Assembly (NCBI RefSeq): GCF_001194135.2 | Contig: NC_068985.1 | Location: 34,552,051-34,587,867 of the forward strand | Source of the DNA: Octopus bimaculoides | Taxonomy: Eukaryota | Length of the DNA stretch: 35,817 bases | Direction of reading: 5' to 3' | Shown here: piece after piece, positions 1 through 35,817 of the stretch | Layout: the number at the start of each line of letters is the position of its first letter | Position numbering within the stretch: position 1 is the stretch's first letter | Program-made: the position numbers and the translations under genes | The notes under the pieces: generated by a model | The model's database searches: none | Seen by the model: only the letters and a program-made list of their open reading frames with translations | Told to the model about the DNA's origin: nothing

Positions 1-228
1 TTTTGCATGATCTTAGAAATTATCTTTGTCAAAATAGAAAGCAAACAACCATGAAGTGTATCACTCTCTAACTTTGATCTATTAATGTGTGTACATGTAT
101 GTATGTGTGTGTGAGATTATTTGAGTGTACCTCATTAGTGTTTATTATGCTAGTATCAGCACAATACTAATACAATTTAAATGTCATTCATTGCCTTGTT
201 TTTAATTCTATTTTTTGATTTCTTGAAG

Positions 229-270
229 ACATGGATGGTACTTATGCCAATGTTTCACAGAAACCCAATG
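229..270 (+). CDS. 42-nt phase-1/phase-1 microexon, gene A; (D)MDGTYANVSQKPN
   Basis: Pyrimidine tract ttttttgatttcttgaAG ends at 228; GTAAGC donor at 271; open frame ac-atg-gat-ggt-act-tat-gcc-aat-gtt-tca-cag-aaa-ccc-aat-g; three paralogous copies downstream keep length, phase and Y-x-N. Confidence 0.7.
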
Positions 271-371
271 GTAAGCAATCCATTAATAAAATTACATTCA
301 TTAGAGCAAGAGATAGCAAAATCTTGGTTCATTCTTTCTTTGGGTAGTACAGGCAGTGTAAAATATGTCTT

Positions 372-598
372 TTATTTTTGTACTTGTTTCAGTGATTGGA
401 TTGCAGACGTGCTAAGGCACCACCTTGATGGGTTTAGTCCAACCAGTCCACCAAAGTATTTATTATTTTTAAGCTTTATACTCGTTTTGTTGTTGTGTTT
501 TGTCAAACTATTAAGTTCTGTGGACGTAAACAAACCAACATTGACTGTCATGTAGTGGTGGCTGAGTACAAAGACACACGCATACACACACACACACA

Positions 599-600
<2 letters not shown>
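372..600. mobile_element. Degenerate octopus-type SINE with CA/TA flank
   Basis: Collinear with the better-preserved copy at 30001-30215 (tacttgtttcagt...gcaccaccttt...ggacgtaaac). Confidence 0.7.
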
Positions 601-639
<39 letters not shown>

Positions 640-640
<1 letters not shown>

Positions 641-884
641 CAAAAAATAAGCAACACTGATTTCAAAGGTGATTGCAGTACCCACGTTTCATGCTACTCC
701 AATTTATTTAAGTAATGCGAGCATTACATTAAATGCAATATGAAGAGCAATCTTCAGCTGCAAGAAAATCTATTTTTATGTATTCTCTCTCCCACTTGGA
801 TTTGAAGTGTTGCCACATTTATAATATGTCTTTTCTACAGTAATTTTCTGCATTTTCGTACAGCTGAAGATTGCTCTTCATATT
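640..884. mobile_element. Penelope-like element remnant with inverted terminal segments, in a (TA)n tract
   Basis: Perfect 24-bp inverted repeat 737-760/861-884; hammerhead core motifs; homologous segment at 28158-28268; right part lost in the N gap 885-1081. Confidence 0.55.
673..763 (-). ncRNA. Type I hammerhead ribozyme motif
   Basis: Minus strand: TTGCAG (stem I), CTGAAGA (CUGANGA), about 60-nt stem II, GAAAC, GTGG loop, GTA (cleavage triplet), CTGCAA (stem I complement). Confidence 0.65.
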
Positions 885-1097
885 NNNNNNNNNNNNNNNN
901 NNNNNNNNNNNNNNNNNNNNNNNNNNNNNNNNNNNNNNNNNNNNNNNNNNNNNNNNNNNNNNNNNNNNNNNNNNNNNNNNNNNNNNNNNNNNNNNNNNNN
1001 NNNNNNNNNNNNNNNNNNNNNNNNNNNNNNNNNNNNNNNNNNNNNNNNNNNNNNNNNNNNNNNNNNNNNNNNNNNNNNNNNATATATATATATATAT

Positions 1098-1140
1098 AGA
1101 TGATAATGTTCCTTCAGTTTCAATCTACCAAATCCAATCA
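1098..1140 (-). mobile_element. Short 3' fragment of tRNA-derived SINE
   Basis: ccttcagtttcaatctaccaaatccaatca matches 31055-31085 of the full copy. Confidence 0.55.
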
Positions 1141-1959
1141 CATTATATTCAGTGACAGAAACAGTACAATACTCTACTAAATATTGACAGAATTATATTT
1201 AGTGTTAGGATATTCTGAAATTAAATCCAATTGAATTAAATTTTATTTCATTAGCCTCTCAATAAATACTACTTTTACATAATTATTAGCACTTTGCTTA
1301 TAGATTAGAATTTTGGAAGCCAGTTTACTGAGGAACCTTCCCAGTAAGTGTTAATTCTAAAATGGCACATTAGCCAAAATTTTTCTTTGTTTCTTCTTGT
1401 TTGAAAATGAATTTATTAGATCACACTTTTCTTTTTGACAATACATGAATGAAAGGGTGAAAAACATACACTGTACATGCACCTGTGCTGAATTTAAATA
1501 TAATTTTATTTCTAAATACATGTTTATATATATAAAACATAATGTATTTTATTTTGTTAATTACTTTCTGTACCACATCAAAATATTTAGTGCAGCCTAT
1601 CCAAACAATAATATACCCATCTTTATTTAATTTCTTGAAGTTATGCTGAAGCCAGTGGGTCCAAAAACTTAGAATTGATACCACCAAGTAAGTACAATTA
1701 ATATTGTTAGAACACAGCATGATCTTATCTTAAACAAATTATCTTAAACAAAGACGGAATCTGAACAACCATAAAGTTTATCACTCTCTAACTTTGGGCT
1801 ATTAATGTGTGTACATGCATGTATGTGTGTGCAAGAGTGTTTGAATGTATCTCATTAGTGTTTATTATGTTAGTATCATCACAATACTAATACAATTTAA
1901 ATGTTATTCATAGCCATGTTTTTAAATCTATTTGTTTTAATTTCTTAAAAATATGTAAG

Positions 1960-1992
1960 GTGCTTATATTAATGTTTCCCAGAAACCTGGCA
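1960..1992 (+). CDS. Paralogous microexon, probably shortened to 33 nt by acceptor shift; (G)AYINVSQKPG
   Basis: Ancestral acceptor position reads AA (1949-1950) and the 42-nt frame has TAA at 1956-1958, but a new AG at 1958-1959 gives an open 33-nt phase-1/phase-1 exon with GTAAGC donor at 1993. Confidence 0.45.
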
Positions 1993-2382
1993 GTAAGCAA
2001 TCCATTAATAAAATCACATTCATCAGAACAAGAGTTAGCAAAATCTTGGTTCATTCTTTCTTTGAGGAGTATAGGCAGCTTAATGTTTGTCATTTATTTT
2101 TCACTTGGTTTGATTATCATAAATACATACATAGATATGCACCTCTGTGCATGCGTGTGATGATGGATTTTAAGGTTTCATTTATTTATGAGCTGATTTC
2201 TCAATTATCAAAATATAATATCTATAATGGTGATATTTAAAAAAAAATTAATTCAGTTCAATTAAAAAGCATAGGTAACATATTGCAAGCCACACTATAA
2301 TTTGCAAAAAACTTTATCTGTGCACAGGGTTTGCATTGCCCCTCTGATGCCTTTTTTTCATTCTTCTTTTAATTTATTCAAG

Positions 2383-2424
2383 ACATGAATGGTGCATATG
2401 TTAACTTTACAAAAAAACCTGATG
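2383..2424 (+). pseudogene. Paralogous 42-nt microexon with non-canonical donor; (D)MNGAYVNFTKKPD
   Basis: Acceptor tttaatttattcaAG intact and frame open, but the donor position reads CTAAGT rather than the GTAAGT of copy 2858-2899. Confidence 0.5.
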
Positions 2425-2511
2425 CTAAGTATATATGCAATCCATTAATAAAATTACATTCATTAGAGCAAGAATGAACAAATATCTTGGTTCATTCATT
2501 CTTTGAGTAGT

Positions 2512-2650
2512 ATCATCATGACCATGATGATGATGATCATCATCATCAACATTTAATGTCTGTTTCGCATGTTGGCATGATGTAACAGTATGACAGCAAC
2601 TAGAAAGTCCAGGGGCCAAACCAGGTTCCATAGTCAATTTTGGCCTGATT
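2512..2650 (-). mobile_element. Degenerate RTE-type 3' tail
   Basis: (cat)n followed by atttaatgtctgtttcgcatgttggcatg, similar to tails at 8115-8250 and 27900-28047. Confidence 0.55.
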
Positions 2651-2857
2651 TCAAAAATGATCTCAAACATGAATAGAAAGCAAAGAATCGTAATCACATT
2701 TTTTTTCTATTAATGTATGTAGGTTTCATGTGCATGAGTGCATGTGTTTGCTTCTATTTCATTAGTATTTGTTCTGGTAGTATCAACACACTACTAGCAT
2801 ATTTTAGACATTATTTATAGCCATCCTACATATTTATCTTTTTTTGATTTCCTAAAG

Positions 2858-2899
2858 ACTTGGATGGTGCTTATGTTAATGTTTGGAAGTGTCTTGGTG
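2858..2899 (+). CDS. 42-nt phase-1/phase-1 microexon, gene A; (D)LDGAYVNVWKCLG
   Basis: Acceptor tttttttgatttcctaaAG ends at 2857; GTAAGT donor at 2900; open frame with YVNV. Confidence 0.7.
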
Positions 2900-3391
2900 G
2901 TAAGTATATAACAATCCATTAGTAAATATATAGTCATTTTCCAACCTTGATTCTGGAATCTGACCTGGTTAAAGTTAACAAAAATTTGGGTTTATTCTTT
3001 GAGTAGAATATGTTGCTTAATAACTTATGTATGCATGTATTAAAGGAAACCATCAGAATGTTAAAGTCTCATTGTGTATATTAAGCTACTTTCTGAAAGC
3101 ATTCATACTAACTTTATACTAGTGCACTTTTATTAATACTTACAATAGTCTAGTTCGAAACACAATGTATAGAACAGATTTGCAATGGTAAATGTTTCAC
3201 ACCTTGATCAGCTACTGTTTTGAGTACCCACAATCAGTCCTGTTCATGGACACCATTGACATGAAAGTAACACTGGAAAATAGTGAGCGACTTCTCTTAT
3301 TAGTAACATTATTACATTTAAATTTTGTTCCACTGCATTCTGAGCTCAATGATCTTCTAGATTGATTTTGTCTCCTAATTTTTATCCACAG

Positions 3392-3411
3392 TGAAAAATC
3401 ATTATTTCTAA
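3392..3411 (+). CDS. Candidate terminal coding exon of gene A; (V)KNHYF-stop
   Basis: Branch-like CTAAT at 3375-3379 and tttttatccacAG acceptor; the phase-1 continuation reaches TAA at 3409-3411; AT-rich putative 3' UTR follows. Confidence 0.4.
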
Positions 3412-3982
3412 TTCTGTTTATATGATTTTATTTATTTAATTATTTTTCATATGTTGTGCTTTGTATTATATTGTATATGTATCTTCTGTGTTTTATAGAA
3501 TTTGACATTTATGAACACATCAAACTAGGAAGTAAATCCATAAATTTATTTTACTTTCTTACTGTCTTTTTTTGGTTTGTTTTCTTGAGGGTAGATAGTA
3601 TCAGAATAGTTGAAGTGTGATTAAGTTGTCCTTTCATGTTGTAAGTGTTGTTATTCTTGAATTTTACTACTGTGTCTGAAACCAAACTGTTTTATTGATA
3701 CTTATCTAGCTGTACTACACCATATACTTCGGTAGTGTAGTTGTATTGATTTTTCTACTTTCATTATATTTCCTTAATGAAGATGTTATATATCAAAAAG
3801 CATGTTTCAAATATGTTCTAAAAGAGTAACTGTGCATTCAAAAATATCCTAAACACTAAACTTTCTTACTTTCTTTTTAATGTATTCTAACCTACTCTAT
3901 CCATATGCAGAATAGGAGTGTACAAAACTATGTAAACTAAAACTTAAAACTATCTAAATTTATATTTCATTGGACTATATAT

Positions 3983-3992
3983 AATAAATAAA
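3983..3992 (+). terminator. Candidate polyadenylation signal for gene A (overlapping AATAAA x2)
   Basis: aataaataaa followed by a U/GU-rich tract (tttgttggtttcttttc). AATAAA is common by chance in AT-rich DNA. Confidence 0.25.
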
Positions 3993-4879
3993 TTTGTTGG
4001 TTTCTTTTCTTCCTTTTCCTACTTATGTACAAGATTTGAACATTATCATTTCATCCATATTCAAGTTTTCCATAGATTTTTAAGAATGCTAATGGAATTA
4101 GAAGAATTAGTTTCATTAAGTTTATTCTATTCTTATCAATGGAATTTATCTTTAAAGAAAAAGAATTTTTCATTCAGTATGTATTTCTGATATTTTTCTC
4201 ACTTTACAATAGATTGAATTACATTTAGATTTTAAGTTATTATTTATTTGCTTAAATTTTTATTAAGTTTTTTACTTGTAATTAATTACTGAAATTCTTA
4301 AACAATCAGTTACTAAACAAGATGACAAAAATGCAAGAACTATATATTTGAGTTGTTTCCTGTCTTTGTTAAACTCTGCCATTTCTTTCTGAGTTTCTGA
4401 ACTAACTTACAAAATGGAAATATTCAACTATGAAGTCTTTCACCACTAATAATTCACATGTGTCTTCAACTTCTACATAAGGCTTGCATGTTCTTCAGAA
4501 ATGGAAACCTGCAAAACATCTTGAAATTAGAGCCAATAACTTAATCTTGTAAAAGGGCACCAAAACACAACACTGCCCATCATAAGAAAACAAGTTATGA
4601 TATTTTTTACTCATAAATATTTAAACTCATTGTAAATTCTAACACTCTTCAAATATGTTTCATTCATTTAAAATACTCCAACTATTCAAACTTCAGTGTC
4701 AAACAAATATGATAATAAACAACATTCATCAAAAAACATTTTCTGTCATCTCCACATCAGGATCACACAGTAATCTCTCCTGACGGTTGCTGCAAAACTA
4801 CCAAGCCAAATCACTTGAGAGAGCTGATAGTTATTGGCACAGAAAGCACATGTTCTACAGGTCAGCACTTGATAAATTA

Positions 4880-5420
4880 TTTAAAAAACCCCAAAAAACA
4901 ATGAAATTGATATGCAAGATTAGTGGACATTGCACATAGCTAAAAACGAGGTGCATATGGTCAAAAACTACATACTTGAATGTTATGTATAAATTATATC
5001 AGTTTTTTTGAATGCATTCCTCCAGAATCACTGTGGAACAAACAATGTGGTGACTGAAAAGCAAGCAGGAGGAAAGAAAAGAGTCTTAGGGTGGGAAGAA
5101 CAGCTTCTCATCAACCTTCTTCAAGACAACAAAACAGCCTTGCTAAAACTGGCTGACTGTATGATTAGATTATAAGAAGTTGTTTAATTCTGTTCCTCAC
5201 TCATGAATTAGAGAGTCACTACATTTTGCTGACCTTCCAAATGATATAGTCATTGCTATTAAGGGATTGACAGCAACATGGTCCACAAGAGCTATCAATA
5301 AGAACTGGAATTATCACTATAGTCCCTACAAAATTATATTATTAACAGGAATATTTCAGGGTGTCAGCTTATCTGTAATGCTTTTCATTATAGCTGTGAA
5401 CCTTTTGTCAGCCTTTTAAG
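4880..5420 (+). mobile_element. R4/Dong-like non-LTR retrotransposon RT fragment (pseudogenised)
   Basis: Translations LNVMYKL, EKQAGGKKRVLGWEEQLLIN, LDYKKLFNSVPHS*I and GIFQGVSLSVMLFIIAVNLLS match RT motifs (DYKKAFDSVPH, GIFQGDSLSPLLF). Confidence 0.75.
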
Positions 5421-5491
5421 TGTTACATGATAGGATCTGCAGTTGAAAGAAGGGTTATGTCACCCACACATTTTTTGTTGAGAACCTTACA

Positions 5492-5529
<38 letters not shown>

Positions 5530-5590
5530 GACTACTACCACCACCACCACCACCACCACCACCACCACCACCACCACTACTACCACTACT
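5492..5590. repeat. Compound (CTA)n(CCA)n trinucleotide microsatellite
   Basis: Directly visible. Confidence 0.97.
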
Positions 5591-5639
5591 AAATTCTTGT
5601 CAGACCACTTATACAATATGTGAAATATAAGTCCTCATT

Positions 5640-6930
5640 TCTTCTCTTCTAAACAATGACGGCTTCATTCACAGTACTCCTATGGGAAAAGCTTCTACCT
5701 TTGCCACTCACTTTGCATCCTCTCTCCACACTACATATCCTTGGCCAATCTCCTCTAAATTTTCTTCATTCCACTCCACAGGTTCTTTACCCTGCATATA
5801 CAGACTCCAAGTGCAGAAATACTGCCAGTTGCTTCAAAGTTAGTGAACTGCCAGAATTGCTAGAGCTTCAGATTTGTTTTCTCACACAGTACTCTTAATT
5901 CAGAGCCTACTGAGATCAACTTGGCCTTTCATTTTTATAGGGTTGATTAGCATTGCACCAACCTAGGATAAAAACAAGTTTGTGGCCATAGACATCACCA
6001 AAGCCTTTAACTATATCTGGTACACAAATCTCCTCTCTAAATTTCTTGCTTACAGGATCTTCTCATCTCTTGGATCAGTAGCTTCTTATCCGATCACACA
6101 CTGTGGCATGAAATCCATTCTTATGCAGATGACATGACTCCTAATACTTCCTTAATATTCCCCAACCATCCATCATCCACCCATAGTCTTGAAACTTCTA
6201 ACTAAACTTTCATTGATTCCATAAATACAAACATTGAGAGCATCTTTCTACAGGGACATGCTAACCATATTTCTTTTAACATACAAAAACTCAAGCAGCA
6301 CTCATATCAAGAAAATCCATTCCATGAAACCCAACAAAACATGAATAGAACTCAGCTATAGCCCTCACAGTTGCTTCAAATGCTGGTTTCACTATAAATG
6401 AGGGCCTCTCTTAGTAAAGCACACCTTTAACAAAACTAGGACTAGATCTTAAAGACTGGCCTCTCTCCTCAGGACCTAAAAATATTTCAGGTTCCAACAA
6501 GGTCCTAGTGATGGCCGCAATGGAGTACTCCTCCCATATCTTGGACAGTTCTGTGCTAGTCACACAGACATCTGCATCAACATCCAAAGAAGTGCCACTC
6601 AATTGAATGGTGCTTACTCACTAATAGACATGCTTCAGTATCTAGCCCATAGGTATACTGTCTTCTCTCTTTGTCTTTTCTATCATAACTAAGCATAGAG
6701 GTCATTAGGCCTCTGTCCCTTTGGTTGGTTGTATTTACAACAATGTGACACCCCTGTCCCACTTGTCTTTCCACCTCTCATCATTCTTGGTGTATCCAAC
6801 ATCCTCAGCCCACACTAACCATTTTCCCTGACTTCCAAGAACATCAGCCATCAGGAATCTTCTCTTTGCCCAAGTATTTCTGGCAGGTGTTGGCCTGCAA
6901 CAATTAAAATGGAACATTAAGAGCAAAGCT
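5640..6930 (+). mobile_element. Degraded CR1/Jockey-like LINE RT and C-terminal region
   Basis: VAIDITKAFNYIWYTNLLSKF (about 5980-6050), YADD (about 6122), MEYSSHI...IQRSA...LAHR..FSLCLFY (about 6520-6690); many indels. Clade assignment approximate. Confidence 0.7.
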
Positions 6931-8104
6931 CATCAGGTTTAGGAGGCTTATAAAGGTCATGGACAATGTGTTTGCTTCCAGACTGAACAAGAATAAAATA
7001 CATACACATATACATGCATGAATACATCCAATCATCCATTCATTTGTGTAGTTTAATTCCCCTCTTCATATTAATACCTTGAAATACTGTTTTTAAATCC
7101 AAGCATTGTTGTGTATTGTTTTCATGGGATGTTAAATTCTGAATTGATATGTGTTGTAGCTTGAACTGAATATTAGATATTAATAACAGTCAAGGACACT
7201 ATCATTTGCTTAACATCCACAGTTCATTTACTGGTCACTAATTGGGATCAAGTGTTAAGTTTTAGGCTGTGAATGTATACAAAATGTATGGAAATTATAA
7301 ATAAAAATATGGTACCTGAAAATTTGTAACAGGCTCTCTTTTTGTGTTAAAAGCTTTATGTATCAGTGAGACCTTATACTAAAACTTTAGAATTTATTGC
7401 CCTAATCAATCGAAGCTTACATTATTGTAACTTATGGTAACTTTTACATGTTTTAAATGTAATTTCTGGGATCATTCAAATTTTTTCTTCCTTATGAAGA
7501 ATTCTGTGCTTATAAGATATCAATTTGTGCACCTAGTTTTTAAGTTCCAGTCATTCTAATATTTAAGCAAGCATGATCTAATATCTAATTATTTTTCTGC
7601 AAACATGCAATTATTTTCACAAACACCAAACATCAAATAATTGTTTAAGAGATCACAATCTTATGTAAGCATCTCATGTACATTTTTATTCTTTTATTTT
7701 TTAGGTTACCAGTGAAGGTCCATGCTTTTCAGATGAACAAGAACTTAGAACTTAGTATTATTGTATTTCACACCTAGAACTAAGTGGAATCTTGTGGACA
7801 ACCCATGTCAGTCTCCTTGTCATCATTTCATAGACACTTTTGCAAACATTGCAGACTTGAGTAAATATCTAATACTACCATAACATTATAGGTCTCTATT
7901 ATATGCTGTAACTGCATTATTTTTGTATTCACAGCATTGACAAATACTTGATTTATTTTTAATCTTTGTAAATATCTATCCATGACTAAACATTTGCATC
8001 AATGAAGTAAACTCAGTTAAATTTCTGTATCCCTTTCTTCCTATGAGTCATCATCAGCTAAACATACTATGCATATTTAACAACATTGCTGTGAATATTA
8101 CCAA

Positions 8105-11100
8105 TTTTTGGAATTATCATCATCATCATCATTGTCCATGTCTGTTGTCCATTCTGGCATGGGTTTGACGGTTTGACTGGGCTGGCACACTGGAAGGCTG
8201 CACCAGGATCTTGTCTGGTTTGGCATGGTTTTCTATGGCTGGATGCCCTTCCTAACATCAACCACTCTGAGAGTGTAATGGGTGCTCTTACGTGCCACTG
8301 GTATGGATGCTATTTGTGTGACACCGGTATCTTCCACAACTGCGATTTTGCTCAGCTTGATGCGTCTTCTTCTCAAGCACAACATAATGCCAAAGGTCTT
8401 GGTCATTGCTTCCGTGAGGCCCAATGCTCAAAAGAAGCTCAGCCACCTCGCTTCTGTGAAGCCCAACACTTGAAAGGAACTCAGCCACTTTGCCTCTATG
8501 CGGGCTAAGAGTTCAACCACTTTGCCTCCATGAGGCTCAATGCTCAAGAGGAATTCAGCCACCTCACCTCTGTGAGGCCCAACACTCAAAAGGAGCTCAG
8601 CCACTTTGCCTCCATCAGGCCCAACGCTCAAAAGCTACTCAGCCTCTTTGTCTCCATGGGGCTCAATGTTCAAAGATTGATTTTTTTATGTGCCACCAGC
8701 ACATGTGCACTTGGCTTGATGGGTCCTCTTCAGAAGACTACATTGCCAAAGGTCTCAATCACTTAGTCATTGCCTCTGGGAAGTTTAAAGTTCGAAGGTC
8801 ATGCTTCACTACTTTGTCCCATGTCTTCCTAGGTCTACCTCTACCACAGGTGCCTTCCGCAGTTAGAGATCAGCACTTCTTTACACAACTGTCCACATCC
8901 ATCCGCATCACATGACCATAGCAATGCAGTTGTCTCTCTTGCACACCACATCTGATTCCTCTTATACCTAACTTTTCTCTTAAGATGCTTACACTCTGCC
9001 GAACATGCACACTGATATTGCACATTCAGCGAAGCATACTGGCTTCATTTCTTTGATGCCTACACATGTCCTTGGCTGTCATAGTCCAGGTTTCACTGCC
9101 ATGGAGCATAACTGTTTACACACAGGCATCAAATCTGCCTTTCATTCTGAGGGAGAAGCCCTTTGTTGCCAGCATGGGTAGGAGCTCTCTGAACTTTGCC
9201 CAGCCTAATCTTATTCTCACAGTTACACTCATGGAACAACCACCTCTACTATTACCTGGTCGCCTAGATACGGGAAGCTATCTAGTACCTCTGGCTTGTT
9301 CCCCTTGGCAGTTGATGGAGTCTATTTTCTGCACATGTTCAGCATTTATTATGCCTGTGCACCTTCCACATACAAAAGTTAGTTTCTCTGTTTACCTTCC
9401 TTTGATGTTGCTGCACCTTTTGTGTGTCCAAAGCTTACACTGGGCGCATCTTATGAAGTTTCTACCTCCACCTTTTCTACAGATTGAGCAGGGCCATCTA
9501 CCTGAGGGGATTTGTGATTTGTCTACCTTCCAATTTACTATGACTTTGGTTTCTGCTAGGTTAACTCTAAGACCCTTTGAGTCTAGACTTTGTTTCCATA
9601 CCTGGAACTTCTTCTCTAGTTCTGGTAGTGATTCAGTTATAAGAGCAAGGTCATCAGCATAGAGGAGTTTCCAGCGGCAGCCTGTCTTGAATTCCTCCAT
9701 TATTGCCTGGAGGAATATGATGAACAAGAGTGGGCTGAGCACCAATCCTAGGTGAACCCCTACTTGTACCCTGAATTCTTTGCTGTACTCGTTGCCTACT
9801 CTCACCTTACTGGTCATGTCCCTGTACATGGCTTGCACAGCTCTCACCAACCACTCATCTATCCCTAGTTTCTACATCCCTAGTTTAAGCACCTCAGTGG
9901 TGATTCCTGATGGGCTGGGTGGTTTTCCCTGTCTTCATATCCTTAATTGCTTTATCTACCAGGGTACTGTCAATTTGGATAGCTGGTCCCTCAGTTGGGT
10001 CAACATTTGGCAGACTCTCCTTCTCCCATNNNNNNNNNNTAGCTGGTCCCTCAGTTGGGTCAACATTTGGCAGACTCTCCTTCTCCCATTCATTCTCCAT
10101 GTTCAGCAGTCTTTCATAATGACATCTCCAAGCCTCTTTCTTTGTAGACTCATTCACAACAAGTGCACCATCATCCATGCTGACACATTTCTCTCCTATG
10201 ACATCACAATTTTCTCTCACACACTGTCTTGCAATCTGAAATACTTCAGTTTACTGGTCTTCATGGTACTGAACATAGGTAAACTTCTTCTTTTCAGTTT
10301 CTTCCTTGGCTAGATATACTTGTCTCCTAGCTTCTCTTCTGGCTATCTGATACAGTTCCCTATAATGGCCCTGCCAACAGTATTGTTCCACCACTGCGTT
10401 ACCTTGGGTCTGGAAGGGACTTTGCACCTGCTACAGATTTGTTCAGTGGCACTCAGCAAGCTCTCACAGGAATTCCCAGTTGCCCTCTATGTCACAAGTT
10501 TGTAGCTGCTCCTCCCTCTCATCAAATTTCTCAATTTGGATGTCTCTAAATCTCTGACCATATGAATGGTCCTTATGCTTCCAGATCCTTCTTTTCCAGA
10601 TTGGTCTGCTTCTTGGCATCGTTCTGGCCAGGAGTCTAAAGTCGCTAATGACTAGTCTATGATGGGGATACATTCTTCACCAGGAAGAGTCTTTGCATTT
10701 CAGAGCAACCACGCATCCCACTGTCTGGTGAGAATGAAATCTATCTGGCTAGCAGAACCACCTGATTGTAAGGTTATCAGGTGACTGGCTGGCTTCCTGA
10801 AGTTGGTATTGCAGATCAAAAGGTTATTTGCATCACAGAACTCCAATAGCCTTGTTCCCTCTTCATTTCAGGAACCAATTCCATGACCCCCATGAACACT
10901 ATGGTAGATACCGGGCTGCTGTCTGACATGCCCGTTGAAATCATCAGCCATGAAGATGAAATCATTGTCACTTGTCTTGGAGGTATCCTGCAGATGAATA
11001 TCATAAAAGTGGTCCTTCTGTTTAATTTGGTAGGTCTGCTTGTGGGGCGTAGGTAGATATAATTGTAGCTATACTATTCTGAAAGACTAGCCTGAGCTTA

Positions 11101-11380
11101 AGTACCCCAGCACATACTCTAACTACGTCTATGACCTTATCCACTCATTTCTCAGCTAGGAGTATGCCCACACCATCGACTCCATCATTGTTACCTTCCC
11201 AGAAGATTTTAATACCTATGTGTCTTTCCTGTGAGGAACCTGGCTGAAGCCCCTCTCCACCTAACCTCTTAGATGCAACATACATCAACATGCCTCCTTT
11301 CAAGCATCTCTACAATCTCGTTAGATCTACATTTCAGTTTACCTACATTTACAGTGCCAACTGTGTACTCAAGGCCAAAT
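8105..11380 (-). mobile_element. Near full-length degraded RTE LINE (APE + RT + PHD-like finger + 3' UTR/tail)
   Basis: APE motifs GTVNVG..EVRWRG, GVGILL, IISTYAP, QIDFIL, HRLVISDF; RT motifs GVHLGLVLSPLLF and LLYADDL; C-terminal GRGRPRKTW; (GAT)n tail near 8115; several stops and frameshifts. Confidence 0.95.
8415..8670. repeat. About 42-bp minisatellite (about 6 units) in the RTE 3' UTR
   Basis: Unit similar to tgaggcccaacactcaaaaggagctcagccactttgcctcca, repeated with substitutions. Confidence 0.9.
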
Positions 11381-11459
11381 TTCCAGATTTACCCAAATCC
11401 TACAACTTCAAAACTTTTTGCATATAAATTGGATATAATCTTTACTTGTGTGTGAAAAA

Positions 11460-12400
11460 TTTTAATGGTACTCTCAAGACATAAAAAGTTATTATCATTC
11501 ATCTCAGAAGCATAAGTTTTTAATATTTCTCAAAAGCAAATGTGTCAGAAAATTGATTGTGTTTGGCTAGTTTGTTAAAAACAATCAATGCATCCAGCAT
11601 TGATGCCAAATCATGATCCAAGAGGTAATAATACAACATATATCATTTTCAGACTTAATATCACTTAAATATAACATTTCTGACTCATATTAATCCTGTT
11701 GTAACCAAGAGACTTTGTACCCTCCAGTCCACATCAAATTTTCACAAGTTCCAGAAACGTTTATACCATGATGAAATTCTGCACACAGTGTTATGTATTT
11801 TGCGTTAATAAAGTTTGCATGTCATCTTTTTCAAACATTTTGCTTTGTATGGTGTTGTTCTTCCAGAAATATTCTCATCAGTTAATTCTGAGCAGCCAAT
11901 ATTTTCCAAAACATGTTGGTGCAACATTGAAAAGAGCTCAAATTTTTGTCATATTTTGGTCTTCAGCAAAATGGCAATCAAGAGAAAACTACACCACATA
12001 GGAAGCTCATTTTGTTTTGAAACAACAATAGATAAATTTCAGTCACATATATCAGACAAATTTTCAGACCAGCTGTTTGTGAAACAAAGTCACAAGGAAA
12101 GAAAATTAGTGGGTTTGTTTGATTCAGTAACTTCTCATCACTTGACTATTTCAATTCAGTGCCCTGAAAGTTGGGCTGAAATTTTGAGCCAAGTATTGCA
12201 ATAACACTCACTTTCAGGCAGTATAAAAGCATTTTGTGGCCAGTGCTAGATCTTGAAATCATGTACAATCAATGGAAATTCAAAACTCTCCAGTTTCCAT
12301 GATCTGTTGAACAAAGTTCTGAAGTGCATTGTATTCTCAAACACTCATCGTGAGTATGAATTGCACACAATGGATAGAATTATTTCTCCAAAAAGTTAAC
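11460..12400 (-). mobile_element. Possible L1/Tx1-like ORF2 C-terminal remnant
   Basis: Broken frames give KMTCKLY..WYKRF..FDVDW, LYLSDIKSENDICC..WHQC and LAKH, loosely like the L1/Tx1 C-terminal Cys/His region; weak. Confidence 0.3.
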
Positions 12401-12559
12401 ACACCCATATCAAAAAGTTAACACACCCATAATATTATTTTTTGAATTTAATATTTATTATCCTAAGCGTTTTAGGGCCCCTTACAAACATACACCATTT
12501 TCCCATTCATCTATTTATTTATCTTATCCCTTATAATGGTCACAATAGTTGGTCTTTTG

Positions 12560-12835
12560 TTTTTAAATTTCAACTGACCAATTACATCAAATATTGGACT
12601 TTAGCATATCTCACTTTGGACAACAGGTAGAAGGCTTTAACCACCTACTAGTAAATAAATAAAAAAAAAATTACATTTAACCAATTAACACTTTATTATG
12701 ATTAATACTGTTAATAAAACAGGTTTTACTTGAAGAAAGGCTAAAAATTCCCCCTAAATTTGTTCAGAACTTGTATGAAGCAATTCCTCAGCTTATTAAA
12801 GCTATAACTGATACCAAAGGTGACCAACCCTAGCC
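12560..12835 (+). mobile_element. Tc1-like transposase C-terminal remnant
   Basis: VLLEERLKIPPKFVQNLYEAIPQLIKAITDTKGDQP* resembles the Tc1 end (EEW.KIP...VQNLYESIPRRI.AV..AKGGPT). Confidence 0.7.
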
Positions 12836-12954
12836 TGCTTACTTAGACAGTGAGATGGCTCAAAAGGTACTACAATGCAAGGAAATACATTGTGACCAAC
12901 TGTGTATACCAATACCTAATAATCTGGTCAATACTGTGATACAGTGATGAATAT

Positions 12955-13050
12955 TAATATATATATATATATATATATATATANNNNNNNNNNTGCTCCA
13001 GCATGGCAACACTCAAATGACTGAAACATGTAAAAGAGTAAAAGAATATA

Positions 13051-13118
<68 letters not shown>

Positions 13119-13145
13119 GAAAGAGAGAGAGAGAGACAGACAGGG
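12955..13145. repeat. Compound (TA)n/(TG)n/(CA)n/(GA)n microsatellites around a SINE-end fragment (12994-13047)
   Basis: Directly visible; tgctccagcatgg...gactgaaacatgtaaaagag is the reverse complement of about 30005-30050. Confidence 0.9.
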
Positions 13146-13495
13146 AGAGAAATAATGCCAATTAGAAACCTGTCACTTGGCTACAAATCTAAGTATTTTC
13201 TTAACTTATATAAAGTAAAAATAATCATTTGTAGTCAATTTTTGTAATGAGTTTTCCTGTTGTTTGATTAACTGAACTACTTACTCATTGAATTATATTG
13301 TATGTGACTGAGTATTCCACAGATATATGTATTCTTAGTATAATCTTCAGTTAGAATCAGTACACTGCAGAGAGTGACAAGGCTGACCTTTTGAATTACT
13401 GACTCAGCTTATTTGATGACCTTTGATGAACTTCATTACTATCTGGCTATACATTCTTCCATACATACAATACAAATGTGTGTATGTGCACTCAT

Positions 13496-13496
<1 letters not shown>

Positions 13497-13537
<41 letters not shown>
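13497..13537. repeat. (CA)n microsatellite
   Basis: Directly visible. Confidence 0.97.
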
Positions 13538-13540
<3 letters not shown>

Positions 13541-14384
13541 TATCCACATTGACTTTATTGTGGTACTATAATTTTCACAATGAAATTTTATAGAAGGTAT
13601 GAATTTCTCATTTTGTGTCATTGCTTCAATCAAATTATCTTGGAAATGTTGTAGCTGATATTTACAAAATAGTTTTTAAAATTCTATTTGCTTCCCCCAT
13701 AACTTTAGCTCTTAGACACATTATCAAAAAAAGAAAAAAACAAAAAAAAAAACAACTTAAATCTATTTTTCCTTTCTGAGATGATTTAGTAACCATAGAA
13801 GATAGATATTTGAGACTGAATTCCAGATATGAGGTACAGGATGTTAGTAAATGGAAATCATTTGAAAGCCCATCCTTTGTTTTTAGTTAGTGTGACAACT
13901 ATTAACAGAATTTAGTTTTCTGAAATGATTAAATAAGCGTAAAGTAATTGAAAATTGGTTGAGGTTATAAGTAGAGTGATGTGGGTTATCAGAATTTCCA
14001 TCAGTGACCTTGACTTATGTAGATCAATTGAAACCATTATAAATTATATAATTATTGATACATGGTTTAACAATTGTCACAACTTCAACGACAATAAATT
14101 TGAACTTATATACGAAAGATAATTTACTAGTTCTTGGAATGATCTCATGTTTCACTACCAAGAATATCCACAATGTCTTAATTCAGACATGCACATGAGC
14201 TGTTTAAGTTATTTATTTACATTCATATATTTTTGGACAAATCAATTTACTTTCACAATTACTAAGCACTCAGTGTTGGAGTGATTGATATGTTTGTTGT
14301 CTTGGTTTGGTAACCTTATTCAACCCTAACCTCTCAGTTTTTATGTCCTTATTATATGCTGTTATTAGTTGAAATATTCTTTTC

Positions 14385-14520
14385 TACCCTAGGCACAAGG
14401 CTCCAAATTTTTGGTTTAGGGACTAGTCAATTACATTGACCCCAGTGCATAACTGGCACTTAATTTAGCAACCCCAAAAAGGTGAAAGGCAAAGTTGATC
14501 CTAGTGGAATTTGATATTAG
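14385..14520 (-). mobile_element. Partial octopus-type tRNA-derived SINE
   Basis: ctaggcacaagg...gaccccagtg...ggtgaaaggcaaagttgatcctagtggaatttga resembles an octopus SINE core ending at a reverse B-box. Confidence 0.7.
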
Positions 14521-14583
14521 TTGAAACATTAGCATTAGGAAAGATATCTAACTTTGAAAACAGTTGCTGCAACAGTTCTTCCA

Positions 14584-14665
14584 AATTGGCTCATCTAATT
14601 GGCTCATCTAATTGGCTCATCTAATTGACTCATAATGTATGAGCCATCTAATTGGCTCATACATT
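14584..14665. repeat. 13-bp tandem repeat (aattggctcatct x4) plus 13-bp perfect hairpin
   Basis: Units start at 14584, 14597, 14610 and 14623; arms aatgtatgagcca (14634-14646) and tggctcatacatt (14653-14665). Confidence 0.92.
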
Positions 14666-15100
14666 AGATAAAAAATTTGAAGTAAAAACAAAACAAAAAC
14701 AAAAATAAATCATCAACTTTTAAAATATAAACCTCCAATAATTGTTAAGCTTTGTTTACAATATAGACAGTCAGTACATTTGGATCTGAATGTGTATGAT
14801 ACCTTGTAAAACCAAGATGTTTCAATATAAGCATGTGAAGTAAGATAAGCAAACACAGTGACAATCTTACATAGTGCATTCTCATTGCCAGCTGCTTTTC
14901 AAAGCACAAAACCCAGGACACACATTCCAAAAGATCGCACCATTTTACAAAAGAAATAAGGTTTTAATTTTCATTGGAAAGAACAATTCAAACAAAGACA
15001 TTACTCATATACATACACTCTTTTTAATTTTGTGTTTGTTATTTGTTATATAAGTACAGATGTACCAAAACAAAAGTATTTAAAAAATAAGACAGTATAT

Positions 15101-15185
15101 TAGGTACAGGTATGACAGTGTGGTAAGAAGCTTTCTTCCCAGCTATATGGTTCTGGGGTCAGTTCCACTGTGTGGCATTGGACAC
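15101..15185 (+). mobile_element. 5' head of tRNA-derived SINE
   Basis: Matches the reverse complement of about 31125-31210. Confidence 0.7.
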
Positions 15186-15608
15186 ATGAACAAATGAATA
15201 AATAAAAACAAAAATAGACGAACATGTATAAACAGAGGATATAGATAATACAGGCACTCCCCATACACACACATGCACTTACAAAACATAGACACACACA
15301 GAGGGATACGCATGCGTAGACACATACAATAGGAATACAGAATACAAAATGGCTGATCGTTAGCAAGGAGGAACACACATAAGAAAGAAGAAAGCAAAGG
15401 ACTACTGATGAGGTCACAGAAGTGTGACGAAAGAACTCTGGCTGAAATAGGATTAATGTAATGTATTGTAAAATAAAGCTGAAGCAAATTAACACCAAAT
15501 ATACAGTGCATGTGTTTTTATTGGCTAAACTGGCAATATGACCATCCCCAAATACAACAACATCTGTTTCAACACACGATTTCACATAAAAATCTTGCAA
15601 AGCAAATA

Positions 15609-15700
15609 TATTATTATTATTATTATTCAGGTCACTGCCTAGAATTGAACTCGGAATCTTGGGGTTAGTAGCCCACACTCTTAACCACTATGCCATATGC
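15609..15700 (-). mobile_element. Very short tRNA-derived SINE with (AAT)n tail
   Basis: Minus strand: A-box TGGCATAGTGGTTAAG, loop CTACTAA, B-box GAGTTCAATTC, then aataataataat. Confidence 0.7.
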
Positions 15701-16149
15701 ATATCAAATATCCATCAAATGTAAATAATGTAAATAATGTATATACTACCTAGGTTCATATGTATCTATTTATGATATAGCTACTGGCATGTATTTCAGC
15801 ATGTTAACTTGTATTTCCTCAGCAGAGTACTCTACAGGCATTTCTTTTCAGTACTTTTTAGACAATCATTATTTCTCATTATTATATAAAGTAATTGCTT
15901 TGCTCATTTGTCTCTTCCTGGGTAATTTATATACCACCCACTTGTGACGCAACACTTATTATATATTGCATGGGTAAATAGATTCCAGTCTTCCATTCAG
16001 TGGCAGCTGACAAAGTGAATATTCAACAAAACATTGAGATTTATCTCTTTTGTAAATATTCCATATTTTGTTTATGTGGTATATTTGGGTCTGTTCTTTC
16101 CTGGTGAGGTGATGTGCTCTCTTAGTGAGCTAAGATTGTACTGCTCAGG

Positions 16150-17812
16150 TTCATGTGCATTTAATCTACTTGCAGGCAGTAGGTAGTTGCTGTTAACTAG
16201 ATGACCTAATTAGTAAAGAACTATATTTTGAAAGTATGGTTGCTAAAATTAAAAGTGACTGAATAAAGTTCTGAAAGCTATTACCTCTGTTGGTAACAAA
16301 AGATTTCATATTGTGTATGAACAGCAATGCTATATGGTAGTGAAATATGGGCCATGAATGCAGAAGACATGTAAAGGATAGAAAGAAATTAAGTTAGCAT
16401 ACTCCACTAGATGTGCAAAGTCAATATGCAATGCAGAACAAAGTGCAAATGTGTTGAAAGAAAAATTGGGCATAAGAGTCATCAGATGTAGTGTGCAAGA
16501 GAGAAAACTGCACTGGTATGGTAATGTAATTGACATTGATGAGGGTAAGTGCATAAAGAAGTACTGATTGCTAAACATGGATGGAATTTATGGCAAAGGG
16601 AAACCCAGGAAGACTTGAGATGAAGTAATGAAGATTGATTTCAGTATATTGGACCTCATACAAGAGATGACAAAAGACCAGAAATGAGTGGTGACTTGCT
16701 GTGCTCAAAAATACCTGTTGATCTCAGCCAAAAAAATGAAGTCCTAAAAGCATATTTTATATGCCTCACAACAAACCTATCCCAATCAAATCTTCCCAAC
16801 CACTCCTCTTCATAATGCCTGCCCCTCCATTACTCTTTAAACTATGGCACTATTTACTCAGCTACTGCAATTATACGAGAACAAAACTGCACATATTTCA
16901 TCCTACTTTTGTTTTTGTGCTGCCACTTAACCTTTGCTTTGGAACCACTTCCTTTCTTATCCATCTTGCATTTGCAATGTCATCTTTTACCACTATTTTT
17001 CCACTAAATGCTTCATTACTTTGAACCCCTTTGCATACCAGACAACATTGGGTCCTCCTCACCATTGTTCATCACCCACCATTTTGACCTCTATGTACAT
17101 CAGACTTTCATCTCTGTTCAGTACTTTCCTCTCTCCCCCACTCTACATATTTCACATCTTCTCTATTTCTCTCCACAACCACCCCTTCATGTGTTGCCAC
17201 TTACCACCTCATCTTCCCTGATCCTTTTCTATTTTCCTTTACTTCTTCCCAAATTGATATTTGCCATTGATTGCTTTTACCCACGTTCACCATCCACTAC
17301 ATTCACCTCTATCTCCATCTCTAACCATCTGCCACTCTCCTTTCATTCACTTGTGTGCATACTCCTCCACCCTTCCTGGTTTCCCATCTCTATTCTCTCT
17401 TATATTCACCCTCTTGTACCTTGAAGGTATGCCTGGCATCTCACCATCACCATCTTTTCTCCCTTTCCAGTTGGAGTAGCCATGTATGTCCTCAACAAGA
17501 TACCTGTTCCAGTCTTTCTGTCATACTTAAATAAAACCAGGTCCCTTACTACAGACCCCTACTCAAGATATTGTCTTGTGAGTTAATTTGTGACCTCATT
17601 AGTGCTGAAACCATGAAAAATGTACTCAGTGCACTCAGTAAAGTGACTGGCAACAGGAAGGGCACCCATCTGTAGAAATTGTCATAAAAAAAGCAGACAT
17701 TGTAACTCAACACAGTCCTCTGGTTCATCAGATTCTGTCAAACTGTTCAACCATGACAGCATGTTAGAGACATGTAAAATGATGATGATGATGATGATGA
17801 TGACAATGACGA
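16150..17812 (+). mobile_element. Old 5'-truncated RTE LINE (ORF C-terminus, pyrimidine-rich spacer, tail)
   Basis: KLLPLLVTK, MLYGSEIWAM and GKGKPRKT at about 16270-16620; ggaagggcacccatctgtagaaa...(gat)n tail at about 17655-17812. Confidence 0.8.
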
Positions 17813-19049
17813 TTATCTCATAGTGAGAATAAACCAAGATCAGAGTAATGGTGTTTTGTTAGTTGGCTTAATGAACGAGGGTCAACTTTGAGAGTTGGGG
17901 ACAGTGTAAAAAGAAAATAAACTGCTGAAAATGAGAAAGAGAAGTAAAAAAAAGAGCTAGAAACGAAATTAGACAGCTAAAGATGAAGATAGGAAAAAGG
18001 GAAATAGAAAGGGAAAGCAATAATTACCACTGTTTCTCTCTCTCTCTCTCAATCTATCTCTCTTTCACAAACTCTCAGTCGCTCTCTTTCTCCTCCTTCT
18101 TTCTGTGATAAAACTTTTCATTCCCAACCCATTCATCCTTTATACTGTGGAATGAATGTGAAAACAGAGTTGAAGGAAGAGGGGAGACTAAATTATACCA
18201 AGAAAATATGGAAGTAAAAGTAGAAGAGTCTAAAAGAACCATCAAAACTGAATTGGTTTCAGCTTATTTATCTACATATCCTAATTGGTTAGATGATAAT
18301 AGAATGATAATAGGAGTGAGTAAGAGAGAGAGAAGTAAATAGATAAAACAATTGGTTGTCCTAAAAGTTGTTGACAGTTATGTAAGCAAAGTAAAAACAC
18401 TCTGATCTCCTGCACAGGCTTGGTTTAGATTTACATCCTCATTTACACCGTATGATGTGAATGTAAGACTCATAGTCAGTAAGTAAATATTGTTTAATAT
18501 TGAAATGCAACTTAAATCCAAGAAAATATAACTTGTTTTACAATTTCAAATGTTTCAATACTAAAGTTTAAATTCATATTCTGTTTGAAGCTAGAAGTTT
18601 TATGTCTAATTACCACATAAAAATGTGCAATAGCTTATGTAAACACATACACAATATATATATATATATATATATATATANNNNNNNNNNTCGATATTAT
18701 GTAAACAGAGGAATTTATCTGTAAAAATATGCGACACTTATTCAGTAGCCATGATAAAACTCTGAGTTTCGGATGCCGGCTAAATATTTGCTACGTAAGG
18801 TCCCCCTGAGTTTACTGATAGGACTTGCTTTCTATATTGTGTCTATGTATAAGCTTTTTATCTCTCTATATTTTTACTTAGATTTCTTGTATATTATTTT
18901 TATATTTTTGTTACATACTTATAGAGATAATGTTTTGTATATTTTCCACACGTATTCCCCCCTCCACCCTGCTTTTTTCCTGTGCGTCTATAGACGCATA
19001 CATGGAGCCTTATGTGCATGCTTGTGGATGTGTGCAGTCCACTATATTA

Positions 19050-21591
19050 AGAGCAATCATTTGCGTTCCTTAGATGATTGTGCAAATCTATCAATAATTG
19101 CTTCTGTATCCATTTCAGCTAACAGTTAATTTCCAATGGATAACAACATGTATGCTTCCAAGTTCTCCTCAAACAGTGAACTTCTTAACTTTGTCTTTAT
19201 GATCTTTAGCTTCACAAACACCCTCTCACATTGGACTTAGGTAACTGATAGTGTGCAGATGACTTTATAAAGTTCATAAGGGTTATCATATGCCTTGTCA
19301 TGAAGTCTGTTGGATGCCAGATGATGAGCAAGTGCTGCAAATTTTACAGTTGTTGCAACTGGAACCTATATTCTCACTGTCATTAATTAATAGCTTTAAT
19401 GCATCAAAGTTTGAAGCAAAAGAAGACAATTCCAATCATATTTGATCTTTGCTGATTTGTGGAAACAATTTAATAATATCTTCCAATGCTTCAACTTCAA
19501 GGCCCTTCTCTAGTTTTAAATTTAGCTGGATAAATCTTTATACAACTGTTTGTGCTGTACAAATTTTGATTCTAGTGACCTAACATTATTAGGTTAATCA
19601 CGTTTACTCAAAAATCAACTGGAGAATCTGAGAAACTCCCTTCATCATTAAAAAGCTCTACTGCCAATTGTTTCTTCCTCTGTCTCTTAGCTGGCAATGC
19701 TGTTTCCAAAGCATCAATTTCCAAAGTTTGATTTTCATCCATATTCATCTGTGAAAACTTGTCATTACATTTGTTTACAAATTCCAAAGCTTTACTGTGA
19801 ATGTTATGAAATGTTCTTGTCTGTTCCTTCAACTTTGTTGTAGCTGAATCTACTAAACCCCATGCAGTAAACATTTCTAATTAAAATTGTCTAATAGATA
19901 ACTTGATAACAGGGCTATAGTTTCAAATATATATACAAGTAAAAAAATGCTGTTAATATGGTTTCAAACATTATAAGACTTTGAAGTAAAACATTTGCTT
20001 CATGTTTTGTTTTGGTATCAAACGTATCTGAATCTTGTATTATTGATAAGCATGTCAATAGATTTACAAAAGTACTGATATTGACATCATGAAAACCTTT
20101 AAATATAGCTGTAGCTGCATTGGATTTTCCTGGCCATCTGGTCGGTTGTACCAATTAGCTTCAATTGTTTCATCTTTTTCTTTGTTCTAGATGTTTTCCA
20201 ACAACTATCCATACAGCCATTCTCTTATAAGATGCTTTCACAAAAGTTGCTAAATTCTGGAGCAAATTGAAAAAGGAAACTGCACATACACAACATCTTG
20301 TAGTTTCAATTATCACCAAATTCAAGATCTGAGCATAGCACCATATATGAACATGTTGATCTGCCACAGCAGCAATTTTACTTTGTAAACCATTATGCTG
20401 CCCGTGGTAACTTGCAGCACCATCTGTGCTGTCAGATAAACATTTTTGGGAGTCAATTCTAAGTTGTAACATTTCAGTTAATAGGTCAAAAAGTTTCTGT
20501 TCTGTACTATCATTACTTGGCACAATGAAAGTAGTTGCTTGCAGATAACACCTTTAAGCACATACTGAATAATAATGCTAAACTAATTGATGGATGAATT
20601 ATCCTGTGTTGAATCAACCTGAATGGAATAATATATTACTTGAGAAACTTCATGACCAGTTCTTTCTTGTATCATATTCTTCATGATTTGGATTAATAGT
20701 TGCTTTACTCAGGTATGTAATAAGTCCACTACGGCCTTTACTTTGAGCCTTTCTTTGTTTTTCTAAGTGATTGAGTTTTGGTCCAGATTGTTTTGCACTG
20801 CAGAAACGTGAGCGGCCATAATGATGTCCTAATTTGCCATCAACTTCAACGTAGCTAAAAAATTGCCATGATTCAGAATCTCATTATCCAAAGTGTGGGC
20901 CAATTTATTTCTGTGACCTCAAAAAAGGAGTGCATGCTTGCTTAACATCTTTATGATGTCTATAATCCTCATGACAATACTTCTCTGCTTCAATATTCTT
21001 CTTTCCTTTTGATTAATGATGCTGCCCCAAAATTTCCCATGGTGTCATCATTAACCACACTGATATATTGCTGAGCATTGCTGACATGTGTTGTTGATTT
21101 GATTTGTGTAAAGCCAAGTTCTGGCTAATATGCCTGTAGCCACTGAAACCACATACAAAGGGTGATAGATTACAAGTGTTGGGAGACTCAAAGACTATGG
21201 AGTATGAACAATATTAGCATCTATTTTCTTTATTATATGTTAGCCATTTTCCTGGGACTGAGTCATTCATAATTTTCCTCTCATATAAAGGAACTTCAAG
21301 TGGCTGAAATGAATGTTCAGCCAAAACCTTTTTCAGATTTGCTTGTAATGGACATTGGGAGATTCCAATAGTTGATCTTCCATATTTTTGTATAGGTTAA
21401 GTTACAGGACATGATTGAGGAACCAAGTCATTTATGCCTGAAATAATATCTGATTCCCTGTCACTAGTTGAAGCTTTGTGCTCAGATGTTGCAACTACAG
21501 GCAGTGCAGATACTGGAACAATGAAGCAAGAAGTAGTACTGGGACTGGGTTGGCTAGTAAAGGATGCACTTGTAATTTTCTCTACATTCAA
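19050..21591 (-). mobile_element. Pseudogenised hAT transposase (ZMYM1-like/DUF4371 type)
   Basis: IQVDSTQD, TDGAASYHGQHNGL, HIWCYAQILNLV, PTRW, and the dimerisation motif ICTLSVT.VQCERVFVKLKIIKTKLRSSLFEENLEAYMLLSI; many stops. TIRs not found. Confidence 0.9.
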
Positions 21592-21604
21592 GGTAGCTCT
21601 TCCT

Positions 21605-23030
21605 TATTCTTGAAACTCACATGTCACTACATCATCATCATGAGTATTGTTTCTTGCTTCTTGCTTATTTGTTGCAGAACTGGACATTGGTGTGTATAGC
21701 AACATATCCTTGTCTATGTGTGAATATGGGCTTTGTTAAATACAAAGCAAGTTTTTCAAATGTTTGTCTTTGTCATTCATCAATTGTCATTACCATTTCT
21801 AATTTAATAAGAAATTCTTGTTTAATTAATGTAAATGGTAACTCTTCACCTACTGAAGAAAGTATAACTCCTGGTATAAATAGTTTTTCTGTGATGTAGA
21901 CCTTCAGTTATAACTTTTACCTAAATGACTTTATCTTGAATGTCTTGAATAACTAAACATGTACCATTCATTACAAATGCTATGAGCTAGGTCAATTGTA
22001 TGTAAGAGAATAATTACTGCATTAGTCTTTAATTTAAATATGTGTGATGGTAAACCTGAAATATTTAGCTTATTTAAATGCTCTGTAATGAATTCTGAAG
22101 GGTCATCCTGATGCAAACATTGATTATCATTAAAAAGAACCTTTTCATTTTCTGGAAGAAGTTTCAGTATTTCCTTTTATGAGATCAACATCAATATTTT
22201 TGGGTGCTAAAACAGGAATCTTTGAAAATCTTTCTGGATCTGCAATGCATTCCTGTATGACATTTCTATTGAAAACCAAGGGAATGAGGTCATTGAATTC
22301 ATAGACTCACTTACATTCCTTGGGTATAATAATTTCTCCATTTGCTTCTTCTACTACAGAACCATTGTTGAATTGAATTTGGTTGTTTTGATTTTCTGTA
22401 TTCTGTGCATATGATTTTCATTGCATATTTTCTGTCAGTTGAATTGTTTTTACATGTTTTCATAAAGATGAATTATTAAATCTGCTGTCCACTATCGGTG
22501 GTCTGCTTCCATGTTTAATGACAGCTAATATTTGTTGAAAAACTTCAAACAGAAAACATTCAAATCAGGTGTTAACTGTTTTCATAAGTTCTCTTAATGT
22601 TCTACCCAATGCCTTTGGGAGAAAATAGTGAAACATTGGGTAATTCATCCCAAGTTATAACACCAGCCTGAATGATGAAAGCTTCTTTATCACTCTGTAT
22701 GGATATATTACATGTGGTACCATTAACTAGATTGAAAGGAAAGGAGAAAACGGAATGAGGCATTGTATTTCCAGCAAGTAGCAATGCATCTATAACAGAT
22801 GCAGTTGCTATTGCAATTTTTAATTTTTTTTTTTGTTAGACATAGGAGAGAATGACATGATTAGAGAAAAGTTTTATCTGGCCTACCCGGCCCATCAATA
22901 AGCAAAGTTTTAGTTATGAGTATCTTGTGACTGTATCTGCTTTTGAATTGTGAATTGCCTCATTAATGATCTGAAATGTTGCTTGTTGACCACAATTTCA
23001 TTTTTTCACATTTACATCAAAGCATTGAAA
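21605..23030 (-). mobile_element. Degraded Helitron Pif1-family helicase
   Basis: LIDGPGRPDKTFL (Walker A), LLLAGNTMPHSVF, ITWDELP (Walker B), LNISGLPSHIFKLK, LPFTLIKQEFLIKLEMVMTI and KPIFTHRQGYVA, in Helitron order. Confidence 0.88.
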
Positions 23031-23039
23031 GCAGCACAG

Positions 23040-23769
23040 GCCATGTACAGGGGTGCTCCTAGTAAAGTAAGAGTTGGCTCTAGGTACAATGATGAATTTA
23101 GTTTACAGGTAGATGTCCACCAAGGATAGATCCTCAGCTTCCTCCTATTTATCATCAACCTCTAGGCCATAACAGGGAAATTTAAGACTGGAAGCCCTTG
23201 AAAACTCCTATATTCTGATGATCTTGCTCTCATAGCAGAATCTGTAACAGGCTCAGAAAGAAATTCCAAGTTTCAAAACAGAACCTGGAATCAAAGGGTC
23301 TTAAAGCAAACTTAGTTAAGATCAAGGCCCTAGTAGGCAAGAAATTGGATAAGACCCTTCTCCCTTCAGGTAAATGGCCCAGCTCTAATGTAGGAAGGGT
23401 GTAGGCAGAAATTCCATGTGGTGTACTAGTGCCAGCTATGGATACACAAGAGGTGCAGTGGGATAGCAAGGTTTACAGACAAAGTAGTGTTTCTGTGTGG
23501 AAGATATACAAGAGCCACAAAGACTACAGATACATGGGAAACTGATTTCCTTAAATATCCTGGTGGTTCTCTGGAAGTTTTCATTTCATTTTATCATTTT
23601 CATTTTATCTAGTTTCAGCTCATGAGCTGTGGCCATGCTGGAGCACTGCCATGTAGATAATGTTTGCTACTTAGGTGACCTAATTATCAGTGGAGAAGAT
23701 TGTACAGAAAGTTTAATTGCTAGAATAAGAATAAAATGGAAAAAAGTTCAGAGAGCTTTTACCTCTGTC

Positions 23770-23802
<33 letters not shown>

Positions 23803-24510
23803 GAGTGAAAGGAGGATTGTATGATGCATGTGTAGAAACAGTAATGCTGCAAAGTAGTGAGACATGAGCCCTGAATGTAGAGGATATGTGAAGGCTGGAG
23901 AGGAACAAAGCTGGTATTTTCTGCTGGATATACAATGTCAGGGTGCATGTGTAACAAAGCATTGGGGTATTGAGAGAAAGGTTGGGATTTTATGTAGTAT
24001 GCAAGAGAAGAGACTGCACTGCTTTGGTCATCTGAGGTAGCTGGATGATGACAGTTGCATAAAGAACTGTTAATCACTTACAGTAGAGGGAGATCCAAGA
24101 AGACATGGGATGCAGTATTGAAGGCTGATCACAAAACGCTGAACCTGACAAAGATGACAGAATATTGAGATATGTGGTACATTGCTATATTCAAGAAAAC
24201 CCACCCACTAGAACAAAATTATGATCCTAAAATCAAGGTGCCACATAAAAAGCATTGGTGTGGGGGCAGGTACCACAGAAAAAGCACTGATTCTGGTGCC
24301 ACTTAAAAAGCAGTGGTGATAGTATCACATAAAAAGCATCCACTAGACTCTTAGAGTGGTTGACATTGGGAAGGGCATCCAGCCATAGAAACCAAGCCGA
24401 AACAGACTATGGAATTTTATGCAAACCCTGGCCTTGCTAGTTTTTGTCAAGCTGTCCAACCCATATCAACATGGTAACCAGATGATAAATGTTGATGTTG
24501 ATGATAATGA
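23040..24510 (+). mobile_element. Degraded 5'-truncated RTE LINE with 3' UTR and tail
   Basis: Collinear with 32930-34050; gtgccacataaaaagca repeats and ggaagggcatccagc...(gat)n tail; internal SINE fragment (about 23612-23650) and (TC)n. Confidence 0.88.
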
Positions 24511-24741
24511 TTTTTCTGAACTTTATTATTTCTCCTTTATACTGCCCTATCTTATATACTTGCTCTTCATGATCTCACCATGATAGTACTTGTTGTTAAG
24601 TGGGTTCATGTTTTTGTAAAGACAAGTTCCTATGATTAATGTCAAATTATTTTATACATTGTATTATTTTGCATCATGAACTTCATGCTCCTTATTTGTA
24701 AAAATCATTCCTATCAATATTTATCATTTTCTTTGTAGATA

Positions 24742-24796
24742 ATGGAATTCAGTCTGTTACATTTGAGATACGTCTTAATTGTACGATGTTTCTGTG
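24742..24796 (+). CDS. Signal-peptide-like exon of gene B, MEFSLLHLRYVLIVRCFC (exon 24739-24796)
   Basis: Acceptor tttatcattttctttgtAG ends at 24738; ATG at 24742; 18 mostly hydrophobic codons + G; GTAAGT donor at 24797; phase 1 joins exon 34740 in frame (G+TT = Val). Confidence 0.7.
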
Positions 24797-24919
24797 GTAA
24801 GTAACAGTATGTTTGTCAGATAAACATTCTTTTTTTCAGAATTTTTAATTGTTATAAATTTGTATCCACTGATACACTATAGAATTTAATCATTATTGTT
24901 GCTTAATACTAAGGCACCA

Positions 24920-25045
24920 GCTGTAAAAACCCTGTAAAAACAGACAGAGTAGCAAAGGGTAGTTTTCCTATCTAGCCTACACCTATGTGCCATCCTACCC
25001 ATGCATGCATGGAAGATAGATATTAAACAATGATGATGATCATGA
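24920..25045 (+). mobile_element. Degenerate RTE-type 3' tail
   Basis: ccagctgtaaaaac...cccatgcatgcatgga...(gat)n. Confidence 0.55.
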
Positions 25046-25169
25046 TTGTCTGTGTGGGTATTGTATATCATTTACCAGCTTCATTTTCCAAGATGGTGAG
25101 TTGAGATATGAGGGGAATTTGGCTGCTATGTCTAGAAGGTTGATTTAAACCTGACTACTACATCTATTA

Positions 25170-25269
25170 TCATAGCTACTATATGCCAGCACAGACATGG
25201 CCATGTGAGTGGATTGGCACATGAAACTGAAAGAAGCCCATCATACATGTGTGTGTGTGTGTGTGTGTG

Positions 25270-25340
<71 letters not shown>

Positions 25341-25367
25341 GTAAGTGTATTTGTAAGTGTGTACTTA

Positions 25368-25450
<83 letters not shown>

Positions 25451-25477
25451 GTAAGTGTATTTGTAAGTGTGTACTTA

Positions 25478-25519
<42 letters not shown>

Positions 25520-25520
25520 A
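25170..25520 (+). repeat. SINE 3' end (25170-25245) followed by compound (TG)n/(TA)n microsatellite
   Basis: gtgagtggattggcacatgaaactgaaagaagccc, then TG/TA runs with an internal duplication. Confidence 0.85.
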
Positions 25521-25619
25521 GAATTTGTTTTGGGGTTTAAAAATTTACCTGAATCTAAAAGCATGTAGTTGTTTTTAAATAGATTTATTCACATTTCAAA
25601 CTAGTATCGACAATTTTTG

Positions 25620-26674
25620 CTTACTGATGGTACAAATATATAAAAAAAAGGATTTAGGAGACTTTAAAGTTAGAAGATAAAAATTGGACAAGCACGTTCA
25701 AACCAACAAATGTTCAACTGTTCACAGAAACTTTTACATTATTTACATTTGACGGATATATGTCCTCATCTTGTTTGTTGTTAACACGTTTCGGCTGATA
25801 TACCTTCCACCCGAAACGTTGTGTTAACAAGAAACAAGATGAGGACAAATAGCCGTCAAATGTAAATAATGTAAATAATGTACATAATTCCTCATCTCTT
25901 AAATATAGAACTGTGTTCACAGAAATTTCCATGTTTAATAGTTGGAAGAAGGCAGTCTAGGTCAAATGCTTCTTTTGGCTGTTTGCACACGTATACTTGG
26001 CTGGTGGTTGGAAATAAGGTAAAGGATGACTTGTCTGAGAAAATTACATTCTTCCATTGCTCTAGGAACCAATGGAAGAATAGGTTTTTACTCCACTCTA
26101 AATGCTTTGCAATGTTTTTTTTTGAAAGTAGTGGATTGCAGCCCTCCCATGAAATCCAGCTTTGTGCAGCTCCCGGTAAACAGTTTTTGCAGAAACTGGG
26201 TTTTCGAGATGGTCATTAAGCTCTGAAGTAATTTTGGGAGCTGTAATTTTGTGATCCTTTCTAACAATTTGTGTAAAAGTCCAACAGACCCTATCTGAAA
26301 GTTTTGGTTTACTTCTGGAGTTTTGTTTTGATGAGGAGGTTCTTCCCTCTTTCTCAAAGGCTGTCATTACTTTCAAGACAGTACTTCTTGAAGCATCAAA
26401 CATTTTGACTGTTTTCATTACACTAAGGCCTATCATACGATCACCAACAATTTGATGTCTTTGGAAGTCCGATAGATCTGTCATTTTAATGAATTTTAAT
26501 TACCTTTTTCTGATGATATCTGAAAAGAAACAGCAATTTTAGCAAAACATTAAGTAGCACTAATAATAAATTTAAAAAAAACATATAAACAAACAAGCTT
26601 TTGATAGTTTTATAGATATTTCGAAATTATGATAGTATGATGCTAGGTGTTTCCATTATTTTGTCGAACCCCTG
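25620..26674 (-). mobile_element. Tc1-family transposon, 5' TIR plus N-terminal half of the transposase
   Basis: TIR TA|CAGGGGTTCGACAAAATAATGGAAACACC at 26674-26647; MTDLSDFQRHQIVG...GRAAI, then frameshifted WKNVIFSDKSSFTLFPT...TIKHG; interrupted at 25925; left boundary uncertain. Confidence 0.9.
25731..25913. mobile_element. Fold-back Penelope-like insertion with 12-bp TSD, inside the Tc1 copy
   Basis: Arms 25734-25794 and 25811-25874 (3 mismatches + a 3-nt bulge); tgttcacagaaa at 25719-25730 and 25914-25925. Confidence 0.75.
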
Positions 26675-27057
26675 TATGTAAAGAGTGTTAGGTGTGGCGT
26701 ACAGAAATTAAATATTGGGAAAAAAAAGGTTGCCAGAATTTTGGAAAAAAATCTTTGTCAGTTTCTTGAATTCTGTAAATGTACAAACAGAATTCTATGA
26801 ATGTACAAACAGTTTGTTCNNNNNNNNNNNNNNNNNNNNNNNNNNNNNNNNNNNNNNNNNNNNNNNNNNNNNNNNNNNNNNNNNNNNNNNNNNNNNNNNN
26901 NNNNNNNNNNNNNNNNNNNNNNNNNNNNNNNNNNNNNNNNNNNNNNNNNNNNNNNNNNNNNNNNNNNNNNNNNNNNNNNNNNNNNNNATATATATATATA
27001 TATATACATACATGCATACATACATACATATATATATGTGTGTGTGTGTTTGTGTGT

Positions 27058-27104
<47 letters not shown>

Positions 27105-27437
27105 TAATTAAGGCTATCCAAAAGATACCACCATGCTAGAGATAGCACATATTTACTTCGTCATTATATTCACTGTGGTTATATTTTGACCATATAACAT
27201 GTGGAGTTTAGACAGGTAATTAAACTGGTTGTGTGCATACGTACATATATATGTGTGTATACGTGCGTTTATGAATATTTGTATGTGGTTTTAGAGTCAA
27301 GTTTTGACTGCTGTCTCAAGCATGGTGGTATCATTTAGATAGCCTTCATTATAATTTTAATAATAATTATTACCTATAAGAGTTTTATTCCCATGCTGAT
27401 CACTTGATATTATCGGTATTTAAAATAATGATCTTAT

Positions 27438-27496
<59 letters not shown>

Positions 27497-27498
<2 letters not shown>

Positions 27499-28047
27499 AA
27501 TCGAACCAACTTCAACAACTGACACCCATCCCAACCTCTCCTTCATTGGGTTGGGGCAAGTGAAATCGAAATCGTAATTGAGCCATATTCGATGACTGGC
27601 ACCTGTACCAGTGCAGTGGAGCACTAACAGCACTGTCCGAGCATGATCATTGCCAGAGCAGCTGTCTGGCTTCCGTGCTAGTGGCCCATATATAGCACCA
27701 TTTGAACGTCACCTTACTGGCACTTGTGCCAGTGGCACGTTAGAAAATCATTCGAGTGAGGTCGTTGCCAATGCCACTGGACTGGCTCCTGTGCAAGTGG
27801 CACGTAAAAAACACCATTTTGAGCATGGCCGTTGCCAATACCGTGTGACTGGCCCTCGTGCCGGTGGCACATAAAAGCATCTACTACACTCTCGGAGTGG
27901 TTGGCGTTAGGAAGGGCATCCAGCTGTAGAAACTCTGCCAGATCAGATTGGAGCCTGGTGCAGCCATCTGGTTCACCAATCCTCAGTCAAATTGTCCAGC
28001 CCATGCTAGCATGGAAAGCAGACGTTAAACGACGACGATGATGATGA
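27497..28047 (+). mobile_element. RTE 3' UTR/tail-only copy
   Basis: ggcaagtgaaatcgaa...ttcgatgactggc matches 34150-34185 just after the RTE stop; gtggcacgtaaaa repeats; ggaagggcatccagctgtagaaa...(gat)n. Confidence 0.85.
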
Positions 28048-28057
28048 NNNNNNNNNN

Positions 28058-28098
<41 letters not shown>

Positions 28099-28157
28099 GG
28101 TGATATAATATGGTACTTGAGTTTAGGCACCATACAACTCCAAAATAAGGTGATTAA

Positions 28158-28268
28158 AATCAAAATAAGCAACAAAAATATCCAAAGTTAATGCAGTACA
28201 ATCGTTTTATGCGACTCCATTTATTTAAACAATGTGAACATTACATCAAATGTAAAATGCAGAGCAAA
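28158..28268. mobile_element. Degenerate copy of the Penelope-like segment at 640-750
   Basis: aatcaaaataagcaaca...tgcagtacaatcgttttatgcgactcc...cattaca aligns to 639-750; hammerhead core mutated (GAAAC to AAAAC, no CUGANGA). Confidence 0.65.
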
Positions 28269-29150
28269 AGATATAGAAATTTACTGAAATTTCATTTCAA
28301 CAGAAGGACATAATTTTGTAACTGCATTTAAACTCTCCAAGTAGAAAGGAAGCATACAAAAAAACATTTTGACTTAGCCAGACCATACAGGCTAGTAATT
28401 AATTCTAAGCAGATTTTTAACTGCCACTGATTTTTTTTTGTTTTTTTTTTGTTTCATCTTATCAGACCTAGTGATTCAAAGCTTAAGAGGGTACCAGCAT
28501 TTTCTTTATAGGGAAAGGGAAAGGGGTAAACAAAATACATGGATGATATGGTTATAAACAACGATTTCTCTGGTAAAATAAGTTGTTTGACAGATTCTTG
28601 ATGTCATTAGTCTATGAAGGATCATTGCTCTGATTAACTATATCAATAATGACTACTCTTGAAATAACTTTTAAATTCTCAAAACTTCATTTTCTGTTTT
28701 TGTTAATTCAGCAGTTAATATTGTCATAATTATCAATCTTAAAGCTCAATTGTTTTTAAATATATGACATAAAAACTCTTGTTTTAGGAAAAATAAAAAT
28801 GGAGTGATGTAATTATCTCTAGTTTATTTCTGTTGTTAATGTCTGAATTTTAACATGTTTAGTAGCAAATTGAGGATTGAAAATATAATTTTAGAAAGTT
28901 CCAGTTATATCTGCAAATTTTTTGAATGCTTTCTAATATCACTGTCAGTTCTTATTAACAATAAAAAAAAAATGATATACCTTTCAATATTTTAATTGTC
29001 TTTTAGTGGATGAGTGAAAATAAGATGTTACCACTAATTTTTGTGTGAAGACTGCAATAAGGAAATGAGACATTATTTAACATTAACATATTTTTATTGT
29101 TGTGATTGGAAGCAATAATCTGTAGTGTCTCAGTTGAAATATATACAATA

Positions 29151-29316
29151 CTCACATGGAAAGTTTACAGAAATTACTGGATTTAACACAACTTAAGCAA
29201 AACATTTTGTAAATAACGAGTATACTTGCTGTGCTCACATGGAGAGATCATAGAAATTACTGGAGTTAACACAATTTAAGCAAAACATTTTGTAAATAAT
29301 GAGTATACTTTGCTGA
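29151..29316. repeat. About 83-bp tandem duplication (2 units)
   Basis: ctcacatgga...agaaattactgga.ttaacacaa.ttaagcaaaacattttgtaaataa.gagtatact starts at 29151 and 29234. Confidence 0.9.
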
Positions 29317-30000
29317 ACATATGGTCAGAGAAAAATAGCAGTAATCGGAACATTTCAGTGTAGCTCTTGCATGCTGTCCTGATGTAGGCAAACAGAGAGA
29401 CAGAGTGAGAGAGAGAGAGACCCATGTTTCTTGGCATCCAAGTGGCAAGAGAGAGAAAGATTCACAACCACCAAAATATATAGGTTTCAGCTGCGACACT
29501 ACCTGGTGGCGTTTACCAGCAAAGAGACGTAATTCAGCTAACCTTGCTAGTTTATTACAGTCTTCCTCAACACTCAGACCACTTTTAGTATTCATGCTGT
29601 TTTTGTCCATTCAAATATACTAAATAAAATCATTTAATTTTTAAAACTAGGTGTGAAAATTGAACAAAATGGTAGTCAATGTGTTAGTGCATTAACTAAC
29701 TGTACCAAAAGTATTTAGATGAAGTCCAAGAACCAAATTCCTTCTATTATTTGAATGATTTCACATCCTAGAGTAGGTGTGTGCTTCTGATTGAGACATT
29801 GATTTTACAACAGTTATTCCTTCTGATAAGATCTCATTGTAATATTTGAGTTGTTGACAGCAAGCTGATGTCTTAGGCATCATCTATGATATATATTGGT
29901 GTCACTCTTGGTTCTCACATTTTATTCTCTTTGAAATATCCTCTATAAGTCTATTCGCATTTAATTTTAAACTATACATAAAAAATAATTTTTCAAGTAT

Positions 30001-30215
30001 TCTTTTATTCTTTTACTTGTTTCAGTCATTTTGATTGTTCCCATGCTGGAGCACCACCTTTAGTCAAGCAAATCGACCCCAGAAGATATTACTTGTAAGC
30101 CTAGTACTTATTCTATCGGTCTCTTTTGCCGAACCACTAAGAGGACGTAAACACACCAGCATCGGTTGTCAAGCGATGTTGTGGGGGACACGCACAAACA
30201 TATACACACACATAC
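30001..30215. mobile_element. Octopus-type SINE with CA/TA flank
   Basis: cttgtttcagtcatt...catgctggagcacc...atcgacccc...ttgccgaaccactaag...ggttgtcaagcg; same family at 372-600 and 12994-13047. Confidence 0.8.
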
Positions 30216-30222
30216 ACATATA

Positions 30223-30254
<32 letters not shown>

Positions 30255-30263
<9 letters not shown>

Positions 30264-30960
30264 TTGTTTAAAAGAGTTCCAACACTGTCTGTTTTTTATG
30301 TTTTATTTATATTCCTGCAAAACCAATGTGGGATATCGAATATGGAATATACATNNNNNNNNNNNNNNNNNNNNNNNNNNNNNNNNNNNNNNNNNNNNNN
30401 NNNNNNNNNNNNNNNNNNNNNNNNNNNNNNNNNNNNNNNNNNNNNNNNNNNNNNNNNNNNNNNNNNNNNNNNNNNNNNNNNNNNNNNNNNNNNNNNNNNN
30501 NNNNNNNNNNNNNNNNNNNNNNNNNNNNNNNNNNNNNNNNNNNNNNNNNNNNNNNNNNNNNNNNNNNNNNNNNNNNNNNNNNNNNNNNNNNNNNNNNNNN
30601 NNNNNNNNNNNNNNNNNNNNNNNNNNNNNNNNNNNNNNNNNNNNNNNNNNNNNNNNNNNNNNNNNNNNNNNNNNNNNNNNNNNNNNNNNNNNNNNNNNNN
30701 NNNNNNNNNNNNNNNNNNNNNNNNNNNNNNNNNNNNNNNNNNNNNNNNNNNNNNNNNNNNNNNNNNNNNNNNNNNNNNNNNNNNNNNNNNNNNNNNNNNN
30801 NNNNNNNNNNNNNNNNNNNNNNNNNNNNNNNATTATATATTGTATATTATATTATATATTGTATATTCCATATTCTATATCCCACATTGGTTTTGCATCA
30901 ATATAAATAAACCATAAAAAACAGACAGTGTTGGAACTCTTTTAAACAAAATAATATATT
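30255..30960. mobile_element. Element with about 100-bp inverted termini around an N gap (MITE/fold-back-like)
   Basis: 30255-30353 is the near-exact reverse complement of 30860-30960; TA-rich flanks. Confidence 0.75.
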
Positions 30961-31009
30961 CCTCTATACACAATCATACAAAACCCCTTTTTTTGTATTT
31001 ATTTTTACT

Positions 31010-31046
<37 letters not shown>

Positions 31047-31047
<1 letters not shown>

Positions 31048-31210
31048 ACGGGCTTCTTTCAGTTTCCATCTACCAAATCCACTCACAAGGCTTTGGTTGG
31101 CCCAAGGCTATAGTAGAAGACACTTGCCCAAGGTGCCATGCAGTCAGACTGAACCTGGAACCATGTGGTTGTTTAGCAAGCTACCTACCACACAGCCACT
31201 CCTGCGCCTA
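31047..31210 (-). mobile_element. Full-length tRNA-derived SINE
   Basis: Minus strand: aggcgcaggagtggctgtgtggtag...ggttcagtctgactgc...gtgagtggatttggtagatggaaactgaaagaagcccgtc, then a (TA)n tail. Confidence 0.85.
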
Positions 31211-31748
31211 TTCCTCATAGTTCTAATTTATTATTGTTCTTCCATTAGAAAAATTACACCTTTGAATGACAAGGTAGCTGTTAAACAATATGTAGTGAAT
31301 TTCATGCAGGCATAGTGTGGATTCAATCCTTGATCACCAAATTTTACATAACAATTCAACAGCACTTTTCTTACGGTAAAACAATAGTTTTTCTGTGAGT
31401 AACAGCAGTTACATTTACTAGACGCCTTTGCTAAGCCAGAATAATGTCTTCGCCACTTGACCCTTCTAACCTCTTCTAGGCCACCAATAGCTAGAATAGA
31501 GATAACAGATTGTAGTGAAATCTTTTGTTATCAATAATATGTTTATCTTCTAACTAGTTTTAGATAGTTATAAATACTAGAATTTGACAAGGTGAAATTA
31601 GTTAGTGAACGGACAACTAGAGTCATAGTTACAAGCAGGCAGCCACTAATGACAAACGGCCAGAGGGAGACAGAAGGTTATAATCAGCCAACTATGAGAC
31701 ACAACCCTCCTCGACTCTATAACTTTCACTAACTCACTTTCTTTTCTC

Positions 31749-32030
31749 TGTAACATTACCATCTCTCTCTATATATGCTACTATGAGATCGTGTACACAT
31801 CCTGGCTGAAATTAAGTCTTTTTACTTTGCATACTTTTCCATTTACTAATTATACATACCAACCCGTTGTGGTTTTGGATATATGCAAAGTAATGGTAAA
31901 TAAATATTTCTTTACAATCTCAATCACTGTTCTTCTTCCACTTGCATATCTGCAACAATACCTGATACAATCGCTTACTTCCGACTCCACCATATATCAT
32001 AACAACAACAACTGTTACAATTGGTGACCC
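31749..32030 (+). mobile_element. Possible Gypsy-type LTR (31749-32019) with primer-binding site
   Basis: Termini TGTAACA...TGTTACA, internal AATAAA, then AT + TGGTGACCC (PBS-like); no internal ORF seen before the gap. Confidence 0.35.
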
Positions 32031-32608
32031 TCAACTGCAACGAAGAACTAACCATTACAATTGGTGACAACTCCAATGTTCCATTCTATTGTTTATCAGA
32101 TTAATCTTTGCTGTTACAAATATGTGCATNNNNNNNNNNNNNNNNNNNNNNNNNNNNNNNNNNNNNNNNNNNNNNNNNNNNNNNNNNNNNNNNNNNNNNN
32201 NNNNNNNNNNNNNNNNNNNNNNNNNNNNNNNNNNNNNNNNNNNNNNNNNNNNNNNNNNNNNNNNNNNNNNNNNNNNNNNNNNNNNNNNNNNNNNNNNNNN
32301 NNNNNNNNNNNNNNNNNNNNNNNNNNNNNNNNNNNNNNNNNNNNNNNNNNNNNNNNNNNNNNNNNNNNNNNNNNNNNNNNNNNNNNNNNNNNNNNNNNNN
32401 NNNNNNNNNNNNNNNNNNNNNNNNNNNNNNNNNNNNNNNNNNNNNNNNNNNNNNNNNNNNNNNNNNNNNNNNNNNNNNNNNNNNNNNNNNNNNNNNNNNN
32501 NNNNNNNNNNNNNNNNNNNNNNNNNNNNNNNNNNNNNNNNNNNNNNNNNNNNNNNNNNNNNNNNNNNNNNNNNNNNNNNNNNNNNNNNNNNNNNNNNNNN
32601 NNNNNNNN

Positions 32609-34190
32609 GTAGGAGAGAGAATAGTGATGTAGTAGGAGAGAAATGTATTCGCATGGATGATGGTACGCTTGCTCTAAATGAGGCTGCAAAGAAAGAGGTC
32701 TGGAGAAGCCACTACGATAGATTGCTTAATAAAGAGAATGAATGGGAGAAAGAGAGTCTGTCGTATGTCGACCCAACAAAGGGACCAGTTATGCTAATTG
32801 ACACTACATTGGTAGATAAAGCAATCAAGAGTATGAAAACAGGAAAGCCCCAGGCCCATCAGGAATCACTGCAGAGATGCTCAAAATATCNNNNNNNNNN
32901 AGAAGAATGGTTAGTGAGAGCTGTGCGAGCCATGTACAGAGACGCTGTCATTAAGGTGAGGGTTGGTAACAAGTACAGTGAAGAATTTTGGGTAGAGGTA
33001 GGAGTCCACCAAAGTTCAGTCCTCAGCCCCCTCCTATTTATCATAGTCTTCCAGGCAATAACAGAGGAATTCAAGACAGGATGCCCCTGGGAGCTCCTCT
33101 ATGCTGATGACCTTGCACTAATTGCTGAGTCACTATCAGAATTAGAGGAGAAGTTTCAGGTATGGAAGCAAGGACTAGAATCGAAGGGCCTTAGAGTCAA
33201 CCTAGCTAAAACCAAAGTCCTAATAAGTAGGAAGGTAGACAAAACACAAACCCCTTCAGGTAGATGACCCTGCTCGATCTGTAGAAAAGGCGTAGGTAGA
33301 AACTCTATAAGATGTACCCAGTGCAAGCTATGGACACATAAGAGGTGCAGCAATATCGAAGGAAGGTTAACTGGGAAGATAGTTTTTGTATGTGGCAGAT
33401 GTTCAGGAGCAATAAACTGAAAATGTGCAGAAAACAACTTTGGCCACATTCCAGGGAGAAAAACTAGACTTAGTTGATAGCTTCCTCTATCTAGGTGACT
33501 AAGTTATTAGTGGGGGAGTGTGCACTGAAAGTGTAGCTGCTAGAATAAGAATAGCCTGGGCAAAGTTCAGAGAGCTCTTACCTCTGCTGGTGACAAAGGG
33601 TCTCTCACTCAGAGTAAAAGGCAGACTGTATGACGCATATGTACGAACAGCCATGCTACATGGCAGTGAAACATGGGCCGTTACTGCTGAGGACATGCGT
33701 AGGCTCACAAGGAATGAAGCCAGTATGCTCCTATGGATGTGTAATGTCAGTGTGCATACTAGACAGAGTGCAAGTACCTTGAGAGAAAAGTTGAACCTAA
33801 GAAGCATCAGTTGCGGTGTGCAAGAGATACGATTGCACTGGTACTGTCATGTGGTAAGAATGGATGAGGATAGCTGTGTGAAAAAGTGCCACACCCTAGC
33901 AGTTGAGGGAACCTGTTGAAGAGGTAGGCCCAGGAATACCTGGGATGAGGTGGTGAGGCACAACCTTTGAACATTGGGCCTCACTGAGGTAATGACTTCT
34001 GACCGAGACCTTTGGAAATATGCTGTGCGTGAGAAGACCCGGCAAGCCAAGTGAGACCTAAATCCAAGGCCTCTGCCAGGGGTGTAGCCAGCCCACTTAT
34101 GTGTACCTTCCTTCATTGGACACTAAACTCCGCTTGCGAAGACCTGTTGAGGCAAGTGAAATCGAACTAAATTCGACGACTGGTACCCAT
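32609..34190 (+). mobile_element. RTE LINE RT/C-terminal region and start of 3' UTR
   Basis: GVHQSSVLSPLLF, ELLYADDL, PHD-like Cys array 33271-33402, WAKFRELLPLL, MLHGSETW, GRPRNTW; 5' part in a gap; a few stops and frameshifts. Confidence 0.95.
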
Positions 34191-34229
34191 GCACGCATAC
34201 ACACACACACACAAATACACACATATAGT

Positions 34230-34706
34230 TTAGTCCACTGTGAAATTTTAAACCCAAACTAAATGATAACAAAGGAGATCTACTGTGTCAGTGCTAGAAG
34301 AAAAATGACCATCTTTGGTTTCAAGATGAAAGTTGTTCTTCCATCAGGATAATGCTTGGCTGTATACAATGAGCATGATATTCCAAAGGCTGGAACAGTT
34401 TGAATGGGAAACGATGCCCCACCCACCATATTCACAGGACATTGCCCCAGCTGATTGTCTTCAAAATCATTTGGACGGAAAAAATATGAATTCTGTAGAC
34501 GAGGTCAGAACAGTACTGGAGGAGTATTTTTCATCATGGCCAAGTGAATTTTGGACAAGGGGCCTTGCAAGTCTACCAGATAGATGAAAGAGCATTGTAG
34601 AAAATGAAGGAAAGTATATTTTAGATTAAAAAAAAAACTTTGTTTATCTTAATTTTGAAAAATAAAAGAAGTATAAAAACTGCATTATTTATGGGATGAC
34701 CCAATA
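34230..34706 (+). mobile_element. Mariner transposon 3' half with TIR
   Basis: FHQDNA, WETMPHPPYSQDIAP (YSPDLAP motif), FWTRGLASLPDR; TIR aaactgcattatttatgggatgacccaata followed by TA. Confidence 0.9.
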
Positions 34707-34739
34707 TATATATGTGCTTTATATTTTCCTTTCCTTCAG

Positions 34740-35021
34740 TTTCTCTTAAACCAATTGATGGTGGAATAAAATTTGTCAGACAAAATCAACCAGAAACTCT
34801 TGAATGTCCTCTTGCAAAACAAAAAGTTGAAAACTGGCAAATTGGATTGAAAGAAATTAGTAGTCTTCATTGGTTACCTGTTAAAACTAATGAAATTGAA
34901 GCAAATGTGATTCCTGGGAAAGACAACATCTTAAACATCACTCTTCTTTCAAGTAATGATGTAACATTACTTTGTAAGAGCACTGACAAGTGGATAAAAT
35001 TTCAAGCAGTACCAATGTATA
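34740..35021 (+). CDS. Ig-like domain exon of gene B (282 nt, phase 1/1)
   Basis: Acceptor ttttcctttccttcAG and donor GTAAGT at 35022; 94 open codons with TLEC...W (+10)...LNIT...NDVTLLC, two Cys 55 residues apart; N-glycosylation sequon NIT. Confidence 0.8.
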
Positions 35022-35442
35022 GTAAGTACCATATAGTAACCACTTTTTAAATATTTTCATGACCATGAACAAAATATATTTCTCTTAACACAAACTTTGA
35101 GTTTCAGTCAATTCACAAAATCTGTTGTAACAAACAAATACTGCCAATAATATTTTAATGTTTATAAATTCCCTTCTTATGTTATTCTAGTATTATTAAA
35201 ACAGCACTATTATGGCTGAGATTATTTGTTTGATTTGCAGAAGAGAGATTTGGTTGCTAACATGTTATCCATAAATTGTTCTTGGTTTGGTGAAATTAAC
35301 AAAATTATTAATTGTTCTAAGAAGCTGAGAAGTGTTATTGTTATTAAAATGGACATTCTTTTAATGCATTAACCTCATGTTTAGTGTGTATACTGGTTGG
35401 ATTTCTGATTGTCATTAGAAATATTATTCTTGAATATGCGCG

Positions 35443-35545
35443 TGCACACACACACTCACACACACACACACACACACACACCACACACACACTTAAATAC
35501 ACATGCAAACACACACAGAGGCACACACATACACACACAGACACA
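35443..35545. repeat. Imperfect (CA)n microsatellite
   Basis: Directly visible. Confidence 0.95.
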
Positions 35546-35747
35546 AAGCATGCTCACATTATATGTACAAGTGAGTGGACACATGAAAAAAAGAGGCACT
35601 CAATGCATTTGACTAGAAGTACATCTATTAGCCTGATTTGGTTCCATGCAACTTTAATTTTTGTAGGCTTGTAACATGAGCATACCTTCTCAGACTTAGG
35701 TGATCATATACATATATATATACATATATATATATATATGACGCTCA

Positions 35748-35773
35748 TAGTATGACGCTCGAGCGTCATACTA
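35748..35773. repeat. Perfect 26-bp palindrome tagtatgacgctcgagcgtcatacta
   Basis: Directly visible; preceded by a direct repeat tatgacgctc (35737-35746). Confidence 0.93.
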
Positions 35774-35817
35774 ATATATACTTTTGTTATTTACACCACC
35801 TGTCCTCGTCTGTTGTT

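Follow-up and report, generated by a model that had tools for sequence, protein, structure and literature searches.

Tyrosine Docking Motifs and Short Exons in Known Systems

Adaptors of the LAT/NTAL type combine a short ectodomain, a transmembrane helix, a juxtamembrane CxxC, and multiple tyrosine motifs, and the tails of PECAM-1 and CEACAM1 have each of their tyrosine motifs on a very short exon of its own. CEACAM1 contains an alternatively spliced 53-nt exon whose frameshift determines whether the tail with the tyrosines is translated. Modules with a phosphorylatable Tyr, whose copy number changes by duplication and loss and scales docking, are familiar from the p130Cas YxxP array, the CagA EPIYA segments, and the Chlamydia Tarp repeats, all of which sit within one exon or ORF. 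The micro-exon genes (MEGs) of Schistosoma build most of a secreted protein from exons much shorter than those described below and vary it by exon skipping, and an ITAM is defined by YxxL/I-x6-8-YxxL/I. Grb2-family SH2 domains recognize pYxN, a motif that three sites in LAT fit (PMC6669380). The SH2 domain of Drk, the invertebrate Grb2 homologue, binds Sev at pY-A-N-E (Sevenless pY2546-A-N-E) (PMC11203457).

The window, a 35,817-nt stretch of the Octopus bimaculoides genome, contains a locus that resembles these systems in some features and differs in others. Like LAT, NTAL/LAT2, Shc, FRS2, Gab, and Sevenless, it has more than one Y-x-N motif, in this case Y-A-N-V and Y-V-N-V, within a stretch that is acidic, poor in cysteine, and probably disordered, and as in pY-x-N docking tails further Y-x-x-L-type motifs lie close by. 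Unlike LAT/Shc-type proteins, its motifs belong to near-identical 35-aa tandem modules with an exon pair each, and no sequence homology was found. The resemblance to CEACAM1 is that a 47-nt exon (exon B) decides whether the YVNV of a later exon (exon C) is in frame. In CEACAM1, however, that exon is alternative, whereas exon B is constitutive in all contigs, so the frameshift looks like decay and not regulation; again there is no homology. In contrast to p130Cas, CagA, and Tarp, what was duplicated here is a block of DNA comprising an exon pair and its intron. The MEGs offer a parallel in their arrays of short symmetric exons arising by duplication and in fast exon sequence evolution, but the exons here measure 42 and ~63 nt and no skipping was seen. 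As for the ITAM, the spacing of YIEL-x8-YANV (organism A) and YLEM-x8-YANV (organism C, a related species) fits but the +3 residues do not, and the second half of the module differs in having N at +2 and V at +3. The reading that we prefer, at a probability of roughly 0.55, is that a protein-coding gene has its 3′ end at positions 1 to ~8100 (+ strand), with a B/A exon-pair array, a decaying edge, and a stop in exon B.

Four Paralogous Y-x-N Units

The degenerate pattern GGTRCWTATRYHAAYBTT matches the window four times, always on the + strand (237, 1959, 2391, and 2866), against a chance expectation of 0.9, and a repeat finder grouped the same blocks. These are exactly the four paralogous 42-nt blocks that a sequence-only reading had picked out. 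The translations and the invariant Y-x-N that it gave were recovered too, in a frame that frame computation identifies as the sole one open in 4/4 units, with G-x-Y-x-N-[V/F] constant throughout. The flanking intron was duplicated along with the blocks: positions 44–379 align with 1764–2101 at 83–90% identity by repeat finder and alignment. Within this region, the 3′ segment of the intron that precedes exon A (44–228, +), with an acceptor region reading ...GATTTCTTGAAG, has a copy of ~90% identity at 1764–1950. Identity is 69% in the exon blocks versus 90% in flanking intron (Fisher p = 0.0008), an exon divergence ~3 times faster.

A pyrimidine tract, AG, and GTAAG are present at units 1 and 4. 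Unit 1 is exon A (229–270, +), a spliced 42-nt exon of phase 1/1 that encodes (D)MDGTYANVSQKPN. Unit 4 is exon C (2858–2899, +), also 42 nt and spliced, which reads (D/N)LDGAYVNVWKCLG in the ancestral frame and lies 3′ of a TAG in the observed isoform. The splice signals formerly ascribed to every unit are intact in these two; unit 2 has lost its acceptor and unit 3 its GT donor. Unit 2 (1951–1992, +) is an unspliced A-type pseudo-exon, translated as AYINVSQKPG in the Y-x-N frame, with its acceptor changed from AG to AA at 1949–1950 and an in-frame TAA at 1955–1957. The TAA sits within the ancestral 42-nt block, of which a 33-nt remnant (1960–1992) is left behind a cryptic AG; related copies of the unit have G at 1950 and 1956, giving an intact AG and GAA. 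Unit 3 (2383–2424, +), likewise an unspliced A-type pseudo-exon, reads (D)MNGAYVNFTKKPD and has a CT donor in place of GT at 2425–2426. Units 2 and 3 are dead pseudo-exons. An N-x-S/T sequon is present in units 1–3 (NVS, NVS, and NFT), and unit 4 has NVW, without a sequon.

A Single Unbranched Transcript

Evidence for splicing came from RNA contigs of five runs (X31, X32, X15, X47, and X48), which describe a single unbranched transcript: an exon upstream of the window is joined to 229–270, then to 1641–1687, to 2858–2899, optionally to 4761–4860, and to 7705 onward. The junctions 270>1641, 1687>2858, and 2899>4761 or 2899>7705 are all GT..AG. Units 1 and 4 are genuine exons because they are joined at these junctions, and the 1687>2858 junction leaves out units 2 and 3 in all RNA contigs. 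The expectation of RNA junctions at four units was therefore borne out at 229–270 and 2858–2899 and failed at 1960–1992 and 2383–2424, both passed over in the five runs. The earlier proposal that these blocks are exon duplicates within a single gene is upheld. The acceptor of exon A is in use: the part of its contig before 227, TGGGCCAGAATATATAGAATTGATACCACC, is an upstream B-type exon.

A contig of 241–270 followed by exons B and C has no branches in the five runs, so exon B is preceded solely by an A-type exon and exon C solely by exon B. Skipping among the units, another earlier proposal, found no counterpart; neither 270>2858 nor any other such junction occurs in the RNA contigs of the five runs. 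Exons A and C occur together on one RNA contig, which separates the locus from a Dscam-type mutually exclusive cluster. Nor is it a MEG-like symmetric array, since units 2 and 3 are never included, the 47 nt of exon B are not 3n, and the contig is unbranched.

Downstream, exon D (4761–4860, +; 100 nt) is a cassette that is included or skipped. Contigs with 2899>4761 and 4860>7705 include it in X31, X15, X47, and X48, and 611-nt contigs of X32 and X48 join 2899>7705 directly, with a length past exon C of more than 100 nt. Exon E, which begins at 7705 and is covered here to 8090 (+), is the last exon seen, where a loose contig end, TACCAGTGAAGGTCC…, maps to 7707. Five runs, including RNA runs X31 and X32, contain 40 of 40 sampled words of 7705–8090, and neither AATAAA nor ATTAAA occurs in 7705–8400. 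Raw RNA reads of three 2026 runs over positions 1–6000 give an exon depth of ~0–2 and are dominated by microsatellite reads.

The intron between exons A and B contains an assembly gap (885–1081). Because RNA contigs of the five runs splice over the gap, its two sides are parts of one transcript, with order and orientation preserved; being intronic, the gap does not affect the reading frame. No DNA contig from four runs bridges 885–1081, and bridging failed because the left flank is high-copy: the adjoining intronic sequence (660–884) is a palindromic repeat of ultra-high copy number, has inverted arms of 33 nt at 737–769 and 852–884, and shows a DNA contig depth of 1e5–1e6 versus roughly 10–50 for single-copy sequence. 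On the right, the gap is flanked by (AT)n. A further unit may lie within the gap.

A Two-Exon Module with Copies Upstream

The earlier picture of a single 42-nt symmetric microexon as the module has to be replaced by an exon pair, in which a B-type exon of ~63 nt (…Y-A-E-A…Y-[IL]-E-[LM]-I-P-P) stands ahead of each 42-nt A-type Y-x-N exon. Directly before exon A lies a B-type paralogue, and the joint reading is GPEYIELIPP followed by DMDGTYANV. RNA of organism C reads PEYLEMIPR-VMDDVYANVSQKPN-AMEEEQYAEA in the Y-x-N frame only. Across three consecutive exons (B′-A-B), the organism C contig has one open frame, PEYLEMIPRVMDDVYANVSQKPNAMEEEQYAEA, and stops in the other two. The Y-x-N frame is the coding frame, as had been claimed, because it is the only open frame in this transcript. 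The changes in B′ between species are synonymous or conservative (CCA/CCT, I/L, and L/M), with Y retained. Within the window, the motif probably falls in the translated frame in exon A only, where it continues the frame of the preceding exon in organism A.

In organism C, the full module of ~63 + 42 nt encodes 35 aa with three tyrosines. The contig begins exactly 63 nt ahead of exon A, and the long B-type exon starts with CT ATG GAG GAG GAG CAA TAT GCT GAA GCT A. Ahead of TAT GCT GAA GC there are 17 nt in this exon versus 1 in exon B of the window. The long B-type exon is direct in organism C only; for organism A we infer it from a mixed consensus. A pair of 63 + 42 = 105 nt keeps the frame, and 47 + 42 = 89 nt loses it.

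At least one further unit lies upstream of the window, as the sequence-only reading had supposed. The exon A 44-mer exceeds the A>B junction in depth by a factor of 1.3–4 (87 vs 20 in X15) and has a second, different successor starting C-T-n-T, which fits the long B-type start CT ATG GA…; in X47, this successor is a consensus of two contigs with an agreement of 0.68, a letter-by-letter mix. A constrained pattern of the successor has no match within the window. Near-identical copies of the upstream flank (217 G>A and 150 C>T) appear in both RNA and DNA contigs, and in related genomes the unit reaches ~3–8 times single-copy depth. An exact look-up of three window ORFs, which might have reached the upstream DNA, found none on record. 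A possible B-type relic at 1309–1343 (+), …TTGGAAGCCAGT… ahead of GTAAGT, is a weak call read from the sequence; it had no contigs in three RNA runs and some only in the DNA-like run X12.

Exon B and the Predicted End of the Protein

Exon B (1641–1687, +) is a 47-nt, 5′-truncated B-type exon with YAEASGSKNLELIPP as its sole open frame. It is 16 nt shorter at its 5′ end, so A>B splicing shifts the frame and leads to the TAG at 1670–1672 (+), the predicted stop of the observed isoform by frame computation. Entered from exon A's frame, exon B reads VMLKPVGPKT and then TAG, and the protein of this isoform probably ends with …YANVSQKPNVMLKPVGPKT. Because the 47-nt exon shifts the frame, unit 4 and its YVNV lie past the stop. 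Within the window, unit 1 alone is probably translated as Y-x-N, and exon A is probably the final Y-x-N exon read in frame. The idea that each unit is a coding Y-x-N site is not supported, with units 2 and 3 dead and unit 4, in the single isoform observed, lying past the stop that the frameshift creates. Among the differences listed for organism B, there is no change at 1670–1672 and no indel in 1561–1727, and the length of exon B is kept; for exons B and C this comparison involves a multi-copy unit in which few substitutions are assignable.

The ancestral B/C frame would end in exon E as GYQ at the TGA of 7712–7714. The B+C part of this frame is open and stops three codons into exon E, after …AYVNVWKCLGGYQ. 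That end resembles a proper C-terminus, and the ancestral B+C frame may still be in use. A stop in exon B, 2–3 junctions ahead of the last exon, is an unusual gene end and counts against our preferred reading; in vertebrates, such a stop would invite nonsense-mediated decay. The continuous A>B>C frame (…HGWYLCQCFTETQCYAEAS…) was also considered as coding and rejected, because in organism C it is interrupted by TGA twice, once in exon A (238 G>A) and once in B′. The candidate C-termini are …SQKPNVMLKPVGPKT, …AYVNVWKCLGGYQ, and …CLGGSHSNLS.

Alternative Readings

The most serious competitor, although one that we consider unlikely, is that exon C is still translated and that the protein ends with …YAEASGSKNLELIPPNLDGAYVNVWKCLGGYQ or, with exon D, …GGSHSNLS. 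Exon B would then have to be entered in phase 2, for example from an exon in the gap or through a rare alternative donor, and two Y-x-N sites (units 1 and 4) would work, which is nearer the sequence-only picture. In its favor, the ancestral frame is the only one open in exon B, the Y-x-N frame is open in exon C, and the two exons read together meet a stop three codons into exon E, the last exon being where a stop is canonically found. In organism B, moreover, 1666 A>T changes N to Y and gives K-Y-L-E-L-I-P-P like the upstream module, and the needed exon may be contained in the gap. In the five runs, however, the contig from the last 30 nt of exon A through B and C has no branch, so the assemblies give neither B nor C a second predecessor. 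The 40 nt preceding 1641 contain no other AG, and ~30 open codons are not rare by chance. The continuous A>B>C frame (HGWYLCQCFTETQ…) does not help, as it has stops in organism C. The original proposal of four coding symmetric microexons in one cytoplasmic tail, in which duplication would fix how many Grb2 sites there are and skipping would vary that number, fares far worse. It accounts for the invariant G-x-Y-x-N of four paralogous blocks and for the splicing of units 1 and 4, but units 2 and 3 are absent from all RNA contigs and have lost an acceptor and gained a TAA in one case and have a CT donor in the other, the 47-nt exon breaks the frame between units 1 and 4, and no 270>2858 or other skipping junction was found. 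We regard it as largely refuted and give it very little chance.

Two further readings question whether the motif is a docking site at all. The repeats might be an extracellular or luminal part of a secreted or surface protein (disordered, acidic, glycosylated, and possibly tyrosine-sulfated), and the invariant Asn would then form an N-x-S/T sequon instead of contributing to an SH2 motif. The N-V-S, N-V-S, and N-F-T of units 1–3 and the N-V-S of the organism C orthologue would fit, as would the ~3 times faster divergence of the exon blocks than of intron, which is known from secreted, fast-evolving proteins, and the acidic residues beside Tyr (EEEQY and PEY), which also fit tyrosine-sulfation sites. 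Against this, S/T at +2 can be explained by shared descent and one conservative change, the Tyr is as invariant as the Asn, each module has three separate kinase-substrate-like contexts, and the stretch has no Cys and no Ser/Thr/Pro-rich mucin character; we judge the idea improbable. Less probable still is a multi-copy repeat with splice-site-like ends that became exonized into a noncoding or untranslated transcript. Its appeal lies in the multi-copy unit and flanks, flanks better conserved than the "exon," repeat-rich surroundings, and a database search without a protein homologue. A noncoding origin sits poorly, though, with exactly one open frame across B′-A-B of organism C, the same frame as in all window units, with B′ changes between species that are synonymous or conservative and retain Y, and with precise splicing reproduced in five runs and matched by the corresponding B′-A-B joins of the organism C RNA contig.

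Putative Function and Proposed Birth and Death of Docking Sites

On our preferred reading of a decaying exon-pair array, the host would be an AT-rich, transposon-rich animal genome in which the C-terminal region of the protein is predicted to be a tandem array of ~35-aa modules, each from one exon pair. The B-type exon of ~63 nt would supply A-M-E-E-E-Q-Y-A-E-A-…-P-E-Y-[I/L]-E-[L/M]-I-P-[P/R] and the A-type exon of 42 nt would supply [D/V]-M-D-x-x-Y-x-N-V-S-Q-K-P-N, both in phase 1/1 and with three tyrosines per module. The array would have grown by tandem segmental duplication of exon plus intron together, and its bulk would lie upstream of the window. The window would then be the decaying 3′ edge, where A is in frame, B is truncated, and units 2 and 3 are splice-dead, and where exons C, D, and E are still spliced yet would lie past the stop.

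The modules are putative disordered cytoplasmic phosphotyrosine docking sites, whose copy number would set docking capacity. The predicted partners are Grb2/Drk-type SH2 domains for pY-x-N and other SH2 domains for pY-x-x-L. More speculatively, the gene might encode a lineage-restricted scaffold or receptor with an evolvable tail of three-tyrosine modules, allowing genomic tuning of docking capacity between species or alleles, a reading we offer tentatively. Each module would combine an acidic Y-A-E-A, a Y-x-x-L, and a Grb2-type Y-x-N with ITAM-like spacing, and module number would be altered by birth and death, with the window at the death end. In a database of 5.8 billion sequences, no protein shares three 5-mers with the B′-A or B-C-E peptides, and the search ties the gene to no receptor or adaptor family; a literature search found no cephalopod gene of a similar kind.

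If these are docking sites, the locus would illustrate how a signaling tail gains and loses SH2-binding sites through the duplication and decay of exon pairs, with intact and dead units visible together in the window. It also offers a worked case of a non-3n remnant exon that turns downstream, still-spliced coding exons untranslated. An annotation of the exon-like blocks from DNA only would overcount the sites in the window. The interleaved 47-nt exon at 1641–1687, which breaks the frame between units 1 and 4, had itself been missed by the sequence-only reading.

Exon Array and Transcript Structure

Four paralogous 42-nt blocks carrying a Tyr-x-Asn motif (units 1 to 4, at 229-270, 1951-1992, 2383-2424 and 2858-2899) lie in a region of 25-31% G+C, AT-rich and eukaryotic in character. 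A sequence-only reading had described them as an array of microexons, and the blocks are real as a sequence observation, with the same four found by pattern match and by repeat finder. The degenerate core pattern GGT-RCW-TAT-RYH-AAY-BTT has exactly four matches, all on the + strand (237, 1959, 2391 and 2866; 0.9 expected by chance), and the repeat finder grouped the units as one family. When translations were computed, those given in that reading proved correct, its frame being the sole one open throughout all four blocks. The flanking intron was copied too: 44-216 is 90% identical to 1764-1936, 213-379 is 83% identical to 1935-2101, and stretches of 49 and 33 nt just 3′ of the block are 90-92% identical among units 1-3. 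With the intron flanks duplicated along with the blocks, the four are products of tandem segmental duplication that took in both exon and intron.

Two runs (X31, X32) are labeled as RNA, and three unlabeled ones (X15, X47, X48) were taken as RNA because their contigs are spliced. Contigs of the five yield one exon chain, and its 3′ exon is present in every run. An exon upstream of the window, ending …TGGGCCAGAATATATAGAATTGATACCACCAG, precedes exon A (unit 1, 229-270), which is followed by exon B (1641-1687, 47 nt) and exon C (unit 4, 2858-2899). The last exon, E (from 7705), is reached either straight from exon C or via a cassette, exon D (4761-4860, 100 nt), which some contigs include and others lack. 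None of exons B, D and E had been recognized from sequence. The exon skipping among units that had been suggested was not seen: a contig beginning in the last 30 nt of exon A passes through exons B and C without a branch, and in these assemblies exon B is entered only from an A-type (42-nt, Tyr-x-Asn) exon and exon C only from exon B.

The junction 1687>2858 jumps units 2 and 3. A pyrimidine tract, AG and GTAAG are all present at units 1 and 4. The unit 2 acceptor site (1949-1950) reads AA where other units have AG, and TAA stands in frame at 1955-1957 within the ancestral 42-nt block; the unit 3 donor (2425-2426) is CT. In organisms B and C (related species), and in one organism A DNA contig, related copies have G at 1950 and 1956, restoring AG and GAA, so the window's unit 2 is a mutated version of a copy intact elsewhere. 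An identical 11-mer, ATTTCTTGAAG, occurs at the acceptors of exon A (218-228) and truncated exon B (1630-1640).

An assembly gap (885-1081) separates unit 1 from exon B. In RNA contigs from five runs, 269/270 is spliced to 1640/1641 with GT..AG ends, which places both sides in one transcription unit, with order and orientation given, and makes the gap intronic, so that the reading frame is unaffected. None of the DNA contigs from four runs spans it. To its left, at 660-884, lies an element whose contig depth is 1e5-1e6 in genomic runs and which carries two inverted arms of 33 nt (737-769 and 852-884, 94% complementary); to its right is (AT)n. The adjoining element probably caused the gap. This element is abundant in RNA contigs as well.

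Module and Coding Frame

The repeating unit is not the single 42-nt microexon first proposed but an exon pair, as the upstream B-type exon (the partner of about 63 nt that precedes an A-type exon) and an organism C contig reveal. The exon preceding exon A is paralogous to exon B (…GGGCCAGAATATATAGAATTGATACCACCAG vs …GGGTCCAAAAACTTAGAATTGATACCACCAA), and together with exon A it translates as GPEYIELIPP|DMDGTYANVSQKPN. An RNA contig from organism C, a species about 10% divergent, comprises 64 nt, 230-270 and 30 nt (GCCTGAATATTTAGAAATGATACCAAGAGT / CATGGATGATGTTTATGCCAATGTTTCACAGAAACCCAATG / CTATGGAGGAGGAGCAATATGCTGAAGCTA). A single frame of the three is open (PEYLEMIPR-VMDDVYANVSQKPN-AMEEEQYAEA), which settles the Tyr-x-Asn frame of the sequence-only reading as the coding frame. 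A frame running continuously through the window's exons A, B and C is excluded, since in organism C it has TGA both within exon A (238 G>A) and within the exon before it.

The complete B-type exon of organism C starts CT ATG GAG GAG GAG CAA TAT GCT GAA GC…, with 17 nt before TAT vs 1 in exon B, for a length of 63 nt if the remainder is colinear. The organism C contig also starts exactly 63 nt 5′ of exon A, and 63+42 = 105 nt keeps phase 1/1. Together these observations give a module of about 35 aa that holds three tyrosines: EEEQ-Y-AEA, PE-Y-[IL]E[LM] and [TV]-Y-ANV.

More units exist upstream of the window, as had been guessed. In X15 the 44-mer 227-270 has a depth of 87, the A>B path 20 and a second path 50, and the ratios of 44-mer to A>B depth are 1.3-3.5 in X32, X47 and X48. 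The second successor of exon A opens with C-T-n-T, compatible with the first bases of a long B-type exon, and is absent from the window. A near-identical intron-exon A copy appears in RNA and DNA contigs that follow 1-251 colinearly except for 150 C>T and 217 G>A, and the unit stands at about 3-8 times single-copy depth in related species' DNA. An exon-like block at 1309-1343 (AG|AATTTTGGAAGCCAGTTTACTGAGGAACCTTCCCA|GTAAGT) looks like exon B in its 5′ half and perhaps represents a further decayed B-type exon; no RNA support was found for it.

Truncated Exon B and the C-Terminus

Exons A and B total 89 nt (42+47). Entered from exon A's coding frame, exon B reads V-M-L-K-P-V-G-P-K-T and then TAG (1670-1672). 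Its 47-nt length is common to organism B, which has no indel in 1561-1727. As the 11-mer common to both acceptors suggests, a deletion may have fused an A-type acceptor to the interior of a B-type exon to form exon B. In the only isoform seen, the protein would end shortly past the Y-A-N-V of unit 1, and the Y-V-N-V of exon C would not be reached in frame. What stands of the sequence-only reading is an array of duplicated tyrosine-motif exons; its single-microexon unit, exon skipping and count of four sites do not, one of the four likely being functional in the window, with units 2 and 3 skipped and exon C behind the TAG.

The ancestral B frame, which reads Y-x-N in exon C, has what looks like a different C-terminus, former or still occasionally used. 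Exon B is open solely in this frame (YAEASGSKNLELIPP), which continues through exon C (N-LDGAYVNVWKCLG) to a stop three codons into exon E (after GYQ). Organism B has T at 1666, in this frame an N>Y change (S-K-Y-L-E-L-I-P-P) that recreates the Y-x-E-L motif of the upstream module; its other change within exon B is 1652 C>T (A>V). We regard such a C-terminus as unlikely and favor termination at the TAG.

Divergence and Putative Function

When units 1 and 2 are compared, flank identity is 89-91% (238/265), against 69% for the 42-nt block (29/42; Fisher p = 0.0008); for units 1 and 3 it is 90% in the downstream flank and 71% in the block (p = 0.018). Change in the exon has run at about three times the rate of its intron, with G, Y and N unchanged. 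Exon A differs between organisms A and C by four changes, all nonsynonymous (D>V, G>D, T>V) and confined to the first 13 nt; Y-A-N-V-S-Q-K-P-N is unaltered. This pattern fits diversification around a fixed core, possibly under diversifying selection; the rate gap might instead come from gene conversion or constraint of the introns, or from unit 2 being a pseudo-exon.

The modules are acidic, without cysteine or a hydrophobic core, and the residues around their tyrosines are typical of kinase substrates. Grb2-family SH2 domains bind pYxN, of which LAT has three sites (PMC6669380), and Drk, the fly homologue of Grb2, binds pY-A-N-E of Sevenless (PMC11203457). Given these features, phosphotyrosine docking would be the most likely role of the modules. 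A rival view, that they form an extracellular glycosylated or sulfated repeat, draws on the N-V-S, N-V-S and N-F-T of units 1-3. The receptor or adaptor tail originally claimed is so far unsupported, as the protein search returned no homologue of the exon products (no database protein sharing three 5-mers). Read as docking sites, the modules would be one version of a known theme, the multi-site docking tail, seen here where the exon array is decaying at its edge.

Surrounding Sequence

A high-copy repeat at 2491-2640 opens with an (ATC/ATG)n run, has a depth of 1e4-1e5 in DNA of two related species and is found in their RNA. Its common continuation (GGTTGGATGGTTTGACAGGA…) marks it as a SINE-like family; a similar-looking stretch after exon E (~8100-8300) gave no blastn match to it. 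At 5479-5589 a (TAC)n(CAC)n microsatellite draws RNA reads by the hundred that originate elsewhere in the transcriptome. From 8.1 to 35.8 kb the sequence looks like repeat-rich intergenic DNA. Eight further assembly gaps (10030, 12984, 18681, 26820-26987, 28048, 30355-30831, 32130-32608 and 32891) are present, and N runs have produced several spurious long "ORFs" in the ORF list. Transposon remains at 9392-9850 (-), 32605-33267 (+) and 26098-26484 (-) comprise two reverse-transcriptase fragments (RVT_1, one with a PHD finger) and a Tc1/mariner-type transposase HTH.

Follow-up and report, generated by a model that had tools for sequence, protein, structure and literature searches.

The window, i.e. 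the whole 35,817-nucleotide stretch of Octopus bimaculoides DNA analysed here, carries on its plus strand the tail-like 3′ end of one gene (gene A) upstream of the leader and Ig-like 5′ end of another (gene B), an arrangement proposed in a first-pass annotation and now confirmed by exons and splice sites. Probably, two consecutive members of a tandem family of type I IgSF receptors with a cassette-exon tail, restricted to Octopus, meet here, the window covering the 3′ end of the first and the 5′ end of the second.

Tail exons of gene A

A PSSM built from the 14-aa tail modules of family proteins gave four matches in the window, all on the plus strand (17.8-36.7 bits), and no tail-type module in the rest of the window or in 164 kb of paralogous loci, both strands included; of the three other matches, two fell on ectodomain segments inadvertently included among the training sequences, and the third was a 13-bit hit on the minus strand of the paralogous locus L002. 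The four 42-nt copies, all phase-1, sit in tandemly duplicated units with AG/GT at identical positions, two of them being splice-competent and two defective. Microexon 1 (229-270, 42 nt, phase 1-1, 36.7 bits), reading (D)MDGTYANVSQKPN, has both its acceptor (ttcttgaag/) and its donor (/gtaagc) intact and is 75% identical to MDGVYANVSQKPNA of P0007, a model from O. vulgaris. The copy at 1951-1992 (31.5 bits), reading (N)M*GAYINVSQKPG, is 80% identical to NMDGAYINYSQKPGT of P0006 and is dead, as its acceptor AG is lost (aaaa/) and a TAA stands in frame. Copy 3 (2383-2424, 26.7 bits), (D)MNGAYVNFTKKPD, has an intact acceptor but CT instead of GT at the donor, while copy 4 (2858-2899, 17.8 bits), (D)LDGAYVNVWKCLG, keeps both AG and GT, with its C-terminal half diverged from the S-x-K-P consensus.

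In addition, a remnant of a 20-aa type-B (YxxM/L) module, (S)YAEASGSKNLELIPP, lies on the plus strand at 1641-1687. It is the sole B-type PSSM match in the window (33.6 bits), with 15 of 17 residues identical to the C-terminus of P0007, SYAEASGSKYFELIPPS. It ends in phase 1 (CCA CCA A/gtaagt) and, joined to 7705, would read ...ELIPPSYQ*; it starts in phase 2 and therefore cannot directly follow microexon 1. An in-frame TGA stands immediately upstream, and the second Tyr of the module is replaced by Asn.

The terminal coding micro-exon of gene A (7705-7715, plus strand, ttattttttag/GT TAC CAG TGA), likely followed by 3′UTR, reads G/S-Y-Q-stop after any phase-1 module, and C-termini of the GYQ*, DYQ* or SYQ* kind are found in 12 family proteins, O. 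bimaculoides RefSeq isoforms included. The pattern alone is not enriched (26 matches with at most one mismatch vs. 29 expected), so that the weight of this exon comes from its context and not from pattern frequency; it is the only exact match preceded by a polypyrimidine tract and AG. The gene A array is thus partly decayed, with two of its four Y-x-N exons dead and its B-type exon crippled, and gene A may be an unannotated or decaying paralog. The Ig exons of gene A lie outside the window.

Spacer and assembly gaps

The first-pass annotation described a separation of about 21 kb rich in transposable elements. LINE reverse-transcriptase, Tc1 and Helitron (Pif1) fragments are indeed found in the ~21 kb that separate the leader from the last microexon, but the true intergenic spacer shrinks to about 10-13 kb once the terminal exon at 7705-7715 and the upstream 5′ exons of gene B are added. 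By domain search, this spacer (7716-18417, not stranded) is mostly transposon debris, including a LINE reverse-transcriptase fragment on the minus strand at 9395-9871 (RVT_1, E = 4e-12).

The window holds nine assembly gaps, three of them beyond the program's list (30355-30831, 32130-32608 and 32891-32900). All nine are 205 nt or more away from the nearest exon, and no reading frame of gene A or B crosses them. The 10-N gap at 10030-10039 has the same 50 nt, a perfect direct duplication, on either side, which points to an unmerged contig overlap, i.e. a spurious gap. Only the gap at 885-1081 could hide something relevant, namely the missing in-frame partner of exon 1641-1687.

The 5′ end of gene B

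A candidate 5′ non-coding exon of gene B lies at 18418-18478 (plus strand, 5′ edge uncertain, donor TCA/gtaagt), as suggested by the predicted model P0007, to residues 13-29 of which it shows 88% identity and in which its counterpart is spliced to the leader exon. The first coding exon in RefSeq, MIWINSCFTQ (20683-20715, plus strand), whose donor CAG/gtatgt is spliced to 24739, matches residues 1-11 of P0009 and is present too in P0049, P0051 and P0052. The leader (signal-peptide) exon, (I)MEFSLLHLRYVLIVRCFC (24739-24796, plus strand), is identified by its translation, splice sites and paralog identity: its ATG is at 24742, it ends at 24796 in phase 1 (TGT G/gtaagt) and, together with about 130 nt of flank on each side, it is 87-92% identical to paralogs. 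The domain-1 exon (34740-35021, plus strand, 282 nt, phase 1-1, 94 aa), bordered by the acceptor ttccttcag/ and the donor TAT A/gtaagt, encodes a product 100% identical to P0001 and 42-57% identical to paralogs.

Once joined, the leader and domain-1 exons encode residues 1-112 of P0001 (UniRef A0A0L8GVD7, O. bimaculoides; 100% identity, phmmer E = 6e-55) as well as the N-termini of isoforms X1, X3, X4 and X5 of RefSeq LOC106879981. The junction between them, which spans five gaps, is confirmed by the annotated proteins and by the paralog L001, where the same intron measures 3 kb. The isoforms headed by gene B exons continue with about eight Ig domains and a TM helix, then with a tail built from acidic Y-x-N modules of 14 aa, among them DIDDVYVNVSRKPD, DMDGVYVNVSKNSG and DLDDVYVNVSKKPD, and X3 terminates in GYQ*. 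The Y-x-N modules expected on gene B are thus joined to its 5′ exons in four RefSeq isoforms, rather than gene B ending without such microexons. In RefSeq, gene B is not a separate gene but serves LOC106879981 as an alternative 5′ end.

Family architecture and cassette-exon tails

The family is an undescribed and so far octopus-only set of predicted multi-Ig cell-surface receptors. As their sequences show, its members begin with at least one 5′ exon and a signal-peptide exon, followed by D1, an Ig-like N-terminal domain that is hypervariable, then by some five to eight Ig domains that are conserved, a single TM helix with a basic stop-transfer stretch (YKFHKIR...) behind it, and a long, acidic, Tyr-rich tail predicted to be cytoplasmic. 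It had been labelled cephalopod; members were detected in Octopus only and not in cephalopods at large. O. bimaculoides has at least eight loci, and all six with a recorded contig are on one chromosome, CM046605.1 (127 Mb), where L001 and L002 lie at 34.42-35.03 Mb and a third locus starts beside the second, LOC106874055 adjoining LOC128247864. In near-complete members from three Octopus species (about eight distinct loci), a gene-B-type leader and D1 go with a gene-A-type tail, which, with the six loci on one chromosome, supports the view of A and B as neighbouring paralogs; their paralogy, invisible in the window, becomes visible across the family. Several of the gene models extend over 140-780 kb and may have fused neighbouring paralogs into chimeras, so that the head-to-tail link rests on predicted models, though many independent ones agree.

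Regarding the tails, type-A cassettes are 42-nt exons (D-[MLIV]-[DN]-[DG]-x-Y-x-N-[VI]-S-x-K-P-x), type-B cassettes are 60-nt exons (...E-x-S-E-P-x-Y-[LIV]-x-M-K-x-P), a third kind consists of membrane-proximal 42-nt YATI exons, and a terminal exon with 8 coding nt gives xYQ-stop. The first-pass contrast between Y-x-N and ITIM/ITAM tails therefore stands only in part, since Y-x-N modules alternate with 20-aa YxxM/YxxL modules, YATI is present as well, and the tails of one subfamily, that of P0017 and P0055, have ITIM/ITSM-like ends (NYAELEF...TIYADL). The P0006 tail, for instance, counts 30 Tyr in 430 aa, with 9 YxN and 10 YxxM, and 27 of the 30 have an acidic residue within four residues upstream. 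In LOC106874069, isoforms X1 and X3 differ by the absence of NMDGAYVNISKKPG, with a D-to-N change at the junction as a phase-1 split codon predicts, X1 and X5 by that of TVEEQYAEISEPKYLEMKQQ, and X1 and X4 by that of DVEDVYATISSEPS; LOC106879981 X1 and X5 differ likewise by DIDDVYDSVSREPE. That one RefSeq isoform is separated from another by precisely a single module of 14 or 20 aa, with the split-codon change that this entails, shows the modules to be cassette exons and independently confirms the earlier idea of 42-nt microexons. Cassette skipping is thus seen among these isoforms and, since every cassette is phase 1-1, duplication, loss or skipping leaves the frame unbroken. The window microexons share length, phase and motif with these tail modules.

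That the 42-nt units would be a non-coding tandem repeat or a transposon fragment with a coincidental Y-x-N is extremely improbable: they are tandem duplicates including their flanks, which are conserved at least as much as the exon itself, but the 14-aa module recurs, with frame and phase-1 borders unchanged, in the annotated protein tails of three species, which it builds as a cassette exon, no tail-type match occurs elsewhere in 200 kb on both strands, and a B-type module and the family terminal exon sit alongside. This reading is effectively refuted by the protein tails, the PSSM scan and the isoform cassettes. It is quite possible, if short of an even chance, that gene A is a non-working end, either the decaying tail of a dead paralog or spare cassette exons from tandem duplication unspliced into any mRNA. 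One microexon indeed lacks AG and holds a stop, another lacks GT, the B-type exon combines an upstream stop, a phase mismatch and a Tyr-to-Asn change, the gene A tail peptides are absent from all 57 family proteins of two annotation releases, the annotation shows no gene in the 10 kb upstream of LOC106879981, and between units 1 and 2 the exon is 69% conserved vs. 90-92% for the flanks. Yet, in two copies the splice sites are still perfect and the frame is open, the terminal exon downstream is intact and has a strong acceptor, an in-frame path leads from 229-270 to 7705 (...KPNGYQ*), and annotation of 42-nt exons is notoriously incomplete. As for gene B, it is conceivable but doubtful that it is one of several alternative 5′ units (leader and D1-D3) which a single large locus, LOC106879981, would splice across more than 100 kb to downstream exons common to them all. 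Isoforms X1, X3, X4 and X5, which begin with gene B exons, are identical from D4 on to X2, which has a leader and D1-D3 of its own, LOC106879981 extends over 258 kb, and very long models of similar kind exist in O. sinensis and O. vulgaris. However, the older model P0001 runs from D3 into D4-D7 exons proper to gene B and unlike those of LOC106879981, so that gene B has, or had, its own body; besides, tandem paralogs are often fused by gene predictors.

Domain 1 and possible function

While the downstream domains match the Pfam models Ig_3, I-set, C2-set_2 and Ig_2, D1 alone matched no Pfam Ig model, even at E ≤ 10. Its AlphaFold model (pLDDT 87) is a beta-sandwich, and the PDB structures nearest to it are for the most part Ig-like domains, including several of V-type, the Foldseek matches being weak (E 2e-3 to 2e-2, TM 0.45-0.56) with bacterial beta-sandwiches among the top ones. 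Cys23, Trp33 and Cys79 are conserved. According to the model, D1 is a divergent Ig-like beta-sandwich; it makes up the receptor's hypervariable tip. Pairwise identity averages 0.41-0.55 in D1 vs. 0.64-0.80 in the remaining ectodomain, and dN/dS reaches 2.05, 1.76 and 1.64 in D1 vs. 0.46 in D2 (N/S counts of D1 vs. D2, p = 0.028), the single D1 comparisons each being non-significant alone (Fisher p = 0.10-0.18).

From these motifs, a mechanism can be proposed in which D1 would bind a variable ligand and clustering would let a Src-type kinase phosphorylate the acid-flanked tail tyrosines; pY-x-N sites would then recruit the Grb2/Drk SH2 domain (Ras-MAPK) and pY-x-x-M sites PI3K p85, the number and mix of cassettes setting signal strength. 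Rather unlikely, with the same architecture, is a role in cell adhesion or neuronal/tissue self-recognition, as for Dscam, IgLONs, sidekicks and contactins, instead of immune-type sensing, where D1, being hypervariable, would provide codes for homophilic or heterophilic recognition and the tail would feed Ras/PI3K for growth or guidance. The ectodomain profile matches contactin-1, Dscam, NEGR1 and titin as well as CEA (E = 3e-7 to 7e-4), nothing in the family sequence is specifically immune, and cephalopods are known for expanded neuronal recognition families, e.g. protocadherins. Nevertheless, several traits are more typical of receptors for host-pathogen interaction or allorecognition: a dN/dS that exceeds 1 in the tip domain alone, the genus-restricted distribution, the frequent pseudogenisation, the TE-fused models and the ITIM/ITSM-like subfamily.

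Comparison with known receptor systems

The likeness to immune receptors is architectural only. Among solved structures, CEA (1e07) is the best match (E = 3e-7), and the vertebrate CEACAM/CEA cluster of chromosome 19 similarly combines a string of Ig domains, a fast-evolving N-terminal one and a tandem multigene cluster with pseudogenes. CEACAM tails bear tyrosine motifs that are included or not through alternative splicing of a small exon, but they are short and ITIM or ITAM-like, whereas octopus tails are arrays of Y-x-N and YxxM cassettes; octopus D1 differs also in keeping its Cys pair, and the similarity is that of generic IgSF, with no orthology. PECAM-1 and CD22 (Siglec-2) resemble octopus receptors by their six or seven Ig domains, one TM helix and several tail tyrosines. 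CD22 has a Grb2-binding tyrosine besides its ITIMs (PMC5302901). In PECAM-1, several short exons in succession, subject to alternative splicing, encode the tail. Both are single-copy genes, in contrast to the diversifying octopus cluster, and are dominated by ITIM/ITSM motifs with neither a repeated 42-nt cassette nor an xYQ terminal exon.

The KIR/LILR of the leukocyte receptor complex and the fish NITR/NILT also form tandem IgSF clusters with variable ligand-binding domains and signalling tails differing between paralogs, but their activating members signal via separate ITAM adaptors through a charged TM residue, unlike the octopus TM segments shown, which have no such charge and are followed by docking tails of their own. 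Among invertebrates, the Botryllus FcoR/fester (FF) are lineage-restricted, highly diverse Ig-domain receptor families with several tail tyrosine motifs, the content of which is altered by alternative splicing of the cytoplasmic part (PMC12582321). They belong to a different phylum with no homology shown; FcoR ectodomains combine three Ig-like domains with a Sushi domain, and FcoRs use ITIM, hemITAM and 'core' motifs, the YxNM type being reported absent (PMC12582321).

The octopus motif itself resembles Grb2-docking immunoreceptor sites such as the ITT (YxNM) of mIgG/mIgE, which recruits Grb2 (PMC4263166). The Grb2 SH2 domain recognises their tyrosine-x-Asn core. Other motifs of this type are CD28 YMNM, DAP10 YINM and the YxN arrays of LAT/NTAL, and YVNV, found in the window, is a LAT-type site. 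Like octopus tails, LAT-type adaptors hold several YxN sites in an acidic, disordered tail, with no homology beyond the motif; however, LAT and NTAL are almost devoid of ectodomain, whereas in octopus the sites are individually exon-encoded and the docking scaffold would be fused to a ligand-binding receptor.

Family architecture and tandem arrangement

One architecture is shared by the family proteins of O. bimaculoides, O. sinensis and O. vulgaris, namely a leader, the hypervariable domain 1 (D1), roughly five to eight more Ig domains matching Pfam Ig_3, I-set, C2-set_2 and Ig_2, a single transmembrane (TM) helix followed by basic residues of the YKFHKIR type, and then an acidic, Tyr-rich tail. 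Gene A (a tail-like 3' end at the start of the window) and gene B (a leader and D1 5' end) had been proposed as paralogous receptor ends whose kinship was invisible within the window; since gene-B-type heads and gene-A-type tails occur united in the same kind of protein, this paralogy is supplied by the family. The proposed tandem cluster is likewise borne out: LOC128247863 lies at 34.42-34.49 Mb on chromosome CM046605.1 and LOC128247864 at 34.98-35.03 Mb, with LOC106874055 directly after it, while LOC106869178, LOC106879981, LOC106874069 and LOC106874055 share this chromosome and carry consecutive protein accessions. Corresponding sets are found in O. sinensis and O. vulgaris, on one chromosome each. 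No family member was found outside Octopus in D1-only or word-indexed searches, which distant relatives may escape. These receptors are uncharacterised in databases, and neither any of six family locus names searched for nor a description of such an octopus family was found in the searchable literature.

None of three paralogous loci examined as DNA (L001-L003) overlaps the window; their best matches to it are paralogous, with 75-92% identity. Regarding gene models, those of P0006, P0007, P0016, P0017, P0013 and P0052 range over 140-780 kb, the span reaching up to 780 kb in O. sinensis and O. vulgaris. Of note, some family models are fused to transposon ORFs, P0020 with a Pif1 helicase and P0009 (XP_014777803.1) with a transposase-like C-terminus being examples, and transposon-fused or TE-truncated models were seen among P0009, P0020, P0002 and P0016. 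A leader exon of LOC128247864 lies at L002 3856-4137, preceding the annotated start by about 6 kb, and is 87% identical to window 24556-24839. In the RefSeq model P0004, the first 85 residues are unlike the family and this 5' end is probably wrong.

The head of gene B and its RefSeq assignment to LOC106879981

The leader exon of gene B (24739-24796, + strand), with an ATG at 24742 starting MEFSLLHLRYVLIVRCFC, displays the family pattern ME[FV]xLL...C[FVL]C and ends at 24796 in phase 1, from where it is spliced to the D1 exon (34740-35021, + strand), a 282-nt, phase 1-1 exon encoding 94 aa with a Cys...Trp...Cys pattern. In an exhaustive HMMER search these 94 aa matched eight proteins, all from Octopus. 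The exon corresponds with 100% identity to residues 19-112 of the 571-aa P0001 (UniRef A0A0L8GVD7, 'Ig-like domain-containing protein', from O. bimaculoides), the residues 1-18 of which are the window leader, so that the joined window exons equal P0001 residues 1-112 at 100%; the N-termini of the family proteins P0049 to P0052 are also 100% identical to the joined exons, whereas the leader is 50-83% identical to those of paralogs.

The 2022 RefSeq annotation places the leader, D1, D2 and D3 of gene B at the N-terminus of four LOC106879981 isoforms (X1, X3, X4 and X5), where they are spliced to the D4-TM-tail part of this locus; the older stand-alone model P0001 breaks off within its last Ig domain and has no TM segment. 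An extra first exon, MIWINSCFTQ, present in three of the four isoforms (X1, X3 and X5), maps to window 20683-20715 with the donor CAG/gtatgt (slashes marking exon borders), and an additional exon used by an O. vulgaris model finds an 88% identical match at 18427-18477. In these predicted models, identical D4-to-tail sequence is preceded by either of two alternative 5' units, that of gene B or the one specific to X2. Together with the 258-kb span of LOC106879981, the isoforms suggest a variable-head, constant-body locus, in which alternative splicing over at least 100 kb would join upstream units, each comprising a 5' exon, a signal peptide and a fast-evolving D1-D3 of its own, to a shared D4-D9, TM and cassette-built docking tail, an organization that we nevertheless regard as rather unlikely.

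The window is AT-rich, rich in microsatellites and interrupted by nine N-gaps, all intronic or in spacer and at least 205 nt from any exon. Across the five gaps of the first coding intron of gene B, the junction was verified by annotated proteins and the paralog L001, the leader-to-D1 intron measuring 9.9 kb in the window vs. 3 kb in L001. A LINE reverse-transcriptase fragment contains the 10-N gap at 10030-10039, which is surrounded by a perfect 50-nt direct duplication (9981-10088) and is an unmerged contig overlap with no sequence missing; the 477-N gap at 30355-30831 lies between 100-nt inverted repeats that are 96% identical (30255-30960), which may reflect either a fold-back element or an assembly artefact of palindromic form. 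Within the leader-to-D1 intron, the N-terminus of a Tc1-type transposase (HTH_Tnp_Tc3_2, E = 6e-9) is found at 26101-26499 on the - strand, and a mariner-like transposase C-terminus, recognised by reading alone and without Pfam match, occupies 34330-34584 on the + strand, ending about 150 nt before the D1 exon. Rfam and tRNA scans gave no match.

Fold and variability of domain 1

When the D1 exon was searched alone, the word-indexed protein search remained empty, no Pfam family was matched even at E <= 10, curated Ig profiles included, and the PDB sequence search returned nothing useful. An AlphaFold (AF2) model built on a 10-sequence family alignment predicts an eight-strand beta-sandwich (pLDDT 87.4, pTM 0.75), the Foldseek PDB neighbours of which are mostly Ig-like, several being V-type (TCR V-alpha, TREM-1, CD300lf, CAR D1, FGFR, obscurin), with weak matches (E 2e-3 to 2e-2, TM 0.45-0.56) and a few bacterial sandwiches among the top ranks. 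Residues C23, W33 and C79, i.e. the B-strand Cys, C-strand Trp and F-strand Cys, show no or almost no variation among family members. On the basis of this modelled beta-sandwich with conserved Cys, Trp and Cys, the product of exon 34740-35021 is accepted as a divergent Ig-like domain.

Mean pairwise identity is 0.41-0.55 in D1 vs. 0.64-0.80 along the remaining ectodomain. Among the D1 exons of gene B, L001 and L002, dN/dS amounts to 2.05, 1.76 and 1.64, vs. 0.46 for D2; the single D1 tests are non-significant (p = 0.10-0.18) but the contrast of D1 with D2 is significant (p = 0.028). The dS of 0.13-0.21 is comparable to the divergence of the intron just downstream, which is 74-80% identical (20-26% different), and the leader exon with its flanks is 87-92% identical among the same three loci.

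Tail microexons of gene A

Four 42-nt segments on the + strand, all in phase 1-1 (x/AC ATG ... AAT G/), sit at the same offset in four tandemly duplicated units and encode the tail cassette, acidic-x-x-Y-x-N-[VI]-S-x-K-P-x. Two are splice-competent: unit 1, (D)MDGTYANVSQKPN, at 229-270 and unit 4, LDGAYVNVWKCLG, at 2858-2899 have AG and GT intact, whereas unit 2 (1951-1992) lost its AG and contains an in-frame TAA, and the donor of unit 3, MNGAYVNFTKKPD (2383-2424), is CT. When both strands of the window and of 164 kb from paralogous loci were scanned, the family 14-mer PSSM gave tail-type matches at these four gene A sites only, with 17.8-36.7 bits; its only other matches were two ectodomain stretches that had been included inadvertently among the training sequences and, at 13 bits, one site on the minus strand of L002. 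No tail modules were found by PSSM in L001-L003. Gene A peptides were present in none of the 57 family proteins and a chimeric query combining P0001 and these peptides likewise found no carrier; any Ig and TM exons of gene A would be located before position 1 of the window. Assignment of gene A to LOC106869178 was rejected, as the C-terminal modules of the latter (IEGDGYYSTLNTPD and others) are not in the window. With two of the four Y-x-N exons dead and in-frame routes remaining via the intact ones, a decaying remnant is a tentative reading of the gene A tail, perhaps slightly disfavoured.

Besides the 14-aa modules, a 47-nt segment of the 20-aa YxxM/L type (type B), (S)YAEASGSKNLELIPP, is present at 1641-1687 (+ strand), where the PSSM of the 20-mer second half has its single window match (1642-1686, 33.6 bits). 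It is identical at 15 of 17 positions to the C-terminus of P0007, a tail-bearing O. vulgaris member, carries Asn at the position of the module's second Tyr and is directly preceded by an in-frame TGA. As this exon starts in phase 2, it cannot follow a phase-1 exon, and its acceptor region, which on direct reading is like that of the Y-x-N exons, suggests a recombination product. On direct reading, a 40-nt candidate for its in-frame partner at about 1300-1339, ending CCCA/gtaagt, was discarded because phase-1 entry meets an in-frame TAG and the phase is wrong with the alternative acceptor; the gap at 885-1081 may hide the partner, or exon 1641-1687 may be dead.

Just 3' of the Y-x-N microexons, an intronic element of about 80 nt, CAATCCATTAATAAAATTACATTCATTAGAGCAAGA...AAAATCTTGGTTCATTCTTTCTTTGAG, recurs on the + strand at 271-350, 1993-2072 and 2433-2513. 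It is 88-92% identical across units 1-3 vs. 67-71% for the exons themselves, and a comparison of unit 1 with unit 2 shows significantly lower conservation in the exon than in the sequence flanking it (p = 0.001). This could be caused by a role of the element in splicing control, by flanks homogenised through gene conversion or by diversifying change of the exons. A 33-nt phase 1-1 segment at 3499-3531 (+ strand), with borders tatag/ and /gtaaat, reads (E)FDIYEHIKLG and contains YxxI; its resemblance to the ...SLNDIYENNNQ module of LOC106869178 is faint, and it may represent a further tail cassette or chance. The tandem repeat at 8408-8674 (+ strand; period 42 nt, about six copies, 75-79% matches), which adjoins a LINE fragment, is no Y-x-N coding array, its sequence being unrelated and its period equalling the microexon length by coincidence.

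Regarding the 3' end, the C-termini of 12 family proteins are GYQ, DYQ or SYQ followed by a stop, and the variable residue, being a phase-1 split codon, implies a terminal exon of the form (G/A)T TAC CAR stop. Such a terminal micro-exon, ttattttttag/GT TAC CAG TGA, is recognised at 7705-7715 (+ strand) from its pattern and acceptor context. Taken by itself, the pattern shows no enrichment (26 matches vs. 29 expected at <=1 mismatch); three matches are exact and, on direct reading, only that at 7705-7715 is preceded by a polypyrimidine tract and AG. Joining 229-270 to 7705 would give ...KPNGYQ and stop, while joining 1641-1687 would give ...ELIPPSYQ and stop, identical to the ending of P0007. 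Gene A therefore reaches at least 7715 and, given the upstream exons of gene B, the spacer to its first exon is about 10-13 kb, in place of the separation of about 21 kb in the first-pass annotation.

Cassette exons and composition of the tails

The use of the microexons was assessed by comparing RefSeq isoforms of single genes, in place of tail DNA from annotated paralogs. In LOC106874069, relative to X1, exactly NMDGAYVNISKKPG is absent from X3, exactly TVEEQYAEISEPKYLEMKQQ (60 nt) from X5 and DVEDVYATISSEPS from X4; in LOC106879981, DIDDVYDSVSREPE is absent from X5 relative to X1. In the X3 case, the next residue changes from D to N, as expected because the split phase-1 codon then takes its first base from another exon upstream. 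At the 3' end, ...KKPG-DYQ-stop alternates with a donor read-through (GKISQNFWDDLIYV and stop), the same structure as in the window. By these annotated models, the Y-x-N microexons are real cassettes.

In the family, the 14-aa module reads D-[MLIV]-[DN]-[DG]-x-Y-x-N-[VI]-S-x-K-P-x and the 20-aa module ...E-x-S-E-P-x-Y-[LIV]-x-M-K-x-P, to which YATI modules near the membrane and the xYQ C-terminus are added. The tail of P0006 contains 30 Tyr in 430 aa, with nine YxN and ten YxxM, an acidic residue lying at most four positions upstream of 27 of the 30; over the tails of eight members, Asp or Glu occurs within four residues upstream of 90 of 113 Tyr. The window cores YANV, YVNF and YVNV, plus the dead YINV, are predicted pY-x-N docking sites in an acidic, cytoplasmic and disordered context. 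The modules had been said to be of the Y-x-N rather than the ITIM/ITAM type. This stands for the window, where G-T-Y-A-N-V, G-A-Y-V-N-F and G-A-Y-V-N-V have Gly at position -2 and no paired YxxL and so match neither the ITIM pattern [SIVL]-x-Y-x-x-[IVL] nor the ITAM pattern YxxL/I-x(6-8)-YxxL/I, but is too narrow for the family, in which other tail modules exist, paralog tails contain 0-3 ITIM-like matches and one subfamily is ITSM-like. In the latter, i.e. P0017 and P0055 (O. vulgaris and O. sinensis LOC115212114), the tail of P0017 carries four LYAKVNKP repeats and that of P0055 seven, one of which is an FYANVNTP variant, and the C-terminal pair NYAELEF...(about 20 aa)...TIYADLILDS resembles an ITIM and ITSM tandem. 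These repeats and this ending hint at functionally opposed paralogs, whose tail may provide the inhibitory counterpart of the Y-x-N/YxxM tails.

Proposed signalling and relation to known systems

SH2 domains recognise pY-x-N in the case of Grb2 and pY-x-x-M in that of PI3K p85. Considering this established specificity for pY-x-N, docking of Grb2/Drk by the octopus tails can be proposed; the architecture, cassette exons and motif content are established at the sequence level. Ligand-driven clustering of the receptors would let Src-type kinases phosphorylate the acid-flanked tail tyrosines, multivalent recruitment of Grb2/Drk and PI3K would come next, and the number of cassettes, set by duplication and splicing, would tune the output. 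Links to Grb2 have been reported for the ITT motif (PMC4263166) and for CD22 (PMC5302901).

What is new is a genus-restricted, tandemly expanding IgSF family, with a tip domain evolving at dN/dS above 1 and a modular signalling tail in which each frame-neutral microexon encodes one predicted SH2-docking motif and is subject to annotated cassette skipping. To our knowledge, cephalopods have no adaptive immunity and very few of their immune or self-recognition receptors have been described; octopus variable recognition receptors now have a concrete candidate in this family. The family is also a clean natural case of exons being duplicated and alternatively spliced so that phosphotyrosine docking sites can be adjusted in number and type. 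In addition, annotation problems are exposed: microexons are missing, models are fused with TEs and paralogs may have been fused, all of which would require correction ahead of expression studies.

If the variable-head organization of LOC106879981 were true, it would yield a receptor repertoire with differing tips and one tunable common signalling tail, that is a protocadherin/UGT1-like strategy in an immune-type IgSF family of a mollusc; the clustered protocadherin and UGT1A loci join several alternative 5' units to one downstream exon set, and the predicted RefSeq models of LOC106879981 contain two 5' units. The closest known sequences are generic IgSF members, with CEA at 3e-7, then contactin, titin, Dscam and NEGR1. 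The closest functional analogues are the CEACAM, CD22 and PECAM-type receptors and the LAT-type YxN scaffolds, as well as the Botryllus FcoR/fester families (PMC12582321). While receptor and LAT-type scaffold are separate in vertebrates, the octopus family combines both in one polypeptide.

Follow-up and report, generated by a model that had tools for sequence, protein, structure and literature searches.

Leader exon and divergent Ig-like first domain exon of LOC106874545, probably a member of an Octopus-restricted family of multi-Ig membrane proteins

In the genome of Octopus bimaculoides, a stretch of DNA of 35,817 nucleotides (hereafter the window) contains a very short leader-like exon and, far downstream of it, a second exon with recognisable splice sites. 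The question is whether these two exons belong to one gene, and to what kind of protein they contribute. Very probably, they are the leader and the first Ig-domain exon of LOC106874545 (A0A0L8GVD7), a gene whose family is tandemly clustered, restricted to Octopus, and made up of type I membrane proteins with several Ig domains.

The features of the locus are listed in Table 1. By direct reading of the sequence, the start codon (24742-24744) lies in a good Kozak context, with A at -3 and G at +4, and the coding part of the leader exon, 55 nt from the ATG, ends at the donor G/GTAAGT (24796/24797). The second exon follows the acceptor tatattttcctttccttcag, whose CAG ends at 34739/34740. At the junction, G and TT form a Val codon, which is followed by 93 codons (SLKPIDGG...AVPMY) and an extra A at 35021; the junctions 24796/34740 and 35021/35022 are both in phase 1. 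The ATG, donors, and acceptor are thus all present, the translation is as quoted in the initial annotation, and the junction predicted there matches two public gene models exactly.

Table 1. Features of the window, with the segments that align to the paralogous locus L001
Feature	Position	Strand	Details
3' end of upstream 5' exon in RefSeq XP_014777803.1	20683..20712	+	ATG 20683 (MIWINSCFTQ); donor cag/gtatgt at 20712/20713
Non-coding block directly upstream of leader ATG	24545..24741	+	about 200 nt; nearly invariant in a three-way paralogue alignment
Leader exon	24740..24796	+	acceptor ttgtag at 24739/24740; ATG 24742; 18 codons (MEFSLLHLRYVLIVRCFC) plus 1 nt (G at 24796); phase 1
Intron	24797..34739	+	nominally 9,943 nt; swollen by transposable elements and microsatellites; five assembly gaps
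Tc1/Tc3-type transposase remnant	26101-26499	-	Pfam HTH_Tnp_Tc3_2, E 5.9e-9
Assembly gaps (n=5)	26820-26987, 28048-28057, 30355-30831, 32130-32608, 32891-32900		all intronic
Pieces with repeats only	26988-28047, 30832-32129, 32609-32890		
LINE reverse-transcriptase copy	32613-34192	+	RVT_1, E 7.9e-13; copies repeated
D1 exon (exon 2)	34740..35021	+	282 nt; phase 1 at both ends; encodes domain 1 (D1)
Donor of D1 exon	35022..35027	+	GTAAGT, read directly; boundary 35021/35022
Segments colinear with L001	24522-24845, 28572-29003, 29814-29996, 34718-35454		L001 9781-10102, 12030-12436, 12628-12815, and 13045-13781, respectively

The first of these models was found by an exhaustive HMMER search. 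A0A0L8GVD7 (P0001), a UniProt entry of 571 aa from O. bimaculoides, starts with the exact predicted spliced peptide: it begins MEFSLLHLRYVLIVRCFCVSLKPIDGG, its N-terminus is identical to the leader, and its residues 20-112 equal the D1 exon product (100% identity, E 1.9e-54). The second, XP_014777803.1 (P0009), is the RefSeq "uncharacterized protein LOC106874545". The gene is therefore not "hidden", as had been thought, since it is already named 'Ig-like domain-containing protein' in UniProt and LOC106874545 in RefSeq; it is annotated but unstudied. The UniProt model remains open for 571 residues over at least six Ig exons and stops without a transmembrane segment, while the RefSeq model has an extra 5' exon with an upstream ATG and consists in its C-terminal half of a MULE transposase (Pfam E 1.4e-10). 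Both are truncated or run into the MULE transposon downstream of the window. Neither record marks D1 as Ig; in P0001, Pfam hits start at residue 127, with Ig_3 at 36.2 bits (cutoff 30), I-set at 28.6 (23.7), and C2-set_2 at 25.3 (21). Ig_2 is also found in P0001 and the paralogue set, and Pfam Ig scores are higher in paralogues (e.g. Ig_3 in P0005, E 6e-24). In a tblastn search of the window, residues of P0001 beyond 113 had no match, and the next exon (D2) lies outside it; in the paralogous locus L001, D2 is 21.6 kb downstream of D1.

Since all five assembly gaps are intronic and at least 1.8 kb away from either exon, the frame and the splice sites do not depend on them. The order and orientation of the assembled pieces are probably correct, as supported by colinearity with L001, although this comparison does not reach the placement of the three pieces that consist of repeats only. 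The intron length of 9.9 kb is a nominal estimate only, because the 10-N gap at 32891 falls within the LINE copy, where the counterpart in the paralogous locus L002 has about 400 nt. The corresponding intron spans 3.0 kb in L001 and about 17 kb in L002. No exon is hidden within the intron of the window gene, since the leader adjoins D1 directly in seven proteins (P0001, P0002, P0007, P0008, P0010, P0013, and P0015) and the same two exons are joined in L001.

The gene has about a dozen relatives, which are all "uncharacterized" and come from O. bimaculoides, O. sinensis, and O. vulgaris; two homologue searches yielded 14 and 12 proteins, each of them from Octopus. In the databases searched, none was found outside this genus, which agrees with the earlier suggestion of a lineage-specific gene without a conserved orthologue. 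The relatives are LOC128247863, LOC128247864, LOC106874069, LOC106879981, LOC106874055, and A0A0L8HS72 in O. bimaculoides, and LOC115212116, LOC115212114, LOC118763632, LOC115212249, and LOC118761327 in O. sinensis and O. vulgaris. Homology spans the leader, D1, and later Ig domains, with E-values from 3.6e-26 to 1.2e-12 for D1 alone (phmmer) and from 5.8e-213 to 7.1e-62 in the full-length search. Like the window gene, the relatives have the leader, D1, and a series of Ig exons; their D1 is 39-58% identical to that of the window, and for the better-covered ones identity across the aligned region is 59-67%. Members of the family combine six to eight Ig domains with a single transmembrane helix and a repetitive tail rich in tyrosine, but the transmembrane segment and the tails with Tyr motifs are seen in the full-length relatives alone and not in the models of the window gene. 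Two members map to chromosome CM046605.1, at 34.42-34.49 Mb and 34.98-35.03 Mb. In the fully reconstructed paralogue at L001, the exons measure 55, 282, 291, 258, 255, and 200 nt and all junctions are in phase 1, so that the arrangement assumed at the outset, in which each phase-1 exon encodes one Ig domain, is borne out there. The D1 exon is exactly 282 nt long in three paralogous loci.

The leader exon had been taken as the start of the gene. It is correct as an exon, but it is not necessarily the first one, since in XP_014777803.1 a 5' exon ending at 20712 is spliced into its acceptor; the peptide MIWINSCFTQ of this model maps to that 5' exon, whose sequence was read directly. In the paralogue model P0010, upstream residues are also present and end in ...PQ/IMEF. 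The upstream exon may not be coding but part of the 5'UTR. The block directly upstream of the leader ATG aligns to L001 without gaps over 220 nt at 93.6% identity, whereas the D1 exon is only 75-79% and the flanking intron 74-80% identical between paralogous loci. The block may serve as a promoter, 5'UTR, or regulatory element, and a uORF within it terminates at the TAG at 24737-24739.

Homologues of the leader exon with intact ATG and donor are present in L001 (10001-10055) and L002, and the leader peptide is conserved in P0002, P0007, P0008, P0010, P0013, and P0015. In a signal peptide, the hydrophobic core near the N-terminus runs unbroken for at least about seven residues, and small residues mark the cleavage site that follows. 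In the window gene, the hydrophobic core YVLIV-R-CFCV is interrupted by Arg15, and the longest run without a charged residue is five; every paralogue with a recognisable leader has Gln at this position instead, giving an uncharged core of about ten residues.

This substitution raises the possibility that the window copy is a decaying or truncated paralogue, in which leader and D1 are still open but from which a functional membrane receptor is no longer made. The absence of a transmembrane segment from P0001 and the reading of P0009 into the transposase point in the same direction. Neither public model is tied to an indexed assembly, both members of the P0001 cluster have no contig on record, and an exact look-up of P0001 gave no gene; beyond its own two public models, the next-best matches are only 67% identical. 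On this evidence, the copy could be a pseudogene, or it may have been dropped from later annotation. Nevertheless, the ATG, the reading frame, and the consensus splice sites are intact in both exons, P0001 stays open through its at least six Ig exons, and the upstream element of 200 nt is conserved.

The divergence of D1 bears on the same point. D1 is the most variable domain of the family, with a mean pairwise identity of 0.46 compared to 0.72-0.77 for D2-D6, and its dN/dS of 1.6-2.0 exceeds that of D2 (0.45), although the excess over 1 is statistically marginal (one-sided p 0.06-0.12) and could result from relaxed constraint instead. Nonsynonymous divergence of D1 is at least as large as intron divergence, as would suit a decaying copy. 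However, a raised D1 dN/dS is also seen between L001 and L002, both of which are annotated genes; therefore, it is a property of the family and not a sign of decay in the window copy. In the alignment of paralogous loci, the 282 nt of D1 show no indels, in contrast to the gap-rich introns. Overall, loss of function of the window copy is possible but rather unlikely.

The next point is whether the domain encoded by exon 2 is Ig-like. With the junction Val as residue 1, D1 has Cys23, Trp33 (+10), and Cys79 (+56 from Cys23), which is the canonical Ig spacing. An alignment of 13 family members (A1) shows no variation at W32 and C78, and conservation of at least 90% at C22. The tyrosine corner (D-x-G/A-x-Y-x-C), a usual though not invariable feature of Ig domains, is absent: D1 reads S-N-D-V-T-L-L-C, and among the 13 members position C-2 is occupied by L, F, I, V, S, or D, never by Tyr. 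Searches with the exon domain alone, as advised by the initial annotation, failed to find an Ig fold, an outcome that, for the exon by itself, nominally counts against the initial interpretation on two of the points named there. Neither the D1 exon nor the spliced peptide matched a Pfam family at E<=10, the family profile gave no hits among PDB sequences at E<=10, and a single-sequence AlphaFold model was unusable (pLDDT 54). An hhalign comparison of D1 with the I-set domain of its own family reached only E 0.06; nonetheless, the two are in register at the Cys and Trp columns. N-terminal domains of the Alr proteins also escape HMM detection, and Alr tails carry tyrosine motifs.

The fold emerged only with the family alignment. 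Using A1, AlphaFold gave a model with pLDDT 88.0 and pTM 0.77, a beta-sandwich with eight strands at 8-13, 17-21, 31-34, 37-40, 52-56, 63-68, 74-79, and 84-92. Foldseek matches of this model include TCR V-alpha, TREM-1, FGFR Ig D1, obscurin Ig58, IgLON5, and CD2/CD58 (TMq 0.5-0.6), and V-, I-, or C2-set Ig domains make up the majority of the top 50; no match has an E-value <=0.001. The top match is an Ig-like domain of the bacterial S-layer protein SbsC, and several others are VirB9-type domains of type IV secretion systems. Together with the failure of any Ig HMM to match D1 and the missing tyrosine corner, these matches might suggest another class of beta-sandwich, FN3-like or of the bacterial Ig-like type, outside the true Ig superfamily. 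This is improbable, since Cys in strand B, Trp in strand C, and Cys in strand F are conserved at Ig spacing, the fold matches are mostly Ig, and the phase 1-1 exon of D1 heads a string of Pfam-positive Ig exons. Because the Cys-Trp-Cys triad is conserved in the family, the model built on the family alignment is confident, and most fold matches are Ig, D1 is best modelled as a divergent Ig-like domain without the tyrosine corner, in line with the altered F-strand motif remarked on before.

Chance also has to be considered in DNA that is AT-rich and repeat-rich. Exon 2 is the sole interval on either strand of the window that pairs a strong acceptor and a GT[AG]AGT donor with an open frame of at least 200 nt, and in Markov simulations 0.15-0.20 such loci are expected per window, or 0.02-0.06 for at least 280 nt. 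The leader alone is not beyond chance, as there are five non-microsatellite mini-ORFs from ATG to donor on the + strand; it is accepted as genuine because it is conserved in paralogues. The notion that no gene exists here, and that an open frame and splice sites coincide in intergenic DNA, could draw on the 116-codon stop-free stretch ranking only 15th in the window, on comparably long non-coding stretches, on the chance origin of leader-like mini-ORFs, and on the lack of matches from Pfam, PDB, or a word-index homology search, but it is ruled out for practical purposes by eight homologues at E<=1e-12 (including the 100% match with the same junction), the equal length and phase of the paralogous exons at L001 and elsewhere, the rarity of such intervals in the simulations, and the confident AlphaFold model.

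As the leader and first Ig-like exon of LOC106874545, the two exons can be compared with known Ig receptors through the full-length paralogues. When a full-length paralogue is compared in sequence with solved structures, its best matches are Robo2, ICAM-1, Dscam, and CD22/Siglec-2, which are likewise type I membrane proteins with strings of I-set/C2-set Ig domains. This likeness (E 2e-6 to 1e-3) is generic to the Ig domain, there is no orthology, and the octopus family differs from this group by having no FN3 domains. The cytoplasmic tails of the full-length paralogues are 62-430 residues long, most of them with repeated YxN, YVNV, YxxM, and YxxL. Compared with classical receptors, ITIM matches are few and ITAM matches almost absent, each tail carrying 0-3 ITIM-like and 0-1 ITAM-like motifs. 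The predominant motifs are instead YxN, with up to 9 matches, and YxxM, with up to 10. Judging from these motifs, the family does not look like classical ITIM/ITAM receptors of the KIR, LILR, or Siglec type. The same concept is represented by the Alr genes of Hydractinia, a clade-restricted, tandemly clustered family of IgSF membrane proteins (bioRxiv 10.1101/2022.03.04.482883 / PMC9546547). The two have in common that they are clustered and lineage-specific; the analogy is functional only, without a sequence relationship, and the octopus family gives no sign of allorecognition, polymorphism, or immune expression.

A possible mode of action can be described as follows. The leader would act as a signal peptide and the protein would be displayed on the cell surface, where the membrane-distal, fast-evolving D1 may be the domain that contacts a ligand. 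Once the ligand is engaged, tyrosines in the tail repeats might become phosphorylated and SH2 adaptors might be recruited, presumably Grb2-type for YxN and p85-type for YxxM. If this is true, the family would be a lineage-specific set of recognition or adhesion receptors.

The two exons described in the initial annotation, a leader exon and a second exon separated by a long intron, were read directly in the sequence exactly as described, with both junctions in phase 1 (see table). An exhaustive phmmer search with the 93-residue translation of the second exon, which encodes the first domain of the protein (D1), against 1.84 billion cluster representatives returned eight matches. The best of these, P0001 (UniProt A0A0L8GVD7, a 571-residue 'Ig-like domain-containing protein' from Octopus bimaculoides; E 1.9e-54), is 100% identical to the exon over residues 20-112, and it starts with MEFSLLHLRYVLIVRCFCVSLKPIDGG..., the same letter for letter as the predicted spliced product. 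The gene is therefore real, its junction agrees with the annotation, and the proposal that it is hidden does not hold: the gene and its exact splice are already present in UniProt and in RefSeq, in the latter as P0009 (XP_014777803.1, 'uncharacterized protein LOC106874545'), which falls in the same 90% cluster as P0001. The remainder of that interpretation, a lineage-specific immunoglobulin superfamily (IgSF) gene with a divergent D1, has held. The gene is known through annotation, and the family itself is uncharacterised. A word-indexed protein search with the 94-residue exon gave no candidate; this is a false negative, since the 100%-identical protein sits in that collection, and negatives from this search are not trustworthy with short queries.

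The stop-free stretch around the second exon (116 codons, 32% GC) ranks only 15th in the window. Apart from this exon, no interval of either strand joins an open frame of 200 nt or more to a pyrimidine-rich acceptor and a GT[AG]AGT donor; in Markov simulations of four kinds, the chance expectation per window is 0.15-0.20 such loci, or 0.02-0.06 for intervals of 280 nt or more. A chance open reading frame is ruled out by the uniqueness of this interval, the simulations, and the phmmer homologues. The leader is not significant by itself, as the plus strand holds five non-microsatellite mini-ORFs running from an ATG to a donor. The view that it is an arbitrary partner of the second exon, argued from these chance statistics, was overturned by its conservation in paralogues.

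Two paralogous O. bimaculoides loci, L001 and L002, were considered as the window's own locus in the chromosome-level assembly and rejected; both are paralogues, with 75-92% identity. The paralogous protein P0002 was rebuilt exactly from L001 with exons of 55, 282, 291, 258, 255, and 200 nt, all junctions being in phase 1 and the splice-site sequences being nearly identical to those of the window. In the window and at both paralogous loci, the D1 exon measures exactly 282 nt. By tblastn, no exon after D1 lies within the window; all are outside it. At L002, an intact conserved leader exon (MEFNLLYLKYLLIMQCSC) was observed at about 4040-4096, approximately 6 kb upstream of the annotated start of LOC128247864. 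The RefSeq model of that gene, P0004, carries an unrelated N-terminus in place of the conserved leader exon and is probably mis-modelled.

Features of the window and their coordinates (window numbering unless a paralogous locus is named).
Feature	Position	Strand	Remarks
Conserved non-coding block, ~200 nt	24545-24741; L001 about 9804-10000; L002 about 3850-4045		directly 5' of the leader ATG
Leader exon, coding part	ATG at 24742	+	A at -3, G at +4; 18 codons (MEFSLLHLRYVLIVRCFC) plus G at 24796; donor GTAAGT
D1 exon	starts at 34740	+	acceptor ending in ...tttccttcag; G+TT = Val, then 93 codons (SLKPIDGG...FQAVPMY) plus A at 35021; donor GTAAGT
LINE copy or remnant	8708-10661	-	carries RVT_1
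LINE copy or remnant, same family	23026-24090	+	carries RVT_1
LINE copy or remnant, same family	32613-34192	+	carries RVT_1
Tc1/Tc3-type transposase remnant	25930-26680	-	HTH_Tnp_Tc3_2, E 5.9e-9; inside the leader-to-D1 intron

The public models of this copy are flawed. At its N-terminus, P0009 is longer by eleven residues, MIWINSCFTQ and then an Ile; the first ten map to window positions 20683-20712, where the segment ends at cag/gtatgt, and this 5' exon joins an acceptor, ttgtag/, at 24739/24740, two bases before the ATG, so that ATA at 24740-24742 encodes the Ile at the junction. The paralogue model P0010 has a like arrangement (...PQ/IMEF). Since both models splice a 5' exon onto the leader exon, the latter is internal in them and the start codon is uncertain; translation probably begins at the conserved MEF. 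In P0009, the C-terminal half (residues about 506-790, beyond the window) shows a Pfam match to the MULE transposase domain (E 1.4e-10), which makes this model a gene-transposon chimera. P0001 stops at 571 residues without a transmembrane segment. No indexed assembly locus was found for P0001, P0010, or the full-length paralogue P0011, and no assembly-indexed protein is identical to the public models of the window gene.

The window is AT-rich (~25-46% GC per kilobase), with abundant TA/CA microsatellites and transposon remnants and nine N-gaps in total; Rfam and tRNA scans of it gave no match. The leader-to-D1 intron has been enlarged by the Tc1/Tc3-type remnant, of which an 84% identical copy lies at L001 53344-54081, and by a LINE copy, many more copies of the same family being present at L001 and L002. 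Five N-gaps lie in this intron, each at least 1.8 kb from both exons. Three of the six pieces between the gaps contain unique segments in the same order and orientation as in the 3.0-kb intron of L001, which itself holds an 83-N gap; the other three consist of repeats only and hence have no independent placement. The leader directly abuts D1 in seven family proteins, so the gaps conceal no exon. Within the LINE/RT copy closest to the D1 exon lies a 10-N gap (32891-32900), where the L002 copy (87-89% identical) has ~400 nt between the flanking segments. From this comparison, the gap probably hides ~400 nt of LINE sequence and its length is understated. The intron length is nominal only.

Several other repeat features were observed. 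The minus-strand LINE copy encodes a PHD/C1-like zinc finger after the reverse transcriptase (9395-9871) and contains a 10-N gap (10030-10039) with duplicated sequence on both sides, WEKESLPNVDPTEGPA being translated on each; the gap looks like an unmerged contig overlap rather than absent sequence. Near it, in a block richer in GC (44-46% at 8-11 kb), a plus-strand tandem array (8406-8666; period 42 nt, with a 103-nt unit in four copies, 60-83% identical) translates as repeated ...PLCLHEAQCSK... and is probably part of a repeat element adjoining the LINE. A 109-nt inverted repeat (30245-30353 and 30860-30968, 93% complementary) brackets the 477-N gap at 30355-30831 and could be a foldback element, or else an artefact of assembly at that gap. 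A direct duplication of ~340 nt (44-379 and 1764-2101; 83-90% identical, 1.72 kb apart) includes a 124-residue ORF (181-555) with no Pfam match. The first impression that the minus-strand ORF at 20173-20553 is a hAT-type transposase remnant found no Pfam support.

The non-coding block directly upstream of the leader is near-invariant in the three paralogous loci (93.6% ungapped identity to L001), compared with 75-79% for the D1 exon and 74-80% for introns, and paralogue similarity ends sharply 5' of about 24545. It contains a TATA-like TTTTATACAT and an upstream ORF (ATG 24686, TAG 24737-24739). This conservation suggests a promoter, 5'UTR, or regulatory element common to the three loci, or else a tract of gene conversion.

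Pfam searches of the D1 exon and of the spliced peptide returned nothing at E<=10, the PDB sequences matched by the exon in phmmer were at chance level only (E 0.36-0.8), and a search of the PDB with the family profile was empty. A single-sequence AlphaFold model was all-beta and unreliable (pLDDT 54), its Foldseek matches (best E 0.72) being FABP, CrdA, and other unrelated folds, and it was set aside as uninformative. In a 13-member family alignment of D1 (93-residue numbering), Trp32 and Cys78 never vary and Cys22 is conserved to at least 90%. Their Cys-x9-Trp-x45-Cys spacing fits an I-set-like domain; EANV and NILNITLLS are further conserved motifs. The initial annotation had pointed to an altered F strand, and the tyrosine corner is indeed missing in all members. 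With this alignment, AlphaFold predicts eight beta-strands (pLDDT 88.0, pTM 0.77). Foldseek then gave 1,651 matches in the PDB at E<=10, none of which reached E<=0.001; the best 50 of them are mostly TCR V-alpha, TREM-1, FGFR Ig D1, obscurin Ig58, IgLON5, pIgR, and CD2/CD58, with some bacterial Ig-like domains too, at query-normalised TM-scores of 0.5-0.6. Aligned by hhalign with the I-set domain of its own family, D1 did not reach significance (E 0.06), yet the Cys and Trp columns were in register. Its predicted fold and core triad make D1 a divergent Ig-like domain, one without an HMM match or a tyrosine corner. What is added here is the recognition of this first domain, labelled by no annotation pipeline, as divergent Ig-like.

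Matches to P0009 and P0011 are solely from Octopus (O. bimaculoides, O. sinensis, O. vulgaris), and searches with these two proteins gave no homologue in other taxa at E<=1e-3. All family proteins are labelled 'uncharacterized' or 'Ig-like domain-containing', and no paper naming the family was found for six locus, UniProt, and RefSeq identifiers, or by topic. Two members lie on O. bimaculoides chromosome CM046605.1, at 34.42-34.49 Mb and 34.98-35.03 Mb, positions which indicate a tandem cluster. Pfam identifies Ig_3, I-set, Ig_2, ig, and C2-set_2 domains from the second domain (D2) onward and has no match at residues 20-112. The best sequence relatives among solved structures are Robo2, ICAM-1, Dscam, and CD22 (E 2e-6 to 1e-3), a generic Ig-domain similarity only. 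Full-length members have a transmembrane helix (e.g. LGTIIGCVIGIVLLIILVLLI) and cytoplasmic tails of 62-430 residues with 4-30 tyrosines, which occur in repeated YxN/YVNV (up to nine), YxxM (up to ten), and YxxL/I/V motifs; the tails show few ITIM-like and almost no ITAM-like matches. The gene structure and the string of Ig-like ectodomains are thus matters of observation, as are the transmembrane segment and tyrosine-motif tails of the paralogues.

D1 is the most variable domain, with a mean pairwise identity of 0.46 vs 0.72-0.77 for D2-D6. Between the D1 exons of the window, L001 (13067-13348), and L002 (20893-21174), dN/dS is 1.63-2.03 (Nei-Gojobori; dN 0.27-0.35, dS 0.14-0.21), a marginal nonsynonymous excess (one-sided Fisher p 0.06-0.12), and that of the D2 exon in the L001/L002 pair is 0.45. 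The 282-nt exon is free of indels in every pair, whereas alignments of the flanking introns have 26-52 gap positions at 74-80% identity. Such a pattern is consistent with diversifying selection acting on a domain under structural constraint; with three sequences compared, relaxed constraint is a possible alternative.

This particular copy may itself be a pseudogene or fragment, a reading that is possible and rather unlikely. Its spliced peptide, MEFSLLHLRYVLIVRCFCVSLKP..., has Arg15 vs Gln15 in the paralogues with a recognisable leader, so that an arginine lies within the putative signal core, and the hydrophobic core of the leader is broken by Arg and His. In the same direction point its truncated or chimeric public models, to which no assembly-indexed protein is identical.

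YVNV is an optimal Grb2-SH2 motif and YxxM a p85 motif. The leader would direct secretion, the protein would be a type I surface receptor whose variable, membrane-distal D1 contacts ligand, and the tail repeats, when phosphorylated, would dock SH2 adaptors. One tentative and somewhat doubtful reading is that this Octopus-only IgSF cluster comprises diversifying recognition receptors, with D1 positively selected, tails signalling via Grb2-type (YxN, YVNV) and PI3K-type (YxxM) phosphotyrosine docking sites, and the 200-nt element co-regulating the paralogues. The positive selection on D1 in this reading rests on the D1 dN/dS of 1.6-2.0 vs 0.45 for D2, together with the strictly kept 282-nt frame and Cys-Trp-Cys core.

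As a finding on the window, little is changed and nothing is surprising in kind. The present analysis adds that, in this clustered receptor family restricted to Octopus, D1 varies far more than any other part; the family is mildly interesting owing to this variable domain, and apparently nobody has studied it. Immune and cell-recognition receptors of cephalopods are poorly known, so that expression and population studies of the family would be reasonable. If the diversifying-receptor reading is true, it would be a cephalopod convergent counterpart of the variable IgSF clusters of vertebrates and cnidarians, in immunity, self/non-self, neuronal, or sucker recognition.
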